DNA from: an uncultured Verrucomicrobiota bacterium
GTDB lineage: Bacteria; Verrucomicrobiota; Verrucomicrobiia; Limisphaerales; UBA8199
Reading direction: 5' to 3'
DNA length: 64,000 nucleotides
NCBI GenBank assembly: GCA_903873945.1
Contig: CAIQQM010000246.1
Span: 8,940 to 72,939 of the forward strand
Shown here one piece after another: positions 1-64,000 of the stretch. The notes beneath the pieces are model-generated. The model saw only the letters and a list, made by a program, of their open reading frames with translations, had not been told where the DNA came from and made no database searches. The position numbers and the translations under genes are program-made. The first letter of the stretch is position 1; each line of letters begins with the position of its first letter.

Positions 1-261
1 GTTGAGAAACTCGCAATACTGCTTCGTCGTGACGTCGTTGATGCCGATCTGGAACGAGTCCAAGTAAACCAAGTGGATGGGCACTTCATGGCTCTCGTGT
101 TTCTCATCGCGATACCCGTAATGGTCGCCCATCTCGAACGTGCCGGCGGGGATCAGCGCGAAACCAGGCAGGTTTTTGTCCTGCGCCACAAGAGCGGACA
201 CGCCGAGCGCCGCAGCGCCAGCCGCCGCACGTACCGATTTCCAGAGACAAGATCGTGTCAT
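1..261 (-). CDS. FGE-sulfatase (SUMF1-like) domain protein, N-terminal part only (gene runs off the window)
   Basis: Absent from the ORF track because it is truncated by the window edge. Reverse-strand translation from the ATG at 261 gives MTRSCLWKSVRAAAGAAALGVSALVAQDKNLPGFALIPAGTFEMGDHYGYRDEKHESHEVPIHLVYLDSFQIGINDVTTKQYCEFLN. This is a signal-like N-terminus followed by the IPAGxFxMGD ... FxIxxxxVTxxQY opening typical of FGE-sulfatase domains. Confidence 0.7.
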   Translation of the reverse strand, partial: MTRSCLWKSVRAAAGAAALGVSALVAQDKNLPGFALIPAGTFEMGDHYGYRDEKHESHEVPIHLVYLDSFQIGINDVTTKQYCEFLN

Positions 262-444
262 CAAGAGTATGAACGGAAAGGCCGCCCGGGTTTCTACAGA
301 GCCTTTACGGAAATAGCGATATATCTGGCCGACGGTGTTTGTTTTCCGCGCCGTCCCGGTGACCGCGACAAGGCCATAGAACATTCATGATGAGGTCTTT
401 CCCGAATGGGTTCGTAATGGTCGAGCTTCCTATTCTTTCGTGCT

Positions 445-1545
445 TCAAGGACCGGACGAGAGACGGTAAAACCGCCGGGAGTAGTTTGGTGAATCCGTGT
501 CCGTCCAGAGGGAGAAGGTGTTGGAAAGGTTGGTCGTGCAGACGGTTGTCCAGTAGACAAGGTTGGTTGAAGCCTGCACGCAATACGACTGGCCAAGGCA
601 GCCAGTGACGGCGAACTGCATCGAGCCATTGGTCCAAACCGCGCTGCCCAGTCTGGCCGGGGTGTTGGTGCTGGTGGGGGCCACTCCCTGCACCCGCATG
701 CGGATAGAGTACAGCGAGCCGCTGTCAGTCGTGATGAACAACGTCTTGCGGTCACTGCCGCCGAACTCCACATTGGTTGGCCGCGCCGGAACGCTGATTT
801 GTTCCGCCTTTTGGCCGGCGGCATCATAGACGAGGACGGCGTTTTCACAAAAGTAGAAGTTGCCCTCAGCGTCGAGCGTCATGCCGTCGCACTTCACTCG
901 GGCGAACAGCGTTTTGTTCGTCAGGGTGCCGTTCGTGTTGATGGTGTAGCGGAAGACGTTGGTGGCACCCCAGTCGGCGATGTACAGCGTCTTTCCATCG
1001 GGGCTGCCGACCAACCCGTTGGGGCGCACCATGTCGGTGACGACGCGGCTGACGGTGCTGCGGTCAGGGCTGATGTAATAGACATGCTCCCCGCCTTGCA
1101 CGACGGGATGGCCGAAATACACCGGATCAGTGAAATAGACGCCGCCGGCCGGATCAATCCACAGGTCGTTGGGTTCGTTGAATCTCGCGCCGGCGTAGTT
1201 GCTGGCCAGGACCGTGATGCTCAGTTGCGGGCTGATGGACACGATGCGCCCATTGTCACCCTCGCAGGCCACCAGATTGCCGCCGACGTCGAAGCAGAGG
1301 CCGTTCGCTCCACCGGAGTTTGTGCGGAAGACTGAAAGTTGGTTCGACACTGACCACTTGTAGATTGTATCCGCGGGAATGTCCGAGAAGAAGACATTGC
1401 CAACGGTGTCGGCCGCCGGCCCTTCGGTGAAGTGCAAGCCGGAGGCCAGTTGGGTCAGCGAAGCGTTTGTCTCCACCACACTCGCCGCCGTGTTCAGCGC
1501 CACCCAGCAAAGCATCCATGCCGCAAACCGAGTGCTGTTCTTCAT
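445..1545 (-). CDS. secreted SMP-30/gluconolactonase/LRE-like propeller protein with an added C-terminal FYR-ending module
   Basis: ATG at 1545 and signal-like MKNSTRFAAWMLCWVALNTAASV. SGL-family strings: HFTEGPA, FFSDIPADTIYKW, NEPNDLWIDPAGGVYFTDP, RPNGLVGSPDGKTLYIAD, DGMTLDAEGNFYF, NVEFGGSDRKTLFITT. The last ~75 aa (YCVQASTNLVYWTTV...RRFYRLSSGP) resemble the tails of six other proteins in the window. Confidence 0.8.
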   Translation of the reverse strand: MKNSTRFAAWMLCWVALNTAASVVETNASLTQLASGLHFTEGPAADTVGNVFFSDIPADTIYKWSVSNQLSVFRTNSGGANGLCFDVGGNLVACEGDNGRIVSISPQLSITVLASNYAGARFNEPNDLWIDPAGGVYFTDPVYFGHPVVQGGEHVYYISPDRSTVSRVVTDMVRPNGLVGSPDGKTLYIADWGATNVFRYTINTNGTLTNKTLFARVKCDGMTLDAEGNFYFCENAVLVYDAAGQKAEQISVPARPTNVEFGGSDRKTLFITTDSGSLYSIRMRVQGVAPTSTNTPARLGSAVWTNGSMQFAVTGCLGQSYCVQASTNLVYWTTVCTTNLSNTFSLWTDTDSPNYSRRFYRLSSGP

Positions 1546-1565
1546 GTGCGTTGCGACTCACTGGC

Positions 1566-4500
1566 TCACGGCGCCAATTGCACGCGGTAGTAGCCTTGCG
1601 GCTGGCCAACGCGAACGGAGTTTGTGTCGCTGAATGAGGTCAGAGTGCCGATGCTTTGGTTGGTGCTGATGGTGGTCCAACTGGAGGCGCCGAGCGTGGG
1701 CCCGTAGAGCACGGTGTAGGTCCGGGAAGGCAGGCTCGTCCAGCTCAAGTTCAAGGTGGCAGGAATTGCGTCCTCGGAAGCGATGGGAACGAACTGGTCA
1801 GTCGAGACATCGAGAATGCCATATTCTCCTGTTGGCTGTGTGCTCGAGGTATCCATGTAAGTGGTGTTTGTGGCGCTGCTGGTGACCAGGTCGAGGAAGT
1901 ACCACGCGGGCGCGTTAGTGGTCGCTTTCCAGAGCACGATATAGTCTTTGCCGGCCACGCTGGCCCAGGCAATCTGAACACCGCCCGGCGTATGGGTCAC
2001 GCCGGTTATGATTGGCTGGACATTGGTGGCGACCGTCTGCACGACATACGAGTACGTGGTGCCTGGCGCGCCCGCAGGAGTGGTAGCAGTAAGGCCCAAA
2101 CTGTCGCTGGCCGCCAGGTAATAGGAGACTGTGGCGCCCGAGGGCTGCGCAGCAATCTGGCCGCCGTAGATGCCATCCCCTGCGGCGCCGTCCTGGTGCA
2201 AACCATCGTCGAACAGTGTGACGTTAGTCCAACCGCCGCCCGTGTTGCAGTTAAGCATGAGTTGCCGCGTGCTGCTGACATTGTCCGTAAGCTGGGCCGT
2301 GACCCAGACGGCATCAGCCGAGGTGGGTGAAACGGGCGTCTGGGTTATTGCGGCAATAACGGGGGTGTTCCACGCCGTGGGATCCAGGCCCCATTGGTAG
2401 CACTGGATATCGGTCAAACCGTCGCCGTTATGATCGCTGGTGGCGGTGACGGCGGAGAGGGTGCCGAAGTGGGCGCGGACCCAGATGTCAGGCAAGCCAA
2501 GGCCGACGCTATCGGTGGCAGCGCCGGTGTAGGTTTCAACCGTGCCGCGCGGGGTCAGATCTTTGCCTGTGAAGCCGACGAAGTTGGTCGGGTAGCGGTG
2601 GACTTTGAAAACTTCATTGTACCATTGCCCGGCCATGTTCGGATCGGGCGGGATGGCGGAGCCTTGGGCCAGCGGCGTGGAGGTTTCGGGGTTGATATAA
2701 GACCAGACTGTCGTGCCGTTGGTGGTGACCTCAAAGAGCGTGCCGTGTGTGCCGTGGGTAATGAGCGTGTTGCCGTTCGCCTCGCGTTCGGCGCCGCCGA
2801 TGTCGGAACAGTAAAAGTTGGTCGCGGGATTATTTGTGTAGGTCCAGTAAAGATTCGCCGGGCCAAAGGCGGCACCGGTCGTGCGCGAGTAATTACCGTA
2901 AGCGTCCACCGGCGGGACGATCTCGTCCACGGAGGTATAGCCGCGTCCGCCATTACCATTGTTGAAGATGAGGATGTGACCGGCTCCGGGGTAGTTGGCG
3001 GGAATCCAGATACAGCAATGCTGCTGCCAGAGAATTTCGTTGGCTTGCGTGCCGAGTTTGTATTGCTGGGGGTTGCCCCAACGGTAGAGCAGGTCGCCAC
3101 CTTTACCGTAGCTTCCACCGGTATGACCGGCGGCCTGGGCGGTGGTGGTGCTGTGATCAATGACCCAGATTTCGCTGTTGCAGCGGCAACTGATCAGGAT
3201 CTGGTCAAACTGCGGGTTGTAGTCAATCCCGTTGAAATGGTTCCAGAATTGCTGGTTTTGTCCGCTCGGGGGATTGGCATTGATGAGGCCGACGTTGTTG
3301 CTGACGACACCGTAGTTGTGCTTGGTCGAATCGTAATCCTGGATGAGGTGGTCCCACGAATGCCATTCCCAGACGATGTTGCCGCCGTAGGGCCGGGTGG
3401 GTTGGACTTCGGCAATGTAGTCGGGGAGCATGAACCCGCCGTTGGCGGTGATCGCGGACACGCAGAGGTTGGTGTTGAATCCTGCGGCGATGACATCGGC
3501 CAGCGATTTATATTCGCAGACGATCATAATCAGATTGCCGTTGGGGAGAACCTTGAAATCGTGGTGGCTCATGTTGGTGCTGGTGTTCAGGTCGAAGGCC
3601 CAGACGAGGTTGCCTTCCCAGTCACGTTCCTCATGGCGACCGCCTTCGCCGCCCCCGGTGGAAAGAATCGTTCGCACGGAGCATTCGCGGAAGTAGTGGC
3701 CGTTCGTCATTAGGTAGTCTCCGCGGCCTGGACAATACTGGCTCGTCCATTTGTGGACATACTGGCCGGCGTTGTTGAGCAGGTAGGCATTAGTGCCCTG
3801 CATCGGGGACATCAGCGTGTAGCCGGGGCAGGCATTGGTGGCGTTGAGGAACAAGCCGACGGTTTGCGTGAGTTTCTCCGGGCGCATGACGCGGAACCCG
3901 ACTTGGAACCAGGCGGTGTCGGCGTTGCCGTCGGGCGGGGTCCCTAGCGACCAGGACGGGTCGCGGTTGGAGACCCGGCTGTAACCGTAGAACTGCTGGC
4001 CGCCGCCATTGAACCAGGTGCCGCCACGCAGACCGCGGTAGGCCATGTTGCCATAGTCGGTGAAGATGTCGCCGGTAACCGGGCCGGGCGGGTTGGTGAC
4101 GATGTTGTTGTTGGTGCAGTAAGCGTAGTAGGCACTCGCATACCAGTCGTTGACCCACTCCCAGACGTTGCCGGCCATGTCGTAGAGGCCGAATGGATTG
4201 GAGCCGTCGCTGGTCTGGTAGGTGGTCTGGCTGCCGGGCCAGTTGTAATTGGTCGCATACCGGAGCGCGCCGTTGTAGAACCCAACCGGCGTCGTGTTAG
4301 GATAGTCGTTGGTAGATTCAAATGGATCGCCGGAGCCCTGCCAATTCGCGTAGGTGCCGTCGGCATTGCTGTTGGTGCCCCAGGGGAACATGCAGTAGGG
4401 ATTGGTCAACCCGCCGTGCGCGCAATATTCCCACTCAGCTTCGGTCGGCAAACGGAAGCCGTTATTGGTAAAATTGACATCGCCCGTGGCCAGATTATAG

Positions 4501-5510
4501 CACGAGTTGAAGCCGTTGGACTGGCTCAGCCAGTTGCAGTAGGCAATTGCGCCGAACCACCGCACACTGGTGACCGGACGCAGGTCGCGGTTGTTCATTA
4601 CCGAGAATGCGTTGTTGGCGTATTGGATGAAGCTGTAGGCATTGGCGCCGTGGGTGTAGAAATAGATGTTGGTGCCCCCGACGGCATAAACAATGTTCGA
4701 GCGCACTTCGATCAGGCTTTGGGCGAGCGCCGAGTTAAGGAAGGCGCAATATTCGGTCATGGTGGTGAGGGTGGTCGCCATGTAGAGCGGCGATATGTAC
4801 ACGTTGTGAAGCGGGATTTCATCGCTGGGGTGGTCCGGATCGTAAAAGTTAAAGTGGTCTCCCATGACAAAACTGCCGCCGGGGATGCGGACGTATTGCG
4901 CGGTAAATGAAACCGCGGAGTTCGTGCTATTCGTCGTGCCGGTCACGATGGTGAGGGAGATATCGTCGAGTTGGATCCGGTTGCTGCTCGAACCGCCGGA
5001 GAATTGGAACCGCAGAATCAGGTTGCTGACCAGATCACCCGGCTGCAGGTTGTAAGTGTAGAGCTGAAAAGTGTGATTCGAGGCGGTCAGCTCACTCAAC
5101 CGCGTGGTGAAACCGCTGCCCGGATTGAGTTGCATGGCCCAGCCCTCATTACCGGTCAAGCTGTCGGCTTCCATGTAAAACGAGAGCGTGCCGCTATTGC
5201 CCAGCGCATCAATCCCCAGCGTTGTGGTGATCATGCTGTCGGAGAGGTTGGTCGTGCCATTTTTGAATGTCAGGCCGCAGGGGTTGCCGCCGCCATAGTT
5301 GGCATTGGTCTCTTGCTCGAACGGATTACCGCCGTTGAAGGCGACAGTCCAGGCGTTGTCGCAGCCGATCCCCGTCCAAGGTTTCGCGGCATTCGTCGCC
5401 ATTGTTTCCAGGAACACGGTGGTTGTTGCCGCCTGAGCGCGCCAGCCGTCCAACTCGCCGAACACTAGCAACGCGAGGGCGAATGCCATGGGAATACATT
5501 TCATTTTCAT
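1566..5510 (-). CDS. 1314-aa secreted multidomain protein: unknown N-module + FGE-sulfatase-like domain + ASST-like beta-propeller + Ig-like modules + FYR-type tail
   Basis: Signal MKMKCIPMAFALALLVFG. FGE-like strings: YVRIPGGSFVMGD, RLPTEAEWEYCAHGG, GLYDMAGNVWEWVNDWY, RGLRGGTWF. ASST-like strings: YLLNNAGQYVHKWTS, HHDFKVLPNGNLIMIV, VWEWHSWDHLIQDYD, HFNGIDYNPQFDQILISCRCNSEIWVIDH, GDLLYRWGNPQQY, ANGNTLITHG. Module with FDDGLHQDGAAGDGIYGG. Tail ends YYRVQLAP. A 20-nt gap to the downstream gene suggests co-transcription. Confidence 0.8.
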   Translation of the reverse strand: MKMKCIPMAFALALLVFGELDGWRAQAATTTVFLETMATNAAKPWTGIGCDNAWTVAFNGGNPFEQETNANYGGGNPCGLTFKNGTTNLSDSMITTTLGIDALGNSGTLSFYMEADSLTGNEGWAMQLNPGSGFTTRLSELTASNHTFQLYTYNLQPGDLVSNLILRFQFSGGSSSNRIQLDDISLTIVTGTTNSTNSAVSFTAQYVRIPGGSFVMGDHFNFYDPDHPSDEIPLHNVYISPLYMATTLTTMTEYCAFLNSALAQSLIEVRSNIVYAVGGTNIYFYTHGANAYSFIQYANNAFSVMNNRDLRPVTSVRWFGAIAYCNWLSQSNGFNSCYNLATGDVNFTNNGFRLPTEAEWEYCAHGGLTNPYCMFPWGTNSNADGTYANWQGSGDPFESTNDYPNTTPVGFYNGALRYATNYNWPGSQTTYQTSDGSNPFGLYDMAGNVWEWVNDWYASAYYAYCTNNNIVTNPPGPVTGDIFTDYGNMAYRGLRGGTWFNGGGQQFYGYSRVSNRDPSWSLGTPPDGNADTAWFQVGFRVMRPEKLTQTVGLFLNATNACPGYTLMSPMQGTNAYLLNNAGQYVHKWTSQYCPGRGDYLMTNGHYFRECSVRTILSTGGGEGGRHEERDWEGNLVWAFDLNTSTNMSHHDFKVLPNGNLIMIVCEYKSLADVIAAGFNTNLCVSAITANGGFMLPDYIAEVQPTRPYGGNIVWEWHSWDHLIQDYDSTKHNYGVVSNNVGLINANPPSGQNQQFWNHFNGIDYNPQFDQILISCRCNSEIWVIDHSTTTAQAAGHTGGSYGKGGDLLYRWGNPQQYKLGTQANEILWQQHCCIWIPANYPGAGHILIFNNGNGGRGYTSVDEIVPPVDAYGNYSRTTGAAFGPANLYWTYTNNPATNFYCSDIGGAEREANGNTLITHGTHGTLFEVTTNGTTVWSYINPETSTPLAQGSAIPPDPNMAGQWYNEVFKVHRYPTNFVGFTGKDLTPRGTVETYTGAATDSVGLGLPDIWVRAHFGTLSAVTATSDHNGDGLTDIQCYQWGLDPTAWNTPVIAAITQTPVSPTSADAVWVTAQLTDNVSSTRQLMLNCNTGGGWTNVTLFDDGLHQDGAAGDGIYGGQIAAQPSGATVSYYLAASDSLGLTATTPAGAPGTTYSYVVQTVATNVQPIITGVTHTPGGVQIAWASVAGKDYIVLWKATTNAPAWYFLDLVTSSATNTTYMDTSSTQPTGEYGILDVSTDQFVPIASEDAIPATLNLSWTSLPSRTYTVLYGPTLGASSWTTISTNQSIGTLTSFSDTNSVRVGQPQGYYRVQLAP

Positions 5511-5542
5511 GCCTTTGCTCTATTTTGATTATGTGCCAAGGG

Positions 5543-5572
5543 GTTAAACGGAAGAACCCGGCGCCTTCCTAC
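5543..5572 (-). promoter_or_regulatory. candidate ECF-type promoter (site A) upstream of the 1314-aa gene
   Basis: Minus-strand reading: CCTGTAGGA-AGGCGCCGGGTTCTTC-CGTTTAACCCCTTGGCACA. Hexamer GTAGGA (5572-5567), 16-nt spacer, CGTTTAAC (5550-5543). It lies about 33 nt upstream of the ATG at 5510. Same architecture as six other sites. Confidence 0.6.
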
Positions 5573-5629
5573 AGGTGGAGGAGGAAAACAGGGAATGAGT
5601 TGGTTGCCGACCGAGGTTTGCACAAGATT

Positions 5630-7930
5630 TCAGGGCATGCTGACGCCGACGCGGTAGGAGCGCTGGCCGTCCGTGGGCGAAGGGTCCGTGAGCGTGTCCA
5701 CACCGCCGCTGCCGGGGATTCCGGTTTGGGACGGGATATTCGTCCACCCCCCGGCAGTGAGGTCGGTCCGGTAATACAGGGTGTATTTGCGGTTGGCGGA
5801 GGACGGGTAAGACACGGCCAAGCCCGTGGAGTTCGAGACGCTCAAGATGTAGAAGCGAGACAGCGCGTTGGTCGGGTTCGTGTCGGCGATGTATTCCTGC
5901 AGATTGTTCATGCCGTCGCCGTCCGGATCGCACGCCGCACAAGATTGGCTGTTGGTTGCGGCGCCAGTGTCGCCGAAATACTGCGCGCGCCACCAGTTGG
6001 GGATGCCGTCGCCGACCGTGTCCACGGAGGTGGCCATCACGAGGTTCGTCTGGATGTTGGTGCTGCTGCCGGACGATCCGCTGACAATCAGGCTTACCGT
6101 ATTGGTGCCGGGAAAACTGTAAGTGTGAGTCAGGCTGGTTATGGTGACGCTGGTCGTCGCGCCATCGCCGAAACTCCAGTAGCGGTTGGTGATGGTGCCA
6201 GTCGAGTTGTCGGTGAATGTTACGACCAGCGGCGCCCCGCCGTTGGTTGACGCGGCGGTGAAGCTGGCGACCGGAGCGGCTGTCTGGCGGATGATCGTGA
6301 CGCTGTCGCTGACCGCAAAGCTCGATGAATTGGTGCCGCTGACGGTGATGACATTGGTTCCCACATTCAGCCAGAGGTTGGTGATCTGCCACGAGCTGGC
6401 CGCAGCCAGCGTGCCGTTGCTGCCAGTCAGCGCATTGGTCCAGGTCATGGTGCCAACCACATACGAGTTGTTCGTGCCTTTGATGGTGTAATTCGTCACC
6501 GTGTAGGCCACCGTGGCGTTGGCGTTGGTCGCGTCCACGACCGGAACAAGTTCAATCGTGCCTTGCGGGGTCAAATCCCGGCCGGACAGGCCGGAGTAGT
6601 TGGTGGCGTAGCGCCGGATTTTGAAGACGGTGCTGTCTGGCACGCTGCCCTGCGCTACGGGTCCGCTGGATCCGACCGGGTTGACGTATTTCCACACCGT
6701 TGAGCCATTGGTATCAACTTCAAAGAAAATGCCGCTTGGCCCGATGCAGATGAGTGTGTTGCTGTTCGGCAGACGCTGTGTGCCGGAGATGTTCTCGCCA
6801 TAGAAGCTCGGCGAAGGGTTGTAGGTCCAATAAAGATTCGTGGGGTCGTAGGTCGCCGTGATGTTAGTGGCGAGGGTATAGTTGGTGACGCTCGCGTTCG
6901 TATAAATGGGCGTGACGAACTCGTCAATGGTAGAATAGCCGCGCCCGCCGGCACCGTTGTTGAATACCAGGATGTGCCCGCCGCCGGGACAGTTGGTTGG
7001 AATCCACTGCGCGTCATGCTGGCCATAGAGCTTCTGGTTGCTGGCAGTTCCGCGCCGGTATGCCGCCGGATTGCCCCAGCGGTAGAGGAGATCCCCGCCC
7101 ATGCCGCTGTTCCCTCCGGTGTGGCCGGCCGCCTGCGCCGTGGTGGTGCTGTGGTCAATCACCCAGACTTCGTTGAAATTGTGGGCGCTGATGAGGATCT
7201 GGTCGTAGGTCGAGTTGTAGCGGACAGCGTTGCAATGAGTCCAGTCGCCATACGTCTCACGTTTGCCGTAGTTGATGTCAACCAGTTGCGGGTTGTTGGT
7301 GACGTTGCCGTAGTTCGCTTTGGTGGAGTCGTAGTCCTGGACCAGATGGTCCCAGAGGTGCCACTGCCAGACGATTGTTCCGTTCGTCGCCCCGCTTGGC
7401 TGCACCTCGATGATGCTGTCGGGCCATAGGCCTGAAGCTGTGACATTGGCCGGAGCGCACCCCGCGTTGGTGGCCTCGCTTTGGGTTTTGGTCTCCCAGG
7501 CGATGAAAAGGATGTTGCTGTTGGGAAGCCACTCGATGTCGTGGTGCGGTGAATGATTGGTGGTCGAGTAAGTGTAGCTCCACAAAACGGTTCCGTCCCA
7601 ATCAATTTCCTGGATGCCACCGCCCAAGCATCCGCCTCCGGCGTTGAAGGTGGAGTTGGCTATCTGTGCCGAGCGAAGGAGGCGGCCGTTCTCCATGAAA
7701 TAGGCCGACTGGCCCGGCAAATAAGAAGCATTCGTCCAAGTGTGGATGAGCTGGCCGGCGTTGTTGATAAGATAGGTGTTTTTTGAGCTGGCCGGCGGGA
7801 AAAGCGTATAACCCGGCCAGGCACTCGAGCTGTTGGTGAACAGGCCAACGGTTTGGGCGGCCTGCACCAGACTGGTGAACGGGGCCAGCATCACCACCAG
7901 CGTAATGAAAACTTTCATTGATGGCTTCAT
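5630..7930 (-). CDS. 766-aa secreted ASST-like beta-propeller + PKD domain + Ca-binding-like linker + FYR-type tail
   Basis: Signal MKPSMKVFITLVVMLAPFTSLVQA. ASST-like strings: YLINNAGQLIHTWTN, HHDIEWLPNSNILFIAW, VWQWHLWDHLVQDYD, HCNAVRYNSTYDQILISAHNFNEVWVIDH, GDLLYRWGNPAAY. PKD-type FTDNSTGTITNRYWSFGDGATT. Linker VGDGIPNWWRAQYFG..CDPDGDGMNNLQEYIADTNPTN. Tail RSYRVGVSMP. Confidence 0.8.
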   Translation of the reverse strand: MKPSMKVFITLVVMLAPFTSLVQAAQTVGLFTNSSSAWPGYTLFPPASSKNTYLINNAGQLIHTWTNASYLPGQSAYFMENGRLLRSAQIANSTFNAGGGCLGGGIQEIDWDGTVLWSYTYSTTNHSPHHDIEWLPNSNILFIAWETKTQSEATNAGCAPANVTASGLWPDSIIEVQPSGATNGTIVWQWHLWDHLVQDYDSTKANYGNVTNNPQLVDINYGKRETYGDWTHCNAVRYNSTYDQILISAHNFNEVWVIDHSTTTAQAAGHTGGNSGMGGDLLYRWGNPAAYRRGTASNQKLYGQHDAQWIPTNCPGGGHILVFNNGAGGRGYSTIDEFVTPIYTNASVTNYTLATNITATYDPTNLYWTYNPSPSFYGENISGTQRLPNSNTLICIGPSGIFFEVDTNGSTVWKYVNPVGSSGPVAQGSVPDSTVFKIRRYATNYSGLSGRDLTPQGTIELVPVVDATNANATVAYTVTNYTIKGTNNSYVVGTMTWTNALTGSNGTLAAASSWQITNLWLNVGTNVITVSGTNSSSFAVSDSVTIIRQTAAPVASFTAASTNGGAPLVVTFTDNSTGTITNRYWSFGDGATTSVTITSLTHTYSFPGTNTVSLIVSGSSGSSTNIQTNLVMATSVDTVGDGIPNWWRAQYFGDTGAATNSQSCAACDPDGDGMNNLQEYIADTNPTNALSRFYILSVSNSTGLAVSYPSSANRKYTLYYRTDLTAGGWTNIPSQTGIPGSGGVDTLTDPSPTDGQRSYRVGVSMP

Positions 7931-7983
7931 GTGCGTTGTTTTGTTTGTTTTCTATGGCTATGTTGCCTCCCGGCTCGACGATA

Positions 7984-10900
7984 CTATCTCCATGCTTTGA
8001 TTCGATAGAATTGGTTGCTGGAGGTAAGACCACCGGTTTGTATGAACGTGTTCGTGATCGCAGTGGGCGGAAGGTTGGTGAACAAGGCGAACCAGGCGCC
8101 GCCAGGCGCGGGCAGCTCGTAGCTGGACTCGATCACCTGCGTAGCACCGATTCCCCCGATCCAGGAGATGGCCATGCCGTTGGTTTGGAGCGAGAGGCCC
8201 ACGAGCGCAAGGAACGAGGCGCTGTTCGTGGGATTCGTATCCGCGAGGTATTCCTGCAAATTGCTCATGCCGTCACCATCCGGATCGCAGGCGGCGCAAG
8301 ATTGGCTGTTGGTTGTCGAACCGGTGCCACCGAAGAACTGCGCGCGCCACCAATCAGGGATGCCGTCGCCGACCGTGTCGACCGAGGTGGCGATGATAAG
8401 ACTGGTCTGGGTATTGGTGCTCAGGCCAAGCGGCCCGCTGACGATCAACTGCACGGTGTTGGTGCCGGGAAAGCTGTAGGTGTGGAGCACATTGGTGACG
8501 GTGGTGTTGGTGGTGAACCCATCGCCAAAGCTCCAGAAGCGGTTGGTGATGAACCCGGTCGAGGCGTCGGTGAAGGTGACCAGCAGCGGCGCGCCGCCAC
8601 TGGCCGGCATGGCGGTGAAGTTGGCGACGGGCGGAGTCGGAGTGAATCTGGCGGTGACATTGATGCTGGCGATGACGTTCGTGTCGGTGCGCGGGTTGTC
8701 AGTGCTGCTGTCGCTCCAGTTGACGAAGGCATAACCGGTATCCGGCACAGCGGTCACGGCTGTGCCACTGCCGCCGTAGTTGATCGTTTGCGGACTGGTG
8801 CCGCTGATCGTCCCGTTGGTTCGGGCAGTATAGGTCAACGTGTACATGTTGATCGCGAAGTTCGCTGTCACGGTGATGTTGTTGGTGACATTGACATCCG
8901 TGCGTGGATTAGCCGTGCCGCCGTCGCTCCACATGACGAAGTGGTAGCCGGTATTGGGCACAGCCGTTACGCTTGCGCCACTGCCACCGGCAACGACGGT
9001 TTGCAGAGTTGTCCCGCTGATTGTGCCGTCAAGTCCGGCAGCGTAGGTCAACGTGTAGGTCTGAATAACATTGATACAATTCAGGTGGGTATTTGTGCTG
9101 ACGCCACTTGGGCCCGTGGCAACCAAGGTTACGGCGTTGGTGCCGGCCACGGCGTAAGTGTGGATGAGGCTGGTGACCGTGGTGTTGGTGGTAGTGCCGT
9201 CACCAAAATCCCAGAAGCGATTCGTAATCGAGCCGGTAGAAGAGTCGGTGAAGGTTACGGTCAATGGTGCGGCACCGCTGGTTGGCGTGGCAGTGAAGTT
9301 GGCTGCGGGGACATTTGTGGCATCGAGGACGAGGTAAGAGAACCCACTCGCATTGGTCGTCAAGCCGTAGGAGTCCCAGGCCGTGAGATAATAGAAAACC
9401 GTGGTGCCGGCGGGCTGCGCCAGAATCTGCCCGGTATAAACACTGCTGCTCCCCAAGCTCATGCTGATATTCGAGGAAGTGCTGCCGCCGCTTACCACGC
9501 TCACGGTAATTTGATCGAGGAATATCCGGTTGCTCGTGCTCGCAATCCCTTCGCTGAACTGAAACCGCAAGAACAGATTGCTGACCAAGTCGCTCGATTG
9601 GAGACTGTAGCTGTAGAGTTGCCAGTTCTGATTGCTGGTGGTCTGTCCCGACAGGCGCGTGGTAAAACCGCTGCCGGAGTTGAGTTGCATGGCCCAGCCG
9701 ACATTGCTGCTCACAAGACTGGTCTGAAGATAGAACGTCACCGTGCCGCTGTTGCCTCGCGCATCAATCCCATTCGTGGTCGTGATCATGCTGTCGGAGA
9801 GATTGGTCGTGCCTTTGCCGAATTGCAGCGCGCAAGGATTGCCCGTGCCGTAGTTGTAAGTGGTCTGTTGCTGGAAGGGATTGCTGCCGCTGTAGGTGAC
9901 GGTCCACGCGTTGTCGCAGCCGGTTCCCGTCCACGGCTTTACGGCATTGGTCGCCATCGTTTCGGTGAACACAGTGTTTGTCACGGCGCTGCCGGTGCCG
10001 ATGCTGTAGGTGAGGACGACCGACGCGACCGCCAGATCATCCGTGACCACCGCCGAGATGGTGACCGGAGCGGCGCTGGTGGGGGTGGCCGGCAACTGGG
10101 TGACATTGGCGATAACTGGCGGCAGGTTCGTTGGGCCTGCCTGCACCGTGTAGGCGCGCAGCGTATCCGTGGCGGTATTGCCGAAATCGTCCTGGGCGGA
10201 GACGTAATAGCTCACGTTCGTGCCCGCCGGGAAGGCGGGAATTTGCGCGCCGTAAATGCCGTCGCCCGCCGCGCCGTCCTGATGCAATCCGTCATCCAGC
10301 ATGACAACGGTGTTCGTGGTGTTCCCGGCAATATAAGTCAACGTAGCCGAGGTGACGACGCGGCTGTTCGTGATGATTGAAGTAACCCAAACGCTGTTGG
10401 TGGCCGCAGGCGCTGACGGAGTGATCGTTGTGCCGGTGATGGTCGGCGCGGAAATATACGATGGCGTGTTGCTGGTGATCGTGCTCTGTGCGAGGAGAGT
10501 CCGGCCGGCCAGCGCGGGATGATTGGTGGCATACCGATACGCGCGGAAAACGTAGTTATACGTCGGCCAGTTATCACGCTTGTAAGTAATGATGCCATTG
10601 GCCGTGACCGGGTTGATGTATTCCCACACGACGGTGCCACCATTGGTGCCACTGCTGGTTACTTCGAAGATGTGGCCTTCCGTTGAGTCGCAAATGAGCG
10701 TATTGCCATTGGGCAACCGCTGGATGCCGGAGTCGAGGTGGCTGAACATGCCCTGATTGGCCATCGAGTAATACATCCAGGTGATTTGGCGCGACATGTT
10801 CTTCTTCTGCTTGTCCGTGTCGTGGCCGGGCGGCGACCAGATATAGTAACCGGCGCTCGGCGGATTCACATAAGCCCCCGTGTCGTTCGTGCTCGCGTTC

Positions 10901-11952
10901 AGGTAGCCGTTGATCTCGAAGATGTAAGACTGCGGTGTGGTCTCGAACAGGTCGCCGCCGTTGTTGTACACCAGAAAATGGCCCGCGCCTGGCACCCCGG
11001 CTGGAATCCATTGCGCGTCGCTTGAGGCGCCAATCTGCTTGTTGCCCGTGGTGGAGACGGTCCAATTCGCGGTGATTGAAGGCGGACTGCCCTGGCTGTA
11101 GCGCGCGGGATCGCCAAAGCGATAAAGGAAGTCGCCGTTGGCGCTGGCGGCCAGGGCGATGCTGGCGGCTGGGTTGCCGGCGAGGAAGGTGTTGCCGTGG
11201 TCTATTACGTAGAACTCGCCGCCCGCAGCAGTGATGACGATCTGGTCGAGGTTGGTGTTGTAGTCAATCGCGTTGCAGTGCAGCCAGTCGTTGGTCAACG
11301 GCCGGCCGGGCAGGTTCAAATTGATTCGGCCGGGGTAGTTCGAGATGGTTTTGCTGGAGCCGACGTAGTTGGATTGGGCCGCGCTATAGTCCTGAATACC
11401 GTGGTCGAAGAAACACCATTCCCAGACCACAGTGCCGGTGGTGTCCACTTCCACGATCGCATCCACGGTGACGTTGGTGTACGGGGCATTGGCGGGATTA
11501 CAGCCTGCGGCGACGCAGGCGTTCGACGTAACCGACTTAGCGGCGATGTAGAGCGTCGTGTTCGTGCCGAGCTTCGGGTTGTAGATCCTCAGGAAATCAT
11601 GGTGCGGTGCGTAGTTGGTGCGCGTTTCCGTGTATTGCCAGACCGTGTTCCCGCTCCAGTCCACTTCCGTAAGTCCGGTGAAGCCGTTAGCGTCTCCACC
11701 GGTGGCGTCGAGGACATTCCCGTTCGTGAGCAGGTGCGGATTCGTGCCGACCGGCCACGTGTGCGCCACACGCCCCTCCATATCAATCAGGTAGGTGTTG
11801 CTCCGCACGCCAAAGAAAGTATAGCCGTTGTAAGTGTTCGTCTTGTTCCAGAAGAGGACCTCGGTCGGCCCTTGCAGCCGCTCGTAGGCCTGGAGGGGGA
11901 TTGACAAGAACAGCCCGGTTACGGCGATGAAAATACAGGGGAGATGTTTCAT
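7984..11952 (-). CDS. 1322-aa secreted ASST-like propeller + Ig-like module + unknown 165-aa module + 2 PKD + 2 InlB-B-type repeats + linker + FYR-type tail
   Basis: Signal [22 protein letters not shown]. ASST-like strings: [115 protein letters not shown]. PKD strings [22 protein letters not shown] and [22 protein letters not shown]. Listeria/Bacteroides-type repeats YTLTY..[15 protein letters not shown] and [10 protein letters not shown]. Tail [10 protein letters not shown]. Confidence 0.8.
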   Translation of the reverse strand: [1322 protein letters not shown]

Positions 11953-11988
11953 AATGTGGCTCGTTGGTTGCGCGTGCGCGGGGGCAGG

Positions 11989-13497
11989 TTACGGTGAATG
12001 ATACGACGGCGTCCGGCCCGTGATGGTACTCCCTGAGGTCAAGGTGTGGCCGGTCAGAGCCGGATCGTTTGTGCCGATGCGGAAAGCCCGGAAAATGGAG
12101 TTGTACATCGGCCAGTTGTCATACTTGAGTTTTACGATGCCATCCGAGGCCACCGGGTTGATGTATTCCCACACCGCGTCGCCGGCGGGCGAGACTTCAA
12201 TGACGTGTCCCTCCGTATCGGAGCAGATGAAAGTGTTCCCATTCGGCAGCCGCTGAACACTGCCGCCGATGTGGCTGGTCATGCCGTGGCTGGCTTTGGG
12301 CTGGTAGCTCCAGACGATTTGTTTCGACATCGCCTTGGGATTCAGGCCGGTGTTGGCCACGGGCGGCTGCCAGGTGTTATACCCGGCGTCCGGGGGATTC
12401 ACGTAGGCCGCCGTGTCATTCGTCAGCGCATTCAGATAGGGGTCGATTTCAAACGCGTAAGAGTCCTGGGTATGCTCGAATAAATTCTGGGCGTTGTTGA
12501 AGATGAGAAAGTGGCCGGCACCCGAAAGCCCCGCCGGAATCCAGCTTATGTGATGCGCGCCGCCGATCTGCTTGTTGCCAGTGGTGGATTCCGTCCAGTT
12601 GGTGAGGATCGAGGGCGGGCTGCCCTGGTTGTAGCGGGCCGGATCGCCGAACCGATAGAGGAAATCCCCGGCGGCGCTGGCCGCCAGCGCGATGCTGTTG
12701 GAGAGGTTGCCAGCGATGAAGGTGTTGCCGTGGTCGATGATGTAGAATTCGCCCCGCACCGAGTTGACGGCGATTTGGTCCAGCGCCTGGTTGTAATCAA
12801 TCCCGTTGCAGTGCAGCCAGTCACTCTGCACCGGCATGCCGGTGATGTTGGCATTGAGCCGGCCGGGATAGTTGGAGATGCTCATGCCCGTGCCGACGTA
12901 GTTGGTCTTGGTCGCGTCGTAGTCCTGAATCAAGTGATTATAAAACCACCACTCCCAGACGACGTTGCCGGACATGTCCACCTCCACCAGCGCGTCCATC
13001 TGGGCAGTGTTATAATTCTGCCCGTTGGCGGGATTGCACCCGGCGGCGATGCACTGGTTGGAACTGACCGATTTGTTGGCGATGTAGAGTGTCGTGTAGG
13101 CGTTCAGCTTCGGGTTGAACATGCGCAGGAAGTCATGGTGCGGCGCGTAGTTGGTGCGCGTCTCGAGGTAGGACCAGACGTTTGACCCGTTCCAGTCCAC
13201 CTCCACGAAGCCGGGGAATCCACTGGGGTCGTTGTTGGAGGCATCGAGCACGTTGCCATTGGTAAGCAGATGCGGATTCGTCCCGACCGGCCAGGTATGT
13301 GCCACGTGACCCTCCATATCGATCAGGTACGTCGTGCCACGCACGCCAAACCAAGTGTAGCCGCTGTAGGTGTTCGTTTTATCCCAATACAGCAACTCGG
13401 TCGGCCCTTGCAGTGCTTCGTAGGCGTGAAGGGAAGTGGCCGTCAAAAAGGCCAGCAGCCCAAGCCGGAAACCGGTCAACAGCGCTTTTGTCATCAT
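11989..13497 (-). CDS. 502-aa secreted ASST-like beta-propeller protein (single domain)
   Basis: Signal [25 protein letters not shown]. The N-terminal ~110 aa are near-collinear with the 1322-aa paralog ([61 protein letters not shown]). Also [70 protein letters not shown]. Confidence 0.8.
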   Translation of the reverse strand: [502 protein letters not shown]

Positions 13498-13519
13498 AAA
13501 AGGTATCTCCAGAAGAAAA

Positions 13520-13966
13520 TTAGCTTTCCCAGAATTGAATCCGTCGCCGGGGCCATCCTTCCGCCCTGTCGCATTGATTGATCAGCCCACGAACCATCGC
13601 GAGCAGCTCCTTGACCGGAAACGGCTTGGGCAGAAAGGCATCCACACCAGCGCTGAGAGCGTCGGTGGCTTGTACCTCACTGCCTGAGATGAGCAGAATC
13701 TGAACCCGCGAAAAGCCCGCCCGGACATGGCGCGCGAGTTGGATGCCATCGAGACCAGGCATATCGAAGTCGGTTACCAACAACTCGAACGATTCCGGGG
13801 CGGCGCTAAATACTTTCAGAGCCTGGCATGGGTTATCGCAAGCTACGACTTCACTGCCCGGAATGCCGCGCAGAATCTGGGCGATGAATTCCAGCACAGC
13901 CGGGTCATCATCAACGACCAACCACCGGCAAGAATGAGGTGGGTCGCTCATTTTCTCGGTTGTCAT
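13520..13966 (-). CDS. stand-alone response-regulator receiver (CheY-like) protein
   Basis: WLVVDDDPAVLEFIAQIL..., LLVTDFDMPGLDGIQLARHVR (phospho-acceptor Asp context), ILLISGS, LPKPFPVKELLAMV. No output domain. The track start at 14002 is GTG. The ATG at 13966 is preceded by GGAGG about 8 nt upstream. Confidence 0.8.
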   Translation of the reverse strand: MTTEKMSDPPHSCRWLVVDDDPAVLEFIAQILRGIPGSEVVACDNPCQALKVFSAAPESFELLVTDFDMPGLDGIQLARHVRAGFSRVQILLISGSEVQATDALSAGVDAFLPKPFPVKELLAMVRGLINQCDRAEGWPRRRIQFWES

Positions 13967-14020
13967 AATGGGAGCCTCCACAGAAATTAAGGCCTTTCGC
14001 ACAGGTTCTGTTACAGACCT

Positions 14021-16183
14021 TCACTGTTGAGTACTCGAGATGTCCCTCGACGCCACTGCTGCCGCCTCTCCTCGGGCATAGATTACCTGCAACTCGGAAC
14101 TGGCGAGGACTTTGTCTTTCATGGCGGCCAGCAGCACATCACGCGTCACTTCCGCAGGGGCAACCGCGGGTTGAAGCGGCGCCGAGAGAGCGTAGAGGGT
14201 CAGGACGTAGGTCTTGTCGCCAGGGCCTTTGGAATGAGGTGGAGCATAGCCCGTTCTGCCATTGACGCTGTTATTTCCCAAGGTGCCGATCCCTTGAACA
14301 TTCTTGGGCAGGGCGCCTACATCGGCCGGGATATTATAGAGAGTCCAGTACCACTTGGTTTTCCCTTCGGGGTCGATGTGGTGCATGATGAGGGCGTAAC
14401 ACTTCGTCCCCGCCGGCGGCGCACTCCATTCCAGCGGGGGAGTTGCGGCGGCACCGTCCCCGGTGAACTCCTGCGGCAGCCGTCCGCCGCTGGTGAAGGC
14501 GGGGCTCCGCAGAGTGAAGGCGGCGCCGGAAGCTGAGAGGGCAGCGGCCGAAGACTGGGTGGACGCAGGCTGCGCGGACGCGCCGAACAGAAAGTCCGTG
14601 TTCCGGATGTCGGGCATCGCGATGGGCTGCGAGTAGAGGTAAGCGCCCTTGCAGGTGTATTTGCTGTCCAAGTTGCGCAGCTTCAACAGCGCGCTCTTCT
14701 GGTCGGCGGCGAGGGTCTTGCTGACCGCCGTGAAGCGCATTGCATACCAGTAGGAAATCTCGCCGTCCAATTCGCCGTAGCGCTTCGCCAGAGCCAGAAC
14801 CTTGTCCTTGTCCACGGACTCCTCCTTCATGAACCGCCGGAGTTCAACGGAAATGGCACGCCTGACGGTGACGACTTCCTGCAGGTCCTTGCGCTGGAGG
14901 TCCACCAGGCCCGTGACCAGCCCGCGCTGCGATTCCGTCAATGCCGCCAGGAAGCCTTCCCCGCTGTCGCCGGTGAGCGACGTGCTGATCGAGAAGTTAG
15001 CGTTGCCCATGGCGGGGATATCCTTCATGTAAAAGGAGCCGAAGTAGGTCGCGTGGCGTTCCGGACAAAAGTACACATCCGCATCCACCGAACCCGCATA
15101 CCAACTGAACATCTCGCTGGCGTAGGTCATGACGGCCACATGCAGGGCGGGAGAGAGACTCCGTTTGTCCACCTGATCGGCCAGTTCCGGCCAGGTGGAG
15201 GAGTTGTTGAAGACCATCTTGCGCAGATAGGCCTTCTGTTGGTCAGTCAGCGCACGGACGATGCCGCCCAGAACCTTGGCCCGCTGGCAACTCAGGAGCC
15301 CATCCACCTCGAAGATCCCTGCCGTGTATTTCATCACCGCCACGCGGTCCAGGGCCGTGGTCCCGGCAGGGATATCGCCGGCCAATTGTCGGCAGAAGGC
15401 CTTGATCAACGGAAATCGCTTATTAGCCAGATCCGCCAGCAGCTTCTCCTGCTCCCTGGCCAAGGCGACCAGTTGCGCCTTCTGGTCAGCGCTCAGGACA
15501 TAGAGAATGTTGTTGGCCGCTCGCGGCACAAACGACGTGTTGTGGCCCAGTTGGTTGGCGTCCACGTCGCGCATGTACTGGAAGCCGAAGAAGTCGGCGG
15601 CTTTCCCCGGCGGCAGGAAGGTGCAACTGCCCAGGTCGCCGGTGAGAAAGGCCAGTCCGTCAAAGGCGATCGTGTTTAGTTGCGCCCGATCCGAGATAGC
15701 CTGTTCAATCGAGTATTGGCCCTGTCCACGGGATTCTTGCCCCCGAGCCTCAGGGCGATTCCCTCCGCCTGGCGCCCGATCACCCCCGCGAACTGGTGGC
15801 TGCTGGCCACTCCCGGTGGCCTGCCCCGGCGGCGGCGCCAGATCGCGCAGCTTGTCAGGGTCGAACCCGGCCGCCTTGACCGTGTCGTTGAGTGCCGGCC
15901 CCCCGCGGAGTCCTGCCTGGCGGAAAGCTTCATGGATGGCTTTGGCCTGGTCGGCGGTGAGCGTGTTGGCGTCGTACTTGGACAGGATGGCTTTCACCTG
16001 GTCCTTCTGAGCATCCGTGAGGGTCTGCGTTTCCACCGGTGGCCCCCCGTTGCGCTCGTTGCCAAAGCCGCCTTCGCGCGCGGGAGGACGCTGTCCGTCG
16101 GGCGGTGGGTTTCCGTCTTGTGCTGTGAGGATGCAGGTCGAAGCGCCGAGTGCCAGAGTGAGAAGAATGACTTTCGTTTTCAT
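14021..16183 (-). CDS. secreted fusion protein: P/G-rich region + helical region with six LTxxQ-like motifs + C-terminal PEBP (YbhB/YbcL) domain
   Basis: The track start at 16228 is TTG. The ATG at 16183 gives the signal peptide MKTKVILLTLALGASTCILTAQ. PEBP strings at the C-terminus: FTLRSPAFTSGGRLPQEFTGDG, PPLEWSAPPAGTKCYALIMHHIDP, GYAPPHSKGPGDKTYVLTLYAL. Motifs LTDAQ, LTADQ, LSADQ, LTDQQ, LTESQ, LAADQ lie upstream. Confidence 0.7.
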   Translation of the reverse strand: MKTKVILLTLALGASTCILTAQDGNPPPDGQRPPAREGGFGNERNGGPPVETQTLTDAQKDQVKAILSKYDANTLTADQAKAIHEAFRQAGLRGGPALNDTVKAAGFDPDKLRDLAPPPGQATGSGQQPPVRGGDRAPGGGNRPEARGQESRGQGQYSIEQAISDRAQLNTIAFDGLAFLTGDLGSCTFLPPGKAADFFGFQYMRDVDANQLGHNTSFVPRAANNILYVLSADQKAQLVALAREQEKLLADLANKRFPLIKAFCRQLAGDIPAGTTALDRVAVMKYTAGIFEVDGLLSCQRAKVLGGIVRALTDQQKAYLRKMVFNNSSTWPELADQVDKRSLSPALHVAVMTYASEMFSWYAGSVDADVYFCPERHATYFGSFYMKDIPAMGNANFSISTSLTGDSGEGFLAALTESQRGLVTGLVDLQRKDLQEVVTVRRAISVELRRFMKEESVDKDKVLALAKRYGELDGEISYWYAMRFTAVSKTLAADQKSALLKLRNLDSKYTCKGAYLYSQPIAMPDIRNTDFLFGASAQPASTQSSAAALSASGAAFTLRSPAFTSGGRLPQEFTGDGAAATPPLEWSAPPAGTKCYALIMHHIDPEGKTKWYWTLYNIPADVGALPKNVQGIGTLGNNSVNGRTGYAPPHSKGPGDKTYVLTLYALSAPLQPAVAPAEVTRDVLLAAMKDKVLASSELQVIYARGEAAAVASRDISSTQQ

Positions 16184-16256
16184 ATCTGCTTTACGTTGAC
16201 TAAGTTTATTGCTGTTTATCGCTGCCAAAATGGGACCATATTTTCATGTCCAAGGG

Positions 16257-16286
16257 GTTAAACGGAAAGGGACAGCAGCCTCCGAC
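16257..16286 (-). promoter_or_regulatory. candidate ECF-type promoter (site B) upstream of the PEBP-fusion/receiver/ASST gene string
   Basis: Minus-strand reading: CCTGTCGGA-GGCTGCTGTCCCTTTC-CGTTTAACCCCTTGGACATG. GTCGGA (16286-16281), 16-nt spacer, CGTTTAAC (16264-16257). Confidence 0.6.
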
Positions 16287-16331
16287 AGGAAAAGTTGTAT
16301 TTCTTCAACCGGCGCGATCATGACACCTGGG

Positions 16332-17545
16332 TTACTCATATCGAAGCGCCTCAATCGGGTCCATGCGCGAGGCTTTGCGCGCGGGATAGAAACCAAAGAA
16401 GATGCCGACCGCGGCGCTAAACAAGAAGGCCACTACCCCCGAGGTGAAAGAAGTGAGCGTAGGCCACCCCAGTTTGGCGGCCACGAGTCTCGAGCCCGCC
16501 AGGCCGAGCACGATTCCGATGGCGCCGCCGATGATGCTGAGCGTCATGGCCTCCAACAGGAACTGGAGCAGAATGGCGCGCCCCTTCGCGCCGACGGCCA
16601 TGCGAATACCGATCTCGCGCGTGCGTTCGGTGACGCTCACCAACATGATGTTCATGATGCCGATGCCGCCGACCAGCAGCGAAACACTGGCAATCGCGCC
16701 CAGCAGGACGGTCATGATGCGCGAGGTTTCGCTGGCGGTCTGGGCGATCTCTTGCTGCGTGCGGACCGTGAAATCGTCTTCCTTTGTGCCGGTGATGCGG
16801 TGGCGCTGGCGCAAGAGGGCGGTCATCTGCTGCTGAACCTCACCAAGCCGGTCGGCGTCTCGCGCCTGAGCAATGATGCCGCGCAGGTTCGTCGTGCCTT
16901 GAATGCGACGCATGAGACTGGAGTGGGGCATCAGCACCACGTCATCCTGATCTTCGCCCCGCAGGTTGTTGCCTTTCGCAGTCAGCTCGCCGATGACGAC
17001 GAACGGCACGTTGCCGACGCGAATGGTTTGCCGCAGTGGATTGAGGTTGCCGAATAGCTGGCGGGTCACCGTTTTGCCGACAACGGCAACCTTATTGGCG
17101 GCGCGAATGTCCTGGTCGGTGAACATGGCACCCCGGGCCAGCGGCCATTGCCGGATTTCCAGGTAATCGGTGCCTTCGCCCATCGCCATCGTGGACCAGT
17201 TCTGGTTGCCGGAAATGACTTGGACTGGCGCGCGCTGATCGGGGCTGACCAGGACCACGCCGGGGACTTCACGCCGGATGGCCGCGGCGTCTTCCAGCGT
17301 CAGGGTCCCCGCAGTGCCCTGGCCGCCACGGGCGCCGCCCAACGTAACGCTCCCGGAGAAGATCAGGATGACGTTGCGCCCCAGGCTGTCAATCCGGGCC
17401 TGCACCTGCGCCTTGGCCCCTGCGCCGATGCTGACGGTGGTGATGACGGCCGCCACGCCGATGATGATCCCGAGCATCGTGAGCAACGAGCGCAGCTTGT
17501 TCCGGCGCAGCGCCCGCAACGCAATCCTGGTTGTGGCCAGGGTTT

Positions 17546-17549
<4 letters not shown>
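16332..17549 (-). CDS. ABC transporter permease, MacB/FtsX type
   Basis: N-terminus MKTLATTRIALRALRRNKLRSLLTMLGIIIGVAAVI, a large periplasmic loop, and a C-terminal FtsX-like 3-TM block (TVLLGAIASVSLLVGGIGIMNIMLVSVTERTREIGIRMAVGA...). A 4-nt overlap with the upstream ATPase gene. Confidence 0.85.
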
Positions 17550-18307
<758 letters not shown>

Positions 18308-18312
18308 GGCTC

Positions 18313-19521
18313 TTACCTCGGGGGCGGGCGTGACGGTGTGCCCGCAATCGGATTGCTGGCGCGCGTTAGGTCCACCGTCGCCACCGAGGTTGATAATGCC
18401 GTGCCGACGACGACTGTGTCGCCCTCCTTCACGCCTTCGAGGACTTCGGTCACGACTCCGTCGCTGATGCCGGCCTTGATTTCAACGGCCACTGGGTGTC
18501 TAGGCGAGTCGCCATCTGTGACCGTGGGCAAAAGGAACACCGTACTCTCCGTCGTCGCCTCTGCTGGGGTTTGCACGACGCCACCTGAGTCCGGCGGCCG
18601 GTAGCGAAATGCCGCGTTAGGAATCTTAAGCGCGTTCCGGCGTTGCGCCGCGACGATGGAGACGCTTGCCGTCATGCCGGGTCGGAGTTTTAAATCACGG
18701 TTGTCAACTTCGATGACGCTGTCGTAAGTGACCACGTTTTGCACGGTCGTGGCGGCGTTGCGTACCTGGGCGACCTTGCCCTTGAACTTGCGGTTGGGAA
18801 AAGCGTCCACACTGAAGTTGACCTCTTGCCCGACTTCCACCGAGCCGATGTCCGCCTCGGACACACACGCGTCAATCTGCATTTGGGCCAGGTTGTTCGC
18901 GATTTGGAACAGCGTCGGCGCGGACAAGCTGGCCGCCACCGTCTGGCCCACATCCACGTTGCGCGCGATGACAATGCCATCCACAGGCGAACAGATGGTG
19001 CAGTGGGCCAGGTCCACTCGCGACTTCTCCAGCGCCGCTTGCTTGATCTCCACGTTGGCCTCGGCTTGGTGCAAGGCAATCACCGTCGAGCTGTATTCCG
19101 ACTCGGACATGATCGACTCGGCGAAGAGCGCCTGCGCGCGCTTCGCGTTGAGCTGCGCCAACTCCAATGCCGCATTCGCGCTCTTCAGTTCCCCCTCGCT
19201 CTGATGAACGGCTGCTAGATAAATCGCCGCGTCCAGTTGCGCGATGACTTGGTTGTTCGTGACGATGGAATTGTAGTCCACGAACAGCTTCTGGATGGTC
19301 CCGGATATCTGGCTGCCGACGAGAACATTGATCACGGGATTCAATTGGCCCGAGGCGGTCACGCACTGAATCAAGTCACCCGAGACGACTCGTGCCGTTT
19401 GATACTCCGGCGGTTGAAGACGCGGGCGCTGCCAATACCAGCCTGACCCGCCGGCCGCGATGGCCAACAGGATGAACCCGGCAAACGATCGTCCAAGTCG
19501 GAGCGGTTTAATTGTGTTCAT
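18313..19521 (-). CDS. efflux periplasmic adaptor (HlyD/MacA family)
   Basis: The in-frame ATG at 19521 (MNTIKPLRLGRSFAGFILLAIAAGG) gives a TM anchor. It is followed by lipoyl/hairpin/beta-barrel type strings: VSGDLIQCVTASGQLNP, IAQLD, coiled AALELAQLNAKRAQAL, ICSPVDGIVIARNVDVGQTV. Confidence 0.85.
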   Translation of the reverse strand: MNTIKPLRLGRSFAGFILLAIAAGGSGWYWQRPRLQPPEYQTARVVSGDLIQCVTASGQLNPVINVLVGSQISGTIQKLFVDYNSIVTNNQVIAQLDAAIYLAAVHQSEGELKSANAALELAQLNAKRAQALFAESIMSESEYSSTVIALHQAEANVEIKQAALEKSRVDLAHCTICSPVDGIVIARNVDVGQTVAASLSAPTLFQIANNLAQMQIDACVSEADIGSVEVGQEVNFSVDAFPNRKFKGKVAQVRNAATTVQNVVTYDSVIEVDNRDLKLRPGMTASVSIVAAQRRNALKIPNAAFRYRPPDSGGVVQTPAEATTESTVFLLPTVTDGDSPRHPVAVEIKAGISDGVVTEVLEGVKEGDTVVVGTALSTSVATVDLTRASNPIAGTPSRPPPR

Positions 19522-19642
19522 GGCAGGAATCACTCGGCAATCATGAGAGGTAGCGTTCCTGTGCTCTGAGCAAACGCGTCGATGCCCTGAGTGCCAGAAG
19601 AACAACAACCTTCGCTTTCGTGAGTGTTTTCATGTCCAAGGG

Positions 19643-19672
19643 GACGAACGGAAATGGACGGGAGCTTCCGAC
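19643..19672 (-). promoter_or_regulatory. candidate ECF-type promoter (site C) upstream of the adaptor/ABC operon
   Basis: Minus-strand reading: CCTGTCGGA-AGCTCCCGTCCATTTC-CGTTCGTCCCCTTGGACATG. GTCGGA (19672-19667), 16-nt spacer, CGTTCGTC (19650-19643). It sits back-to-back with site D, 31 nt away. Confidence 0.55.
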
Positions 19673-19702
19673 AGGAAAAGTTCAGAATTCTTTCGAGGGG
19701 CG

Positions 19703-19733
19703 GTAGAAAGTTGTCGCGCGTATGCGTTTTAAC
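19703..19733 (+). promoter_or_regulatory. candidate autoregulatory ECF-type promoter (site D) of sigma copy 1
   Basis: GTAGAA (19703-19708), the 16-nt spacer AGTTGTCGCGCGTATG, then CGTTTTAAC (19725-19733). Only 17 nt separate it from the sigma ATG at 19751. Confidence 0.6.
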
Positions 19734-19750
19734 CATTATGGACAACTGAC

Positions 19751-20401
19751 ATGACCAGCGATTCCGGCGTCGGGATGGAAGAGCTTGAGCGCCGCCTCCG
19801 GGGCGGTGATCTTGAGGCGTTGGCCGAGGTGTTCTCCCACGAGCGGGACCGCCTGTGGCAGATCATTCACTTCCGCCTGGCCGAGCCGCTGCGGGGGCGG
19901 TTGGGGCCTGACGACGTGTTGCAGGAGTCCTTCCTGGCCGCCAGCCAGCGCCTGAAACATTATGCCAGCAGTCCCGCCACCTCGCCGTTCATCTGGTTGC
20001 GCATGATTGTGAATCAAACACTCATCGACCTGCATCGGCAGCACCTGGGCGCGCAAAAGCGAGACGCCGCCTGCGAAGTTGCCATTGACGGCCTGCCTTA
20101 CGGCCAGGCCACCTCAGCCTCCGTGGCCATCCGGTTGGTTGGACAGTTCACCTCACCAAGCCGGGCGGCAGTGCGCGCGGACGTGCTTGGGCTGGTGCAA
20201 GCCGCCATTGAGCAGATGGACCCTATCGATCGCGAGGTGCTGGCGCTGCGTCATTTTGAGGACCTGACCAACAGCGAAGTGGCCGAGGCGTTGGGCATCG
20301 AACAGGATGCCGCCAGCATTCGCTACATCCGAGCGTTGCGCCGGCTCAAAACAATCCTGGCCCAGGTGCCAGACCTTGGGAAGGAAGTCCAACATGGCTG
20401 A
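19751..20401 (+). CDS. ECF-family RNA polymerase sigma factor, copy 1 (kinase-associated type)
   Basis: Sigma-2 region: RLWQIIHFRL..DVLQESFLAASQRL..FIWLRMIVNQTLIDLHRQH. Sigma-4 region: DREVLALRHFEDLTNSEVAEALGIEQDAASIRYIRALRRLK. The stop overlaps the kinase start (ATGGCTGA). Confidence 0.9.
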   Translation: MTSDSGVGMEELERRLRGGDLEALAEVFSHERDRLWQIIHFRLAEPLRGRLGPDDVLQESFLAASQRLKHYASSPATSPFIWLRMIVNQTLIDLHRQHLGAQKRDAACEVAIDGLPYGQATSASVAIRLVGQFTSPSRAAVRADVLGLVQAAIEQMDPIDREVLALRHFEDLTNSEVAEALGIEQDAASIRYIRALRRLKTILAQVPDLGKEVQHG

Positions 20402-23141
20402 CACGGAGAGGAGGCGTGATCCGTTGGAGGTGCTGGCCGCCGAGTACCTGGAGCGGCTGCGGCAAGGCCAGGCCCCCTCCATCTCGGAATACGCCGCGCA
20501 GCACCCTGAGCTGGCGGAGGAGATCCAAGAACTCTTCCCCACTATCGCTGTCACCGAACGGTTGAAGGCACGGCAAGCGCGCTCCAGCGGCGGGCGCGCG
20601 GCGCTCGGGGCGGCGCGACCCGAGCGGTTGGGCGACTTCCGGCTCATCCGCGAAATCGGGCGCGGAGGCATGGGCGTAGTCTTCGAGGCGGAGCAGGAAT
20701 CGCTGCGGCGACGGGTGGCCGTCAAGGTTCTGCCCCGCCAGGCGCTGCTGGACGAGAAACACCTCAAGCGGTTCCAGGCCGAGGCCCGCATCGCGGCCAA
20801 TCTGCATCATACGAATATCGTGGAAGTCTTCGGGGTCGGGGATCAGGACAGTTTTCACTACTACGTGATGCAATACATTCGCGGCGTCGGGTTGGACGCA
20901 GTTATTCCTCTGCTTGCGAAGTGCGCCCGCAGCCAGGAGACCACTGAGCCCCAGCCGAACGCGATACCCGCAACTATTCCCAGTTCTGAAAGCGCAATCG
21001 CTGAGGCGGCCGTGCGGCAATTGCTTGGCGGAGAAGCCGGACTCCTTGTGGACGGTCGAATGGGCCCGCACTACTGGCAGAGCGTAGCCCGGATTGGCTT
21101 ACAGGCCGCCGACGCACTGAATTATGCGCATAGCCAGGGGACACTGCACCGGGACATCAAGCCGGCTAACCTGTTGCTCGACCCCCAAGGCACTGTCTGG
21201 CTGGCCGATTTCGGCTTGGCCAAGGCCGCCCAGTCCGAAGACATCTCCCTCTCCAACGACGTCGTCGGGACGTTGCGCTACATGGCTCCGGAACAGTTTG
21301 GCGGCAACACCGACCACCGCAGCGATATCTATAGTCTGGGACTGACCTTGTATGAGCTGCTCACTTTGAGGCCGGCGTATGAAGAGACCGAGCCCAGCCG
21401 CCTGATCCAGCGCATTACCCAGGGGCCACCTCCTGCGCCGGGCAATAGTAACCGGGAGATCCCGCGCGACCTCGAAACCATCATTCTCAAAGCCATCAAC
21501 CACGAGGCCGGCCAGCGCTACCAATCGGCGGAGTTGATGGCCGACGACCTCCGCTGCTTCCTTGAAGACCGGCCCATCCACGCTCGGAGGGTGGGCCCCG
21601 TCGAGCGCTTGGGCCGCTGGTGCCGCCGCAACAAGCGATTGGCCAGCTTGACTGGAATATCGTTGTTTCTTCTTGTGCTGGTGGCCGTGGTAGCCTCCAT
21701 CGGCTATGTGCGAACCACAAACGCTCTGCACGGGGAAGCGCTCCAACGCACCAAGGCCGAAACTAACGCCGGCCTCGCTATTGAGGCGCTCGATCAGATG
21801 TTCGAACAGCTTTCACCAACGCGAATGCTGATCCTTCCGCAAAGAGGGGCGAGGGGCGAGTCTGCCGATGCCCCCACCTCGCCGATTCTGTCCAGGGAAG
21901 CTGCGGCACTGCTGGAAAGGATGCTGCCGTTTTATGATCGGCTGGCCCAGCAGACTGGAAACGATGATCAGTTGCGGGCCAGAACGGCCGAAGCCAACCG
22001 GCGCGTGGGTGCCATCCGGCAGCACTTGGGCCAGCTCGAGGAATCGGTTAAAGCCTATCGGCGAGCTCTCGCTCTTTACCAGGAAGCGGGTGCCGGCTCT
22101 CCATCCAATCCGAAGCTCAAGCTGGAGGTGGCACAAATAGAAAATGAACTGGGCCGGCTGTATACCGCGCGGCAGCAGGTGGCTGAAGCCCGGCAATCTC
22201 ATCTTGCCGCTTTGGCTTTGCTCCAGGGCGATGCGGCTTTGCCGTCCGCCCCGGCCGCGTTGCGCTTCGAACTGGCTCGCACTTACTACTCTCTCGGCAC
22301 CCAGGAGCGTCCGCTCCCGGCAGCTGCCCCGCCCGAGGAGCGTGGCCCAGTTCCAATTCCTGAGGAGCAACGGGACAGCCTGGCCAAGGCCGTCGTTTTG
22401 CTCCGAGCGTTGGCGGCCACGTCTCCGGCCAACCCGGAATGCCAACACCTGCTCGCTCTGTGTTACCTGGAAGGAGCGGCGGCTGAGGATGATGCCCGGT
22501 CCGAAGGGGGTGACGAACGCGCCATCGAGATTCTCGAAGGTCTAGTCGCAGCATTTCCGGGTGTTGCCGACTACGCGTACGACCTCAGTGAGGCTTACAC
22601 GCGGATCCATATCCCGGACCCACCCATCCCGCCCGAGGTTCGGAACATCATCGAGGAGCGCTTTAGCAAGTCCCTGACCCTGCTCGAAAAGCTCGTCATC
22701 AAATATCCCGATATTCCTGATTTTCTCGCCGCCGAAGCACGCCTCCACGACATGCTTGGTGGCTTCCATCGGGGAATGGATCATTGGGCTGAGGCGGAAC
22801 AGAGCTTCCGCAAGGCCGTCGCTCTCCAGGCGTCCTTGGTGAAGCAATTCCCGGACGCGCCCTATTATGGTCTGTGGATGGCCACTTTCCGAATCGCCTT
22901 GGCCGATGTCTTAATCCGCAGAAACCAGCCTCGCGACGCGCGCACCGAACTGGAGGACGCTATCTCAAAGCTGCTGCAACAACAGGAGCGGAGGCCGGAG
23001 ACGCCCCGCCCCCACGACCTGCTCGCGTTGGGCTATTCCACGCTTGAGACTGCGTTGCGTGAAGCTGGAGAGAATGGCCTGGCTGATGAAGCGGCGCGCA
23101 AGGCGGAGCGGGAACGAAACGCAGTTCCCCGTCCCCCTTGA
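20394..23141 (+). CDS. transmembrane Ser/Thr protein kinase with large C-terminal TPR-like region, copy 1
   Basis: Start reset to MADTERRRDPLEVLAAEYLERL. Kinase strings: LGDFRLIREIGRGGMGVVFEAEQ, VAVKVL, HRDIKPANLLLD, DFGLAKA, GTLRYMAPEQ. One TM helix, LASLTGISLFLLVLVAVVASIGYV, followed by ~450 aa of helical repeats. Confidence 0.9.
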   Translation: MADTERRRDPLEVLAAEYLERLRQGQAPSISEYAAQHPELAEEIQELFPTIAVTERLKARQARSSGGRAALGAARPERLGDFRLIREIGRGGMGVVFEAEQESLRRRVAVKVLPRQALLDEKHLKRFQAEARIAANLHHTNIVEVFGVGDQDSFHYYVMQYIRGVGLDAVIPLLAKCARSQETTEPQPNAIPATIPSSESAIAEAAVRQLLGGEAGLLVDGRMGPHYWQSVARIGLQAADALNYAHSQGTLHRDIKPANLLLDPQGTVWLADFGLAKAAQSEDISLSNDVVGTLRYMAPEQFGGNTDHRSDIYSLGLTLYELLTLRPAYEETEPSRLIQRITQGPPPAPGNSNREIPRDLETIILKAINHEAGQRYQSAELMADDLRCFLEDRPIHARRVGPVERLGRWCRRNKRLASLTGISLFLLVLVAVVASIGYVRTTNALHGEALQRTKAETNAGLAIEALDQMFEQLSPTRMLILPQRGARGESADAPTSPILSREAAALLERMLPFYDRLAQQTGNDDQLRARTAEANRRVGAIRQHLGQLEESVKAYRRALALYQEAGAGSPSNPKLKLEVAQIENELGRLYTARQQVAEARQSHLAALALLQGDAALPSAPAALRFELARTYYSLGTQERPLPAAAPPEERGPVPIPEEQRDSLAKAVVLLRALAATSPANPECQHLLALCYLEGAAAEDDARSEGGDERAIEILEGLVAAFPGVADYAYDLSEAYTRIHIPDPPIPPEVRNIIEERFSKSLTLLEKLVIKYPDIPDFLAAEARLHDMLGGFHRGMDHWAEAEQSFRKAVALQASLVKQFPDAPYYGLWMATFRIALADVLIRRNQPRDARTELEDAISKLLQQQERRPETPRPHDLLALGYSTLETALREAGENGLADEAARKAERERNAVPRPP

Positions 23142-23381
23142 CCCCATTGGGAGTGCGCGCGTCCCGCCGGTGAGTTTCACGGCCTTGTTTCAGCGCGACT
23201 CACGACATCGCCGCCGCGCACGAGGCGGACAGGGCTTGGGCTGGCTATCGTGAAAGCCATCGTTAAAGCCCATGGCGCCAGCATTCGGGTTGCCAGCGAA
23301 CTGGGTCGGGGTAGTACGTTCACGATGCGTTTACCGGCAACTCCGGTCGCACAGGCAGTAACCTGTGTTCCGGGTGCTTGA
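23142..23381 (+). pseudogene. 3' remnant of a histidine-kinase gene (HATPase_c C-terminal end only)
   Basis: The frame opening right after the kinase stop reads ..EFHGLVSARLTTSPPRTRRTGLGLAIVKAIVKAHGASIRVASELGRGSTFTMRLPATP..*. This is the G2-box region of an HATPase_c domain. There is no start codon, H box, or N/G1 boxes upstream. Confidence 0.55.
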
Positions 23382-23527
23382 TACGAATAGCATGCTGCCG
23401 ACCTGTGGAGTCGGACAACGTGTGGCCGAAAGCCTGCAAGGCTCCCGCAAATAAACGAGGCAACCAATTGCCGAAAACGTGAAAATCCCCCTCAATGACC
23501 CAGAGAGTCTACTACGGACGCGGTTTG

Positions 23528-25213
23528 TTAAGGTCCCAACAACACCCGATAAAAGCGCTCGGGATAGTTTGTTATCGTTGTGTCTGACCAAAGAAGCGGC
23601 GTTACGGAGAGGTTGGTGGTGAACACATTCGTCCAACTCGCGAGGTTGGTCGAAGCCTGGACAGTATAATTCAACCCGGTCACGCCGTTGATGGCAAAGT
23701 GGAATCCCCCGTTCGTCGAAGACATTTCCGTTAGCACCGGTGGTGGGTTGCTCACGGTTGGCGCCGGGATGGTATAACTGTAAGACACCATGCGGTTGGT
23801 CGCCCCGACTCCTTCGTCGCTGGGGCGAAAAGACCGCACGTATTCCACGAGGGCGTTGGTGGGTGAGACCGTGACCCGCAAATGGCCGGAACTGCCATAG
23901 AAGACGCCGCTCTGATAGTTGTAGCCGATGTTGGTTCCCGTCGCATAATTGGTCGAGTTATAGGGGTAGTGACTTGGCTGGGGCACTTCCTGATAAATGA
24001 GATCGGGCGGGCCACTGGAACTGCCACTGGCATAGTAATCCTGTTTGCAAAACAGGTGGTCGTGGCCGTGAAAGAACACCTGCGCCTTATTGGTAAGCAG
24101 GAGGTCGCGTATCGGCATCGGCCAGCCCGGGCGGTGGCTGGCAAAACCGTAAGTGCCGTTAGTGTTGAGACCGCCCCACTCAAGATACGGTGAATACTCC
24201 AGGCCGCCTCGCGCCTCGGTATCGAAGCTGCCGCCAACGAGGTGGTGGGCGAAAACGAACTTGTATTTTGCTGTGCTGGTTTCCAAGGTTGATTTCAGCC
24301 AGTAGTACTGATTGGTCCCAAGGGTCCAAGCCCACGGGTCTTTGGACTTGTTTACCGCCTGATCGCTATACCAGAACGGATCGAGAGTGATAAACAGCGC
24401 GTCGCCCCACGCGAACGCGTAGTAGGCGTCGCGGGGTTGCTGCTGATAGAAGTCCACGTTGGTCGCGCCCGAATAGAAGCCGCCCGGAATCGGGCAAGGA
24501 TAATAAAGCTCCCGCGCACTAGCGCCCCAGACCGGCGGGTTGGCATGCGGCACGCTGTTGCTCAACCACCAGCCCAGTTCGGGATCGTGGTTGCCATCCA
24601 CCAGAAACAGCGGCACGGAATGGCCCGGGATGTTGAAGAACTGGCTGCGCACTGCGGCGCACGCCGCGAGAATGCCAGGTTGAGTCATGGTGTAGGGATT
24701 GGTGGAGGCATACTTTTCGCCCATGAATGTGTCGCCCAAATCAATGAGGAAATCCGGCAAATCGGCGAGAATGTTGGTGAGCGTCTGCTGCCAGACCGTG
24801 GGGACCGTACCGGGAACATCATTGTAGTGCGGGTCCGCCTCAATATCGAAGGTAAAGGTGCTGCCGCGATTCCGTTGGGTGTGGAACTGGCGCTCGGTCC
24901 CCGCGCTGAAACTTTGGTCGCCGCTTGCCAGAAAACGCATCCGGTAGTAATACCGCTGATCCTTCTGGAGTCCGCTGATCGTGATCTCGCTGGGCGTCCC
25001 ATTGGTGAGGGAGTTCGTCGTGGTCTGGGACGTGTAAACGCCCGACTGGGTCCCATATTCGAAATAGACCTGGAGGTCGTTGCTCGCCAGCACACTCGTG
25101 GTGACGGATGTGTCGGTTGGACGCCCCAGCAGCACGTCGTACGTGACCGTGGCTGCGGAGGCCATCAGCGCGTTGAGGAGAAGCAACCCAATCGCGAGCA
25201 ATCTTGGCTTCAT
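23528..25213 (-). CDS. secreted metallophosphoesterase (purple-acid-phosphatase-like N-domain) with FYR-type tail
   Basis: Signal MKPRLLAIGLLLLNALMASA. FN3-like N-domain (RYYYRMRF). Motifs GDTFMGEKY, LVDGNHD, FVFAHH, FFHGHDHLF. Tail YTVQASTNLASWTNV..ERFYRVLLGP. Confidence 0.8.
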   Translation of the reverse strand: MKPRLLAIGLLLLNALMASAATVTYDVLLGRPTDTSVTTSVLASNDLQVYFEYGTQSGVYTSQTTTNSLTNGTPSEITISGLQKDQRYYYRMRFLASGDQSFSAGTERQFHTQRNRGSTFTFDIEADPHYNDVPGTVPTVWQQTLTNILADLPDFLIDLGDTFMGEKYASTNPYTMTQPGILAACAAVRSQFFNIPGHSVPLFLVDGNHDPELGWWLSNSVPHANPPVWGASARELYYPCPIPGGFYSGATNVDFYQQQPRDAYYAFAWGDALFITLDPFWYSDQAVNKSKDPWAWTLGTNQYYWLKSTLETSTAKYKFVFAHHLVGGSFDTEARGGLEYSPYLEWGGLNTNGTYGFASHRPGWPMPIRDLLLTNKAQVFFHGHDHLFCKQDYYASGSSSGPPDLIYQEVPQPSHYPYNSTNYATGTNIGYNYQSGVFYGSSGHLRVTVSPTNALVEYVRSFRPSDEGVGATNRMVSYSYTIPAPTVSNPPPVLTEMSSTNGGFHFAINGVTGLNYTVQASTNLASWTNVFTTNLSVTPLLWSDTTITNYPERFYRVLLGP

Positions 25214-25228
25214 AAGCAGAAATCGTGT

Positions 25229-26902
25229 TCAGGGGCCATACAAAAACCGGTAGAAGCGGCGGGAGAACCGGGTTGAATCCGGGTCAGACCAGAGGAATGG
25301 CGTCACCGAAAGGTTGGTGTTCAAGACGGTGCTCCAGGTGGCAAGATTGGTCGAGGCCTGCAAGGAATGGTTTTGGAATAGAGTGCCGTTGAGCACGAGT
25401 TGGGCCTCGCCGTTGGTGAGCGTGATGCCGTTGACTTGCGGCGAGTCAATCACGTAGCTGTGGCCAATCATGCCGCTGTACTGGCCGTTGGTCTCGGCCG
25501 CCGGCAGATACATGCGCACGTATTCCACTTTCACCTGCGCCGGAGACACGGTGACGCGCGTGTAACCGGAGCCGTTGGTCACGATATAGCCGCCCAGGTA
25601 ATAGGCATCGGCGTTGTACAACGTGTTGGAGGGGTCGGCCGGCAGCGGGAGTTCCTGGTAGGTGACGCCGTCGAGTTGCTGGTGCGCTTCCAGGTGGTCG
25701 TGACCCTGGAAAAAGATCGTGCAATGATTGGAAGCCAGCAGTTGGTGAATCGGGGTGGCCCACAGCGGACGCTCGGCGGGGAAGTCGTAGGTCGTGATAT
25801 TGGTGCCGAAGTTCGCCGTTGATCCGCGGACACTGTAGCCGCCCCATTCATAATCCTGGGCTTCTTCGATGCCGCCCCGGCCCGTGCCCAGCACATGATG
25901 AGCGAAGACGAATTTGTATCTGGCGGTGCTTTGCTCGAGGGTCGCTTTAAGCCATTCATACTGGGGATCGCCGTGCGTGACATCCCAGACGTTCGTTCGC
26001 TTGGCGCCGGTGCCGTGGTCGTCACCCAGGACATTGTCCACACACACTGGGGAGGACCAGTAGGGATCGAGGGTGACAAAGAGGGCGTCACCCCACGTCC
26101 AGGCGTAGTAGTTCCGCAGCAAACCGATAAACGGCACAGGGTTGGTGTTGCCCGTATAGAAACCGTCGGGGGCCGGCTCCGAATAGTAGCTGTTGCGGGC
26201 ATTTTGGGCCCAGACCGCAACGTTGTTAGAGGTGCCATCCAGCAGGTAAGCCGCCGCCTGCTCATGGTTTCCGTTCACCAGAAAAATCGGCGCGGAGCAG
26301 CCGACCAGACCCAGATAGGGGCGCTGGAGGATATAACGATAGGTGACGTTGCTGGAGTTGAGACTGTTGGTTGGTATGAGGTCGACACTGAAGTCGTCGC
26401 CGATGGTCATGTAGAAATCCGGCTGGTCCGAGGCGGCGTGGACCAAGGTGTTGCTGTAGAGTTGAAAGTTGAACATCTTCCCGACCCGCTCCGGGTGCGA
26501 ATCACCCTGAATACAGAAAGTGAAAGTGCTGCCCGGTGGTCGTTGCGTGTGGAAGGTGTGCTCGACGTCGGCCTCAAAACTGGTTTCGCCGGCATATTGC
26601 AAACGGAGGCGGTAATAGTAGCGGGTGTCCGGCTGCAGCCCGGTCAAAACGACCTCGAGCGGCTGGCTGGCAATGAGGTTCGTGACGAACGTTTGCCGGG
26701 TGTAAACCCCCGTCGCTGTGCCGTACTCAAAATAGGCTGCGGCGTTGGTGTCCGAAAGCGCATTGATGGCGATGGAATTGGCGGTGGGCCGGCCAAGTAC
26801 CAGCGAACCACTGAATGAGGCAAATACCGAAGTCGCGGCCAGGATACAGGCCGCGCAGATCAATGCCCGAATAAAATGCATGGAGCTAAACATTTTCGTC
26901 AT
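25229..26902 (-). CDS. secreted metallophosphoesterase paralog with FYR-type tail
   Basis: Signal-like MTKMFSSMHFIRALICAACILAATSVFA. RYYYRLRL. Motifs QGDSHPE, IGDDFSVD, LVNGNHE, FVFAHH, FFQGHDHLE. Tail HSLQASTNLATWSTV..RRFYRFLYGP. A 15-nt gap to the downstream paralog. Confidence 0.8.
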   Translation of the reverse strand: MTKMFSSMHFIRALICAACILAATSVFASFSGSLVLGRPTANSIAINALSDTNAAAYFEYGTATGVYTRQTFVTNLIASQPLEVVLTGLQPDTRYYYRLRLQYAGETSFEADVEHTFHTQRPPGSTFTFCIQGDSHPERVGKMFNFQLYSNTLVHAASDQPDFYMTIGDDFSVDLIPTNSLNSSNVTYRYILQRPYLGLVGCSAPIFLVNGNHEQAAAYLLDGTSNNVAVWAQNARNSYYSEPAPDGFYTGNTNPVPFIGLLRNYYAWTWGDALFVTLDPYWSSPVCVDNVLGDDHGTGAKRTNVWDVTHGDPQYEWLKATLEQSTARYKFVFAHHVLGTGRGGIEEAQDYEWGGYSVRGSTANFGTNITTYDFPAERPLWATPIHQLLASNHCTIFFQGHDHLEAHQQLDGVTYQELPLPADPSNTLYNADAYYLGGYIVTNGSGYTRVTVSPAQVKVEYVRMYLPAAETNGQYSGMIGHSYVIDSPQVNGITLTNGEAQLVLNGTLFQNHSLQASTNLATWSTVLNTNLSVTPFLWSDPDSTRFSRRFYRFLYGP

Positions 26903-26917
26903 CGTGCTCGTTCCAGT

Positions 26918-26948
26918 TTTATGCGTGAAGGGACAACCGGATTCCGAC
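26918..26948 (-). promoter_or_regulatory. weak variant of the ECF-type motif (site E) upstream of the phosphoesterase pair
   Basis: Minus-strand reading: GGGTCGGA-ATCCGGTTGTCCCTTCA-CGCATAAA. The -35-like GTCGGA is intact (26948-26943), but the spacer is 17 nt and the -10-like block is degenerate. Confidence 0.3.
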
Positions 26949-26994
26949 CCTCAGCCCGGATGAAGCATTGCTGCGCGTTCATCGAACTGCGTTC

Positions 26995-27153
26995 TCAGTT
27001 CGTTTCACGATCGTCGCCCATCTCACACTTGAACTTGCCCACCGGAATCACCGCGAGGCCACGCAGCTTCGCCCGTGCCAAAGAGCCGTCGGGGCCGGGC
27101 GCCATATCGCCAGCCATCACTCCCGACAGCACCATCAATAGTGCCCTGTTCAT
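26995..27153 (-). pseudogene. 52-codon N-terminal remnant of an FGE-sulfatase (SUMF1-like) gene
   Basis: From the ATG at 27153: MNRALLMVLSGVMAGDMAPGPDGSLARAKLRGLAVIPVGKFKCEMGDDRETN*. The GLAVIPVGKFxxEMGDD string parallels GFALIPAGTFEMGDH of the gene at 1..261, and the ORF stops where the domain should begin. Motif site F lies directly upstream. Confidence 0.45.
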
Positions 27154-27165
27154 AATATCCAAGAG

Positions 27166-27195
27166 GTTAAACGGCAAGGCAGCCTTAATTTCTAC
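27166..27195 (-). promoter_or_regulatory. candidate ECF-type promoter (site F) upstream of the SUMF1-like remnant
   Basis: Minus-strand reading: CCTGTAGAA-ATTAAGGCTGCCTTGC-CGTTTAACCTCTTGGATAT. GTAGAA (27195-27190), 16-nt spacer, CGTTTAAC (27173-27166). Confidence 0.55.
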
Positions 27196-27239
27196 AGGCG
27201 AAGCGACCGAAATAAAGCTGCCGATTTCTTCGAATTCTT

Positions 27240-27270
27240 GTAGAAAGTGACAGGTTCTATGCGTTTTAAC
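27240..27270 (+). promoter_or_regulatory. candidate autoregulatory ECF-type promoter (site G) of sigma copy 2
   Basis: GTAGAA (27240-27245), the 16-nt spacer AGTGACAGGTTCTATG, then CGTTTTAAC (27262-27270). 17 nt separate it from the ATG at 27288. Confidence 0.6.
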
Positions 27271-27287
27271 CATCATGGCAAACGGGC

Positions 27288-27929
27288 ATGACCGGCGATT
27301 CCAGCGTCGGGATTGAACAGCTTGACCTCCGCCTGCGGGGAGGTGACACGCAGGCGTTGGCCGAGCTGTTCTCCCGCGAACGGGAGCGCCTGTGGCGGAT
27401 CATTCACTTCCGTCTGGCCGAGCCCCTGCGGGGGCGATTAGGGCCAGAGGACGTGCTGCAAGAAGCGTTCCTGGCCGCCAGCCAACGCCTGAACCATTAT
27501 GCAAACAGTCCCGCAACGTCGCCGTTCATCTGGCTGCGCATGATCGTGAACCAGACTCTGGTTGACCTGCACCGGCGGCACCTGGGGGCGCAGATGCGGG
27601 ATGCTGCCCGTGAGGTCAGCCTCGACAGCGTCCCTTACGCCCAGGCGACCTCGGCATCGGTGGCGATTCAATTGGTCGGAATTTTCACGTCGCCAACTGG
27701 CGCTGCTGCGCGTGCTGACGTGTTCAGCCTGGTGCAGGCCGCGATTGAGAAGATGGACCCCATCGACCGCGAAGTGCTCGCCCTGCGGCATTTCGAAGAA
27801 CTGACCAACAGCGAGGTGGCTGAGGCGCTGGGCATTGAGCAAAAGGCGGCCAGCATTCGCTACATCCGGGCCTTGCGCCGGCTCAAAGAAATTCTGGCCC
27901 AAGTGCCAGACCTGGGGAAGCAAGCATAG
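27288..27929 (+). CDS. ECF-family RNA polymerase sigma factor, copy 2
   Basis: Collinear with copy 1 over its whole length (RLWRIIHFRLAEPLRGRLGPEDVLQEAFLAASQRL..DREVLALRHFEELTNSEVAEALGIEQKAASIRYIRALRRLK). The TAG stop lies 1 nt before the kinase ATG. Confidence 0.9.
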   Translation: MTGDSSVGIEQLDLRLRGGDTQALAELFSRERERLWRIIHFRLAEPLRGRLGPEDVLQEAFLAASQRLNHYANSPATSPFIWLRMIVNQTLVDLHRRHLGAQMRDAAREVSLDSVPYAQATSASVAIQLVGIFTSPTGAAARADVFSLVQAAIEKMDPIDREVLALRHFEELTNSEVAEALGIEQKAASIRYIRALRRLKEILAQVPDLGKQA

Positions 27930-27930
27930 C

Positions 27931-30693
27931 ATGGCGGACCTGAGAACAGAACGCGACCCATTGGAAATGCTGGCCGCTGAATACATGGAGCGGCTGCGGC
28001 AGGGTCAGCGTCCGGACATCGAGGATTACGCCGCCCGCTACCCGGCCCTGGCGGAGGACATCCGCGATCTTTTCCCCACGATCTCCGTCACCGAACGCTT
28101 GAAGGCGCGGCAAGCGCAGTCCAGTGGCGGGCGCGCGACCTTGGGGCCGGCGCAACCTGCCCGGTTGGGCGACTTCCGGCTCATTCGTGAAATTGGCCGC
28201 GGCGGCATGGGCGTGGTCTTCGAGGCGGAGCAGCAATCGCTGGGGCGCCGCGTAGCCGTTAAGGTTCTACCGCGCCAAGTCCTGCTGGACGAGAAACACC
28301 TCAAACGATTCGAGCGCGAGGCCCGCATCGCGGCGAATCTGCATCACACGAACATCGTCGAGGTGTTTGGCGTGGGGGAGCACGATGGTTTTCACTACTA
28401 CGTGATGCAGTACATTCGCGGCGTCGGGCTGGATGCGGTCATTCCTCTGCTCGCGAAACTGGCCTGCAATCAGGGGGGCACTGAGCCGCAGCCTGCCCCT
28501 GCATCAGCGAGCGTTCCCACTGCAGAAAACGCGCTGGCCGAAGCGGCCGCGCGGCAATTGATTGGTGAAGGAGCTGGGCTTCGCCCAGAAAATGGCCTGG
28601 TCCCACATTACTGGCAGAGCGTGGCCCGAATCGGTTTGCAGGCTGCAGCCGCGCTGGAATACGCGCACAGCCAAGGGGTGCTGCACCGCGACATCAAGCC
28701 AGCCAACTTGCTGCTCGAGGCCGAGGGTACCGTCTGGCTGGCCGATTTCGGTTTGGCGAAGGCGGCCCAATCCGAGGATGTGTCGCTCTCGCGCGACATC
28801 GTCGGCACGCTGCGTTACATGGCCCCCGAACAGTTTCGCGGTCAGGCCGACCACCGGAGCGACATCTACAGCCTGGGGTTAACCCTCTATGAGTTGCTGG
28901 CTCTGCGGCCCGCTTACGAAGAGACTGACCAGAGCCGGTTGATCCAGCGCATCACCCAAGGATCGCCGCCGCCGCCGGGCACCGCAGGCCTGAGCATTCC
29001 GCGCGACCTCGAGACCATCATTCTCAAAGCCGTCAGCCATGATGTCAACCAGCGCTACCCGTCGGCAGCGGCCATGGCGGACGACCTCCGCTGCTTCCTC
29101 GAAGACCGGCCCATTCGCGCCCGGCGAGTGGGCCCCGTGGAACGGTTGGGCCGCTGGTGCCGCCGCAACAGGACCCTGGCCAGCCTCACGGCGCTTACGT
29201 TCTTCCTGCTCATCATGGTTGCGGTGGTGGCATCCATCGGTTACGTCCGCACAAAACGCGCCCTGCGAGGAGAAGCGTTGCAGCGCGCCAAGGCCGAAGC
29301 TAACGCCGGCCTCGCCATCGAAGCCCTCGACCGGATGTTCGAGCGATTCTCCCCGAGCCGAATGCGGGTTCCTCCACAGCTCTTGATGGAAGGAGCGCAG
29401 AGTGAAGGCGTCAACGTTCCCAGCTCGCCGATTTTGTCCAGAGAAGCCGCCGCGCTGCTGGAGGAGATGCTGCCGTTCTATGACCGGCTGGCGCAGCAAA
29501 CCGGAAATGATGGCAAATTGCGCGCCGAAACCGCTGAAGCCAACCGACGTGTCGGTGCCATCCGCCAGCGCTTGGGCCAGTTCGATGAGGCAGTTAAAGC
29601 CTATCGGCGAGCAATCGCTCTTTACCAAGAGTTGCGCGCCGGATTACCGGCAGAACCGATGCTTAAGCTACAGATGGCGCAGATCGAAAATGAACTGGGG
29701 CGACTATACACCGCGCGGCAGCAGATGACAGAGGCCCGTGAAGCTCATTTGGCCGCTTTGGCTCTGCTGCAAGGCGATGGTGCGTTGCCGTCTGCTCCAG
29801 CCGTGTTGCGCTTCGAACTGGCGCGTACCCACTATTTTCTTGGCACCCAACAGCGCCCACTCCCGGCGGCTGACCCGCGCCAAGGGGTTGGTCCAGCTCG
29901 AATTCCCGATGAGCAACGCGACAGTCTGGCGAAGGCCGTCGCGTTACTCAAAGCCCTCCCGGCTTCACCCGCCGCCAACCCGGAATACCAGCATCTGTTG
30001 GCGCTGTGCTACCTGGAAGGAGCCGCCGTGGGGAATGGTCCCCGCTCGGAAGCCAGAGGGGGTGCCGAACGCGCCATTGAGATTCTCGAAGGCTTGGTTC
30101 AAGCCCACCCGGGAATTCCCGATTACGCCTATGACATGAGCGAGGCTTACGCGAGGATCCACATTCCGCGACCACCCATTCCACCAGAGAATCAGCGGAC
30201 GATTGAGGATCGGTTGGGCAAATCCCTGGCCTTGCTCGAAAAGCTCGTTGCTCAGCATCCAGATATTCCTGATTTTCCTGCCGCCGAAGCGCGTATCCAC
30301 GACAAGCTGGGTTCGTTTCATCGGCAGATGGAACATTGGGCGGATGCGGAGCAGCAATTCCGCAAGGCCATCGCCCTCCAGGCGCCCCTGGTGAAGCAAT
30401 TCCCCGACGCACCCTTTTACGGTCTCTGGATGGCAACATTTCGAATTGCTCTTGCCGACGCCTTGATCCGGCGAAATCTACCGGGCGAGGCACGCACCGA
30501 GCTGGAGGACACTATTTCAACGCTGTTGCGCCAACTGGAGCAGAGGCCAGAGATACCCCCTCCTCACGAGCTGCTCGCGTTGGGTTATTCAAAGCTTGCG
30601 GTTGCTTTGCGCCAGCTTGGAGAAGGAGACCGAGCTGACGAAGCGGAGCGCAAGGCTGAGCAGGAACGAAGCGTTCTTCGCCGTTCCCCCTGA
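27931..30693 (+). CDS. transmembrane Ser/Thr protein kinase with TPR-like C-terminal region, copy 2
   Basis: Start reset to MADLRTERDPLEMLAAEYMERL. Same kinase strings as copy 1 (GRGGMGVVFEAEQ, HRDIKPANLLLE, DFGLAKA, GTLRYMAPEQ). TM helix LASLTALTFFLLIMVAVVASIGYV. Collinear helical C-terminus. Confidence 0.9.
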   Translation: MADLRTERDPLEMLAAEYMERLRQGQRPDIEDYAARYPALAEDIRDLFPTISVTERLKARQAQSSGGRATLGPAQPARLGDFRLIREIGRGGMGVVFEAEQQSLGRRVAVKVLPRQVLLDEKHLKRFEREARIAANLHHTNIVEVFGVGEHDGFHYYVMQYIRGVGLDAVIPLLAKLACNQGGTEPQPAPASASVPTAENALAEAAARQLIGEGAGLRPENGLVPHYWQSVARIGLQAAAALEYAHSQGVLHRDIKPANLLLEAEGTVWLADFGLAKAAQSEDVSLSRDIVGTLRYMAPEQFRGQADHRSDIYSLGLTLYELLALRPAYEETDQSRLIQRITQGSPPPPGTAGLSIPRDLETIILKAVSHDVNQRYPSAAAMADDLRCFLEDRPIRARRVGPVERLGRWCRRNRTLASLTALTFFLLIMVAVVASIGYVRTKRALRGEALQRAKAEANAGLAIEALDRMFERFSPSRMRVPPQLLMEGAQSEGVNVPSSPILSREAAALLEEMLPFYDRLAQQTGNDGKLRAETAEANRRVGAIRQRLGQFDEAVKAYRRAIALYQELRAGLPAEPMLKLQMAQIENELGRLYTARQQMTEAREAHLAALALLQGDGALPSAPAVLRFELARTHYFLGTQQRPLPAADPRQGVGPARIPDEQRDSLAKAVALLKALPASPAANPEYQHLLALCYLEGAAVGNGPRSEARGGAERAIEILEGLVQAHPGIPDYAYDMSEAYARIHIPRPPIPPENQRTIEDRLGKSLALLEKLVAQHPDIPDFPAAEARIHDKLGSFHRQMEHWADAEQQFRKAIALQAPLVKQFPDAPFYGLWMATFRIALADALIRRNLPGEARTELEDTISTLLRQLEQRPEIPPPHELLALGYSKLAVALRQLGEGDRADEAERKAEQERSVLRRSP

Positions 30694-30694
30694 T

Positions 30695-33600
30695 TCACCG
30701 GCTGCCCGGCACGACCTCCATGAGATCGTGGCCGATGATGACCTCTCCCTTGTAGACTTCGGCGATCGCGTTAAGGGTTGCCTCCTCATCCACCTCGACG
30801 GCAACGATATGCGTCAGCACAAGCTTCTTCACCCCTGCCTTTTGAGCCATGTTCCGAACCTCATGCGCTGAGGCATGGGCCATGGGTTGCCGGCCGCCGC
30901 CGACCCCGCCTGCGCCGCCAGCAGGACGAAAGACGCCCCGAGGCACGATCGAACCCCCGGAATCCAGCACCAGCACGTCGGCACCGCGGGCCAGTTCGAT
31001 TAGCTTGTCGGAATAGGTCAGGTCGCCAGAGATGACGATTGATTTCCCGCTGACATCAAATCGGTAAGCGACGGTATGGATGCTGTGGGGCACTTGCGCG
31101 GTTGTGACCTGCAGGCCGCCAAGTCGGAAACTCTCGCCGCCTTGGATTTCGCGGACCATCGGTTTGGGAAGGTTGCTTGCGCTGCGTCCCATCCGCTCGA
31201 TCCGATAGGCAATGTCCTCGGCATAAAAGTCCACCGTAAAGTCCGCTAGTTTCTTGGTGCCCGGCGGCCCGACGATGTCGAGCGGCAGGCCGCGCACCAG
31301 GGCAGTGTTCAGCATCGGCATGAACTCCTCATCATGATCCCGGTGATGGTGGGTAATGAAGAACGCGTCGATCAGCGCCGTGGAAATTCCAACCTCGTAG
31401 AGGCGGGCCTGCGTCCCATTGCCCATGTCCACGAGTATGAATCGGCCGCGATACTGAATCGCTGCGCTCGGCCCGGAGCGATCGGGGTTGTAGGGCGGCC
31501 CACCGGAGCCGACGATGATCACGCTAAAGTCCCCTCCGGGTTTAAAACGGGTCGGCAGGCGCTCGCCGCCCATTGGCCCGCCGGGCTGTCCCCTCATTCC
31601 ATCGCTATTTGCTGCTCGCCCGAAACCTCCGCGTAACAACTCGGCGGGGCTGGCTGGGGGAGCACCGTTCTCGGCAAGGTTCGAACTAGAGGCATCTCTG
31701 TAAATGTCATTGCCCGTTTTGCCAGCCCAGTTGCCGGAAAAGGTGCAGTTTTTCACGGTGCTGATGGAACTGTCGCAGAAGGCGGCCGCGCCACCATTAC
31801 CTTTGGCCGTGTTGTCCTCGAACCGGCAATCGGCGAGCGCAACGATGGTGTTTTCCAGTTGCGAGGCACGGCTGACGCTGAACACCGCTCCTCCATGGCC
31901 CCCCGTCGTGTTGCGGCGAAGAACGCAGCCGTTCAGCTTCGGACGAGAACCGTAATCGAAGTACACTGCCCCCCCGCGCCAGCGGGCTGTATTGCCGACG
32001 AAGTCGCAGTTGGTAAACGTGGATTCAACCCCGACGCGATCGAGGACGGCACCACCGTTTTCCGAGTGGTTGCCAGTAAAGCAGCATGCGGTGAACACGG
32101 GTTTGGCGCGGTCATAGCTGTAAACCGCACCGCCGTCCCGCGCATAGTTGTTCGTGAACGTGCAATGGCTGACAGTCAGCGTGAAGCCGGCCATCACCTC
32201 GGCGTTGGGTCGTCCCTGCGGCCCGCGCCGGTAATTGATCAGGCCGCCGCCCTTCCCGTCATAGCCGGCGCCATCGGCGTAGCCATCGGTAATGGTAAAC
32301 CCGTCGAGCACTGCGCCGTTGGCGCCAATCAGGACATGGTAGGCGTGGTTACCGTCCAGCACTGTCACGTTCTTCGCCGGGTCACGCTGGGAGTCGTTGC
32401 CGGCAAAACCGCCGTAAAGTCGCACGCCCGGCTGCAAGACAAACGAGGCCGACCGCTCCGCGCCGAGTTTATACGTGCCGGCGGCGACGCGGACTTCCGC
32501 ACCATCCTTGCCTGCATCGTCCAGTGCGCGCTGCAGTGAGGCGTAGGCGCTGTTCCAACTGTGGCCGTCCCCATTGCCCTGGTTGGCAGCGTTTGCATAC
32601 ACAATTCGTTGCGACGATGGTATCGGTTCCGGGGCGGCTGCGAACGGTTCCCGGATTGGCTGAGCGCCGTATGGTTTGAGCTCCTGGAGCAACTCGGGGA
32701 GTCGCGCTTCGGTGAACCGGCCAGGCTGGTAGCCGGCATCGCCTGTGGTGGATTCCTTGATGAAGGGCGTATTGTCATGCCAGTTGTAGATGCCCGGGTC
32801 CTCCCAGTCGCAGATGTTGTTCGTAACCAGGCAGTAGATTAGTGACGGATTACTGGCCGGCCCGGTGCCCTGGTAGAGTGGCGCGCCATACTCCACAGCA
32901 TGATTCTTTGTAAACGTGCAGAAATACAATACCGGCGATGAGCCGCCGTCGTTGCCCATGCCGGCGGCGCTTTGGGCGGCATTGCCCGTGAAAAGGCAAT
33001 TGATGAGCGTCGGCGAGCAACCGAAATCATTATACATCCCGCCGCCCTTTTGCGGGGTCTCGTTGGCTTCAAATACACAATCCAGGAATGTCGGCGCCGT
33101 TCCCAGGTCGTTGCTGACCCCTCCACCGCGGCCGCGGGCGGAGTTGTGGCGGAAAACGCAGTTGATGAAGACCGGCGCCCTGCTGTTCGCGTCAGGACGC
33201 GGAGGGAACAAGGTGCTGGTCATATTATAGACCGCGCCGCCTTTGCCGGCCTGGTTATTCTCAAAAACACAATTGCGGACTGTTGGCGAGGCGTGAAAAT
33301 TGAGCATACCCGCGCCTGATCCGTTGTTGTTTCCGCCCATGACGGCCTGCGGGGTCGTGTGGAGCGCTTGCCCGCCACCGCCTCTGCCGCGTGGACCTGC
33401 ACCGGGAGGACCACCGCCGCCCGGACCACCAGGTCCGCCACCCAGGGCACTACCACCCGTGATGGTAAACCCGTCGAGCACCGCCTCGTCAGCACCGGTG
33501 ACCACGTGAGGCACGCCCTTTCCATCGAGAATGGTCACGTTATTCTGCCAATCCCGCTGGTCGCGCCGGGTTTCGGTCCCACTGAATCCACCGTAAAGCG

Positions 33601-34135
33601 CGCCGCCCTTGTGGAGCTGGAAGGTGGCCTCGGGACCGGAGCCGGGCGAATAGGTTCTTTGGGCGACCCAGATCTCGGCGGCGTTGGCTGCCAGCGCGTC
33701 CTGCAGGTTCGAGAACGCGCTGGCCCAGCTCCTGCCGTCGCGGCGACCAGTCGTGTTGGCACCGTTGACGTAGGCACGCGTGCCAGGAATGACGCCGGGA
33801 ATGGAGTCGCTTCTTGCGACACCGGCCTGAGGGCGCGCCGGCTCTTCGCCCTGCTTCTCCATTGCGGCCACCCGGGCATCACGAGCTTTGAGTTCTTCCA
33901 GCGTGATGAAGCCGTCATGGTCAGTGTCGATTTGATCCCACCGCTGCCTCATCCGCTCGGGCGCTTCGTCCCGGCTGATCTTGCCGTCGCCGTTGCGGTC
34001 GAACATCTGCATCAATTGTTCGGGAGTCGGACGTGGCTCGTTGGGGGGCGGATTGGGCTGGCCAAGAACCAGCCCGGGCCCGACCAAAGCTAGAGTGGCC
34101 AGCAGCTTTCCCATGAATTTGAATGTTCTGCTCAT
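30695..34135 (-). CDS. 1146-aa secreted protein: two EF-hand loops + two right-handed beta-helix blocks + C-terminal MBL-fold (RNase Z/ElaC-like) hydrolase domain
   Basis: Signal MSRTFKFMGKLLATLALVGPGLVLG. EF-hand loops DRNGDGKISRDE and DTDHDGFITLEE. Repeated GGA(V/M)YN...C.F..N blocks (GGAVYNMTS, GGGVSND, GGGMYNDFG, GGAVYSYD, GGAVYFDYG). MBL motif FITHHHRDHDEEF with later VISGDLTY and LVLTHI. Confidence 0.75.
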   Translation of the reverse strand: MSRTFKFMGKLLATLALVGPGLVLGQPNPPPNEPRPTPEQLMQMFDRNGDGKISRDEAPERMRQRWDQIDTDHDGFITLEELKARDARVAAMEKQGEEPARPQAGVARSDSIPGVIPGTRAYVNGANTTGRRDGRSWASAFSNLQDALAANAAEIWVAQRTYSPGSGPEATFQLHKGGALYGGFSGTETRRDQRDWQNNVTILDGKGVPHVVTGADEAVLDGFTITGGSALGGGPGGPGGGGPPGAGPRGRGGGGQALHTTPQAVMGGNNNGSGAGMLNFHASPTVRNCVFENNQAGKGGAVYNMTSTLFPPRPDANSRAPVFINCVFRHNSARGRGGGVSNDLGTAPTFLDCVFEANETPQKGGGMYNDFGCSPTLINCLFTGNAAQSAAGMGNDGGSSPVLYFCTFTKNHAVEYGAPLYQGTGPASNPSLIYCLVTNNICDWEDPGIYNWHDNTPFIKESTTGDAGYQPGRFTEARLPELLQELKPYGAQPIREPFAAAPEPIPSSQRIVYANAANQGNGDGHSWNSAYASLQRALDDAGKDGAEVRVAAGTYKLGAERSASFVLQPGVRLYGGFAGNDSQRDPAKNVTVLDGNHAYHVLIGANGAVLDGFTITDGYADGAGYDGKGGGLINYRRGPQGRPNAEVMAGFTLTVSHCTFTNNYARDGGAVYSYDRAKPVFTACCFTGNHSENGGAVLDRVGVESTFTNCDFVGNTARWRGGAVYFDYGSRPKLNGCVLRRNTTGGHGGAVFSVSRASQLENTIVALADCRFEDNTAKGNGGAAAFCDSSISTVKNCTFSGNWAGKTGNDIYRDASSSNLAENGAPPASPAELLRGGFGRAANSDGMRGQPGGPMGGERLPTRFKPGGDFSVIIVGSGGPPYNPDRSGPSAAIQYRGRFILVDMGNGTQARLYEVGISTALIDAFFITHHHRDHDEEFMPMLNTALVRGLPLDIVGPPGTKKLADFTVDFYAEDIAYRIERMGRSASNLPKPMVREIQGGESFRLGGLQVTTAQVPHSIHTVAYRFDVSGKSIVISGDLTYSDKLIELARGADVLVLDSGGSIVPRGVFRPAGGAGGVGGGRQPMAHASAHEVRNMAQKAGVKKLVLTHIVAVEVDEEATLNAIAEVYKGEVIIGHDLMEVVPGSR

Positions 34136-34171
34136 TTTGTGCCGTGCCTGAGGACGAGTGAAAGGGCTTCT

Positions 34172-37100
34172 TCAGGGAAAACTCACGCTAATCCGATAGA
34201 AGCGCAACGTGTTGGTTGCTGGGGCGGGGTCCGTCAAGGCATTCACACCTCCATCACCCAGCATGTCCGTTTGCGACGGGACGGGCGACCACACCCCGGA
34301 AGCGAGGTTGGTGGTGGAATACAAAGTGTAATTACGACCCCAGGCGGATTGGTAGCAGACGGTCAGACCCGCCGCGCTGTTGGAAATGCTTTGGATTTGG
34401 AAATTCGACAGCGCGTTTGTGGGATTCGTGCCAGCGATATACTCGTGGTAGTTGTCCACGCCGTCGTGGTCAGGATCGCAGGTGGCGCAGGAGTAACTGT
34501 TCGTAGTGGTTCCGGTGCCGCCGAAGTATTGGGCCCGCCACCAATCGGGGATACCGTCCCCCACGCTGTCGACGTAGCGGTTGACGGCGGCGTAGGTGAA
34601 GACGTTGGTGGTGGCGACGTAAATGTAAGAAGCGGTGTTGGTGTCATACGTGCGCTGCTTCCAGGTCATCGTGACCCCCAGGTCGTTGGTGCCGGGACCG
34701 CTGATTTCCACCAGCAAGTAGCCGTAAGTTTCGGTGATGTTCCAGAGGTTGATGGGGGTGTAAGGCGCGTTGGTGCCATTGTAACCATAGAGTTGGGGCG
34801 GCCAGTTGGTGCTGCCGCCCGTGCCGACGATGAACTGATAGAGGTCATTTGCTGGATTGCCGTCGCCATCGTCTATGCGGGCGACGTTGAAGAAGTGGTC
34901 ATGCCCGCAGAGATAAACCTTCGCGCCGGCGGAGGTCAGGCTGCTCCAGAACGTGTTGCGCTGAGTTGGATCGGCACCGAGGCAGTCGGTGTGGAAGGCC
35001 TTGAATGCCGGCTCGTGACCATAGACGAAAATGTGCGGCAAGCGGTTCGCGGCGAGCTGCTGATTGAGCCACGGCTGGTTGACCTGGTGGATGTTGACGT
35101 AATCATCCAAACCCACGAACAGGGCGTTGCTGTAGGTAAGCGCGGTCGAGTAGGTGAGGTCAACTTCACCGGTCGGGCCGTTGGTCGGCATGGAGTAGGC
35201 CCCGCTGAAGAAGTTGGTCCACTCGAGAAGGCCGTTCGGCACGTCGTCCTCGTGGTTGCCTCGAATCACGTATACGGGAATGCCGCTGTTGGCCAGCGGT
35301 GCCATCTCGCTGCGCCAAGTGGTGAGCTGGGTCGTGAACGTGCTGAGCGAACAACCGGCGCCGGATTCAGTGACGTCGCCGGCGATGATGAGGAACTTGG
35401 CGTCATCATTGATGGCGGCCGTGGCGATTTCCGCTGGAATCGTTGTCAGCGGAACGTGGGTGTCGCCGACGAAGGCGAACCGCCAGGCATTGGTGACCGG
35501 GATATCGCGCACCAGGCGCACGTAATTGTAGATGCGCACGGCGTCGCCCTGGGGGGCCAGGGAACTGTAGTAGCCGTAGGGAACATAGGTGTAGCTGCTC
35601 AGGCTGCCGCCTTTGGGATCGCTGCGTTGCGCGCCGGCTCCGTGGGCGTCCACCCAAGAGCCGCCCGAGTAGCCCATCGCGCGGCCAAAGCAGACGTAAA
35701 TCCCCTCCTCTCCGTTGGTGCTGGTCACCAGCGTCGTGCCGCTCCAATACCAGGGCCAGTCCAACTGCCGGTTCTCATTGGTGATGGCGGTGCAGTTGAA
35801 AACAGGGTTGATGGCGGCGGAGCCGGTCGTGTCGGGCGAGCGTGTATAATCCACAATGGTCTGCAGTTCCTTTGAGTTAGGGAGCCGCCAGTCGCTGTAG
35901 CCAAGGTACTTCGCCGCATTCTGCGCCTGCACCCACGCCAGCGCATTCGACCAGTTCATACCAACACCGCTATCGTTGCGGGACCACAGCAGCCTCGTCG
36001 CCTTGTCGGAGATCGTGCCGTCCCCGTTGTTTACGAGGTTGTTGATGCCGTAGCTGGTGTTGCCTCGCACGTAGCGGACGTAATTCGAGTTCGCCGGAGG
36101 ATATCCTTTGATCCGGCCGTCCGTGAAGTTGAACCCGAAGGCCGCGGCCTGACCGTTCATCACCGTGCTCACGTAAGGTGTGGCTGACCAGTCCTGAGCA
36201 TCGATGACGCGCGAACCGATCAACTCCGAGGTGCCGGGGCCGTAGGCGAACCCGAAGTAGTTGGTGTCGATGAACGGGATGTAGCCGGAGGTGTTGGTGA
36301 AGCTGTTGCCATTCGCTCCGATGAATTCAGCCAACGAATAGAGTTCCTTGATGGTCGGCATCCGCCAATCGCTGTAGCCGCCCACCCGGCAGGAGGCGAC
36401 GTTTGAGACGGCATAGGCCCACGAGACCTGTTGCGTCCCGCGTGCCTGCACCCACATCAGGCCGGTGTTGAGGTCGGTGATGGTGCCGTCGCCGTTGTTG
36501 GTGTAGGCCGGCTGGTGGCCCTGGATCTGCGCATCCTGGCCGTAGAAGGGTTGCCCGGGGACGGGCGCCGGAATGACGCCTGAGTCGTTGTAGCAATTGG
36601 TTTGGGCGGTATCCACCACGACATACGCGCCGTTGGTGGGCGGCGATGACGCCAGGATGAACCCGGCCCGCGTCAAGCTGTTCGAGCCCAATGGTCCCCA
36701 GACGGTCAGGCTGACGTCGTAGCTGCCCGAACCGTAGTAGGTGTGGACCGGGTTGGTGCCGCCGTCCGTCGAGCCGTCGCCGAAATCCCAGAGCCGGTTG
36801 GTGACGTTCGGCGTAGAGGCATCCATAAAGTTCACTGTCAAGGGCGGGACACCATTGGTCAGGGAGGTGGTGAAGCCTGCCACGATGGTTGTGGCGGGTG
36901 AGACGGAGAAGAGACTGGCTTTGAAGCTGACGACGTTGGTCCCTTGGTATCGGATCAAAACATCTTTGTAGCCGACTGGTTCCTGGTTCGGGATACTGAA
37001 CGTGGCGACAATGATGTTCGTCACGCCGTTGGTCTCGGGACGCGAGATGGCTGTGGCGAGGTTCGTGCCGAGGGTCGCGCTGGTGGGCTGTATGTTCGCC

Positions 37101-37273
37101 GGCGGCGGGGGCGCCGAGGTGCTCAGCGTGAAGGTCATCGCCAGACCAACCGTAGCTTGTGGAGCCGAGGACGGGCTGACGCTTGAAATGACGTTGGTGG
37201 CCGTGGCAAACGCCGAGGGACTTAGTGCCACGAAGCCAAATACGAACGCGAGGATTAACACATTTCTCTTCAT
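34172..37273 (-). CDS. 1033-aa secreted protein: Ig-like + PKD + two DUF1566 (Lcl C-terminal-like) domains + metallophosphoesterase + linker + FYR-type tail
   Basis: Signal MKRNVLILAFVFGFVALSPSAFA. PKD-type FMDASTPNVTNRLWDFGDGSTDGG. DUF1566-like DLNTGLMWVQ..YSDWRMPTIKEL and RLLWSRN..YSDWRLPNSKEL. Phosphoesterase motifs FAFVGDTH, IIAGDVTESG, VIRGNHED, FVYGHEPAF, LCGHDHFF. Linker VGDGIPDWWRAQYFG..CDPDHDGVDNYHEYIAGTNPTN. Tail LRFYRISVSFP. Confidence 0.8.
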   Translation of the reverse strand: MKRNVLILAFVFGFVALSPSAFATATNVISSVSPSSAPQATVGLAMTFTLSTSAPPPPANIQPTSATLGTNLATAISRPETNGVTNIIVATFSIPNQEPVGYKDVLIRYQGTNVVSFKASLFSVSPATTIVAGFTTSLTNGVPPLTVNFMDASTPNVTNRLWDFGDGSTDGGTNPVHTYYGSGSYDVSLTVWGPLGSNSLTRAGFILASSPPTNGAYVVVDTAQTNCYNDSGVIPAPVPGQPFYGQDAQIQGHQPAYTNNGDGTITDLNTGLMWVQARGTQQVSWAYAVSNVASCRVGGYSDWRMPTIKELYSLAEFIGANGNSFTNTSGYIPFIDTNYFGFAYGPGTSELIGSRVIDAQDWSATPYVSTVMNGQAAAFGFNFTDGRIKGYPPANSNYVRYVRGNTSYGINNLVNNGDGTISDKATRLLWSRNDSGVGMNWSNALAWVQAQNAAKYLGYSDWRLPNSKELQTIVDYTRSPDTTGSAAINPVFNCTAITNENRQLDWPWYWSGTTLVTSTNGEEGIYVCFGRAMGYSGGSWVDAHGAGAQRSDPKGGSLSSYTYVPYGYYSSLAPQGDAVRIYNYVRLVRDIPVTNAWRFAFVGDTHVPLTTIPAEIATAAINDDAKFLIIAGDVTESGAGCSLSTFTTQLTTWRSEMAPLANSGIPVYVIRGNHEDDVPNGLLEWTNFFSGAYSMPTNGPTGEVDLTYSTALTYSNALFVGLDDYVNIHQVNQPWLNQQLAANRLPHIFVYGHEPAFKAFHTDCLGADPTQRNTFWSSLTSAGAKVYLCGHDHFFNVARIDDGDGNPANDLYQFIVGTGGSTNWPPQLYGYNGTNAPYTPINLWNITETYGYLLVEISGPGTNDLGVTMTWKQRTYDTNTASYIYVATTNVFTYAAVNRYVDSVGDGIPDWWRAQYFGGTGTTTNSYSCATCDPDHDGVDNYHEYIAGTNPTNALSNFQIQSISNSAAGLTVCYQSAWGRNYTLYSTTNLASGVWSPVPSQTDMLGDGGVNALTDPAPATNTLRFYRISVSFP

Positions 37274-37396
37274 TTTTCCCCGCCTTTCGGTCGAATCTTG
37301 CGCTTATCAGACTTCGCGAGGAAATCGACTGGAAGTACAGACGATTGGGTTTCGGCCGGGTGCCGCTGCCCGAGAGGGCGGGCTCTCTGCGTATGG

Positions 37397-37828
37397 CTAC
37401 ACATCGGGATCTGCGCCGCCCAGGCCGTTGCGGATTTTGGTCAACATCTCCCCCGTCGGCCCCACCATGTCCTCGGGAATCGACTTGCGGATGTCCCGCT
37501 CGACTTCATCCCACACTTTTTTGACGTGCGCCTCGGCCCGCTTCCCGGCTGCTGTAAGGCGGACTCTTTTGGCACGTTGATCCCCGGCATCCTTGCTCCG
37601 TGCTATCAGCCCGTTCTTTTCCATGCGCTGGATCATGTTCGTGACCGTGGCGCGTTCGATGTGGAGGCCTTCGGCGATCTCGATTTGGGACAGCTCACCG
37701 TTCCGGGCAATTGCTTCCAGGACGCGCCCTTGTCCGTGATGAATCCCAGCAGTGCTCAGGCCTTTGCGAACCCTATCCTCGAGCAGCTTTCCCGTGTGCA
37801 TCAAGAGGTGAAACAGAGGCCTTTTCAT
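37397..37828 (-). CDS. MarR-family transcriptional regulator
   Basis: Winged-HTH string LSQIEIAEGLHIERATVTNMIQRMEKNGLIARSKDAGDQRAKRVRLTAAG. It heads the minus-strand string 37828 -> 30695. Confidence 0.85.
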   Translation of the reverse strand: MKRPLFHLLMHTGKLLEDRVRKGLSTAGIHHGQGRVLEAIARNGELSQIEIAEGLHIERATVTNMIQRMEKNGLIARSKDAGDQRAKRVRLTAAGKRAEAHVKKVWDEVERDIRKSIPEDMVGPTGEMLTKIRNGLGGADPDV

Positions 37829-37954
37829 GCTGGATAGATATTGTTAGCACGCTAACTAAATATGCCCAAACCGCGCCGCTTTGTCAAGAAAGCGCAAAAA
37901 GAGTTTTCCCGTGGCTGTTTTGGGTGACGAGCGCTAGGCCAGGGTCGGCAGGGG

Positions 37955-38235
37955 ATGGACGCGGATTTGCCCAAGCGCAGCGCCAACTCGAACGACATCA
38001 CATGCAGGGACGTCATCAGGAGATACCAGGCCGACGGTTATCCAGATGGCCAGCGGCAACAGCGCCCCGCCCGCGCTCACGAATTGGAGGCCAAATCCCC
38101 CCGTTCTGGGACAAGGTGCCCATCGATGCGGTTACCAACGCCACCTGCGACCGTTACAGCGACTATCGGGTCGAGCTTATTCGGGCCGTGCAAGCTGCTC
38201 GTCCGTCGCCAAGCTGGCTGATCTCGAAGTTCTGA
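37955..38235 (+). pseudogene. possible frameshifted N-terminal fragment of a tyrosine-recombinase/integrase gene
   Basis: Two adjacent frames read ..ITCRDVIRRYQADGYPDGQRQQRPARAHELEAK and ..PPFWDKVPIDAVTNATCDRYSDYRVELIRAV. From memory, these resemble the N-terminal arm/SAM-like region of PVC integrases. There is no catalytic domain. This is a weak, memory-based call. Confidence 0.3.
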
Positions 38236-38746
38236 CGGAAGACGCAGGCCAGGACCATCACGGGTAGCCGTTCCACCAGCGCGCGGATCATCTTGAAGGA
38301 CCGGCTGCCCGATCCAATGATGATAGAGGCCCGGAACTCGGTTGTCGGGACACCAGACTCCCGCAAAGTCCTTCCCACTTCGTGGCGGCTGCGAAGGTGG
38401 GGCGAGAGAGGTCGATCCTCCTCGGCGAGGGCCCAGATAGATGATACTTTTGACTCCGACCGCACGGGCAGCGACCCCGAAATTCCGCGCGGTTTGCCGG
38501 TCTTGTTCCTCATGGTTGCCGGTCGCCCCCCAACGAATGAACCGGATAGAAAGCGGCTTCGACGCCGGTCAGGGCCACCCGCGAGGAGTCCCCGTCCAGC
38601 ACATCACCACGCTGCACGTCCACGCCTGCCGGGACTCGTAAGACGAGGTTTTCTGGCCGCCGGGCCAGACATCGCACATGCCACCCGGCCACCGATAGCA
38701 ATGGCAACAACCGGCCGCCGATACAGCCCGTGGCGCCGGTGATCAA
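38163..38746 (-). pseudogene. frameshifted and 3'-truncated NAD(P)-binding NmrA/YbjT-like gene
   Basis: ORF 38746-38510 starts with the Rossmann string MITGATGCIGGRLLPLL. ORF 38513-38163, in another frame, carries HLRSRHEVGRTLRESGVPTTEFRASIIIGSGSRSFKMIRALVERLPVM. After that the sequence loses family resemblance near 38230, where the integrase-like fragment ends. Confidence 0.5.
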
Positions 38747-38792
38747 GATGCATTCGGAATCCGGCGTGGGTCCCCGCTCCGCGAACGGGGAT

Positions 38793-39377
38793 TCATGCGC
38801 CCGGCTCAGTGCGCACCATTACCTCGTTACGGCGGAGAAAGGCGGGCGTCCAAGGCGGATCGAAGTAGCCGTAGATCGGGGGTGACAATTCTCTTAAACC
38901 TCCCGCCTTCATCCACGCGCGCAGCCGCCCATGCGACTGTGCCTCATTGTCAGGGTTGCGCCCGCCACTGTAGCGGAGCACGGCAAAGCGGCCGGACTCC
39001 AGCTCGCGCACGCGCACCTGGTCGTCTTTGGGCTTTGGTACATCTCCGCTCTTCAACTTTGCAGGCATCACGAACGCCATCAAGGCATTTGTCCCGCTGC
39101 CGGACATCAACACGGGCGTGGTCATCGCGATCTTCTGCTTCGCATCGTTGCCGCCGGTGATGAAGCGGAAAAGCCGATTGAAACTGCCGTCTGCTCCGTG
39201 GCCGCTGGAGCCCATGGGTGTCTCTACCATCGTCAGCGCCGGGTAATCGCGGATCTCGATGTTGCCATTGGAGCGCACGACCCTGTAGGGCGCGGACTCG
39301 TAACCTGCACGCGTGGTTTTACAGCCAGCCAGAACCAGGGCCACTGCCACGACGAGAATCAGGAGTGCAATCCACAT
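38793..39377 (-). CDS. SOUL heme-binding-family lipoprotein
   Basis: The ATG at 39377 gives MWIALLILVVAVALVLAGC (lipobox). The track start at 39386 is GTG. SOUL-type strings: YESAPYRVV, IEIRDYPA, FNRLFRFITGGN, IAMTTPVLM, RFAVLRYSG, FDPPWTPAFLRRNEVMV. Confidence 0.75.
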   Translation of the reverse strand: MWIALLILVVAVALVLAGCKTTRAGYESAPYRVVRSNGNIEIRDYPALTMVETPMGSSGHGADGSFNRLFRFITGGNDAKQKIAMTTPVLMSGSGTNALMAFVMPAKLKSGDVPKPKDDQVRVRELESGRFAVLRYSGGRNPDNEAQSHGRLRAWMKAGGLRELSPPIYGYFDPPWTPAFLRRNEVMVRTEPGA

Positions 39378-39767
39378 TTTATTCACCGCCAGACTTTAAG
39401 CTGATGCAGAGTCGAAATCCACCTTTCGCAGAGGTTTTGCAGTCCTCCGCCCTGGGCCACGGATTTCCTGGCTAAGAAACTGTGTGAGGGCAGAGGTCAC
39501 TTACAGGCACTAGCTGCTCCGAGGCTTGAGGTGGGTGACGTTCTGATTAGTCTCGTTTCCATGATTCATCGAGTGAATTGCTGCGGGACGATCAAGTCAC
39601 ATACTGAGGTATGAGAAAACGGCATCTTCTGCTGCTCTTCCCCGTCGGCCGGCCCTCGGTCGGGTCGTTAGCCCCGTTCAAGTGGCATGACTGTTCGGGG
39701 TGGTTCTTTAGACCATTTTTAGACCACGACATAGCTTTTGCACACAGGGTGCACCACGCCGCGGGTG

Positions 39768-39794
39768 TTGACTTCCTTAGGAAAACGCTATAAT
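39768..39794 (+). promoter_or_regulatory. near-consensus sigma-70-like promoter upstream of the tRNA-like sequence
   Basis: TTGACT (39768-39773), a 15-nt spacer, then TATAAT (39789-39794). The -10 hexamer is perfect and the spacer is short. It lies about 21 nt upstream of GCGCACCG at 39816. Confidence 0.35.
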
Positions 39795-39828
39795 AGCCCT
39801 GTAAATACAGTGCTCGCGCACCGTCTTC

Positions 39829-39878
39829 TTTGCCTTCTAAGCAGAGGGTCCTGGGTTCGAGTCCCAGCGGGCGCGCCA
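39829..39878 (+). tRNA. tRNA-Arg(TCT) 3' portion: anticodon arm, variable loop, T arm, acceptor 3' strand and CCA. Not an intact cloverleaf.
   Basis: TTTGC-CTTCTAA-GCAGA (anticodon TCT at 39836-39838), GGGTC, CTGGG-TTCGAGT-CCCAG, CGGGCGC-G-CCA. No D arm upstream. Only GCGC(A)CCG at 39816-39823 could pair with the acceptor 3' strand. Confidence 0.6.
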
Positions 39879-39959
39879 ACCGCAGAATGCGGAGCAAGCT
39901 TTTCTGCGGAGAAACGAGTTGTTCTTTCCCGAGCCGGGAATTGCGTTATCCTGGGTGTG

Positions 39960-40847
39960 ATGCTCAGACTCGAAGATCTGGCTGAACTGCTCGAACGAAA
40001 CCGTGCCGCCGCCCGGGCGCGGGTAAGGGAATTCTCCATCGGCGGCAGGCACTTCGCCTTCAATTCCAAGCCCGCCATCATGGGAGTGGTCAACCTGTCG
40101 CCCGATTCATGGTATCGGGAGAGTGTTTGTTTGACGGTGGAGAGCGCGGTTCGTCGGGGCGAGGTGCTGAGGGCGCAAGGGGCGGACATTGTCGATATCG
40201 GCGCCGAATCGACACTGGTGCACGCAATCCGCATGGATGAGGAGGGGCAGAAGGCAAGGCTGTTACCTGTTATCAAGGCGCTGGGCGGGGCTGGATTCCT
40301 GGTCTCGGCCGAAACTTACCAACCGGCGGTGGCGTGCTCTTGCCTGGAGGCGGGAGCAAAGGTTTTGAACTTCACCGGTAATGAGTTGAACCCGGAGCTG
40401 TTCCGCATGATTGCGGCACACGATGCTGCGGTAATTCTTTGTTATGTGCAGGGGAATAATGTGCGGGAGGTGGGCGATTTTGACTTCGGCGAGGATCCGG
40501 TTGGGATGATGCAAGAGTATTTCAGCCGCCAAATCGAACAAGCCACCCGTTGCGGAGTGGAGAGAATTTTCGTGGATCCGGGGCTTGGTTTCTATTACCG
40601 CAACCTGCAGGACAACGCGGTTCGTGTGCGCCACCAGATGACCGTCTTTTTGAACACCTTCCGGTTGCGAACGCTGGGTTTCCCGATCTGCCACGCCTTG
40701 CCCCACGCCTTCGAGTTTTTCGGCGAGGAGGTGCGTTCTGCCGAACCCTTCTTTGCTGTGCTGGCGGCGTTTGGCAAGACCGATTTGTTCCGCACGCACG
40801 AAGTCCCTCGCATTAAGGCCGTGCTGGAGACAATGAAGGTGTTTTGA
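39960..40847 (+). CDS. dihydropteroate-synthase-like pterin-binding protein (divergent)
   Basis: Start reset to the ATG at 39960 (MLRLEDL); the longer track ORF reads through the tRNA fragment. Strings: IMGVVNLSPDSWY, GADIVDIGAEST, LVSAETYQPAVA..LEAGAKVLNFTG, AVILCYVQG, IFVDPGLGF. AESTL replaces the usual GESTRPG. Confidence 0.6.
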   Translation: MLRLEDLAELLERNRAAARARVREFSIGGRHFAFNSKPAIMGVVNLSPDSWYRESVCLTVESAVRRGEVLRAQGADIVDIGAESTLVHAIRMDEEGQKARLLPVIKALGGAGFLVSAETYQPAVACSCLEAGAKVLNFTGNELNPELFRMIAAHDAAVILCYVQGNNVREVGDFDFGEDPVGMMQEYFSRQIEQATRCGVERIFVDPGLGFYYRNLQDNAVRVRHQMTVFLNTFRLRTLGFPICHALPHAFEFFGEEVRSAEPFFAVLAAFGKTDLFRTHEVPRIKAVLETMKVF

Positions 40848-40856
40848 GAGAGCCGG

Positions 40857-41843
40857 TTAATCGCGAGAGATTAGGAAGACCCCCTCCTCTCCGGATCTGG
40901 TTACCCACTGATCGAGCACTCGTAACCCGTGCCGTCCGAGCATGGTGCCCACAAGGGCGGGGGTGTGACGATACGAAAAGAACAGGCGAAGCGATTCACC
41001 GGCGCGGAATTCGAACCGATGCGCATCGATCTCGATGCTCCGCGGATGAAGGAAATGAAAAAAGACCGCCACCCGCCTTAAACCGCTTCCGGCTGGAACT
41101 TCTTCAACACGGAACCGCAGTTCCCCGTCGTTGGCAGCAACGCCAAGGTCCAAAAGGAACGCCATCAACCAGTCGCGCGTCAGGACATTATCGTAGAGCG
41201 GAAGGATGCTTTGAGCGCTGGCGGCATAATCGGGTCCGGGCGCAAGATTCGCGCTCAGCAACAAGCAGTCTCCCGGCCGCACCAATGCTGCAAGCCGGGG
41301 TAGAATGACTTCCGGTTCAAAGTTCGGAATCATCCCGAAGAAGGTGATGAGTCGCGCTGCGTCGGGAATGGAGCGTTCGTCGAGCACGCTTGGCAGATCG
41401 CTGGCAGAGGCCAGGTCGCACACCAGCGGAAAACAATTCTCTGCCGGGACAACCGACCGGGCGATCCGCACTGCTTCCAGAACCATTGCGATGCTGACAT
41501 CCGCTGGCGTGTAGAAAACCTCCCTGCCCGCCATTTGCAGCAGCGTCAACAGACGCGTGTCTTTCTGTCCCCCGCCGCAACCAAGCCCTGCCAGATGAAC
41601 CCGCATCGTTTTGATCCGGCACGCTGCGGCCATAAAACCCCGCTCATAGGCGGCTGCGCAATCCGGATCCGTGCGCGAGGGAGATAAAGTCGCGTGCAGC
41701 AGCAACCATTTTTGGGTTTGCTTGATGTTGTCGTAATGGAACTTGTGGTTCACCTGCCGGGCACGCAAGGAGTCGAGCAAATCGCGGCGCACGTTTTCAG
41801 GAAACTGGCTGGAGTGAATCGCCACATTAACCACTGTGGGCAT
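40857..41843 (-). CDS. SAM-dependent methyltransferase, EgtD/Methyltransf_33-like
   Basis: LAGLGCGGGQKDTRLL (SAM-binding loop position), YTPADVSIAMV, ITFFGMIPNFEPEVILPRLAALVRPGDCLLLSANL, a C-terminal substrate-domain-like half. The alignment was done from memory only. Confidence 0.5.
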   Translation of the reverse strand: MPTVVNVAIHSSQFPENVRRDLLDSLRARQVNHKFHYDNIKQTQKWLLLHATLSPSRTDPDCAAAYERGFMAAACRIKTMRVHLAGLGCGGGQKDTRLLTLLQMAGREVFYTPADVSIAMVLEAVRIARSVVPAENCFPLVCDLASASDLPSVLDERSIPDAARLITFFGMIPNFEPEVILPRLAALVRPGDCLLLSANLAPGPDYAASAQSILPLYDNVLTRDWLMAFLLDLGVAANDGELRFRVEEVPAGSGLRRVAVFFHFLHPRSIEIDAHRFEFRAGESLRLFFSYRHTPALVGTMLGRHGLRVLDQWVTRSGEEGVFLISRD

Positions 41844-41971
41844 GGGGGGTGTTTTGGCTCAAATCCTTCGGCAAAACAAGCTGCGATTCGCGAACTCGAA
41901 CAGCTGTGAACCGCGGGCTGTGGGCTCCGCGGATCATTGACTTGCCGCCCGGCCTGCCGCATAGTCGTGAC

Positions 41972-42733
41972 ATGGATTTCGACATATCGCACCTCCTGGA
42001 AAAATGGGATTACCAGCCGGGGCAGGTTGTCGTCCGGAGATTCAAAGCGAAGGACGGGCGCGAGAAGATTCAACTGCGCGTGGACTTGGGGCTGTTGCAA
42101 ATGAATGCGGATGGGCGACCGGACGGCAAGCGCCCTTTTGGCCAGCCGTCGCTATTTGATCACTACCTCGGGCGTCTTTCAAAGCACAAGCTCGCCCATG
42201 AAAACAGCGATGAAGGATTCAAGCTCAACGCCGAGGATTGTGCCAAGCTTCAGCTCGAGGCCCTGCAGTATCACCATCGTTACATTTGTCTGCTGCAACT
42301 GGAGGATTATGATGGAGTGCTGCAGGATGCGGAGCGTAATTTCGCAGTCTTCCAGTTTGTGGGCAGATACGCCGAATCTGAAGATTTGGCATGGTCGCTC
42401 CAGCAATTTCAACCGCAGCTTCTGATGATTCTGACTCGCGCACGGGCATCGCAGGCGTTGAAGTCGGATGATTATCCCGTGGCTATTAAGCAGGTCGAAG
42501 AGGGGCTGGAACAAATCCGAACGTTTTACCGGGAGCATTCGCAATCCGAGGCGGCGGAACAAAGCGGTGAAGTGCAGTCTTTAGGAGAATGGCTGGAGGA
42601 AATCCGCTCCAAACGGCCCCTCTCGACCCGGGAGCGCCTTGAGCGGGCGTTGCACGATGCGGTCCAGGCCGAGAACTATGAGAAAGCCGCCAAGGTGCGC
42701 GACGCGCTGCGAAATCTCAAGACGCCGGAATAG
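41972..42733 (+). CDS. UVR-motif-containing protein of unknown function
   Basis: Start reset to the ATG at 41972 (MDFDISHLLEKWDY). C-terminal UvrB/UvrC-type motif ERALHDAVQAENYEKAAKVRDALRNL. Confidence 0.5.
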   Translation: MDFDISHLLEKWDYQPGQVVVRRFKAKDGREKIQLRVDLGLLQMNADGRPDGKRPFGQPSLFDHYLGRLSKHKLAHENSDEGFKLNAEDCAKLQLEALQYHHRYICLLQLEDYDGVLQDAERNFAVFQFVGRYAESEDLAWSLQQFQPQLLMILTRARASQALKSDDYPVAIKQVEEGLEQIRTFYREHSQSEAAEQSGEVQSLGEWLEEIRSKRPLSTRERLERALHDAVQAENYEKAAKVRDALRNLKTPE

Positions 42734-43076
42734 GATGAGCGGGACCACGTTGACCCCAGCCAGCTTACTCAAGTCTGCGTGCGGGAAAATTGCCAAGTGA
42801 TGCCACGAGAGCCAGGCGCGTGTCCAGAAACTAGACACGCGATAAAGGGGGGCGTCGCTCTGGGCAAAGGCTGTGGCAGCTTCTTTTCATGACATTCCTC
42901 CATTGTTCAGTCTGGCCACTAGCGGATGTTTGTGTCTGTGTATGGGAAATACCCCCATTAGATGTAGTGACCTGACCGGGGAGTTGCTGGAAACAGTGGA
43001 TTTGGCTTGGATTAAGCTAATCTAACACACAGGCTGCAAGCAGAGGAATTACTAAATTGCCAGAGTATTTATTTAT

Positions 43077-45125
43077 ATGATTTGCCGCAAGCATTTCGTG
43101 ATTAGTAAGTTGCGCGTCACAATAGGGGTTTTGTTTGCCGTTGTGGTCCCATGCCTTTTTGTTGGAACGGCGGCGGGACAAGCGGCTTTACTGGGCCCGG
43201 CGGGGATCGTTTTGTGGAATGGCAACGAACCGCAGATATTATTTGCGCAAGCTGTAGCCTGGGCAAGTTTCCTGACGGTGAGTCATCTGACGTGGGGGGT
43301 GGTTGGGCTGGTCACGGTGTTGCTGGCATCGCTGGCATGGATCGGCGCATTGCGGCGCCAGGTTCAGAACCAAACCGAGGTCATTCGCCAAAGGCTGGAG
43401 GAGCGCAGACACTTCGCCGAATCGCTGGCTCGGGAAAAGCAGTTGCTGACGACACTGATCGACCAACTGCCCGACAATGTTTTTGTGAAGGACAAGGAAG
43501 GGCGCTACACGCTGACCAACCGGAATCATGCGCTGTTCCATGGCGCAGCCAACAAGGAAGAGTTTCTGGGCAAAACCTGTTTCGAGATATTCCCGCCGGA
43601 ACTCGCCCAGGGTTACTCCGACCACGACGAGGCGATCCTGAGCGGGAGCCGCGAGGTGATTAGTGTGGAAATACCGTCAAAGGACGGTCGGGGAAATACA
43701 CGCTGGCTATCGAGCAAGAAGGTTCCTTTGAAGGACAGCACAGGAGACATCGTTGGGCTGGTTGGAATCAGCCGTGACGTGACTGACCAGAAAAGAGCGG
43801 AGGCCGCGCTGGCGCACGAGCGGGATTTCCTGGCGACCTTGCTGGACAATCTGCCGGACAGTATTTACTTCAAGGATTTGCAATCGCGTTTCGTGCGGGT
43901 CAGCAAATCGAAGCTCAAAAGCTCGTTCGAGCTCGCGCTGAGCGCCCACCTTGCCTCCTGCAAGGGCCCGGAGACAGGGAATCTACCCCCGCATTTGAAG
44001 GACATGGATGAGTTTTCCAAATACCTGATTGGCAGGACGGACTTCGATTTTTATGCGGAGGAACGCGCCCATGAGGCCTATGAAGACGAGCAGAAGATTA
44101 TCCGGACCGGGAGCCCCGTCATCGGGAAAATCATTCACGGCATGCGTGTTGACGGCAAGGTCAATTGGTCGTTAACAACCAAAATGCCGTGGTACGACGC
44201 AGACGGCCAAATCATTGGCACATTCGGCATTTCGAAGGACATCACGCCGATCAAAGAGGCCGAGGCGCAGGTTGAGCAACTGCATAAGCAATTGCTGGAC
44301 ACGTCCCACCAGGCCGGCATGGCGGATGTGGCGACAAACGTTCTCCATAACGTGGGCAACGTGCTCAACAGCGTGAATGTGGCGGTGAGTCTGATCGTTG
44401 ATGGCGTGAAGAAGTCCAAGGCGACGAACTTTGCCAGGGTCGTCGGCCTGATGCGCGAACATGAGAGCGACCTGGGTGATTTCATCAGCCGCGATCCGAA
44501 GGGCCAGCAAGTGCCCGGGTATCTCGCGCAACTGGCCGAGCATCTGGCAGCGGAACAAGCGGCCACACTGAAGGAGCTTGAGGGCCTCACCAGCAACATC
44601 GAGCACATTAAAGAGATTGTGGCCATGCAACAAAATTACGCCAGGGTGTCGGGTGTAATGGAGGCCGTCCAGGTCAGCGAGTTGGTGGAAGACGCCCTGC
44701 GGATGAACGCGGGAGCGCTGGCGCGTCACGATGTGATCGTCGTTCGGGAATACGGGGAGGCTCTGCCGAAAATCACGGTTGAGAAGCACAAGGTGCTGCA
44801 AATCCTCATCAACCTCGTGCGTAACGCCAAATACGCCTGTGACGAATCGGACCAGCCGGACAAGCGCATAACAGTCCGCGTGGCCAATGGTGAAGGGCGG
44901 GTCAAGATAGCGGTAACAGACAACGGCGTCGGCATCCCGCAAGAGAACATGACGCGCATCTTCAATCATGGGTTTACGACGCGGGACAACGGCCATGGAT
45001 TTGGGCTGCATAGCGGAGCGCTGGCCGCCCGCGAACTTGGGGGGAGGTTGCTGGCCGAGAGCGACGGCATCGGCCGTGGCGCTACATTCACGCTTGAACT
45101 GCCAGTCGCCCCGAAAAGCAAATGA
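43077..45125 (+). CDS. membrane-anchored PAS-PAS sensor histidine kinase
   Basis: Two N-terminal TM segments and two PAS-like blocks (LIDQLPDNVFVKDKEGRY.., LLDNLPDSIYFKDLQSRF..). H-region ATNVLHNVGNVLNS. HATPase_c strings LINLVRNAKYA, DNGVGIP, GHGFGLH, GATFTLELP. Confidence 0.85.
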   Translation: MICRKHFVISKLRVTIGVLFAVVVPCLFVGTAAGQAALLGPAGIVLWNGNEPQILFAQAVAWASFLTVSHLTWGVVGLVTVLLASLAWIGALRRQVQNQTEVIRQRLEERRHFAESLAREKQLLTTLIDQLPDNVFVKDKEGRYTLTNRNHALFHGAANKEEFLGKTCFEIFPPELAQGYSDHDEAILSGSREVISVEIPSKDGRGNTRWLSSKKVPLKDSTGDIVGLVGISRDVTDQKRAEAALAHERDFLATLLDNLPDSIYFKDLQSRFVRVSKSKLKSSFELALSAHLASCKGPETGNLPPHLKDMDEFSKYLIGRTDFDFYAEERAHEAYEDEQKIIRTGSPVIGKIIHGMRVDGKVNWSLTTKMPWYDADGQIIGTFGISKDITPIKEAEAQVEQLHKQLLDTSHQAGMADVATNVLHNVGNVLNSVNVAVSLIVDGVKKSKATNFARVVGLMREHESDLGDFISRDPKGQQVPGYLAQLAEHLAAEQAATLKELEGLTSNIEHIKEIVAMQQNYARVSGVMEAVQVSELVEDALRMNAGALARHDVIVVREYGEALPKITVEKHKVLQILINLVRNAKYACDESDQPDKRITVRVANGEGRVKIAVTDNGVGIPQENMTRIFNHGFTTRDNGHGFGLHSGALAARELGGRLLAESDGIGRGATFTLELPVAPKSK

Positions 45126-45172
45126 TGCCGTAGTGGATAACTGGCCGGGAGCTGGCGGAACAATCGCGTGTG

Positions 45173-45529
45173 CTACTGCTTGACTACTTGCACCTTCCCG
45201 GAATCGGCATCGTAAACAATTTTTGTCCCGTACGGCGGAGTGGGAATCTGCGGAATGTATTTCTGCTCAACCAATTCGCTCAGATCTTTTGGGTTGCGAC
45301 CGTGATCTGCGCCGAACAGTTGGATGGCTTGGTTGAGCGAGACGGTGTCCACGGTCTTGACGGCGCTTTGTTGGGCTTTGGCGGCGGCGCCAAGATAATC
45401 GACCGGGGCGGTCAGGAGTCCGCCGCCGCTGGAATCCGCAGAGGTTGATGAGCCGGGTTTGTCAGATTTGTCGCCACAGCCGATGAGAAGCAAACTCGCG
45501 GCGAGCGAAAGGCAGAAACGTGCGTTCAT
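45173..45529 (-). CDS. small lipoprotein of unknown function
   Basis: MNARFCLSLAASLLLIGCGDK lipobox. No recognisable domain. Confidence 0.5.
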   Translation of the reverse strand: MNARFCLSLAASLLLIGCGDKSDKPGSSTSADSSGGGLLTAPVDYLGAAAKAQQSAVKTVDTVSLNQAIQLFGADHGRNPKDLSELVEQKYIPQIPTPPYGTKIVYDADSGKVQVVKQ

Positions 45530-45533
45530 AGAC

Positions 45534-47639
45534 TCACCTTACCTCTCCCTGCGTAAAAACCAAGCCTGCCGTGGCCGTCTGGCGTGCCTGCTTGATCAAA
45601 TCGAGATCCTCACGCAAGTCGGCAAAACGGAATTGCGGTAGACCGCTCTGCTCCCGGCCGAGCAGCTCCCCCGGGCCGCGCAGTTTCAGGTCTGCTTCGG
45701 CGATGAGAAAGCCGTCGAGGGTTTCTTCCAGGACTTTTAAACGCTGGCTGGCCTCCCGATTTTTGGCGGCGGCGACGAGAATGCACCAGGAATCATGCGC
45801 GCCGCGGCCAATGCGCCCGCGCAATTGATGAAGCTGCGCCAGGCCGAATTGCTCGGCATTCTCGATTACCATCACAGTGGCGTTGGGCACGTCCACGCCG
45901 GCCTCGATCAGCGAAGTCGCGAGCAACACGTGCAGAGCGTTGGAGCGAAAAGCAGCCATCGTCTTCTCCTTCTCTTTGCTCTTGAGCCGGCCGTGGAGCA
46001 AGCCGACGTGGAAGGGGGCCAGCGCCTGGCGGAGGGTTTCGAATTCGAGCGTGACCGCTTTAAGGCCGGTTGGGCCTGTCTCCTCGACGCGCGGATAGAC
46101 CACATAGGCTTGGCGGCCCGAGGCGAGCTGCTCACGGATGAATGCAAGAACTTTGGGCAGCTTGTCGGCAGTGCGAACGAAGGTCTTGACCGTGCCGCGG
46201 CCGGGAGGCATCTCCTCGATGGTCGAAACGTCCAAATCGCCGTAGAGCGTCAGGCCCAGTGTCCGGGGGATGGGAGTGGCGGTCATCACCAGCAGATGGG
46301 GGTAATTACCTTTGCGGAGGAGTTGTTCGCGTTGCGACACGCCGAACTTATGTTGCTCGTCGATGAGCACAAGTCCCAGATTCTCCGGCGTGAAGCTGGA
46401 CTCGAGCAACGCGTGAGTGCCTATGAAGAGCGTTGGGCATTGAGAGCCGGGGCCTGAGATCTGGGATGGATGCCGGGCCCCGGCTCCCGGTTCCCGGCTC
46501 CCGGTTTGGAGTTCGACCTCGAGGCCGAGCGGCTCAAACCAATTGGTGAAAGTGAGGAAATGTTGTTCCGCCAGGATTTCGGTTGGGGCCATGAGAGCAA
46601 CGCTGAGGCCGGTTTCGAGGGCCATGAGCGCGCAACATGCGGACACAACGGTTTTGCCGGAACCGACATCGCCCTGCAGCAGGCGGCGCATGGGGTGCCG
46701 GCCAGACATGTCTTTGCGGATTTCGCGGAGGACTTCAGTTTGTCCGCGAGTGAGGTCGAACCCGAGGCGGGCGAGGAACGGCCGGATGAGATGGTTGTCC
46801 CCGCCGCAGGGTAAGGCCCGGGCCCGGACTTCAAAGTTCCTGCGGCGAAGCAAAAGCCGCCGCTGGAGCTCGATTAGCTCGTCCAGTGCTAGGCGTCGCC
46901 GCGCAAGTTCGATGTCCGAAAAATTTTCTGGAAAATGGAGCAGGCGAATGGCTGTGGCCCGGTTGGGGCAGGCCGGAATTTGGCCGGAATTTTGGCTGTC
47001 GGAGGGGTTCCCCGGCTCCTGTGGCCCGGCTGGCGCACAGCCATTTGAAGCTCGCAGCGCCGCCGCCGGCCATGGGTCGGAAATGTGCGGTTCAGCTGCG
47101 GCAACCGTTCGCCAAACCAAAGCGCGTAGCCATCGTTGCGGCAGGCCTTCGGTTAGCGGATAAATTGGGGTGATGCGGTTGAAATGAATGAACTTTTCTT
47201 CACCAGCCTCGACGACTTCCGTTTCCGGATGGTCCATCGTGCGCGGCTTGAGTGACTGCAATTTGCCGAAGACCACGACTTCGTCGCCTGTGGCGAAGTA
47301 ATTCTCCATGAACGGCAGGTTCCACCAGCGGCAATGGAGCCGCGCCGAGCCGTCGTCGAGCACGAGCTCAAAGAGTGATTTCTGGCCGCGGCGGAGGCGC
47401 TTCACGCCCAGGGCGACCACAACGCCCCGCGTGAGAGAGGCCTCGCCAAGCTGGAGCTCGGCAACGGGCTTGAAATGGCGGCGGTCCTCATAACGCCGTG
47501 GGCGGTGGAGCAGGAGATCCTCCACGGAGAGGATTCCCAACCGGCCGAGTTGCGCCGCTCGCTCCCGGCCAACCCCGTACAAGGTGGCCGCCGGCCGGGC
47601 GAGGAAAGGGACTTGCGGGCTGGGTGCGGCGGCCGTCAT
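45534..47639 (-). CDS. recG: ATP-dependent DNA helicase RecG
   Basis: Wedge/OB N-terminus, GDVGSGKT, DEQHKFGV, MTATPIPRT, QLHQLRGRIGRG. Start set to the ATG at 47639 (MTAAAPSPQ), which makes an ATGA overlap with the upstream gene's stop. Confidence 0.9.
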   Translation of the reverse strand: MTAAAPSPQVPFLARPAATLYGVGRERAAQLGRLGILSVEDLLLHRPRRYEDRRHFKPVAELQLGEASLTRGVVVALGVKRLRRGQKSLFELVLDDGSARLHCRWWNLPFMENYFATGDEVVVFGKLQSLKPRTMDHPETEVVEAGEEKFIHFNRITPIYPLTEGLPQRWLRALVWRTVAAAEPHISDPWPAAALRASNGCAPAGPQEPGNPSDSQNSGQIPACPNRATAIRLLHFPENFSDIELARRRLALDELIELQRRLLLRRRNFEVRARALPCGGDNHLIRPFLARLGFDLTRGQTEVLREIRKDMSGRHPMRRLLQGDVGSGKTVVSACCALMALETGLSVALMAPTEILAEQHFLTFTNWFEPLGLEVELQTGSREPGAGARHPSQISGPGSQCPTLFIGTHALLESSFTPENLGLVLIDEQHKFGVSQREQLLRKGNYPHLLVMTATPIPRTLGLTLYGDLDVSTIEEMPPGRGTVKTFVRTADKLPKVLAFIREQLASGRQAYVVYPRVEETGPTGLKAVTLEFETLRQALAPFHVGLLHGRLKSKEKEKTMAAFRSNALHVLLATSLIEAGVDVPNATVMVIENAEQFGLAQLHQLRGRIGRGAHDSWCILVAAAKNREASQRLKVLEETLDGFLIAEADLKLRGPGELLGREQSGLPQFRFADLREDLDLIKQARQTATAGLVFTQGEVR

Positions 47640-48097
47640 TTGCCAGCATTCGCCCGCGGGAGTTCGGGAACATGCGGTTTGCGGCATTGGGGACAGAGAG
47701 GAACGGGTCCATCCAGTTGCTTCATCTGCTCCCGGGTTTCCATCAGGGCACGCTCCAACTCGTGGCGCTCGTTGAGGCTGGACTTTATCTTGGCAAAAGC
47801 GACGGCGTTGATGAGGAAGGCAATGAAATGCATCCCGGTGTTCCAGTAGCTGTAAAAGGGGGCGGAATAATGGTCGCCCGCATACCGATCAGCCGCGTAC
47901 CAGATTAGGGAGGCAATAAAGGCTGCGATAATGCCCGGCTCCCGGCCCAGATTCCAGGCGACCACGGCCACAGGCGCCGTGTAGAACGCGAACAAGCCCA
48001 ACTCGTAACCCGTGGCATAGTCAATCCATCCGAGCACAGCGAGCCAGACGGCGCAACCGGCTAACACCATCCATGTCTTGGGTTTGCTGCAACGCAT
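47636..48097 (-). CDS. four-TM membrane protein with C-terminal coiled segment and CPQC motif
   Basis: Hydrophobic segments WMVLAGCAVWLAVLGWI, LGLFAFYTAPVAVVAW, GIIAAFIASLIWYA, MHFIAFLINAVAFA, then ..LCPQCRKP. Function unknown. Confidence 0.5.
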   Translation of the reverse strand: MRCSKPKTWMVLAGCAVWLAVLGWIDYATGYELGLFAFYTAPVAVVAWNLGREPGIIAAFIASLIWYAADRYAGDHYSAPFYSYWNTGMHFIAFLINAVAFAKIKSSLNERHELERALMETREQMKQLDGPVPLCPQCRKPHVPELPRANAGK

Positions 48098-48184
48098 AAC
48101 TCGGTTTAGTTCAACACTTGCAGGAAGGCAAGCGGCGGATTACTCGTATCGGACCCCCGCGTCTGCGCCTTCGCCCGCCGTTCT

Positions 48185-48308
48185 ATCTGTGTCAATCTGT
48201 GGCTTCCGGTTCTCATCCGTGGCTCCGCTCACGTGTTCACCGTCACTCCTGGAATGACCGCCTGTGGCATTTGGCCAGGGGGTAAACACGTGCAATAGCC
48301 ACAGATAG
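48185..48308. repeat. cluster of short ATC(C/T)GTGGC(A/T)-type repeats
   Basis: ATCTGTGTCAATCTGTGGCT (48185-48204), ATCCGTGGCT (48215-48224), CCTGTGGCA (48261-48269), and the inverted copy GCCACAGATAG (48298-48308). Confidence 0.6.
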
Positions 48309-48554
48309 TTCGGATATAAGCACGACCGGCAACACAAGCACCGAGGCAGGTTCGGAAGCGGATGACTGGGGCCGAATTCCGAGGTTCAGACCGTAAATTG
48401 GCTTTATTCATTCGGCCTGCATTCACGCGCCAGACGCTTTGGGGTTGTGCTTTCCCGTGGCAATTGGTTAATTTGGAACACGTCGGGTGTAGCGGGGCGT
48501 CGGCAACCCTGTTCTGGCGAGCTCCGCAGTCCCGCGCAATTGGCAAATTCTTTT

Positions 48555-49892
48555 ATGACAAACGAACTGTCGAACTTTCTCACCACACTCAAAAAACGTT
48601 ATCCTGCGGAGACGGAATTCCATCAGGCGGTCACCGAGGTGGCCAAGTCCGTTTGGCCATTCGTCGAGAAAAACCCAAAATATCAGAAGGCGAAAATCCT
48701 TGAGCGCATGTCCGAGCCCGAACGGGTGCTGATGTTCCGTGTCACATGGACGGACCGCCACGGCGAAGTGCAGGTCAACCGCGGCTATCGCATACAAATG
48801 AACAGCGCCATCGGGCCTTACAAAGGCGGGCTGCGGTTTCATCCATCGGTCACGCTGGGCACATTGAAGTTTCTGGCGTTCGAGCAGGTGTTCAAGAACG
48901 CGCTGACGACTTTGCCCATGGGCGGCGGCAAAGGTGGCTCGGATTTCGACCCGAAAGGCAAAAACGATGAGGAAGTGATGCGTTTCTGCCAGGCGTTCAT
49001 GAGCGAGTTGTGCCGGCACATCGGTCCGGACACCGACGTGCCCGCGGGTGACATCGGCGTGGGCGGGCGGGAGATCGGTTTCCTGTTCGGCCAATACAAA
49101 AAGCTGCGCAACGAATTCACAGGCGTGCTTACCGGTAAAGGCATCAACTGGAGCGGCAGCCGCATCCGCGGGGAAGCCACCGGCTACGGTTTGGTCTATT
49201 TCGTCGAGGAAATGTTGCGCACGAAAGGAAACTCCATCAGCGGTAAGACCGTTGCCGTTTCCGGTTCGGGCAACGTCGCCCAGTACGCCGCCGAGAAGGT
49301 GTTGATGATGGGCGGCAAGGTCGTGACGTTCTCCGATTCCGATGGGTTCGTTTACGATCCCCATGGCGTCGATGCCGAACGGCTGGAGTTCGTGAAGGAA
49401 CTTAAGAATGTGAAACGTGGCCGCATCCAGGATTACGCCAAACAGTTCAAGTGCGAGTATTTTGAAGGCAAGCGGCCCTGGGGCGTGGAATGCCAGGTCG
49501 CCCTGCCTAGCGCCACCCAAAATGAATTGACCGGCAGCGATGCCAAGGCCCTGACTGGGAATGGCTGCATCTGCGTCGCCGAAGGCGCGAACATGCCCTC
49601 CACCCCGGAGGCCGTTGAAGTGTTTCTCGCCAAAAAGATCCTGTTTGGGCCCGGCAAAGCCGCCAACGCCGGTGGCGTTTCCGTCAGCGGGTTGGAAATG
49701 TCGCAAAACAGCATGCGGCTGCAATGGACCAACGACGAGGTGGACAAACGCCTAAACGCGATCATGAAAGCTATTCACAATCAGTGTACGCGTTTCGGCG
49801 AGCAGGACGGCTTCGTGAACTACGTCGATGGCGCCAACATTGCCGGCTTCCGCAAAGTTGCCGAGGCCATGCTCGACCAGGGCATCGTCTGA
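48555..49892 (+). CDS. gdhA: NADP-specific glutamate dehydrogenase
   Basis: Start reset to the ATG at 48555 (MTNELSNFLTTLKKRYP). Strings: YKGGLRFHPSV, PMGGGKGGSDFDPKG, GPDTDVPAGDIGVG, AVSGSGNVAQYAA. Confidence 0.9.
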   Translation: MTNELSNFLTTLKKRYPAETEFHQAVTEVAKSVWPFVEKNPKYQKAKILERMSEPERVLMFRVTWTDRHGEVQVNRGYRIQMNSAIGPYKGGLRFHPSVTLGTLKFLAFEQVFKNALTTLPMGGGKGGSDFDPKGKNDEEVMRFCQAFMSELCRHIGPDTDVPAGDIGVGGREIGFLFGQYKKLRNEFTGVLTGKGINWSGSRIRGEATGYGLVYFVEEMLRTKGNSISGKTVAVSGSGNVAQYAAEKVLMMGGKVVTFSDSDGFVYDPHGVDAERLEFVKELKNVKRGRIQDYAKQFKCEYFEGKRPWGVECQVALPSATQNELTGSDAKALTGNGCICVAEGANMPSTPEAVEVFLAKKILFGPGKAANAGGVSVSGLEMSQNSMRLQWTNDEVDKRLNAIMKAIHNQCTRFGEQDGFVNYVDGANIAGFRKVAEAMLDQGIV

Positions 49893-50010
49893 CGCAGGTG
49901 CTTGGGTCCGGCGCGGGACGAAATTTATAAAGCCGGGATGCGAGAGCAATCCGCAAGGGCATCATCCTTTCGTGAACGCGCGCCTGCTCACCCTGGGGTC
50001 GTGAACCGGT

Positions 50011-51318
50011 TTACGTTTTCTTCCCAAATTCCGGGTCAACCTTGAGCAAGAACGCAAGGGTCAGGCCGGGCAGAGTCGAAAAGATTACCCAAAGGAAGAA
50101 ATGCCGGTATCCGATATGGTCGGCGAGCCAGCCGCTCCACAGGCCGGGAATCATCATGCCCAGGGCCATGAAACCGGTGCAGATGGCGTAATGCGCGGTC
50201 TTGTGCGGGCCATCTGCGAAATAGAGCATGTAGAGCATGAAGGCCGTGAACCCAAAGCCATAGCCGAACTGCTCGACAGCTACCGCGCTGCAGGTGAGCA
50301 GAAAGTTCGCCGGCTGCGCAAATGAGAGAAAGATAAACGCCAGCTTGGGGAGATACATCGAGCAAACCATGATGGGCAGCATTCGCTTGAGGCCATGCTT
50401 CGCGGTCAGGAACCCGCCCAGCAATCCGCCGCATGTCAGGGCCAGGATTCCGAACGTGCCGTAGGCCAGCCCCACCTGGCTCGTGGTTAGCCCCAACCCT
50501 CCCGCCTTGCGGCTGTCCAGCAGGAAAGGCGAGATGACTTTCGCCAGTTGAGCCTCATCGAAGCGGTAGAACAGGAAGAAGGCCAGGGCCATCAACACGC
50601 CCGGTTTCCGGAAGAAAGAGCCGAACGTAAGGAAGAATTCGCCCACGGGACCCTTGCTGTTCAACACCGGCCCGTCGCCTGCCGGCCGTGGCAACATAAC
50701 GCTGTGCCAGCAACTGAAGGCGAGGAACAGGGCCGCAACGACAGCGAGTGTGGCCGACCAGGCCAAAGGAATATTGCCGGTTTTGGTTTCCAACATGCCC
50801 GCCAGCACGACGAGCAAACCGCTCCCGACAATCATTGCGGTCCGGTAAAACATGCTGCGCAAACCTACCCACCACGCCTGCTCGTGTTTGGAAAGCGCTA
50901 GCATGTAAAAGCCGTCCGCGGCGATATCGTGGGTGGCTGAGGCAAAGGCCATGATCCAAAAGAAGAACAGCGACCATTTGAAGAAAGCGTTTCCCCGGAC
51001 CGAAAACGCCGCCAGTGCCAGCCCGAGTGTGACGAGAAACTGCATCGCCACCACCCACAAGCGCTTGGTGCGCGTGATGTCTGCCAGCGGGCTCCACAAG
51101 GGCTTGATGACCCACGGCAGATAGAGCCAGCTCGTGTAGAGTGCTATGTCGGTGTTGGAAATGCCGAGCCGCTTATACATCACCACGGACATCGTCATGA
51201 CGATGACGTAAGGAACGCCTTGGGCGAAATAGAGGCTCGGAACCCAGAGCCAGGGATTGCGGTTTGTGCGCCGGGCATCCGCGAATCGGGGGGGCAATTG
51301 AGAACCGGCGGGCGTCAT
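50011..51318 (-). CDS. MFS transporter, AmpG-like
   Basis: 12-TM profile. N-terminal LWVPSLYFAQGVPYVIVMTMSVVMYKRLGISNTDIALYTSWLYLPWVIKPLWSPLAD resembles AmpG-type permeases. ATG at 51318 chosen. Confidence 0.65.
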   Translation of the reverse strand: MTPAGSQLPPRFADARRTNRNPWLWVPSLYFAQGVPYVIVMTMSVVMYKRLGISNTDIALYTSWLYLPWVIKPLWSPLADITRTKRLWVVAMQFLVTLGLALAAFSVRGNAFFKWSLFFFWIMAFASATHDIAADGFYMLALSKHEQAWWVGLRSMFYRTAMIVGSGLLVVLAGMLETKTGNIPLAWSATLAVVAALFLAFSCWHSVMLPRPAGDGPVLNSKGPVGEFFLTFGSFFRKPGVLMALAFFLFYRFDEAQLAKVISPFLLDSRKAGGLGLTTSQVGLAYGTFGILALTCGGLLGGFLTAKHGLKRMLPIMVCSMYLPKLAFIFLSFAQPANFLLTCSAVAVEQFGYGFGFTAFMLYMLYFADGPHKTAHYAICTGFMALGMMIPGLWSGWLADHIGYRHFFLWVIFSTLPGLTLAFLLKVDPEFGKKT

Positions 51319-51375
51319 GTTGTGTCCAGGGGGCTTCCTGCGGCAATGAGGCTCGCCGTGGAAGCGCGCAACCAA

Positions 51376-54198
51376 TTAGCCAGCCTGGGTGACCGCCTGG
51401 ACACAGCGTCCGCAGATGGTCGGATGCTCCGGGTGCGAGCCGACGTCAGTTTCCCAATGCCAGCAGCGCTCACATTTTCGGCCGTCGGCTTTCTTCACCA
51501 CAGCGAGCGGACTGGCTGTGCCGGCCGCGCGTGGCTGGGTGGCGAATTCAAGCTGCGAGACGTTCAACAGCTCGCGCAGGTGTTCCGAGTATTGTTTCTC
51601 GACATCGAGCGAATTTCCGGTTTGTCCCGACAACTGAACTTTGGCCTCGAGAGCCTTGCCGATCAGTTTGTTTTGCCGTGCCTTTTCAAGTTCGGGCAGC
51701 ACGGCCTCGCGCGTTTTGAAGAGCAGCTTCCAATCCTCCTCTTCCTTCGCGCTGGAGTTGAACGGCGCTGGCTGCCAGGCCAATTCGTGCACCGAAGCGG
51801 TGGTTTTGCCTGGCACAAATTCCCACGCCTCATCGGCTGTGAACGCCAGCAATGGCGCAAGTATCTTGCAGAGGCCGGCGACCATCCGGTGCAATGCCGT
51901 CTGTGTGGAGCGGCGGCGCGGAGAATTTGCCGCATCAGTGTAAAGACGGTCTTTCACCACGTCATGGTAGATGGCCGACAACTCGACCGCGACGAACTGG
52001 CTTATTCTTTGGTAAACAACGTGGAATTCGCAGTCGTCGTAAGCTTTGATGACGTCCTGTTCCAGTTTCGAGAACTCGCCGAGAATCCAGCGGTCCAACC
52101 CGGTCAGTTTGCTGTCTGGCACGGCATCCTTCGCCGGGTCGAAATCATAGAGGTTCGAGAGCTGGTACCGCAGCGCATTGCGGAGAACGCGGTAAGTCTC
52201 GGCAACTTTATTGATCCGCTCTTCGCTCACGATGATGTCATTGCGAAAATCCTGCGAGGCGACCCAGAGCCGCAGGATGTCCGCGCCATGTTTCTTGATG
52301 TACGCCTCGGAAGTCTGCGGCTTTTCATAGCCGCCCTGGCTTTGTTTGCTCTTCGAGATCTTTTCGCGGTCGGCATCCACCATGAAACCGTGCGTTAGCA
52401 CGGTCTTGAACGGCGCCGCGCCATTGCCGGCGAGCGAGAGCAGCAGCGAAGACTGGAACCAGCCACGGTGCTGGTCGCTGCCTTCCAAATACATGTCGCA
52501 CTGGAACGGCTTGTCTTTGCCGCGCAGTTCCGGCCGCGTCGCGATCACGGCGCGCGAGGACGAGCCCGAGTCAATCCAGACATCGAGCGTGTCGTTGGAT
52601 TTGGTCGCCGCTTCGGGTCCGGTCCAGTTTTTCGGTTTGAGCGCGGCCCACAATTCGGCGGCGGTCTTCTCAAACCAGGCATTGGAGCCATGCTTCTCGA
52701 TCAAATCGGCCGCGTTGCGCACGATCTGGGCGTCAAGGAGCGGGTTTCCCTGAGCGTCATAGAAAGCGGGGATGGGCACCCCCCAGGTGCGCTGTCGCGA
52801 AATGCACCAGTCCGGCCGGCCTTTCACGGCGGCTTCGATGCGGCTCTTGCCCCAGTCCGGGATCCAGTCCACACGGTTGATTTCTTCGAGCGCCCGCTCG
52901 CGGAATTTCACGTGGTCAATCTTGACGAACCATTGGTCCATCGCCCGGAAGATGATGGGCGTCTTGCTGCGCCAGCAATGCGGGTAGCTATGCGAGTAGT
53001 TCTCCAGGTGGAGCAATGTTTTGCGGGCGCGCAGTTCGTCCAACACCGCTTCGTTCGCCTCGCTCTTCCCGTGCTTTTCGAGTATGGCCTTGCCCAGCAT
53101 TCCGGCGGGCATTTGCTCGCTGATCGGCAAATCGCTCGTGTGTGTGAATCGGCCATCGTCGTCCACCGGCGAATAAATCGGCAAACCGTGCCTTGAGCCG
53201 AGTTGGTAATCTTCCAAGCCATGCCCTGGCGCAATGTGCACGAAGCCGGTGCCGGTGGCATTGTCCACAAACGAATCCCCGGCGAAAAGCCTGCCGGTCC
53301 GGTTGCAGAACGGATGTTGATACGTGAGTTGGCTGAGATGCCCTCCGTCCAGATTGTGGAGGATCTGGTAACCCTGCCAGCCGCACTTTTCCGCCACCGC
53401 CGGAAGCAGCGAAGCCGAGACGATGAATTTCTCATCGCCCGCCTGCGCGAGCGCGTAGCTGAACGTCGAGTTGAAGGCCACCGCCAGGTTCGCGGGCAGC
53501 GTCCATGGCGTTGTGGTCCAGATAACGAGGAAGACCCCCGGTTGCCCGATGACGGGGAATTTTACATGAATGCTCTGGCTGACGTGGTCTTTGTATTCGA
53601 CCTCCGCCTCGGCCAGCGCCGTCCGGCAGGGGATGCTCCAATAGACGGGTTTCTTGCCGCGATAAACAAAGCCCTGCTCCACAATGTCGGCGAACAGGCG
53701 CAACTCCGCCGCTTCGTATTCCCGGTCGAGCGTGAGGTAAGGATTGTCCCAATCACCCAGCACGCCCAGGCGCTTGAATTGCCCGCGCTGGATGTCGATG
53801 TATTTGCGCGCGTAAACCTCGCACGCCTTGCGGATGGTCGCCGCGTCAGAAGCGGTATCGCCGGCTTTGCGCATGTCCTGCGTGACCTTGAACTCGATGG
53901 GCAGGCCGTGGCAATCCCAGCCCGGGATGTAGGGGGCGCTGAAACCGCGCAGGGTCTTGTACTTGACGATGATGTCCTTGAGAATCTTGTTCAGCGCCGT
54001 GCCGACGTGGACATCGCCGTTGGCGAAGGGTGGGCCGTCATGAAGCACGAATTTTTTCGCGCCGGCCCGTTGGGTTTGGAGACGTTCGTAGAGTTTGGCG
54101 GTCTCCCATTGCTTCAAGCGCTCCGGCTCCCGGGCAACCAGGTCGGCTTTCATCGGGAAATCGGTTCGCGGCAGATTTAGAGTGTTTTTGTAGTCCAT
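51376..54198 (-). CDS. ileS: isoleucine--tRNA ligase
   Basis: HIGH-region PPFANGDVHVGTALNKILKD, the class I editing insertion, KMSKS-region KISKSK, and a C-terminal zinc ribbon CERCWHW...CGRC. Confidence 0.95.
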   Translation of the reverse strand: MDYKNTLNLPRTDFPMKADLVAREPERLKQWETAKLYERLQTQRAGAKKFVLHDGPPFANGDVHVGTALNKILKDIIVKYKTLRGFSAPYIPGWDCHGLPIEFKVTQDMRKAGDTASDAATIRKACEVYARKYIDIQRGQFKRLGVLGDWDNPYLTLDREYEAAELRLFADIVEQGFVYRGKKPVYWSIPCRTALAEAEVEYKDHVSQSIHVKFPVIGQPGVFLVIWTTTPWTLPANLAVAFNSTFSYALAQAGDEKFIVSASLLPAVAEKCGWQGYQILHNLDGGHLSQLTYQHPFCNRTGRLFAGDSFVDNATGTGFVHIAPGHGLEDYQLGSRHGLPIYSPVDDDGRFTHTSDLPISEQMPAGMLGKAILEKHGKSEANEAVLDELRARKTLLHLENYSHSYPHCWRSKTPIIFRAMDQWFVKIDHVKFRERALEEINRVDWIPDWGKSRIEAAVKGRPDWCISRQRTWGVPIPAFYDAQGNPLLDAQIVRNAADLIEKHGSNAWFEKTAAELWAALKPKNWTGPEAATKSNDTLDVWIDSGSSSRAVIATRPELRGKDKPFQCDMYLEGSDQHRGWFQSSLLLSLAGNGAAPFKTVLTHGFMVDADREKISKSKQSQGGYEKPQTSEAYIKKHGADILRLWVASQDFRNDIIVSEERINKVAETYRVLRNALRYQLSNLYDFDPAKDAVPDSKLTGLDRWILGEFSKLEQDVIKAYDDCEFHVVYQRISQFVAVELSAIYHDVVKDRLYTDAANSPRRRSTQTALHRMVAGLCKILAPLLAFTADEAWEFVPGKTTASVHELAWQPAPFNSSAKEEEDWKLLFKTREAVLPELEKARQNKLIGKALEAKVQLSGQTGNSLDVEKQYSEHLRELLNVSQLEFATQPRAAGTASPLAVVKKADGRKCERCWHWETDVGSHPEHPTICGRCVQAVTQAG

Positions 54199-54262
54199 TC
54201 GCGCTTCAAAGAAGCCGGAAGCTAACAGTGGCGCGGGGGAGTGTCAACGAACGCCCCGACCC

Positions 54263-54283
54263 GGTAGTGTCTTAATTTGGATT
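54263..54283 (+). repeat. left terminal inverted repeat
   Basis: GGTAGTGTCTTAATTTGGATT. Confidence 0.85.
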
Positions 54284-54415
54284 TCTTTCTTCAAGGCTCA
54301 TCAAAATGTGAATAACCATCCCAATAGTTTGTGAATAGACGCCAATATGTTTTTTCGCCCATTCATTGACGCGTTGAGGCGCGCCCCACAGAATCCTCGA
54401 AACAAATGCGCTAAT

Positions 54416-55372
54416 ATGGCGACGCTATTAAACGACAAGGAGATTGCCGGACTGGTGGGAAGGGTGATTGTCAACGGGGATGCATCGTGTGTAAGGACAA
54501 ATTCATATGTTCTGAGGCTTGGTCCAGCAGGCGAATTCCTGAATTCAGGCAAGGAATTTACACTTGGGGGATCAAAAAAGGGGATCAGGATTCAACCGGG
54601 CCATTCGGTTGCTCTCACAGCATTTGAAACCATTGATTTTAGGCGAGAGACCGTTCGGCAGATTTACCCAGACCATGACCTACATGCTTTGGTTAGCCCA
54701 TCGACAGATTTATCCAGAGAAGGACTGGTTGCCCCAACAACTCAGGTAGATGTGGGGTATCATGGAACCTTAAATTGGACCCTGACCAACACTTCTAATG
54801 AGGTGCGGAGATTTTTAATGCATGAAAAGATATTCCGCATCACATTTTTCAAACTCGCACCAGGAGAAACGCCAGTCGGTACGTACAAAGGGGATTATCA
54901 GGGGAGAACCGGATATGTCCGATCTGAGCGGAAAGGGCCATCGGTGGGAATGCGCGAAAATGAATGGGAAGATTCAAGGATTGATGGCGGGCCAGAGGCG
55001 TTGCTGGAAAACCTCATAAAATCCGGCTATCCTTGGAATCTTTTGGGCGAAAGACTCCAAATAATCGACGGCCAGTTTCAGACCGTTACGAATGAATACG
55101 GGGAAATCAAGAAAGCGATGGGAGACATGAAACAGGACATGCCAATTACCATTAGCAACTCTTTCAATCAGCAAATTGAGTCGGTCAGTTCCAAATGGAC
55201 TGTCAAGGCTCTTGCAGGGCTTGGTGTGCTAATTGGGTTAATCCTGACAACAGTAACAAGCGACACAGCCCTAAACTTTCTGAAAAAACAAGGGTATTGG
55301 GTCGGGGTGCTTATCATGGTGGGTGCCGTCGTATTTTTCTTACTTTTGGGATCGAGACGGATTAAGAAGTAG
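54416..55372 (+). CDS. dUTPase/dCTP-deaminase-superfamily domain protein with C-terminal double transmembrane tail
   Basis: Start reset to the ATG at 54416 (MATLLNDKEI). The N-terminal ~190 aa follow the Dcd pattern: NSYVLRLG, IRIQPGHSVALTAFETIDF, SPSTDLSREGLV, QVDVGYHGTLNWTLTNTSN, IFRITFFKL. C-terminal TM segments: ALAGLGVLIGLILTTV and YWVGVLIMVGAVVFFLLLG. Confidence 0.6.
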   Translation: MATLLNDKEIAGLVGRVIVNGDASCVRTNSYVLRLGPAGEFLNSGKEFTLGGSKKGIRIQPGHSVALTAFETIDFRRETVRQIYPDHDLHALVSPSTDLSREGLVAPTTQVDVGYHGTLNWTLTNTSNEVRRFLMHEKIFRITFFKLAPGETPVGTYKGDYQGRTGYVRSERKGPSVGMRENEWEDSRIDGGPEALLENLIKSGYPWNLLGERLQIIDGQFQTVTNEYGEIKKAMGDMKQDMPITISNSFNQQIESVSSKWTVKALAGLGVLIGLILTTVTSDTALNFLKKQGYWVGVLIMVGAVVFFLLLGSRRIKK

Positions 55373-55379
55373 AAGTTTG

Positions 55380-55400
55380 GGTAGTGTGTTAATTTGGATT
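55380..55400 (+). repeat. internal third copy of the terminal repeat (left-end orientation)
   Basis: GGTAGTGTGTTAATTTGGATT is identical to the left end apart from one C-to-G change. It starts 8 nt after the stop codon at 55370-55372. Confidence 0.8.
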
Positions 55401-55470
55401 CGGAGGTTCTTTCAGCCAGCGTTCAAAAATTTGTTTTTTTCCAAAACTAACGGTCGCAAGTATTTTCATT

Positions 55471-55776
55471 TTATTCCTTTTTTCTGGACTCTTTGATTTG
55501 ATAAGCAACGCCAACCTTCACGGCGCTTTTTGCAGAGTCAACCGGAGGCAGTTCTAATATCGTAATGAACTCCTCCGGCTCACCATACGTCCAGCCGTAG
55601 CAGCGTTTAGCCTTTGGGTGTCCTGTTAGGTCAAAAACCTCAACATCGCCCCGCCAAGCGGTCTTTCCGCGAAACACTTCATGCACCGGCACAGTCTCGC
55701 GGTAAACCGCTCCGCATTTGTGCAAATGCTGAATCGCTGTCTGGAGCCTCGCTAGATAGTCCTGTTTATTCTCCAC
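55471..55776 (-). CDS. small conserved-looking hypothetical protein (start uncertain)
   Basis: ORF ..DYLARLQTAIQHLHKCGAVYRETVPVHEVFRGKTAWRGDVEVFDLTGHPKAKRCYGWTYGEPEEFITILELPPVDSAKSAVKVGVAYQIK. The ATG at 55857 would overlap the transposase 3' end by ~90 nt and give an Arg-rich, overlap-like N-terminus. A GTG at 55776 is more plausible. Confidence 0.4.
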   Translation of the reverse strand: MENKQDYLARLQTAIQHLHKCGAVYRETVPVHEVFRGKTAWRGDVEVFDLTGHPKAKRCYGWTYGEPEEFITILELPPVDSAKSAVKVGVAYQIKESRKKE

Positions 55777-56593
55777 TGCGTTCAACCAGATCCGCAACCG
55801 TCCAATGGCTGCTTTCAATGCCAGCCGCCATCGCGGGCGACATTCGCAACGCACCATGCGTTTTGCAGAAGTTGTAATACGCGAAATTCAGAGCAACCGC
55901 AGCCTCAAAGTTTTCAATCTTCTTGCTGAACGCATTGGTGAGGCGCGTGAGTCTCCGGCAGTGCATCCGCAAGGTGTGATTCTGCTTCTCAATATGGCTT
56001 GTTGTAATGCGGCTCACGTCAGGCATGCCGCAAATGATCGTGCGCTCGGTTCTGACCACTTCGGCAGGGCTGTACCTACTTGCCGCATCTTTGTTGAGAT
56101 TCGTGACTGCGTAGGTTTTTACGAGTTGAGCGTAATCGACTTCAGCGCCGAACCCGCGTTCGATTGCTTCGGGGTACGAGGAAAGGGCATCGCTTGAAAG
56201 TTGAACACGCCGCGAAAGGCGTCCGGCCAAATCCTCCATGAAGGCTTGGGCGTGATACAGGTCGCGTTTGCCGACGATGAAAGACGGAATCAACTTGGTG
56301 TCGGCGTCCAAAGCGATGAACGTCCAGACATCGCCATACGCATCAGAGCGGCGTGCGTTCTTTTGCTTGGCCCCAATGAACCCCCAAATCTCGTCAACCT
56401 GGATTTGCTTGCAGGTCAGATCGCGCATCTTGGAATCCATGATCTTCTTGCAGGCTGTGCCAACGCGAAGCCCCAAGCTCATAATCGTGTTGCGGTTCAC
56501 GTTGGTAATTCGCTCAATGGCACGTATAGAAGCGCCTTCCGCCAGCATCGAAATCACCGCCACTTTCTTTTCGATCTTCAGGATATTTGCCAT
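55766..56593 (-). CDS. IS1-family-like DDE transposase
   Basis: N-terminal HTH (VAVISMLAEGASIRAIERITNVNRNTI), QVDEIWGFIGAKQKN, WTFIALDADTKLI, SSDALSSYPEAI, TSHIEKQNHTLRMHCRRLTRLTNAFSKKIENFEAAVALNFAYYNFCKTH. Confidence 0.75.
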   Translation of the reverse strand: MANILKIEKKVAVISMLAEGASIRAIERITNVNRNTIMSLGLRVGTACKKIMDSKMRDLTCKQIQVDEIWGFIGAKQKNARRSDAYGDVWTFIALDADTKLIPSFIVGKRDLYHAQAFMEDLAGRLSRRVQLSSDALSSYPEAIERGFGAEVDYAQLVKTYAVTNLNKDAASRYSPAEVVRTERTIICGMPDVSRITTSHIEKQNHTLRMHCRRLTRLTNAFSKKIENFEAAVALNFAYYNFCKTHGALRMSPAMAAGIESSHWTVADLVERSGE

Positions 56594-56685
56594 ATATGGA
56601 ATTTACCAAAGTCCCGTTTTTAAGCAAGCACTATTTTTATGTATTTTTGTGCTTGCAAGTAAGTATGCTTGTGATAAGTTCAGGC

Positions 56686-57705
56686 ATGCTTACAGACGAT
56701 TCGATTCAATCAATGGGAGGAAAAGCCCGCGCCGAGGCTTTATCTGACGACCAAAGGAAAGACATAGCTCGCAAGGCCGCTGAGGCGAGATGGTCAATGC
56801 CAAAAGTAGGGTGGGAAGGGGAAATGACCATTGGGCCAGTCTCGATTAAATGCGGCGTCATCCCTTCCAGGGAAGATGGCGAGAAGCCGTTAAGGGTCAT
56901 ATCGGAGACGGCGTTTATGACGGCTCTTGGGATGTATCGCAGTGGAGCCCTTTCTGTCAGGCGTGAGGTTTCAGAGACCGGTGCACAAACACCCCTTTCA
57001 TTGGCATACAAGAATCTCAAGCCATTTATTATAAAGCACTTAGGAGACGTGCACTTTCAGCCCACAAAGGTCATCTTCGCCAATGGTTCTGTTGGGCACG
57101 GATTGGATGCCATACTAATTCCCAAAATTTGCGAAATCTGGATGGATGCACGGAAGGCAGGTGTTTTGGGGAAGAGGCAAGAAGCGATAGCCGATATGGC
57201 AGAAATCATTCTTCGTGGGCTAGCTCGCGTGGGGATAATCGCCCTCGTTGATGAGGCTACTGGTTATCAGGCTTTCCGAGATCGACTTGAGCTTCAAAAA
57301 ATCCTCGAAAAATATGTCAATGATGAATGGGCAAAATGGACAAAACGTTTTCCTGATGAATTCTATCGCCACCTGTTTAGGCTCAAGAGTCGGGTCTATC
57401 CGCCCACAGCCGGAAGGAACAAACCATCGTACGTAGGACATTGGACAAATGACGTTGTTTATTCGAGATTGGCCCCAGGAATTCTAAAGAAATTAAGGGA
57501 GCTAAATCCGAGAGTGGGAAACAATCGGCTCCGCAGGCATCATCAGTATTTGACTGAGGATATTGGCGTTCCTGAATTAGAGCAGTTCTTATCAAATATC
57601 ATCTTCTTGATGAGAACGTGCATATCATGGAATGAATTCAAAATCAGGCTTGATGCGGCCGCACCGAAATTTGGGGATACCCGCAGCCTTGCTCTTGATG
57701 TATAA
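56686..57705 (+). CDS. P63C-domain (phage-type) protein
   Basis: GGKARAEALSDDQRKDIARKAAEARW opening. P63C-like core: IIALVDEATGYQAFRDR..LQKILEKYV..WAKWTKRFPDEFYRHLFRL..PSYVGHWTNDVVYSRLAPGILKKLRELNP..HHQYLTEDIGVPELEQFLSNIIFLMR. Start is either 56686 or 56713. Confidence 0.65.
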   Translation: MLTDDSIQSMGGKARAEALSDDQRKDIARKAAEARWSMPKVGWEGEMTIGPVSIKCGVIPSREDGEKPLRVISETAFMTALGMYRSGALSVRREVSETGAQTPLSLAYKNLKPFIIKHLGDVHFQPTKVIFANGSVGHGLDAILIPKICEIWMDARKAGVLGKRQEAIADMAEIILRGLARVGIIALVDEATGYQAFRDRLELQKILEKYVNDEWAKWTKRFPDEFYRHLFRLKSRVYPPTAGRNKPSYVGHWTNDVVYSRLAPGILKKLRELNPRVGNNRLRRHHQYLTEDIGVPELEQFLSNIIFLMRTCISWNEFKIRLDAAAPKFGDTRSLALDV

Positions 57706-57710
57706 AAAAC

Positions 57711-57779
57711 GGGGATGGCTCGGTGCTGCGCCAGGCTCTACACCCAAGGCTGCATGGGGTTCGATTCCCCACATCTCCA
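57711..57779 (+). ncRNA. tRNA-Ala-like element (acceptor stem + T arm intact, central part does not fold)
   Basis: GGGGATG (57711-57717) pairs 7/7 with CATCTCC (57772-57778), including G3-U70, with discriminator A. T arm TGGGG-TTCGATT-CCCCA. The 37 nt between do not form D or anticodon arms, and no CCA is encoded. Confidence 0.3.
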
Positions 57780-58031
57780 AGCCATCACCCGAAGTACTTT
57801 ACCAGATTTTCGGGTTTTCAAATAGTTTATTTTAGAATTGCCTTCTTGCGCCAATCGCCAATACTCAATATGTTAATTCTCAATTCAATCGAACCGTGAG
57901 AACCATTCCGCTATTGTGTGCCGTTACGCTGGGGGCTACTGTCTTGTGTATTCCTGAAATGAGACAGTATTCGTTCCAACGCCACCGCGACGGCCTGCAA
58001 CGACTTGAAAGTTAAAGGAAAGGGGAAATCT

Positions 58032-58670
58032 ATGAACGGGCACGATCTATGCGATGTCAATTCTTTGAAATCAAACATCATGGCCGACGTAAAGCAAGTT
58101 ACCATCGGAGATGCCCAATCCTGGTACGGGCGTGCGGATGGTATTGTCCGGGCATCAGCACTCCGGGACATAATGGGCGTCATGATCCAGCGCAATGTCA
58201 AAACTGAATTTGAAAATGATTCTTATTTCGACGCCTTGATGTTTAGTGAAATGATGTTTGATCGATCCAACCAGTCTATCTCCCTCTTCACCGGATCGGG
58301 TTGTGAGGCGTTTTTGCAAACGCTACACCGATCTTTTTATTCAGCTCTCGACCGATTGAAAAATAGCGGCGGAAGCGTGCGGATGATTACCACCGCTGAA
58401 CACGTATCCGAATTCCTAATGGGATTGCAAAAGCGGTATCCCGAGACTCTTTCCGTTGCGCCTGCGCGAGCCAATGAAGTCATCGGACATTTTTTTATTT
58501 GCGATTCACGAATGGCCCGAGTTGAACAACCTCATGGGCCATTAACACCCGAAACGCCTGTGGACGCAATAAAGGCAAAAGTCTTTTTCAATCATCCTGC
58601 GGTAGCGCAGATGCTTGAAATCCGTTTTAACGCTTTCTGGAGAGCTGTTCAGCCTGTGCCTAAAGTGTAA
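58032..58670 (+). CDS. hypothetical soluble protein (cargo gene)
   Basis: The ATG at 58032 is preceded by AAAGGAAAGGGG. No motif was recognised with confidence. There is a weak PLD-like flavour only (ISLFTGSG...GGSVRMITT...GHFFICDSRMARVEQPH), without an HxK..D motif. Confidence 0.45.
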   Translation: MNGHDLCDVNSLKSNIMADVKQVTIGDAQSWYGRADGIVRASALRDIMGVMIQRNVKTEFENDSYFDALMFSEMMFDRSNQSISLFTGSGCEAFLQTLHRSFYSALDRLKNSGGSVRMITTAEHVSEFLMGLQKRYPETLSVAPARANEVIGHFFICDSRMARVEQPHGPLTPETPVDAIKAKVFFNHPAVAQMLEIRFNAFWRAVQPVPKV

Positions 58671-58678
58671 AAGGGCAC

Positions 58679-59245
58679 ATGCCGCTTTATTCACTCATTG
58701 CCCTCACGCTGAGTTTGTTTGGGGCGACGTACACTGCAATCTCAGCATTACGGAATCATTTTGACAGGGACATCATCCAGACGGTTGACTCAATCAAAAC
58801 GCATATAGGGTCCATCAAGGGAGCCGGATCGCCTCCGGAGACATTGCAGAATGCCGAGGGAACCCGCGCCAAGATTATGTGGTGGAATTCGGTATGGAAA
58901 TGGAGTTTGGTTTTTCACATCGGCGCTTTTGGATTATTCATTTTTGTCATCGCATTTCTATGTCTTTTTGAGTGGGATGATCTCCCAATCAAAGTGGCGA
59001 AGTCGGGGCAGGATATGACTCAGGAAGCTATTCAGTATTCTGTAACTGGATTTTGGATCGTGTCTTCCATTTGTGGCAGACTAACTATTGCGGGAGCGAT
59101 GGTTGTAAATCTGTTGTGTGGGCTCTTTGCTTATGTATCTGCAGGGAAAATTAAGTCTTACGGAAAAGTTCTGTATGGCCTTGCCAAGTGTGCTGAAGAG
59201 ACTTCGGCAGCATCTCGGCTTTCGCCGCCAGGTTCTGGGAATTAA
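58679..59245 (+). CDS. hypothetical membrane protein (cargo gene, 8 nt after the previous stop)
   Basis: TM segments LYSLIALTLSLFGATYTAISAL, WSLVFHIGAFGLFIFVIAFLCLF, GFWIVSSICGRLTIAGAMVVNLLCGLFAYV. Confidence 0.5.
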   Translation: MPLYSLIALTLSLFGATYTAISALRNHFDRDIIQTVDSIKTHIGSIKGAGSPPETLQNAEGTRAKIMWWNSVWKWSLVFHIGAFGLFIFVIAFLCLFEWDDLPIKVAKSGQDMTQEAIQYSVTGFWIVSSICGRLTIAGAMVVNLLCGLFAYVSAGKIKSYGKVLYGLAKCAEETSAASRLSPPGSGN

Positions 59246-59303
59246 CGGCAACGGCATGGTTACTCACCAGCCAAGGTTTCAGGGTAACGTTCTATATAAG
59301 TCC

Positions 59304-59321
59304 CCAAATTAAGACACTACC
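59304..59321 (-). repeat. right terminal inverted repeat
   Basis: CCAAATTAAGACACTACC is the exact reverse complement of 54263-54280. Confidence 0.85.
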
Positions 59322-59404
59322 CCCGACCCTGTGTCGCGACTTTATGGAAATGAACATCCGGGTCAGGAGGGGCTGGAAGTGGGTCGCGAGGCGTTGCGCC
59401 GCGG

Positions 59405-59690
59405 GTGTCTGGAAATTACTTTATAACCTCGTTGGTTTGGCCTTTCCTGCCGTGCGCGATGCCAGGGTTGTTGTGGGCTTCGGCGTAAATCCGGTTTCAA
59501 GCGGATGGCTTCCTGGTACTCGGTGATCGCCCCCTCGATTTGGCCGTTGTTGAAGAGGGAGAAGCATGGGCTGAGGTGCGCAATGTAATTGTTATCCGTG
59601 ACTTCGAGCGCATGCCGGAAAAGGGTTTCACTGTCCTTCCAACGCCCGAGCTGTTGCTGGTCAAGGTGAGGGATAGGACGATGGCCCCTG
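59405..59690 (-). pseudogene. frameshifted fragment duplicating part of the neighbouring TPR gene
   Basis: Nucleotide-level resemblance to 60340-60690. Compare GTGCGCAATGTAATTGTTATCCGTGACTTCGAGCGCATGCCGGAAAAGGGTTTCAC with GTGCGCGATGTGATTGTTATCCGTGACTTCGAGCGCATGTCGAAAAAGAGTTTCGC. Reverse translation gives FRHALEVTDNNYIAH..EYQEAIRLKPD, then an extra T breaks the frame. Confidence 0.6.
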
Positions 59691-59748
59691 TATTACGCCC
59701 GTTTTGTAGCTGGAAGAAAGCTGCGTTGACAAGCTTGACCCCGCTGCC

Positions 59749-61977
59749 TCAATGACCGGACAAATCGGCGAGCTTCTTCTGAATCTGCGGGTTCGGCTCG
59801 ACTGACAGCGATTTGCGCCACGCCTCGGCAGCCCGGTCCCGCTGGTTGAGCGCCGCATAAACGTCGCCAAGGTGATCGTAGTGACCCGCGTCGGGCCTGC
59901 TGGAATTTTCGCTGGCCCGGAGCAGATAATCCAGCGCCTCGCGCGGACGGTTCAGTTTGAACAGCACCCAGCCCAGGCTGTCCAGGAACACCGCGTTCTT
60001 CGGTTCGAGTTTAACGGCCTTTTCGATCATCGCGCGGGCCTGTTCGAGGTTCTCGCCGCGTTCAGCCCACAGGTAGCCGAGGTTGTTGTAGGCTTCGGCG
60101 TTATCGGGTTTCAGGCGGATCGCTTCCTGAAATTGGCCAATGGCCTCGTCGATTTGGTCTTTATTACCGAGGGCGACGCCGAGGTTGTTGTGGGCTTCGA
60201 CGTAATCCGGCTTGAGGCGGATGGCTTCCTGATATTGGCGGACCGCCTCGTCAATTTGGCCTTTGTTGAAGAGGGCGTTGCCCAGGTTGTTGTGGACGTC
60301 GGCGTCATCGGGTTTGAGGCGGATGGTTTCCCGGTATTGGCTAATCGCCTCGTCAATTTGGCCTTTCCTGCCAAACGCGAGGCCGAGGTTGTAGTGGGCC
60401 TCGGCGTCATCGGGCGTGAGGCGGATGACTTCCTTGTACTGACTGATCGCCTGGTCGATTTGGCCTTTCATACCGAGGGCGGCACCAAGGTTATAGTGGG
60501 CCTTGGCGAAATCCGGTTTGAGGCGGATGGCTTCCTGGTATTCGCTGATTGCCCGGTCGACTTGCCCTTTCGTGCCGAGGGCGATGCCAAGGTTTAAGTG
60601 CGCGATGTGATTGTTATCCGTGACTTCGAGCGCATGTCGAAAAAGAGTTTCGCCATCCTGCCAATAACCAATCTGTTGGCGTGTCAACGCCAGGCACAAC
60701 CCGATGGCTGCTGAACCCGCCACCAACAACGCAACCATATGGAGCCGCCAGCGCCGGGTCAGTTCGTGCGCGCCCCAAACTACGAGGATTAACACCCCCA
60801 GCGATGGAATATAGGTATACCGATCCGCCATCGCCTGTCCGCCCACTTGCACCAGTCCGATCACGGGCACGAGCGTCCCGCAAAACCAGAGCCAACCCAT
60901 CAGCAAAAATGGATGGCGCCGCCGCATTACAATAAGCAACGCCGAAATCCCTGCCAGCAACCCGCCCGCCAGCAGCACTTTCGCCACCGGCCAATACCCG
61001 GGGTGCGGATAGAAAACGGCTAGATCCGTCGGCCAGAAGGTTTTCCCGAGATAGCAGCAGCAGGAAATGAGGGCGTTCGCGCCGCGCGCGCTCAGCGGCA
61101 GGTTTTCACCCGCCGCAAAAGCGCCTCCATGCTGTTGCGCCACGAAGGTCATCACGCTCGCCGCCGCCGAGAGGGCAAAGAATGGCAGCTTTTCCCAGAG
61201 CAACCATTTCCAATTGCCTTGCCTCGACACCCGCCACCCGCCACTCGTCACCCTCTGGAGGGGCCAGTAATCAAGCAGCAACATGACGAACGGCCACGTC
61301 ACCAGCATCGCCTTGCTCATCAGGCCGCAGATGAAGAAGGCGAGGGAGAGGGAATAGTTGATGGCTGAGGAAGATTGAACGTCCAACATCGAACTGACGG
61401 CTGGCGATCCGTGATCCGCGCCCCGCGAGCGCCGCTGCGCATAACGGGCGTAAAAGAGCAGCGCGAGAAGGCCAAAGCACGCGCTCAACACATCCTTGCG
61501 CTCCGCCACCCAGGCGACGGATTCGACGTGCAGGGGGTGAACGGCGAACAAGGCAGCCGCCAACAGGCTCCGCCACGTCGCGCCAGTCAACTGTTGGAGC
61601 AACGCGAAAACCAGCACCGCGTTGAGGGCGTGAAACAACACGCTGGTCAGATGATGGCCCCGGGGGTTCAGCCCGAAAAGTTGGCAGTCCAACATGTGGG
61701 ACAACACCGTTAAAGGATGCCAATTGGCTTCCACAGGGCTTAAGAAGGCCCATTTGATACTCTCCAGGGTCAGCCCGGCTTGGACATGATTATTCGAAGT
61801 GACGTAGCCACCGTCATCATAGTTAAGGAAGGCACATTGCATCGCCGGCCAGTAAAGGGCAATCGTCACCAGCACCAGCAATCCCGCAACCAGCCACACC
61901 GGGAAACGCGACCACGTCCTGTTGGTGGCAGATGCTATCGCCAGTGCGGGTTCGGATTTCATCGCTGGGCCTTCCAT
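59749..61977 (-). CDS. polytopic membrane protein (PMT/ArnT-like glycosyltransferase-type N-domain) with C-terminal TPR array
   Basis: About 10-12 hydrophobic segments in the N-terminal ~440 aa (YDDGGYVTSNNHVQ near the first loop), then 7-8 TPR units (AEAHYNLGLAFGRKGQIDEAISQYRETIRLKPDD etc.). Confidence 0.6.
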   Translation of the reverse strand: MEGPAMKSEPALAIASATNRTWSRFPVWLVAGLLVLVTIALYWPAMQCAFLNYDDGGYVTSNNHVQAGLTLESIKWAFLSPVEANWHPLTVLSHMLDCQLFGLNPRGHHLTSVLFHALNAVLVFALLQQLTGATWRSLLAAALFAVHPLHVESVAWVAERKDVLSACFGLLALLFYARYAQRRSRGADHGSPAVSSMLDVQSSSAINYSLSLAFFICGLMSKAMLVTWPFVMLLLDYWPLQRVTSGGWRVSRQGNWKWLLWEKLPFFALSAAASVMTFVAQQHGGAFAAGENLPLSARGANALISCCCYLGKTFWPTDLAVFYPHPGYWPVAKVLLAGGLLAGISALLIVMRRRHPFLLMGWLWFCGTLVPVIGLVQVGGQAMADRYTYIPSLGVLILVVWGAHELTRRWRLHMVALLVAGSAAIGLCLALTRQQIGYWQDGETLFRHALEVTDNNHIAHLNLGIALGTKGQVDRAISEYQEAIRLKPDFAKAHYNLGAALGMKGQIDQAISQYKEVIRLTPDDAEAHYNLGLAFGRKGQIDEAISQYRETIRLKPDDADVHNNLGNALFNKGQIDEAVRQYQEAIRLKPDYVEAHNNLGVALGNKDQIDEAIGQFQEAIRLKPDNAEAYNNLGYLWAERGENLEQARAMIEKAVKLEPKNAVFLDSLGWVLFKLNRPREALDYLLRASENSSRPDAGHYDHLGDVYAALNQRDRAAEAWRKSLSVEPNPQIQKKLADLSGH
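60079..60588. repeat. five tandem 102-bp repeats (coding TPR units)
   Basis: Unit starts at 60079, 60181, 60283, 60385 and 60487 (GAGGTTGTTGT.. / CAGGTTGTTGT.. / AAGGTTATAGT..). Each ends ..TTTGGCCTTT...GCC. The period is exactly 102 nt, or 34 codons. Confidence 0.85.
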
Positions 61978-61995
61978 ATCGAACCCGGGGATGCC

Positions 61996-63228
61996 TCAGG
62001 CTTTTGCGGCTGCGCGTGCCGTGCAGGCCGAACAAACCGCGGCGAACACCTGGTCAACGGAAATTTGCTGCATGCAAAGGTTGTCCTGGCAGGGGGATTG
62101 GCGGTTGTTGTAGGCGTTGACGCACGGGCTGCACACGAGGCCCGCCCACAATGCCGTGTTCCGCCGATTCCGCGCCGCATAGAGCGCCGGTGTTTCCGGC
62201 CCAAACAACGCCACAACCCGGATCGGCGTCAGCGAAGCAAAGTGCGCCGGGCCGCTATCGTTGGTCACGAGCACATCCGCGAGGGTATATAGCGCCATCA
62301 ACTGGGGGAGGGTGGTTTTGCCGGCCAGGGAGAAGCAGCGCGGGGAGCCGACCGCTCGCGTCATCTCTTCGATGGCGTCCGCTTCGGCAGCCATGCCGGT
62401 GAAAGCGACGTGGGCTTCGGGAAATCGTTCAAGCAAACGGCCCGCCAGTTCCAGGTAGCGCGGGTTGGGCCACCTGCGCAACGGAACGAGGTCGCTGGCG
62501 TTCGGATTCAGAAGAATGAACGGCGCGCGGGCGGTTGTTCCCGAGAGTTCGCGCAGGAGAGTTTGCATCGCGGCGCGGTCGTGAGGGCTGGGCGAAAACT
62601 CCGGAAGCCGCTCATCCGGGACCGGCGGCTGGCTGCCGAATGCGGGCAATGTCCCCGGCTTTTGGGTCAGGGCCTCGACCAGGGCTTGAAAGGTCTGGGC
62701 TGTGTGCAGATAAGGATTGTAAAGGAGCCGGTGAGTCATCAGGTCCCCGCGGTAGGGGCCCTCGCCAAAAAATGTGTGAAAACCAACCCGCGTGCGCGCC
62801 CCGCTCAGGAAGGTGATGGCGGCGGAACCGCGCGAGAAGAATTCCATGTCAATCGCGCCGTCGAGTTTGAGCTTTCGCATGCGCGCGACCGCCTGCACGG
62901 CTGTTCGGCACATGGAAAAGAAACTCGCGAAGGAGAGGGTGATGACATTCGCCTCAGGCACCAGGCCCAGCGCATCCAAAATGAAGCGGTTTTCCTCAAA
63001 GACGATGAAATAGACGTTCTCGCGGCCGGCCATTTCGACGGCCCGCCGGATCGCCGGGTAGGCCAGCACGGTTGAGCCTTGCTCAGCCAGCTTCACGAAG
63101 AGAATCCGGCGCAGCGATGGCGGCGATGGGTGCTGCCGTCGCCCGAACCAGCGGCGGAACCTCGTGAGACAGAAACAAAGCGGGATTCCCAGGCGGCGGT
63201 CGATTCGCTGGAGAGTCGCGACGTTCAT
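61996..63228 (-). CDS. glycosyltransferase family 9 (heptosyltransferase-like)
   Basis: The track start at 63273 is TTG; ATG at 63228 chosen. Strings: ILFVKLAEQGSTVLAYPAI, FILLNPNASD..RRWP, FTGMAAEAD, VTNDSGPAHFASL. Confidence 0.75.
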   Translation of the reverse strand: MNVATLQRIDRRLGIPLCFCLTRFRRWFGRRQHPSPPSLRRILFVKLAEQGSTVLAYPAIRRAVEMAGRENVYFIVFEENRFILDALGLVPEANVITLSFASFFSMCRTAVQAVARMRKLKLDGAIDMEFFSRGSAAITFLSGARTRVGFHTFFGEGPYRGDLMTHRLLYNPYLHTAQTFQALVEALTQKPGTLPAFGSQPPVPDERLPEFSPSPHDRAAMQTLLRELSGTTARAPFILLNPNASDLVPLRRWPNPRYLELAGRLLERFPEAHVAFTGMAAEADAIEEMTRAVGSPRCFSLAGKTTLPQLMALYTLADVLVTNDSGPAHFASLTPIRVVALFGPETPALYAARNRRNTALWAGLVCSPCVNAYNNRQSPCQDNLCMQQISVDQVFAAVCSACTARAAAKA

Positions 63229-63440
63229 GAGCAGCGGGAAATTGTGCGGTGACGTTTCATCGGCGGCCAACAAAAAACTCGGCTTGAAGAATGTGCGACC
63301 GGGCGGAAGGTTTCAATCACTTTCACCACCCCAGGCCATTTCCCGATTAAAACCGGAACAAATTCCCATCCCATATACGTAGCCGTGGACGTCAGTCCGC
63401 GTCGATCTCCCTTCCTGTTTCCGGCCGGAAACCCGACTTC

Positions 63441-63563
63441 AATCCGTGGATTTTCCCCTTGCTTATTAGGTCTTTGCGTTAAATTCCTGCTCCGAAAATC
63501 CGTGTTTAATCCGTGGCAAAATTTCCGTTCCCCTTTTCTGTGAAATCTGTGCCATCTGTGGCT
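63441..63563. repeat. second cluster of AATC(C/T)GTG..GGC(A/T) short repeats
   Basis: AATCCGTGGA (63441-63450), AATCCGTGTTTAATCCGTGGCA (63497-63518), AATCTGTGCCATCTGTGGCT (63544-63563). Confidence 0.6.
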
Positions 63564-63772
63564 AAAATTCTTCTCCCTGCCTGAAATCCCGTTTCCGCCG
63601 CTCCCGATCACCCGTTCTTGTCATGCCAATAAACCTGTCGCCAGCGACTGGTAAATATTTTTTGTATTTACTTCTTGCGCTTGAATTCGGGCGGCGCTAT
63701 TTTCGCGGCAATTGACGAAATTGAAAAAGTTTTAACAGGCATCAAATCAAAACACGTTACCCAGTTCGTTAT

Positions 63773-64000
63773 ATGTCTCCCTCAAAAATGAAAGAGCTGT
63801 TCCGTCGCAAGGCATCCCGCGCATTCACACTCATCGAATTGTTGGTGGTCATAGCCATCATCGCCATTCTGGCGGCTCTGTTGCTGCCGGCCCTGGCCAA
63901 GGCCAAGGCCAAAGCTCAGGCGATCACCTGCCTCAACAACATGAAACAATGGGGCCTGGGCGGCAAACTCTATGCCGATGACAGCAACGACCAGGTGCCG
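63773..64000 (+). CDS. prepilin-type N-terminal cleavage/methylation domain protein (partial, runs off window)
   Basis: [61 protein letters not shown]. This is the class of abundant PVC pseudopilin-like proteins. Confidence 0.85.

Follow-up and report, generated by a model that had tools for sequence, protein, structure and literature searches.

Two genes for ECF σ factors, each followed by a gene for a Hanks-type Ser/Thr kinase, lie among operons for exported proteins in the window (the whole 64-kb stretch of DNA that was analysed). The locus raises the question of which promoters these σ factors recognize. The initial annotation had proposed that one bipartite, promoter-like motif precedes both σ genes and the surrounding operons, and that together these form a self-contained regulon. 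The σ factor and kinase genes are:

19751..20401, + strand: ECF σ-1, 216 aa (Pfam Sigma70_r2, Sigma70_r4, PF07638)
20394..23141, + strand: Ser/Thr kinase 1 (Pfam, hydropathy, sequence)
27288..27929, + strand: ECF σ-2, 213 aa, 83% identical to σ-1
27931..30693, + strand: Ser/Thr kinase 2, paralogous to kinase 1 (one membrane helix, TPR repeats)

Both σ proteins contain regions 2 and 4 only within about 200 amino acids, which places them among the ECF σ factors (group 4 of the σ70 family). They match Sigma70_r2, Sigma70_r4/r4_2 and PF07638, and reach 64-72 bits with TIGR02937 (cut-off 42.9). The best NCBIfam model is TIGR02984 (Planctomycetaceae-specific σ70 subfamily 1), with 161.5 bits for σ-1 and 170.6 bits for σ-2; since these scores are below the curated cut-off of 183.75 bits, we regard both proteins as related to this subfamily rather than as formal members. 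Their DNA-recognition helices are the same. The start codon of kinase 1 overlaps the stop codon of σ-1 (ATGGCTGA), and this kinase, numbered from the ORF start at 20307, consists of a kinase domain (residues 112-412), one membrane helix (445-463) and subsequent TPR repeats. The σ/kinase module is a tandem duplicate with a spacing of 7537 nt and 75-85% nucleotide identity. The σ gene is directly followed by a homologous kinase gene in all 13 verrucomicrobial loci and in 11 of the 12 planctomycete ones (24/25), and the σ family as a whole comprises more than 6500 homologous protein clusters, being very abundant in Verrucomicrobia from freshwater, peat and soil.

The pattern GT[AC]G[AG]A-N16-CGTT (GTMGRA-N16-CGTT) has exactly seven matches on the two strands of the window, whereas 100 dinucleotide-preserving shuffles gave 0.48 on average and three at most. 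All seven fall within 1-27.3 kb, spread over five intergenic gaps; between 27.3 and 64 kb, neither strand contains a match to GTMGRA-N16-CGTT. A weight matrix trained solely on 21 sites from 13 other genomes, none of them from the window, assigns the seven sites 27.5-47.5 bits, the next best window position scoring 2.2 bits. Maxima in 100 Markov shuffles averaged 7.1 bits, with 15.5 bits as the highest overall. The core blocks of this matrix are partly circular, because a regular expression taken from the window served to choose its training sites. This selection has no bearing on the flanks or on the fixed position before σ genes. The analysis covered 64 kb of the host genome and some 10 kb of local sequence from every relative. 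The seven candidate promoters are:

272..297, − strand: site H, target-type and newly found, CTGTAGAAA-N-TTTCCGTTCATACTCTTGATG, detected by regular expression and weight matrix, 34.1 bits
5535..5572, − strand: site A, target-type, GTAGGA-N16-CGTTTAAC, then CCCTTGGC; 28.1 bits
16249..16286, − strand: site B, target-type, GTCGGA-N16-CGTTTAAC, then CCCTTGGA; 32.4 bits
19635..19672, − strand: site C, target-type, GTCGGA-N16-CGTTCGTC, then CCCTTGGA; 28.3 bits
19703..19733, + strand: site D, σ-proximal and candidate autoregulatory, GTAGAAAG-N-TATGCGTTTTAAC; 44.0 bits
27158..27195, − strand: site F, target-type, back to back with G, GTAGAAA-N15-CGTTTAAC, then CTCTTGGA; 27.5 bits
27240..27270, + strand: site G, σ-proximal, GTAGAAAG-N-TATGCGTTTTAAC; 47.5 bits

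Sites A, B, C, D, F and G occur at the coordinates and with the sequences given by the initial annotation, from which site H (297-272, minus strand) was absent. Within the window, the matrix scan set the seven sites apart and detected no copies inside genes. Each site is directed at the adjacent gene, and two pairs stand back to back, each including one σ promoter (C/D and F/G); the –35 blocks of C and D are 30 nt apart. At all seven sites, –35- and –10-like blocks, the latter with a CGT, are separated by 16 nt of largely unconserved spacer, in line with the 16-17 nt expected of an ECF promoter, and most of the information content resides in the two blocks. The description of the spacer as unconserved holds for the σ-proximal sites, which differ in it, and fails for B and C, which are 88% identical over 56 nt with the spacer included. 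We attribute this likeness to recent common descent; a close relative carries the same variant as these two sites. An eighth site, E (26948-26918), had been listed as a weaker variant. It scores –23.7 bits, or –10.5 bits if a 17-nt spacer is allowed, which is indistinguishable from background, and we rejected it.

Neither σ70-like promoters nor terminators exceeded chance in the intergenic gaps, no Rfam family matched within the window, a consensus RNA structure calculated for twelve 5′ leaders of PEBP-fusion genes contained zero predicted pairs, and no mobile repeat at the sites explains the motif.

Sites D and G each end 17 nt before the ATG of their σ gene (σ-1 and σ-2, respectively). This placement is conserved. 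GTAGAA-N16-(T)GCGTTT precedes the σ ATG in all 13 verrucomicrobial genome loci, in which the σ factors share 74-90% identity, and in 14 of 15 non-redundant metagenome σ genes, as well as in both window genes. Overall, the σ-proximal motif is found about 22 nt before the ATG in 29 of the 30 σ genes examined, with varying spacers, and takes the form TATGCGTTT(T)AAC..cATGG across genomes. Planctomycete homologues (44-52% identity) are preceded by related forms, namely GTGGAA-N16-CGTT in one locus, GTGGAG-N16-CGTT in two and GTAGAA-N16-CGTTT in another.

The remaining five sites precede genes on the minus strand. These genes and their associated features are:

1..261, − strand: FGE/SUMF1-type gene, 5′ part, cut off by the left edge of the window (translation), presumed target of site H
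445..5510, − strand: operon A, two genes (Pfam), presumed target of site A
1566-5510, − strand: FGE-sulfatase + arylsulfotransferase protein of operon A, 1314 aa (Pfam)
445-1545, − strand: SGL/arylesterase-like protein of operon A (Pfam)
5630..16183, − strand: operon B, five genes (Pfam and NCBIfam)
14021-16183, − strand: LTXXQ/PEBP fusion of operon B (Pfam/NCBIfam)
13520-14002, − strand: single-domain receiver of operon B (Pfam/NCBIfam)
11989-13497, 7984-11952 and 5630-7930, − strand: three arylsulfotransferase/PKD proteins of operon B (Pfam/NCBIfam)
16206..16247, − strand: possible 13-codon upstream ORF (MKIWSHFGSDKQQ and stop), predicted from the sequence
16332..19521, − strand: operon C, three genes (Pfam)
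18313-19521, − strand: MacA-like membrane-fusion protein of operon C, counted from ATG, with several start-codon options (Pfam)
17546-18307, − strand: ABC ATPase of operon C (Pfam)
16332-17549, − strand: MacB/FtsX permease of operon C (Pfam)
23528..27153, − strand: operon F, three genes (Pfam, translation)
26995-27153, − strand: FGE gene remnant of operon F, 52 aa (translation)
25229-26902 and 23528-25213, − strand: two exported calcineurin-like/purple-acid-type phosphoesterases of operon F (Pfam)
23472-23459: terminator-like hairpin at operon F

Site H reads GTAGAAA-N15-CGTT, followed by CATACTCTTG and an ATG at 261; this ATG is 10 nt from CGTT and opens a signal peptide, after which the FGE motif LPGFALIPAGTFEMGD appears. 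In five other loci, this motif likewise precedes homologous FGE genes. The stop codon of the ASST gene upstream lies 58 nt before site A, and the ATG at 5510 comes 36 nt after the site; signal-peptide-like N-terminal segments are visible in the translations of operon A, as are signal peptides in the proteins of operon B. We placed the start of the PEBP fusion at the ATG at 16183, so that the protein opens with MKTKVILLTLALGAS as its orthologues do. The possible upstream ORF begins at a conserved ATG 13 nt after the CGTT of site B, and upstream ORFs of equal length with a KQQ end are found in two other loci. An orthologous promoter of site B precedes PEBP-fusion genes in many loci. The phosphoesterase pair had been assigned to site E. 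A search for a terminator-like site between the FGE remnant and the first phosphoesterase gene retrieved none, so the pair is more simply served by site F, from which it would more plausibly be transcribed. In two other loci, an ASST + Metallophos fusion comes after the same motif.

Across genomes, the sites before these operons differ consistently from those before σ genes. The target form has the consensus ccTGTAGAAA-N-TTTCCGTT-N4-CCCCTTGG; it reads TTTCCGTTcAtCCCCTTGGAyATG around and after the –10 block, with CCT ahead of the motif, and its extra conserved block CCCCTTGG lies about 4 nt after CGTT. The initial annotation had pointed out CCTGT upstream and CC(C/T)TTGG downstream of the minus-strand sites; both are indeed shared by these sites and are also conserved in other genomes. 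A conserved CCCCTTGG(A)yATG block downstream of the –10 is unusual for ECF promoters; a second factor might bind there, or the block might act as a translation signal.

Eight of the 13 genome loci carry the target form on the opposite strand, and a metagenome scan for it yielded 40 loci, about 32 of them with the extended consensus. Since the other eight or so lack this consensus, they look like chance matches. A σ homologue (67-84% identity) is encoded in 20 of the 40 loci, nearly always with a kinase homologue alongside, and most of these σ/kinase pairs are close to the target form and divergent from it. The genes that follow represent the families already seen in the window: PEBP/LTXXQ, FGE-sulfatase, arylsulfotransferase and ASST + Metallophos fusion. 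A comparison of orthologous loci had been suggested as a check; the motif is kept in them before σ genes and before the target families.

We infer from these comparisons that the seven sites are probably promoters read by RNA polymerase carrying the local ECF σ factors, and that they make up a kinase-controlled, autoregulated regulon of exported-protein operons. In the proposed mechanism, each σ gene would be translationally coupled to that of a Hanks-type Ser/Thr kinase, in which one membrane helix links a kinase domain in the cytoplasm to a TPR region in the periplasm. The membrane kinase may activate the ECF σ factor, as the examples of EcfP/PknT and EcfK/PknS suggest. Active σ would then bind GT(A/C)G(A/G)A as –35 and TxTxCGTT as –10 element with 16 nt between them. 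Sites D and G would provide positive autoregulation of the σ-kinase operons, and H, A, B, C and F would drive operons for exported FGE-domain proteins, arylsulfotransferases, the LTXXQ/PEBP fusion with the receiver, a MacAB-type exporter and phosphoesterases. Judged by its spacing, the CCCCTTGG block should contain the transcription start, predicted to fall within TTGG or ATGG.

Because the DNA-recognition helices are identical in both σ factors, either one is expected to read all seven promoters; given also the very large size of the family, cross-recognition between paralogues is likely. The comparative evidence, with the motif at 29 of 30 σ genes and the co-occurring target form, favors the proposed ECF-type promoters, autoregulation and control of nearby exported-protein operons, and the same helices and family size make self-contained too strong a word for the regulon. 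On the sequence evidence, the signature is real and conserved, as it recurs in front of matching gene families across dozens of Verrucomicrobia relatives, and it points to a probable ECF σ regulon of a conceptually ordinary kind.

A more far-reaching version of this reading is tentative, and we consider it rather doubtful. Here, CCCCTTGGAyATG would leave 0-4 nt between the predicted 5′ end and an AUG that serves as the true start of the exported FGE and arylsulfotransferase proteins on leaderless or near-leaderless mRNAs and as the start of a short upstream ORF before the PEBP-fusion and MacA genes. Many near-identical σ/kinase paralogues would use one promoter code, with several kinases feeding into one promoter pool, and activation would proceed via the invariant linker TSPS and not via region 2.2.

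Alternatively, only D and G might be autoregulatory ECF promoters, and the target sites might need a second factor or another paralogous σ that recognizes CCCCTTGGAyATGA, which would result in two classes of promoters under two controls. The consistent difference between the two forms would fit this idea, as would conservation that runs about 15 nt beyond the –10 at target sites, which is not usual in ECF promoters. However, both forms have the same –35 and –10 cores at the same spacing, the two window σ factors have the same recognition helices, and the extra block sits at the expected transcription start, which is the simpler explanation for it. Operon B does encode a single-domain receiver protein, a conceivable sign of a second control, but Pfam assigns it no DNA-binding domain. 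We regard such a division as unlikely.

It is very improbable that the two blocks represent a conventional transcription factor site or a promoter of another σ class, such as σ54. TTGGCAC in site A resembles a –24 element, but GG-N10-GC spacing together with a TTGC –12 element is seen at no site, and we rejected a σ54 promoter there. The blocks are neither palindromic nor direct repeats, the neighborhood contains no conserved gene for a DNA-binding regulator, and 29 of 30 ECF σ genes have the motif in front of them at a fixed distance. Least credible of all is the view that the motif has no regulatory function today and is either a short dispersed repeat or what remains of duplicated promoter DNA. 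The likeness of B and C and the tandem duplication of the σ/kinase module might point that way, but only B and C resemble each other beyond the conserved blocks, A and F match B at only 61-63%, in the conserved blocks alone, the window holds no terminal repeats and no copies inside genes, and 29 σ-proximal sites combine differing spacers with preserved blocks and ATG distance, even across phyla.

The general concept of an ECF σ factor that drives its own operon and neighboring genes is textbook knowledge. The interest of the locus lies elsewhere: for kinase-linked ECF σ factors beyond ECF43, the literature searched describes no promoter, target or activation mechanism that has been defined by experiment, and this locus offers a promoter consensus that comes in two forms, a compact candidate regulon, and two σ/kinase pairs that are paralogues of each other. 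Searches for GTAGAA with ECF (full text) and for Verrucomicrobia with ECF, kinase or arylsulfotransferase returned nothing relevant in the literature covered. Because the σ family is very abundant in Verrucomicrobia, the proposed regulation of exported FGE, arylsulfotransferase, PEBP and phosphoesterase proteins could bear on the processing of organic esters in the environment.

The geometry of the motif agrees with that of known ECF promoters, in which a –35 block is separated by 16 nt from a CGT-containing –10. The SigW promoter of Bacillus subtilis is TGAAAC-N16-CGTA, and autoregulated ECF promoters are also known for RpoE of Escherichia coli. Like SigW/RpoE-type promoters, those proposed here are bipartite, with a 16-nt unconserved spacer and a CGT in the –10, and would serve the σ factor's own operon and a few envelope-related genes. 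In contrast, their –35 is GTAGAA or GTCGGA instead of GGAAC or GAAAC, the target promoters carry the CCCCTTGG(A)yATG block after the –10, and the partner of the σ factor is a Ser/Thr kinase instead of an anti-σ factor. Autoregulation and group-specific promoter motifs of ECF σ factors are treated in PMC7826278.

Among kinase-linked systems, the ECF43 pairs EcfP-PknT of Vibrio parahaemolyticus and EcfK-PknS of Xanthomonas citri (PMC8999054, PMC13147305) resemble the window in that the σ gene adjoins a membrane Hanks-type kinase gene and a local gene set is regulated. As in ECF43, the kinase is adjacent without an anti-σ factor, its start codon overlapping or abutting the σ stop codon. In region 2.2, ECF43 σ factors are devoid of the acidic DAED and have a phospho-acceptor Thr (PMC8999054, PMC13147305), whereas the window σ factors show no such replacement of DAED/DxxD by uncharged residues and a phospho-acceptor Thr. 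In this family, region 2.2 reads GP(D/E)DVLQE in Verrucomicrobia (GPDDVLQE here) and D(A/P)DDVLQE in planctomycete homologues, with the acidic residues retained and no Ser or Thr in either group. Because these residues are kept, the window σ factors are not ECF43-like, and the ECF43 activation mechanism may not apply to them. The family further differs from ECF43 in its Ser/Thr-rich linker, which is invariant (ATSxS...TSPS), the TPR repeats of its kinases, its exported-enzyme targets and its host phylum.

Further kinase-linked systems are ECF59, ECF61, ECF62 and ECF217, groups of Planctomycetes (Jogler et al. 2012, as cited in PMC7826278; table of PMC8999054), for which the portions of the literature searched contain no experimentally defined promoter or regulon. 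Compared by description, they share with the window a PVC host, the σ-kinase pair and the lack of an anti-σ factor. Planctomycete homologues of the window σ factors (44-54% identity) also keep the kinase neighbor, and the best NCBIfam model of the window proteins, TIGR02984, is itself Planctomycetaceae-specific.

A search of both strands of the 64-kb window for GT[AC]G[AG]A-N16-CGTT gave exactly seven matches, whereas 100 dinucleotide-preserving shuffles contained 0.48 on average and never more than 3. Six matches are the strong promoter-like sites A, B, C, D, F, and G of the initial annotation, whose coordinates and sequences were confirmed, and one had been missed:

297-272, minus strand, site H, CTGTAGAAA-N-TTTCCGTTCATACTCTTGATG

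Translation from the ATG of site H gives a signal peptide and then the FGE-domain motif LPGFALIPAGTFEMGD; the gene continues past the left edge. The seven sites are confined to the first 27.3 kb, where they occupy five intergenic gaps, each site directed toward the neighboring gene, and the pattern search on both strands found no match in the remaining 37 kb. This part encodes two large exported proteins, then housekeeping genes including those for RecG, glutamate dehydrogenase, and IleRS. The two very large proteins (30695-37273, minus strand) adjoin the cluster, with no motif before either: one carries beta-helix/PMP repeats, EF-hands, and a metallo-beta-lactamase fold, the other Lcl_C with PKD and Metallophos domains.

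We also scanned the window with a weight matrix of 46 columns, built from 21 training sites from other genomes only (verrucomicrobial loci L001-L013). The seven sites scored 27.5-47.5 bits and the next best position 2.2 bits; the training sites were chosen by a window-derived regular expression, which makes the scores partly circular for the core blocks, while flanking columns and positional conservation are unaffected. In 100 Markov shuffles, the mean maximum was 7.1 bits and the overall maximum 15.5 bits. Site E, initially listed as a weak variant, reached –23.7 bits, or –10.5 bits with a 17-nt spacer allowed, and was rejected as a promoter. The motif itself was confirmed, minus site E and plus site H.

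Pfam and NCBIfam upheld the earlier gene annotations. Sites D and G precede the two ECF sigma genes:

19751-20401, plus strand, ECF sigma-1, 216 amino acids
27288-27929, plus strand, ECF sigma-2, 213 amino acids, 83% identity with sigma-1

The best family for both is TIGR02984, at 161-171 bits slightly below its cut-off of 183.75. Each sigma gene is followed by a gene for a Hanks-type kinase, its start either overlapping the sigma stop or adjoining it; in both kinases, a single membrane helix separates the kinase domain from TPR repeats on the opposite side of the membrane. The sigma-kinase modules (19721-23141 and 27258-30693) are tandem duplicates spaced 7537 nt apart with 75-85% nucleotide identity, and they are alike from the promoter –10 block onward. 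Ahead of the kinase domain, both kinases (20394-20640 and 27931-28180, plus strand) share about 80 conserved residues (MADTERRRDPLEVLAAEYLERLRQGQ...) that also align in planctomycete homologues and match no Pfam family; this segment could be a sigma-docking part.

The sigma family is very large: over 6500 clusters of homologous proteins were found at E of 1e-10 or better. Identity is at least 79% for each of the top 120, and those few with a source name are from Verrucomicrobia. Comparison of orthologous loci, as the initial annotation had proposed, showed that all 13 verrucomicrobial genome loci (74-90% identity) carry GTAGAA-N16-(T)GCGTTT upstream of the sigma gene, with unrelated spacers and with the block ending about 22 nt ahead of the ATG. 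The same arrangement was found for 14 of 15 non-redundant sigma genes from metagenomes, so that, including both window genes, the motif is kept before 29 of 30. Planctomycete homologues (44-52% identity) carry related upstream forms: GTGGAA-N16-CGTT (L014), GTGGAG-N16-CGTT (L017 and L026), and GTAGAA-N16-CGTTT (L019). A homologous kinase gene lies directly 3′ of the sigma gene in 13/13 verrucomicrobial and 11/12 planctomycete loci. Conservation of this kind is typical of an autoregulated ECF promoter.

The other five sites head genes for exported proteins. Four of them (C, B, A, and H) lie in a minus-strand gene string that occupies the window from its left edge up to 19.6 kb:

minus strand, C operon: MacA (membrane-fusion protein), ABC ATPase, MacB (permease)
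minus strand, B operon: LTXXQ/PEBP fusion, receiver protein, three arylsulfotransferase/PKD proteins
minus strand, A operon: FGE plus arylsulfotransferase giant, SGL/arylesterase-like protein
minus strand, H target: FGE gene
minus strand, F operon: 52-aa FGE remnant, two phosphoesterases

Signal-peptide-like N-terminal segments were present in all enzyme products examined. Across genomes, no target is better conserved than the PEBP fusion (14021-16183, minus strand), an exported protein that joins a Spy/CpxP-like LTXXQ region to a PEBP (YbhB/YbcL, Raf-kinase-inhibitor-like) domain; its gene is followed in the window by that of a single-domain receiver protein. The FGE remnant (26995-27153, minus strand) is a 52-codon N-terminal ORF after promoter F with a signal peptide plus GLAVIPVGKFKCEMGD; the remainder of the gene is missing, and a phosphoesterase gene begins 93 nt beyond. 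No terminator-like site was found between remnant and phosphoesterases, and a terminator-like hairpin (23472-23459) follows the second phosphoesterase.

The form of the motif at these five sites recurs on the opposite strand in 8 of the 13 genome loci as ccTGTAGAAA-N-TTTCCGTTcAtCCCCTTGGAyATG, so that the CCTGT and CC(C/T)TTGG features noted initially extend to other genomes. Scanning metagenomes for GTAGAAA-N15-CGTT-N4-CCCTTGG yielded 40 loci, about 32 with the extended consensus and about 8 apparent chance matches. Half of them (20/40), many on short contigs, encode a sigma homologue (67-84% identity), nearly always with a kinase homologue, mostly divergent and within a few hundred nt of the motif. 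The downstream families are those of the window: the LTXXQ/PEBP fusion is commonest, besides FGE-sulfatase, arylsulfotransferase, arylsulfotransferase plus Metallophos giant, and FGE plus PEBP fusion. A single target-type promoter, with the GTCGGA variant and the spacer of site B, heads one string of arylsulfotransferase, PEBP fusion, and FGE/arylsulfotransferase giant in a close relative whose sigma is 95% identical, indicating that regulon content is conserved and internal promoter number variable.

Because conserved sequence downstream of the –10 element is atypical, the target form may, with lower probability, follow a two-factor model. A sigma-54 or transcription-factor site is unlikely, since the blocks lack symmetry, the motif goes with the ECF gene, and no GG-N10-GC/TTGC arrangement occurs at the sites. 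A dispersed repeat is likewise unlikely because, beyond the blocks, likeness is limited to promoters B (16241-16296) and C (19627-19682), with 88% identity over 56 nt, spacer included; identity with B is only 61-63% for A and F. B and C also share the rare –35 variant GTCGGA, which the close relative has too, and this combination points to a recent promoter duplication within this lineage. Searches for sigma-70-like promoters gave nothing above chance; there was no Rfam match, and the leaders showed no conserved RNA structure.

Usual ECF spacing places the transcription start about 9-13 nt after CGTT, which predicts a start within the conserved TTGG or ATGG here. An ATG follows CGTT by 12-13 nt in 21 of 29 non-redundant target-type promoters. 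Where the gene encodes an FGE or arylsulfotransferase protein, this ATG is the true start, opening a signal peptide, and the mRNA would be near-leaderless; for PEBP-fusion and MacA genes it starts possible short upstream ORFs:

16206-16247, minus strand, 13 codons ending KQQ, also in loci L002 and L078
19541-19633, minus strand, 30 codons, at site C
loci L009, L046, and L070, 24 codons

Comparative genomics thus supports the proposed ECF regulon. It is not established that this ECF/STK regulon is self-contained, as the region 4.2 recognition helix is identical in sigma-1 and sigma-2. Given this helix and a nearly identical region 2.4, either sigma factor should read all seven promoters. Most likely, the TPR region of the kinase would sense a periplasmic or extracellular cue, the kinase would activate the sigma factor by phosphorylation, by analogy with ECF43, and the holoenzyme would then initiate at the seven promoters, so that the sigma-kinase operons (D and G) would come under positive feedback and the exported-protein operons (H, A, B, C, and F) would be induced.

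Recognized kinase-linked groups are ECF43, ECF59-62, ECF217, ECF267, and ECF283 (PMC7826278), of which only ECF43 members are experimentally characterized (PMC8999054, PMC13147305). Predicted motifs for the groups have been published in a supplement and on the ECF Hub, and may include this one. Our literature search retrieved no description of this verrucomicrobial regulon, which offers a testable promoter and regulon for an abundant, uncharacterized sigma/kinase family. Region 2.2 of ECF43 contains an uncharged motif with a phospho-acceptor Thr (PMC8999054, PMC13147305), whereas both window sigma factors, like their family, retain acidic residues there. Instead, a Ser/Thr-rich linker between regions 2 and 4, ATSxS...TSPSxAA, is invariant in verrucomicrobial and planctomycete homologues and represents a candidate phosphorylation site, so that the activation site may differ from that of ECF43.

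Follow-up and report, generated by a model that had tools for sequence, protein, structure and literature searches.

A duplicated ECF sigma factor-receptor kinase module in Verrucomicrobia subdivision 3, with a predicted phospho-switch outside region 2.2

How could an ECF sigma factor be controlled if its gene is accompanied by that of a transmembrane Ser/Thr kinase and not by an anti-sigma gene, and what is the status of two such pairs in one stretch of DNA? Both questions are raised by a 64,000-nt stretch (here, the window) from an uncultured member of Verrucomicrobia subdivision 3 (features are collected in Table 1). Genome surveys had already recorded the sigma-kinase pairing in related bacteria, this kind being experimentally uncharacterised, and the local regulon around the duplicated modules is unusually easy to read. 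With moderate confidence we favor one joint explanation, namely that the window carries two paralogous functional modules of a sigma-kinase type that occurs in both Planctomycetes and Verrucomicrobia, working by the mechanism proposed below.

Table 1. Coordinates of the modules, promoter-like sites and putative target genes in the window
Feature	Position	Strand	Remarks
Promoter-like site, FGE-sulfatase-domain gene crossing window start	272..298	-	PWM 35.7
FGE-sulfatase/arylsulfotransferase gene; SGL gene	1566-5510; 445-1545	-	behind 5547..5573 site
Promoter-like site, gene 1566-5510 and SGL gene 445-1545	5547..5573	-	TGTAGGAA; PWM 36.0
PEBP-domain protein, receiver-only response regulator, three arylsulfotransferase-like/PKD proteins	5630..16228	-	probable target operon
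Promoter-like site, PEBP-domain gene and long operon behind	16261..16287	-	TGTCGGAG variant; PWM 40.2
MacA-like adaptor, ABC ATPase, MacB/FtsX permease operon	16332..19608	-	probable target
Divergent promoter-like site, MacA/MacB-like exporter operon	19647..19673	-	variant -35 TGTCGGAA; PWM 38.2
sigma1 promoter-like site	19702..19728	+	GGTAGAAA-N15-CGTT, then TTAACCATTATGG; ~22 nt to ATG; PWM 44.3, window maximum
sigma1, ECF-type sigma factor, 216 aa	19751..20401	+	Pfam Sigma70_r2, r4, ECF; derived sigma1-type clade
kinase1, 915 aa	20394..23141	+	ORF, Pfam, AF2, Foldseek; overlaps sigma1 stop by 8 nt (caacATGGCTGAc)
Two paralogous secreted-type metallophosphoesterase genes	23528-25213, 25229-26902	-	40% identical; probable targets of 27170 promoter
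Divergent promoter-like site, faces away from sigma2	27170..27196	-	PWM 35.8; conserved in L085
sigma2 promoter-like site	27239..27265	+	TGTAGAAA-N15-CGTT; PWM 40.4
sigma2, ECF-type sigma factor, 213 aa	27288..27929	+	conserved sigma2-type (K186)
kinase2, 920 aa	27931..30693	+	kinase1-like architecture; start 1 nt past sigma2 stop (TAGCATG); L085 orthologue 88% identical

Comparison with NCBIfam profiles shows that the window sigmas belong to a planctomycete-type, TIGR02984-like family. Sigma1 matches TIGR02937 above its cut-off, and the best-scoring curated model is the planctomycete TIGR02984 (Sig-70_plancto1), aligned end to end (profile positions 2-188 of 189); at 161.5 bits for sigma1 and 170.6 bits for sigma2, just under the curated cut-off of 183.75 bits, both are near relatives of that family and not members by NCBI's rule. 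They presumably fall into another of the kinase-linked groups, ECF59-62 or ECF217 (PMC7826278). These groups, known from the PVC bacteria, resemble the window in combining an ECF gene with an adjacent Ser/Thr kinase gene and no anti-sigma (Jogler et al. 2012; PMC7826278; PMC8999054); the DAED-like acidic motif is often kept, no member has been characterised experimentally (PMC7826278; PMC8999054), and reviews already suspect a mechanism other than that of ECF43. The window sigmas share 44-56% identity with members from Planctomycetota in which the genes are ordered alike. In the papers on ECF59-ECF62 and ECF217 that were consulted we found no description of members from Verrucomicrobia subdivision 3, of a tandem duplication or of a readable local regulon.

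Analysis of the kinases revealed the same architecture in both copies, as had been read from the letters alone: an N-terminal RDPLE box (N-box), a Pkinase match in two stretches separated by an insert of ~55 aa, a single hydrophobic helix (residues 416-438 in both) and TPR matches in the C-terminal part. In kinase1 the N-box (~5-60) is followed by a flexible linker, a Hanks kinase domain (81-385, with the insert at 171-225), a juxtamembrane helix, the TM segment and a TPR-like ectodomain (439-915). With the ATG at 20394 the N-terminus of kinase1 reads MAD...RDPLE, in agreement with kinase2 and the orthologues; gene callers of the other assemblies choose 20424 (905 aa). The AF2 model of residues 1-415 (pLDDT 89) has N-box helices at 10-23, 30-36 and 38-65, and Foldseek places it closest to PknB (TMt up to 0.91). 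Because the catalytic residues (K111, HRD..N, DFG, APE) do not vary among 48 family representatives and the fold is that of PknB, we predict that the kinases are active. Between the copies the ectodomain, which it had been suggested to compare with the kinase core, has diverged more (74% identity, omega 0.18) than the N-lobe of the kinase domain (91%, omega 0.06).

The order of sigma followed by kinase is conserved across Verrucomicrobia and Planctomycetota: the kinase lies 3' of the sigma gene in 13/13 Verrucomicrobia loci and, among loci of the planctomycete type, in 11 of 13. A search seeded with the N-box only found a sigma gene directly upstream in all 69 loci with enough upstream DNA (80/80 including cut contigs), and the same is true of the three distant N-box kinases with a WD40 or no ectodomain. 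The kinase start frequently overlaps the sigma stop by 8 or 4 nt, and the junctions in the window were correctly described (overlap in copy 1, 1-nt spacing in copy 2). In at least one relative, Planctomicrobium sp. SH527 (L015), the sigma gene is an orphan that no kinase gene follows. The claim that no anti-sigma gene is adjacent also holds, as no neighbouring ORF has a Pfam or NCBIfam match to anti-sigma families and the N-box contains no Cys, hence no ZAS/zinc motif; nor is there a phosphatase gene (PP2C) in the window.

In the mechanism that we propose, each operon would encode an ECF sigma and a translationally coupled receptor Ser/Thr kinase that crosses the membrane once and senses through a periplasmic TPR-like region. 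We infer that a periplasmic cue would activate the kinase, which would phosphorylate the sigma, possibly docking it via the N-terminal three-helix box; active sigma would then direct RNA polymerase to TGTAGAAA-N15-CGTT promoters, including that of its own operon (positive autoregulation) and those of adjacent minus-strand operons, whose predicted products are exported or secreted-type enzymes (arylsulfotransferase-like, FGE-sulfatase-domain and PEBP-domain proteins, metallophosphoesterases) and a MacAB-like exporter. Sigma-2.2 of the window sigmas contains the acidic motif GPDDVLQE, and the 74 relatives follow the pattern D/E/G-P/A-D/E-D (D55 in 74/74, D or E at position 54 in 74/74), with no Ser/Thr in the DxxD slot among these sequences of the subfamily; Ser in this slot is confined to distant relatives (DSSD, DPSD). 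Because this patch stays acidic, the predicted phospho-switch most likely lies elsewhere than at the ECF43 site in sigma-2.2, and since the acidic loop residues D105 and E109 are retained as well, the sigma may bind core polymerase without modification.

The best candidate phosphosites would be T121/S122/S124 and T134-S135-P136-S137 in the sigma2-sigma4 linker. Among 74 distinct sequences T121 is found in 70, S122 in 69, S124 in 70, T134 in 72, S135 in 71 and P136 in 73, S137 being Ser in 66 and Thr in 7, and the adjoining linker positions are variable. The helix carrying T121/S122/S124 is missing in RpoE and AlgU at that alignment position, and S137 aligns with the Glu of the "PE" cap in RpoE, AlgU and SigW. 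A precedent is provided by EcfK of Xanthomonas citri, in which PknS phosphorylates linker residues T104/T106/S108/S110, T106 being required for function (PMC13147305). The conserved residues could instead be structural or contact RNA polymerase, and TSPS may be no more than a helix N-cap.

One alternative, which we regard as unlikely, is that the kinase is a hybrid anti-sigma, whose N-box holds the sigma closed at the membrane until kinase activation (autophosphorylation or phosphorylation of the sigma) frees it. The three-helix N-box has the position and topology of the cytoplasmic domain with which classical membrane anti-sigmas begin, the order of N-box, kinase, TM and periplasmic sensor parallels their layout, AF2 confidently predicts the box as a helical unit of its own, attached by a disordered tether, and box and sigma strictly co-occur; moreover, the acidic core-binding patch is kept, and therefore restraint must come from something else. 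The sigma1 model (pLDDT 83, pTM 0.79) adopts a compact state, as AF2 may do for many ECFs, and superposes best on closed anti-sigma-bound ECFs such as CnrH/CnrY (TMt 0.63). Against this, the N-box has no sequence similarity to anti-sigma families in Pfam, even at E<=10, and no zinc motif, its best PDB match (FliG, E-value 0.04) looks like chance, a similar N-terminal helical segment is present in PknS of an ECF43 system (PMC13147305), and the ECF43 member EcfP is described as intrinsically inactive, not sequestered (PMC8999054). The classical pairs RpoE/RseA, SigW/RsiW and CnrH/CnrY share with the window the two-domain ECF fold and, by prediction for the window, an autoregulated promoter with GAA-type -35 and CGT -10; unlike them, the window modules have no anti-sigma gene, a kinase as the downstream partner and an extra conserved linker helix bearing Ser/Thr.

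It is less probable still that the sigmas are constitutively competent and set by their amount through autoregulated transcription, with the kinase acting on other substrates and the linkage reflecting a shared regulon. The core-binding motifs are intact, an autoregulatory promoter is predicted, the orphan sigma mentioned above exists, and Hanks kinases commonly act on more than one substrate (PMC13147305). However, the linkage is strict and comes with translational coupling across two phyla, although the ectodomain changes between TPR, WD40 and none, a pattern to which a dedicated partner pair would give rise; near-invariant Ser/Thr residues also occupy a normally variable linker.

Our findings contradict the analogy to ECF43 and EcfP drawn by the sequence-only reading, in which a sigma inactive for want of negative charge in sigma-2.2 is phosphorylated on a Thr there; we consider such a mechanism very improbable for the window. 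The adjacent Hanks kinase, the missing anti-sigma and the overall kinase architecture, common to PknS (PMC13147305), agree with it, but the analogy fails at its defining feature: ECF43 has QTTA/STTA in place of the acidic patch (PMC13147305, PMC8999054), and a Thr/Ser replacement in the window sigmas was rejected on inspection of their motif, acidic also in the relatives. EcfK/PknS (PMC13147305) likewise comprises an ECF beside a single-pass Hanks receptor kinase and no anti-sigma, PknS having an N-terminal helical segment of ~80 aa (likened here by its description), flexible linker, kinase, TM and periplasmic TPRs, and the functionally important linker phosphosites T104-S110 of EcfK parallel the conserved linker Ser/Thr. 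EcfK differs in its QATE with phospho-T51 against GPDD, in its phylum and in its T6SS regulon, as opposed to the predicted one of exported enzymes and a MacAB-like pump. EcfP/PknT of Vibrio parahaemolyticus, according to accounts of Iyer et al. 2020 (PMC8999054, PMC8103513), follows the same principle of a co-encoded Ser/Thr kinase activating the sigma; in those accounts EcfP has STTA, lacks the DAED charge and is intrinsically inactive until Thr is phosphorylated, a feature absent from the window sigmas. Of the two parallel kinase-to-sigma pathways envisaged earlier, two intact modules under selection and the lack of a recognisable anti-sigma remain, and ECF43-style activation does not.

Both copies are intact and old, and purifying selection acts on each of them (omega 0.13 and 0.17, dS ~0.8). 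The ORFs of the collinear pairs were recovered exactly where they had been placed, and the impression that four of five residues are identical was about right (175/212 = 83% for the sigmas, without gaps; 697/920 = 76% for the kinases). At the DNA level the repeat is a single collinear match (19721-23141 vs 27258-30693, 77.4% nt identity), bounded by the promoter motif at the 5' edge and the kinase stop codon at the 3' edge, and no recent gene conversion between the copies was found. That the duplication is an assembly artefact, a caveat raised with the first description, or that one copy is a decaying pseudogene has a negligible probability: no point in our analysis supported either, 77% nt identity makes the copies too unlike for mis-assembled repeats, the same layout recurs in at least four independent assemblies (ERZ25039479, ERZ1426564, ERZ1426676, ERZ27313164), both copies have full-length ORFs at omega 0.13-0.17, and each has orthologues elsewhere (L047, 91% to kinase1; L085 for kinase2). 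A second lineage also possesses two tandem modules. Sigma2 is orthologous to the single copy of most related genomes, and most related loci are nearer to it than to sigma1.

The promoter-like motif TGTAGAAA-N15-CGTT, whose layout is consistent with the GAA...CGT of ECF promoters (PMC8103513), occurs seven times in the window, 5' of both sigma genes and of five minus-strand operons. Six sites match exactly (TGTMGRAR-N15-CGTT) against 0.04 expected, and the sigma1 site is the seventh with one mismatch, which substantiates the common motif noticed earlier. A PWM built from related loci recovers exactly these seven sites, everything else reaching at most one third of their score. The motif lies at a fixed distance 5' of the sigma gene in 13/13 Verrucomicrobia genome loci and in most metagenome loci, and is also conserved before divergent genes of related loci. 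The suggested shared promoter specificity is largely upheld: the same motif precedes both operons, but a variant -35, TGTCGGAR, is present in the two putative target promoters adjoining module 1, and a conserved Lys with which the sigma-4 recognition helix begins is lost from the sigma1 clade (D186 replaces K186 in sigma1).

Several of the putative targets recur in related loci. The site before the exporter operon is a 56-nt paralogue (87.5% identical) of the site at 16241-16296 before the PEBP-domain gene, which has an orthologous site beside the sigma1-type module in two loci (L046, L047). A PEBP gene homologue is directly divergent from the sigma gene in four loci (L002, L009, L010, L011). 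Transcription from the divergent site next to sigma2 would cover a small ORF and both metallophosphoesterase genes (PEA/PEB), and homologues of PEA/PEB are located upstream of the sigma gene in three loci (L005, L006, L012).

Both sigma factors of the duplicated module (numbered 1 and 2 by copy; see the table) match the Pfam Sigma70_r2, Sigma70_r4 and ECF families, with r2 and r4 as their only sigma-70 regions, and are ECF (group 4) sigma-70 factors; their TIGR02937 scores, 63.9 and 72.0 bits, exceed the cut-off of 42.9, and the AF2 sigma model was likewise matched to ECF sigmas by Foldseek. The best NCBIfam model is TIGR02984 (Sig-70_plancto1, 'Planctomycetaceae-specific subfamily 1'), which aligns end to end; sigma1 reaches 161.5 and sigma2 170.6 bits, both just below the curated cut-off of 183.75. 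With ECF43, the group of the EcfK/PknS and EcfP/PknT pairs of Xanthomonas citri and Vibrio parahaemolyticus, the window shares a Hanks-type kinase gene in a conserved neighbourhood without an anti-sigma gene and, in principle, the pairing of a receptor Hanks kinase of PknS-like architecture with a co-encoded ECF sigma. In ECF43, uncharged residues replace the DxxD/DAED patch of sigma-2.2, and the partner kinase phosphorylates a Thr conserved at that site (PMC13147305, PMC8999054, PMC8103513); the consensus is QTTA, with Thr in 88% of the members (PMC13147305). However, the window sigmas lack this defining feature: the Thr/Ser replacement that the sequence-only reading had proposed to look for was not found; the patch reads GPDDVLQE in both copies and is acidic in the relatives. 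Among 74 distinct relatives D55 is invariant (74/74), position 54 is always D or E (74/74), position 52 is D, G or E, and none carries Ser or Thr in the DxxD slot. The subfamily also differs from ECF59 and the original ECF60, having D/E where those groups have a Ser that is the presumed phospho-acceptor in the DAED slot (PMC8103513).

A co-encoded Ser/Thr kinase, the lack of an anti-sigma gene and a Planctomycetes-type sequence are shared with the kinase-linked groups of the PVC bacteria, and the window sigmas belong with these planctomycete groups taken together (ECF59-62, ECF217; PMC7826278). The PVC groups have been recognised solely by their gene neighbourhood; it is already noted in reviews that a DAED-like motif is retained in them and that their mechanism may differ (PMC8999054). 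The organisms of the model proteins SFI47409.1, OJW24604.1, WP_008685225.1 and ELP31162.1 were not among the best 120 matches of a search seeded with a Pirellulaceae (Rubripirellula) sigma. At the distant related loci L135-L137, sigmas of WD40-type or short N-box kinases (the N-box is an N-terminal kinase element described below) read DSSDVLQE or DPSDVVQD in sigma-2.2, which resembles the reviews' account of ECF59/60; their upstream motif (GTGGACA...CCGGAT) is also unlike that of the window. From these alignments the family seems to span both states, with Ser in the acidic slot and with the acidic slot kept.

Coordinates of the module genes and promoter-like sites in the window, and divergence of the kinase segments between the two copies
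Feature	Position	Strand	Length or downstream genes	Identity, copy 1 vs copy 2	Omega
sigma1	19751-20401	+	216 aa		
kinase1	20394-23141	+	915 aa		
sigma2	27288-27929	+	213 aa		
kinase2	27931-30693	+	920 aa		
Promoter-like site	272	-	FGE-sulfatase-domain gene running off the window		
Promoter-like site	5547	-	FGE-sulfatase/arylsulfotransferase gene and SGL gene		
Promoter-like site	16261	-	PEBP gene through arylsulfotransferase-like genes		
Promoter-like site	19647	-	MacAB-like operon		
Promoter-like site	27170	-	small ORF and two phosphoesterase genes		
Kinase N-lobe				91%	0.06
Kinase C-lobe				81%	0.11
Kinase ectodomain				74%	0.18
Kinase N-terminal box				72%	0.30
Kinase insert				53%	0.41

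The translated kinases have the architecture that had been read from the sequence, i.e. an N-terminal RDPLE box (the N-box, residues about 5-60), a Pkinase domain (Pfam, 9e-42) split in two by an insert (residues 171-225), one hydrophobic, membrane-spanning helix at 416-438, and TPR matches. Both contain the Hanks-type motifs (Gly-rich loop, VAxK, HRDxKxxN, DFG and APE), the catalytic residues are invariant in 48 full-length family representatives, which share the architecture and can be aligned over their whole length, and Foldseek matched the kinase fold to PknB (TMt up to 0.91). In the AF2 model of kinase1 residues 1-415 (pLDDT 89) the N-box helices 10-23, 30-36 and 38-65 are confident and are joined by a disordered stretch (64-69) to the PknB-like kinase. 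PknS is described as having an ~80-aa N-terminal helical extension on a flexible linker, a kinase domain, one TM helix and periplasmic TPRs (PMC13147305); the window kinases match this receptor architecture as compared by description. The best 20 PDB sequence matches did not include PknS.

The N-box consensus, RDPLE.LAAEY.ERLRQG..PSIE.YA..HP.LA.EIR.LFPTI, is conserved in Verrucomicrobia and Planctomycetota. A metagenome scan seeded only with the N-box (7-sequence alignment) returned 80 loci, and a sigma gene lies directly upstream in all 69 that have at least 700 nt of upstream sequence (80/80 counting cut contigs). An exhaustive search of 1.84 billion representatives found the N-box in 3654 clusters, always N-terminal, in proteins mainly of 900-1200 aa. 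The cytoplasmic unit of N-box and kinase also occurs with a WD40 ectodomain or with none, and in 3/3 examined cases of these kinds an ECF sigma of ~214 aa precedes the kinase. Since a sigma gene stands beside N-box kinases of varied ectodomain in every case examined, what is conserved, as judged from gene order, is the core formed by the pair, whereas sensor domains can be exchanged. Among genome records, MAGs of Verrucomicrobia subdivision 3 are closest, and Planctomycetota, whose sigmas are 44-56% identical, are more distant; the kinase directly follows the sigma gene in 13/13 Verrucomicrobia loci and 11/13 planctomycete-type loci, stop and start codons frequently overlapping by 8 or 4 nt, and the similarity often extends through the ectodomain. 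Homologue clusters number in the thousands, and the named isolates include Stieleria, Neorhodopirellula and strain K23_9; our literature search found no paper on such sigma/kinase pairs in Verrucomicrobia. The chromosome of Planctomicrobium sp. SH527 (L015) encodes an orphan sigma (9944-10594) with TSxS and TSPS linker motifs, followed by PlsY-like, Fur-like and PurD genes instead of a kinase; its partner, if any, is encoded elsewhere.

No recognisable anti-sigma gene adjoins the modules, as the sequence-only reading had held: the neighbouring ORFs have no Pfam or NCBIfam anti-sigma match, and ZAS/RsrA, RseA_N, RskA, NepR, FecR and other anti-sigma domains were found neither in these ORFs nor in the N-box, even at E<=10. 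Elsewhere in the window there are no PP2C, FHA or further sigma or anti-sigma genes. The small ORF 26995-27276 (-) was rejected as a hidden anti-sigma, having no family match and no conservation beyond near-identical genomes. In other assemblies it is called as a 93-aa gene; it overlaps the sigma2 promoter, and a transcript that began at the 27170-27196 promoter would contain no more of it than the last 52 translatable codons (MNRALLMVLSG...).

The linker between sigma2 and sigma4 domains is normally variable. Here it carries nearly invariant residues: among the 74 relatives T121 is kept in 70, S122 in 69, S124 in 70, T134 in 72, S135 in 71, P136 in 73 and S137 in 66, with Thr in 7 more. In the AF2 model of sigma1 (97 sequences, pLDDT 83, pTM 0.79) the linker is disordered over residues 102-118, a confident helix (117-131) carries T121-S124, and TSPS is in the loop preceding sigma-4; RpoE and AlgU are gapped across part of the helix stretch. 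At the position of S137, RpoE, AlgU and SigW have the Glu of their 'PE' cap, which with three comparators is a lead only. Phosphosites exist in the linker of X. citri EcfK (T104-S110), and T106 matters there (PMC13147305). Taken with these EcfK sites, the conserved Ser and Thr residues make phosphorylation of the linker, by analogy, the most economical hypothesis for control of the window sigmas.

A role of the N-box in docking the sigma is likely, because N-box and sigma strictly co-occur. The main rival to docking is that the N-box would itself sequester the sigma factor like an anti-sigma. The sigma1 model superposes best on closed, anti-sigma-bound ECFs (CnrH/CnrY, TMt 0.63; SigW/RsiW, 0.58), against a TM of about 0.3 for holoenzyme-bound forms, and is thereby compatible with a closed resting state, though AF2 may favour the closed state generally. 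Homology of the N-box to anti-sigma factors is unsupported by sequence: Pfam gave no match to it even at E<=10, and none of the PDB sequence matches is meaningful. It also contains no Cys.

The two modules form a single collinear DNA match in a comparison of the window with itself (19721-23141 against 27258-30693, 77.4%). Identity leaves the background at about 19700, at the promoter motif, and then ranges from 53 to 88% in a sliding window up to the kinase stop; because it is confined to this interval, the repeat is exactly promoter, sigma gene and kinase gene. The ORF scan and translations returned the gene positions of the sequence-only reading, and its estimate by eye that about four of five residues are identical was close to the computed 83% for the sigmas (212 ungapped residues) and 76% for the kinases. 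The junctions also read as it described, with an 8-nt overlap in copy 1 (ATGGCTGA) and TAGCATG in copy 2. Nei-Gojobori estimates gave an omega of 0.13 and dS of 0.74 for the sigma pair, and 0.17 and 0.88 for the kinase pair. The ectodomain, whose divergence the sequence-only reading had proposed to compare with that of the kinase core, has changed more than either lobe, and the N-box and the insert have changed more still (table). An assembly artefact as the source of the duplication is excluded by the exact two-module layout in at least four independent assemblies, and recent gene conversion between the copies by the lack of any stretch near 100% identity. Both copies of the module are old, intact and under selection.

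The clade of sigma1 type is small (the window, L055, L057, L046-49 and L001, 90-100% identical to sigma1), and the majority of related loci are nearer to sigma2 than to sigma1. Kinase1 has an orthologue in L047 (91%) and kinase2 in L085 (88%), and contig Ga0453630_0002904 carries modules of both types in tandem with other minus-strand genes between them. Judged from these comparisons, the duplication is older than these lineages, and each module appears to travel together with its own divergent target genes. Just past the kinase1 stop, within the intergenic region 23142-23527, there is an in-frame HATPase_c relic (23208-23342, +) comprising the last ~45 residues of the histidine-kinase domain (Pfam E=1.9e-10, profile positions 66-110 of 111); no upstream part is found, so that a truncated gene remnant borders module 1 on its 3' side. 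Conservation in L047 (80%) also covers the first 30 codons past the kinase1 stop.

The motif (T/G)GTAGAAA-N15-CGTT precedes both sigma genes. For TGTMGRAR-N15-CGTT, 6 exact matches were counted in the window where 0.04 would be expected; the sigma1 site differs by one mismatch. Each of the five sites not belonging to sigma genes lies on the minus strand and directly precedes a transcription unit (table). A weight matrix built from the related loci returned exactly the same 7 sites with scores of 35.7-44.3 and nothing else above 12, in a test not fully independent, as some source loci are from the same or a near-identical genome. In 13/13 Verrucomicrobia genomes a constant spacing of ~22 nt separates the motif from the sigma ATG, and in many it stands also before the divergent gene; variants (GTAGAA or GTAGAC, N16, CGT) remain at loci with sigmas only 53-70% identical, and GAA...CGT is the general layout of ECF promoters (PMC8103513). 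A conserved ATGAAAA after the -10 was rejected as the start codon of the targets and is part of a promoter-proximal element, because its frame is not that of the MacA and PEBP ORFs. From the distribution of the motif we infer positive autoregulation and a local regulon over window 1-30693.

Between the modules are two minus-strand metallophosphoesterase paralogues, 40% identical to each other. Upstream of sigma1, the minus strand encodes a MacA/MacB-like exporter, a PEBP-domain protein, a receiver-only response regulator and a series of arylsulfotransferase-like/PKD and FGE-sulfatase-domain proteins. These candidate target genes suggest a response directed at the cell envelope or at extracellular substrates of the encoded proteins. 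Four large paralogues at 1566-13497 (-) combine an arylsulfotransferase-like beta-propeller with FGE-sulfatase, PKD or InlB-B-repeat domains; they are a locally expanded family, because they have stretches of 69-76% nucleotide identity in common, and their products are probably exported enzymes. The receiver-only regulator (13520-14002) lies inside the same operon. A 56-nt direct repeat (16241-16296 and 19627-19682, 87.5% identical) corresponds to the promoter regions of the PEBP and MacAB-like operons and suggests that a promoter was copied at insertion of the exporter operon; in L046 the sigma1-type module directly faces the PEBP/arylsulfotransferase genes, with no exporter between. Convergent with kinase2, the region 30695-37273 (-) encodes a 1146-aa protein (EF-hand, PMP repeats, beta-helix, metallo-beta-lactamase fold) and a 1033-aa protein (PKD, Lcl_C, metallophosphoesterase); both genes appear to lie outside the regulon, because neither is preceded by the motif.

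The sequence-only reading had proposed that the two sigmas share one promoter specificity. The motif before both sigma genes supports this. However, the candidate targets on the sigma1 side carry a variant: the two target promoters beside module 1 (16261-16287 and 19647-19673) and the orthologous site in L046/47 read TGTCGGAR, whereas all sigma2-type modules have TGTAGAAA and the promoter of sigma1 itself keeps the ancestral -35, GTAGAAA. Few positions distinguish the sigma1 clade from 44 sigma2-type sequences, among them residue 186 at the start of the sigma-4 recognition helix (sigma1 codon at about 20306-20308), which is K in 41/44 sigma2-type sequences and D or G in the sigma1 clade. The two changes may represent co-evolution of sigma and -35 element. 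Because they are probably a single evolutionary event, partial insulation of the pathways, or a cascade from sigma2 to sigma1, is a lead only.

These elements can be combined into one scheme, which we consider unlikely to hold in its entirety. The PVC family would activate its sigmas by a mechanism distinct from that of ECF43, in which the N-box would be a module devoted to docking the sigma, or one resembling an anti-sigma. Phosphorylation at the linker helix and cap peculiar to the family (T121/S122/S124 and T134-S-P-S137) would act as the switch, S137 restoring the acidic 'PE' residue of ordinary ECFs. The duplicated pair would be starting to split its promoter specificity (K186D in sigma1; TGTCGGAR versus TGTAGAAA), and sigma2 might drive sigma1 in a two-tier cascade.

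To our knowledge, sigma switching by Ser/Thr kinases has been demonstrated only for ECF43 (Vibrio, Xanthomonas). The kinase-linked families of planctomycetes and Verrucomicrobia are much larger than ECF43, with thousands of clusters known by gene neighbourhood only. The pairing of sigma and kinase and its duplication will not surprise a specialist; added here are the N-box, for which the sigma gene is the one known correlate, the statistics of its linkage, the candidate phosphosites and a putative regulon of seven promoters. The locus is a clean system for kinase control of ECFs that keep the acidic patch, bearing on linker phosphorylation versus docking and sequestration and on how duplicated pathways avoid or exploit cross-talk. 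It is a compact test case: 30 kb contain seven well-defined candidate promoters and two sigma/kinase pairs that have diverged, and the near-invariant candidate phosphosites make a short list.

Elsewhere in the window, GC content falls from about 0.60 to 0.49 at about 54000-59300 (ORF GC3 about 0.48). This segment, probably an insert of foreign or mobile origin, is flanked by an IleRS gene and a TPR-protein gene and holds an IS1-like DDE transposase fragment (55766-56593, -) and a P63C-domain ORF (56587-57705). Internal direct repeats at 59427-60708, with a period of ~102 nt and 76-80% identity, are tandem TPR units of a 742-aa TPR protein (59749-61977, -).

Follow-up and report, generated by a model that had tools for sequence, protein, structure and literature searches.

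A cargo transposon between ileS and a TPR-protein gene

The window analyzed here, a stretch of DNA of 64 kb, contains between ileS and a TPR-protein gene a block of 5,059 bp (54263-59321) which direct reading of the window sequence shows to be bounded by a perfect 18-nt inverted repeat, i.e., GGTAGTGTCTTAATTTGG beside the first cargo gene (54263-54280, + strand) and its exact reverse complement (59304-59321, - strand). The same octamer, CCCGACCC, abuts the block in direct orientation on both sides (54255-54262 and 59322-59329), as expected for a target site duplication (TSD), and the GC content is 0.42-0.55 within the block vs about 0.60 outside. A third copy of the repeat, with one mismatch to the outer ones, is located at 55380-55397 (+ strand). 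The first-pass annotation of this DNA had reported the block as AT-richer, with the 18-bp inverted repeat, the 8-bp direct repeat and the third end, and all these features were confirmed. Across the 64-kb window, the 18-mer occurs three times with up to three mismatches, while 0.01 occurrence is expected from shuffles, and all three ends begin with GGTAGTG. In the orientation of the transposase, 59304-59321 is the left terminal repeat (IRL) and 54263-54280 the right end used (IRR2). Regarding the internal copy (IRR1), its orientation and placement are those of a right end for the transposase core, and it begins 8 nt from the final base of the stop codon of cargo 1 (7 nt between) and 73 nt past the stop codon of a small ORF.

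The transposase is encoded by a single ORF of 275 aa (55766-56593, - strand), and is of the DDE type according to Pfam, NCBIfam and blastp. Indeed, it reaches 34.1 bits against Pfam PF03400 (cut-off 24.1), has transpos_IS1 as its best NCBIfam match (71 bits, below the cut-off of 100) and aligns with the verified E. coli IS1A InsAB' protein over the HTH and the D, D and E regions (blastp, E=2e-10). It has about 8,000 homologues, and 'IS1 family transposase' is the label given to homologues in NCBI and JGI annotation. The InsA zinc finger is absent from the 275-aa ORF, which has no CxxC...CxxC motif and whose alignment with InsAB' begins at the HTH; the lack of this finger together with the single ORF excludes the classical IS1 subgroup, not the IS1 family. 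Judging from these matches and from the GGTAGTG ends, transposase and ends belong to the IS1 family, as had been proposed.

Downstream, a GTG-initiated ORF of 101 aa (55471-55776, - strand) overlaps the transposase stop by 11 nt. This conserved accessory gene, found in 45/45 delimited elements, has 1,389 homologues, every one annotated as hypothetical, and no sequence match in Pfam, PHROG or the PDB. AlphaFold2 predicts a helix, four strands and a helix (pLDDT 92), a fold for which the best Foldseek match in the PDB has an E-value of just 0.5.

The element holds five non-transposition ORFs. In the interval 54281-55379 lies a deaminase-like gene only, cargo 1 (54416-55372, + strand), which encodes 318 aa, or 341 aa from an alternative start at 54347. 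The protein combines an N-terminal domain of the dCTP-deaminase/dUTPase fold with a long helical region and with transmembrane helices at its C-terminus, and was matched to the PDB profile 2yzj (E=9e-14), to the dCTP deaminase-dUTPase 4xjc (Foldseek, E=5e-11, TM 0.75) and to the dCTP deaminase family phrog_1663 (1.5e-8), with Pfam and NCBIfam matches under their cut-offs and no match among the curated PADLOC defense models. It has about 430 homologues, one of them within a prophage among structural genes. On the other side of the core and divergent from the transposase is a gene for a P63C-domain protein of 339 aa (56686-57705, + strand; Pfam PF10546, 3.3e-28), for which gene callers choose an upstream start at 56596 (369 aa) and which matches phrog_2384 over its full length (2e-94). 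Their intergenic region contains an operator-like palindrome (AGCAAGCAC ... GTGCTTGCA, 56620-56660). It is followed, beyond the P63C gene, by a 70-nt tRNA-like element (57711-57780, + strand) resembling the acceptor/T-arm domain of tmRNA (Rfam RF00023, 26 bits with a gathering score of 47, E=1e-7, the match being limited to the ends of the model). ARAGORN detects nothing there, and the element is absent from all related loci searched. Finally, two ORFs of 212 aa (58032-58670, + strand; 221 aa from a TTG at 58005) and 188 aa with hydrophobic segments (58679-59245, + strand), both from the ORF list and also called as genes on independent metagenome contigs, match no family in Pfam, NCBIfam, PADLOC or PHROGs.

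Passengers and one transposase are thus enclosed in one inverted-repeat pair flanked by a TSD, as in a transporter IS or unit transposon. A composite, two-IS transposon is ruled out, as just one transposase gene is present (single-copy by tblastn with the transposase) and there are no two complete IS copies. The segment 54263-59321 is therefore a genuine IS1-family cargo transposon, inserted with an 8-bp target duplication, and the proposed layout (end, cargo, end, small ORF/transposase/cargo, inverted end) and last move by the outermost ends are both supported. Within it, the 3,942 bp of 55380-59321 are arranged like a complete family element, running from the left end through the two ORFs without family matches, the tRNA-like element, the P63C gene, the transposase and the small ORF to the internal end, which takes the place of the right end. 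The extra segment 54263-55379 (1,117 bp) is made up of the dCTP-deaminase-like gene with an end of its own.

A clade in which cargo is the norm

The end motif is shared by 44 relatives from genome assemblies, three from metagenomes and two on plasmids, and also by many MITEs. Among the 44 genome-assembly relatives that have both ends, the 8-bp TSD is perfect in 43, with a single mismatch in the remaining one; it is also perfect in three metagenome relatives with the same ends (transposase 85-89% identical) and in two plasmid copies, again with the same ends, from the cultured Alphaproteobacteria Mesorhizobium loti and Acidiphilium multivorum. The TSD sequences are unrelated between all these loci, and the family ends have the form GGYRGTSNCYTAATTTGR. 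The relatives with both ends measure 1.4-8.4 kb and the full-length elements 1.9-8.4 kb (smallest 1,911 bp), and most members of the clade come from Verrucomicrobiota of soil and peat.

The family core consists of the single-ORF transposase and the translationally coupled 101-aa gene, around which two cargo slots can be defined, the first from the left end to the transposase, the second from the small gene to the right end. In 44/44 relatives, 330-2378 bp separate the left end from the start of the transposase match downstream of it, and the two never adjoin, the minimum of 330 bp coming from a copy with a truncated transposase (intact copies, at least 414 bp). In relatives devoid of right-hand cargo, the right end is within about 35 nt of the small ORF stop. 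The cargo is highly variable and often defense-like (GmrSD/RmrA, a SmaI-type restriction-modification pair, HEC-06, an M78 peptidase with an HTH, DUF4411, PIN). Homologues of the P63C gene hold the same position in L029, L049, L059, L065, L069 and L085, and in the first five of these loci GCTTGC/GCAAGC repeats are equally placed between this gene and the transposase gene. Cargo is hence the norm for this clade of IS1-family elements, not the exception, and the clade is large and apparently undescribed so far. The remark that this family is not usually associated with cargo holds for textbook IS1, but not for the clade.

These relatives bear on two other accounts of the locus, both of which we consider very improbable. 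According to the first, put forward in the first-pass annotation, an ancestral IS of ~1.25 kb (55380-56633), with a decayed end next to the transposase ATG, captured genes on both sides. The third end does exist, and together with the proposed decayed end it encloses transposase and small ORF. However, the weak, gapped resemblance at 56606-56633 has a local-alignment score of 15 that is reached or exceeded by 84/983 windows of the element (8.5%), and it overlaps the GCTTGC/GCAAGC palindrome conserved between the P63C and transposase genes in five P63C-bearing relatives. Moreover, an end stands beside the transposase start in 0/44 relatives and the smallest full-length family element exceeds such an IS in length. 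Capture on both sides is not supported either, as cargo between left end and transposase is the family rule, the P63C gene is a recurrent neighbor of the transposase and the deaminase gene with its adjacent end is already family cargo elsewhere.

The second account, to which we would give even less credit, regards the 18-bp repeats as REP-like or MITE repeats unrelated to the transposase, the block as a phage or island remnant and the 8-bp repeat as a coincidence or an attachment site. The exact 18-mer is present in >120 metagenome contigs, with most of the fetched pieces lacking a transposase, and both the full-length match of the P63C protein to a phage family and the tmRNA-like fragment would be in line with such an origin. 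Against it, the end motif brackets a transposase homologue, with perfect 8-bp TSDs in all but one case, at the 44 genome-assembly, three metagenome and two plasmid loci, a consistent end-transposase pairing that contradicts unrelated repeats, while MITEs are an expected by-product of such a family. In addition, the block contains no integrase and cargo varies between elements.

Origin of the third end

The deaminase gene and its adjacent end are a right-hand module that recurs in other family elements. In L086-L088, an end is followed by 94 nt, a deaminase homologue (62-65% identical), 3 nt and the small ORF, the transposase having been lost and no internal end being present. In L084, the order is transposase, small ORF, deaminase gene (52% identical) and end, also with no internal end. 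The subterminal DNA of the module in these relatives aligns with that of the window; indeed, the IRR2 subterminal sequence ATTTCTTTCTTCAAG resembles the end beside the deaminase gene in L086 as well as the canonical right ends of L006 and L008. We thus favor, with a probability of roughly 0.78, that the three-ended transposon is a chimera of two family elements, the third end being most likely the fusion junction. Two elements would have been brought together at the junction of small ORF and deaminase gene. One may have inserted into the other (nested insertion), an IS1-type adjacent deletion may have joined them, or homologous recombination between their two cores may have followed an insertion. 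The chimera may then have transposed as a single unit, with the left end at one side and the right-type end farthest out at the other. A mismatch in the small ORF fits this reading, the window having the short-loop 'GEPEEF' subtype and two deaminase-bearing relatives the long-loop one. Besides, family elements insert directly beside one another's ends, as in L013 and L031, where the ends abut, 8 bp apart.

Alternatively, two full elements may never have fused: the right-hand slot of a single element may always have been occupied by the deaminase gene, and the internal end would be what passively remains of a MITE or solo end that inserted between small ORF and deaminase gene and then lost its partner. 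We deem this explanation improbable, but it deserves more weight than the two above. MITEs that bear exactly this end, measure 81-442 bp and have perfect 8-bp TSDs are common, the deaminase gene adjoins the small ORF in L084 and L086 with no internal end in between, and a gapped 10/18 match to a partner end (GCGACCGTTAGTTTTGG) can be seen by eye 43 nt inside IRR1. Furthermore, the subterminal 20 nt of IRR1 are slightly closer to a left end (L071) than to right ends, and IRR1 lies 73 nt past the small ORF vs about 12-17 nt for the right end in cargo-less relatives, so that the origin of IRR1 as a canonical right end is uncertain. On the other hand, the putative partner end is at chance level, with no clear flanking 8-bp TSD, no sampled MITE has an interior resembling 55398-55470 (by eye), IRR1 is oriented and roughly placed as the right end of the core, and an element that had always carried the deaminase gene accounts poorly for the short-loop small ORF. 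Of the 19 elements with right-hand cargo, the window copy is the only one with a clear internal end, L009, L049 and L067 having weak end relics 22-35 nt past the small ORF stop.

The ends, the TSD, the family, the core, the variability of the cargo and the recurrence of the deaminase-plus-end module are established by observation; for the chimera, we infer in which order the events took place, which ends are active and what small ORF and cargo do. The interval between the two ends of like orientation (54281-55379) contains no trace of a second transposase. The empty site, for which the first-pass annotation had advised looking, was not recovered from the metagenome collection (0 matches to the junction as reconstructed). 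Neither unit, of 5,059 bp or of 3,942 bp, was found at a second site among the contigs with an identical transposase or IleRS, since all those with readable DNA or gene order show the same locus. With a single locus recovered, mobility of the window copy and use of its internal end are putative.

Significance and comparison with known systems

IS1 is the textbook minimal insertion sequence. A clade of its relatives carrying 1-6 kb of variable genes, often of defense type, in two defined slots, with an extra gene and many MITEs, offers a tractable system to study how simple IS become cargo transposons. The three-ended copy would be a concrete intermediate, suggesting that cargo modules pass between members when one adopts the end of another. 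As annotation pipelines mark the transposase only, element boundaries and cargo, including candidate defense genes, are invisible in Verrucomicrobial genomes. A bolder and rather doubtful reading is that the clade is a dedicated shuttle of defense and accessory genes in Verrucomicrobiota and other soil bacteria, the 101-aa protein a new transposition accessory factor and the window copy midway through cargo acquisition. If so, a protein whose predicted fold matches no solved structure might, for example, direct insertion beside resident ends, and the window copy would be bypassing its own right end for that of another element.

Compared with IS1 (E. coli IS1A), the window element shares a homologous HTH-DDE transposase, GGTnnTG ends and an 8-bp TSD. 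Its GGTAGTG ends and the sequence-verified GGTGATG/GGTAATG of IS1A all conform to GGnnnTG, and IS1 target duplications are of 8-9 bp, a range that includes the 8 bp seen here. Unlike IS1, its transposase is a single 275-aa ORF lacking the InsA zinc finger and the -1 frameshift, with an insertion of about 45 aa in the catalytic region, and the clade has the conserved 101-aa gene. While IS1 measures 768 bp and has no cargo, clade elements reach 1.9-8.4 kb with cargo; the window element, at 5,059 bp, is far from a compact IS (about 0.7-1.2 kb, no passengers). ISfinder lists one IS1 subgroup (ISMhu11) in which lengths reach about 4.6 kb, as well as the related IS1595 family, in which passenger genes occur. 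Regarding cargo 1, it has in common with anti-phage dCTP deaminase defense genes a dCTP-deaminase/dUTPase-fold domain on mobile DNA; it differs by sharing the fold only, in a protein to which the long helical stretch and the transmembrane helices are also fused, and by its lack of a PADLOC match, and any defense function would be putative.

Transporter IS (tIS) are IS derivatives with passenger genes inside one pair of ends (PMC9330008, PMC7986276). The window element resembles them and unit transposons by its one transposase, its passengers in a single inverted-repeat pair and its flanking TSD, but in contrast to described tIS, cargo is here the rule for a whole clade, with two slots. The literature searched describes no IS1-family tIS. 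Tn1721, which has three terminal repeats, is accepted to originate from two copies of a minor element (PMC5736529). In Tn1721/Tn1722 (Tn3 family) as in the window, with ends at 54263 (+), 55380 (+) and 59321 (-) and a complete minor unit at 55380-59321, two same-oriented repeats bracket cargo, the third is inverted beyond a complete minor transposon and the whole is flanked by a TSD. Nevertheless, Tn1721 has a transposase of another superfamily and another mechanism (Tn3-type, resolvase, 5-bp duplication) and, beside its outer repeat, a truncated second transposase that has no counterpart in the window element. Movement of the minor unit alone is proven for Tn1722, whereas the 3,942-bp unit is known from sequence at one site. 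With these differences, the best reading by analogy is that the window transposon would relate to its 3,942-bp unit as Tn1721 does to Tn1722.

Delimitation and affiliation of the element

The 5,059-bp element (54263-59321) is bounded by a perfect 18-bp repeat, GGTAGTGTCTTAATTTGG, at 54263-54280 and by its reverse complement at 59304-59321, with the direct 8-bp repeat CCCGACCC abutting both ends on the outside, as the first-pass annotation had stated; it had also correctly placed a third copy of the end at 55380-55397, which has one mismatch and is oriented like the left copy. If up to three mismatches are allowed, the 64 kb contain the 18-mer three times, against 0.01 expected, and the GC content of the block is 42-55% versus ~60% in the flanks. 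From left to right, the element encodes a dCTP-deaminase-like membrane protein (54416-55372, + strand), a 101-aa small ORF (55471-55776, - strand) whose GTG start overlaps the transposase stop, the 275-aa transposase (55766-56593, - strand), a divergent P63C-domain protein (56686-57705, + strand), which has a full-length match to a phage protein family of unknown function, and two unknown ORFs (58032-58670 and 58679-59245, both + strand).

Regarding the transposase, it passes the Pfam IS1 model PF03400 (34 bits, cut-off 24), and its top NCBIfam model is transpos_IS1, at 71 bits under a cut-off of 100. As a reference, we used an IS1 sequence, found to be 100% identical to E. coli IS1A, from which InsAB' was built. 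Blastp against InsAB' (E=2e-10) aligned the HTH as well as the DE(I/Q)WG(F/Y)(I/V)GAK and IE(K/R)xNxxLRxxxxRLxRxxxxFSK motifs. The ends of the element begin GGTAGTG, against GGTGATG/GGTAATG in IS1A, and its transposase has neither the InsA zinc finger nor the frameshift. Because of this combination of features, the element is, judged by its sequence, an IS1-family member of the single-ORF type. Transposase homologues of 396-409 aa, considered as programmed fusions with the small ORF, turned out to be N-terminal over-extensions by the gene caller. In four such calls (P0009, P0023, P0032 and P0051), the N-terminal ~120 residues share a translated stretch (...WVRKLIGKP...TIADCE...), which implies that some family members would carry ~370 nt of conserved sequence between the left end and the transposase. 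This stretch is missing in the window, where the P63C gene holds that position.

A decayed end had also been proposed at 56606-56633, as the partner of the internal end in an ancestral IS of ~1.25 kb. Its local-alignment score to the end is 15, a value reached by 84 of the 983 windows of the element. The segment is intergenic, between the divergent P63C and transposase genes, and overlaps a palindrome, AGCAAGCAC...GTGCTTGCA; GCTTGC/GCAAGC repeats occur at the corresponding place in five relatives (L029, L049, L059, L065 and L069), and the palindrome looks like a shared operator rather than an end. The small ancestral IS likewise finds no support, since in no relative does an end adjoin the transposase start.

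The P63C gene is followed, ahead of the next ORF, by a 70-nt tRNA-like element (57711-57780, + strand), matched by the Rfam tmRNA model at both model ends only (26 bits, E=1e-7, under the gathering score), with 32 nt in place of 328 central model positions. It has a 7-bp acceptor stem, a T-arm GGGGUUCGAUUCCCC and, by eye from the sequence, a G3:U70 pair and a discriminator A. ARAGORN called no tRNA gene in the transposon, this stretch included, which could either have arisen from a tmRNA gene by deletion or functionally mimic the tRNA-like domain of tmRNA.

A family with a conserved gene and variable cargo

The transposase has ~8,000 homologues in a protein search, and a scan of one genome per species retrieved 80 loci, nearly all in genome bins of soil and peat Verrucomicrobiota. 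Both ends were located in 44 of these loci; they have the form GGYRGTSNCYTAATTTGR, and the 8 bp outside them are identical in 43, a single base differing in L071. As the duplicated 8-mers are unrelated to one another, the 44 relatives represent independent insertions. Their lengths extend from 1,411 bp, in a copy whose transposase is truncated, to 8,418 bp, and the smallest full-length element has 1,911 bp. The left end precedes the transposase match by 330-2,378 bp (330 bp in the truncated copy, at least 414 bp in intact ones), and the right end is 319-350 bp past the transposase stop in roughly half of the relatives and farther in the others. The same pattern of ends and duplication is present in three closer metagenome relatives (transposase identity 85-89%). 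The exact 18-mer occurs in >120 metagenome contigs, where transposases are just 52-69% identical to that of the window, and none of these contigs contains the window's cargo.

Two copies reside on plasmids of cultured Alphaproteobacteria, namely Mesorhizobium loti 582 plasmid p_1 (CP050295.1; L210:1799-5168, 3,370 bp, duplication CGCTGGTG) and an Acidiphilium multivorum JZ-6 plasmid (NZ_CP041717.1; L211:2264-4897, 2,634 bp, duplication AAGCCGAG). They have the ends GGTAGTGGGTCAGTTTGA and GGTAGTGTCTCAGTTTGA, perfect 8-bp duplications and two to four upstream passenger genes, and the only IS-related annotation in their records is an 'IS1 family transposase' gene. These copies could be experimental models for the wider family.

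Clustering of the ORFs of all delimited elements singled out two genes as universal: the transposase and, directly downstream of it, the small ORF. The latter, found in 45/45 elements (that of the window and, at the corresponding position, those of 44 related loci), is universal in the Verrucomicrobial clade. All other genes vary. The Acidiphilium plasmid copy is devoid of the small ORF, its right end following the transposase stop directly and leaving no room. None of the 1,389 homologues of the small ORF is named. The AlphaFold2 model of the small ORF is confident (pLDDT 92) and consists of a helix, four strands and a helix. Foldseek returned no match among PDB structures (best E=0.5, TM <0.4), and nothing was found in Pfam, NCBIfam, PADLOC or PHROG, nor any PDB sequence match under E=0.1. 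Its coupling to the transposase and its universality suggest an accessory or regulatory factor.

Among 73 cargo ORFs of the relatives, Pfam and PADLOC recognised P63C (in five), together with GmrSD/RmrA-type restriction enzymes, a SmaI endonuclease with an N4/N6 methylase, HEC-06, an M78 peptidase with HTH, DUF4411, PIN, Clp protease and STAND NTPase. Given these matches, defence and toxin-antitoxin functions recur in the cargo of the family.

The internal end and the deaminase module

In the orientation of the transposase, whose left end is at 59304-59321, the internal end occupies the position of a right end and starts 73 nt past the small ORF stop, the right end lying ~12-17 nt past this stop in relatives without cargo between the two. 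Because of this placement, the 3,942-bp unit 55380-59321 has the complete family layout. The other 1,117 bp of the element comprise the deaminase-like gene and the outer end, a module that is also found elsewhere. L086-L088 have a deaminase homologue (62-65% identical) 94 nt inside a family end, with its stop codon 3 nt from a small ORF, and have lost the transposase; the end-to-gene DNA can be aligned between the window and L086. In L084, the small ORF and the right end enclose a further copy (52% identical, N-terminally truncated). Neither L086 nor L084 has an internal end, and both possess a long-loop subtype of the small ORF versus the short 'GEPEEF' one in the window. Of note, L086:5907-7371 (and likewise L087 and L088) is a fossil element, reduced to an end, the deaminase-like gene and the small ORF without the other end, and has a response-regulator gene on one side and trypsin-like protease genes on the other. 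The window's deaminase-like protein itself has a genuine N-terminal dCTP-deaminase/dUTPase fold, after which come helical and membrane segments. This protein matched no curated defence model, and one homologue lies among prophage structural genes.

Among the 19 elements with right-hand cargo, a clear internal end is present only in the window. Weak candidates, 22-35 nt past the small ORF stop with 11-12 of 18 matches, in L009, L049 and L067 are suggestive of relic internal ends, though not significant. The subterminal sequence of the window's internal end scores low against both the left- and the right-end types. Most likely, two family elements met, and their junction would lie between the small ORF and the deaminase gene. 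The main rival explanation is that a MITE or solo end landed in an element in which the deaminase gene was already present, and that the internal end is what remains of it. MITE-like derivatives of 81-442 bp with the exact 18-bp ends of the window are indeed common in many soil metagenomes (L125:247-327, L130:32-112, L146:1521-1601, L163:2947-3027, L138:2382-2519, L157:9674-9901, L119:1005-1152, L168:2959-3123 and L109:709-1150), most of them with perfect 8-bp duplications (those of L125 differ at one base), and the 81-bp form is inserted at different sites in either orientation. However, we found neither a partner end nor a duplication for the internal end, nor a MITE whose interior matched.

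Insertion history and known precedents

A meeting of two family elements could have led to the three-ended structure by three routes, all with an identical product: nested insertion and subsequent use of the outermost ends, an adjacent deletion of the IS1 type from the internal end, or nested insertion in the same orientation followed by homologous recombination between both cores. By the first two, the three-ended product would then have relocated to the ileS site as a single unit; by the third, the duplication could date from the original insertion of the host element. Whichever route holds, the CCCGACCC duplication flanks the outermost ends. Close encounters between family elements are seen elsewhere: in L031 (5675-5718) and L013 (2613-2656 and 5084-5127), the ends of two elements are exactly 8 bp apart, these 8 bp being the target duplication of one of them, which suggests that insertion occurs preferentially right beside a resident end. 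L013, with the order inverted copy, GAAAAAGG, second element, CCTTTTTC, copy, CCTTTTTC, also looks like a product of intramolecular replicative transposition.

At the ileS/TPR intergenic site, the reconstructed empty sequence reads ...GAACGC-CCCGACCC-TGTGTCGCG..., and its junction, CGAACGCCCCKACCCTGTGTCGCG, had no match in the metagenome collection; look-ups through identical IleRS or identical transposases retrieved the occupied site only. No second insertion site emerged either, since the contigs with an identical transposase or IleRS, from several samples, all have the element at this one place wherever their DNA or gene order could be read. A metagenome variant of the same insertion (L089:181-200) has the left duplication copy CCCTACCC in place of the CCCGACCC of window 54255-54262; the insertion is thus older than some strain divergence, given this single-base difference.

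The element is a real transposon with well-defined limits. It belongs to a large, unrecognised family that shares a conserved extra gene, but its mechanism is within established transposon biology. In the searchable literature, neither this clade nor IS1-family elements carrying passengers turned up. ISfinder has an IS1 subgroup with lengths up to ~4.6 kb, and also the related IS1595 family, with passengers. Cargo-carrying IS derivatives (tIS) and three-ended transposons are already known concepts. The closest precedent for the three-ended element is Tn1721, in which the tet region, flanked by a pair of like-oriented 38-bp repeats, adjoins Tn1722, a complete minor transposon; Tn1721 is accepted to have originated from two Tn1722 copies (PMC5736529).
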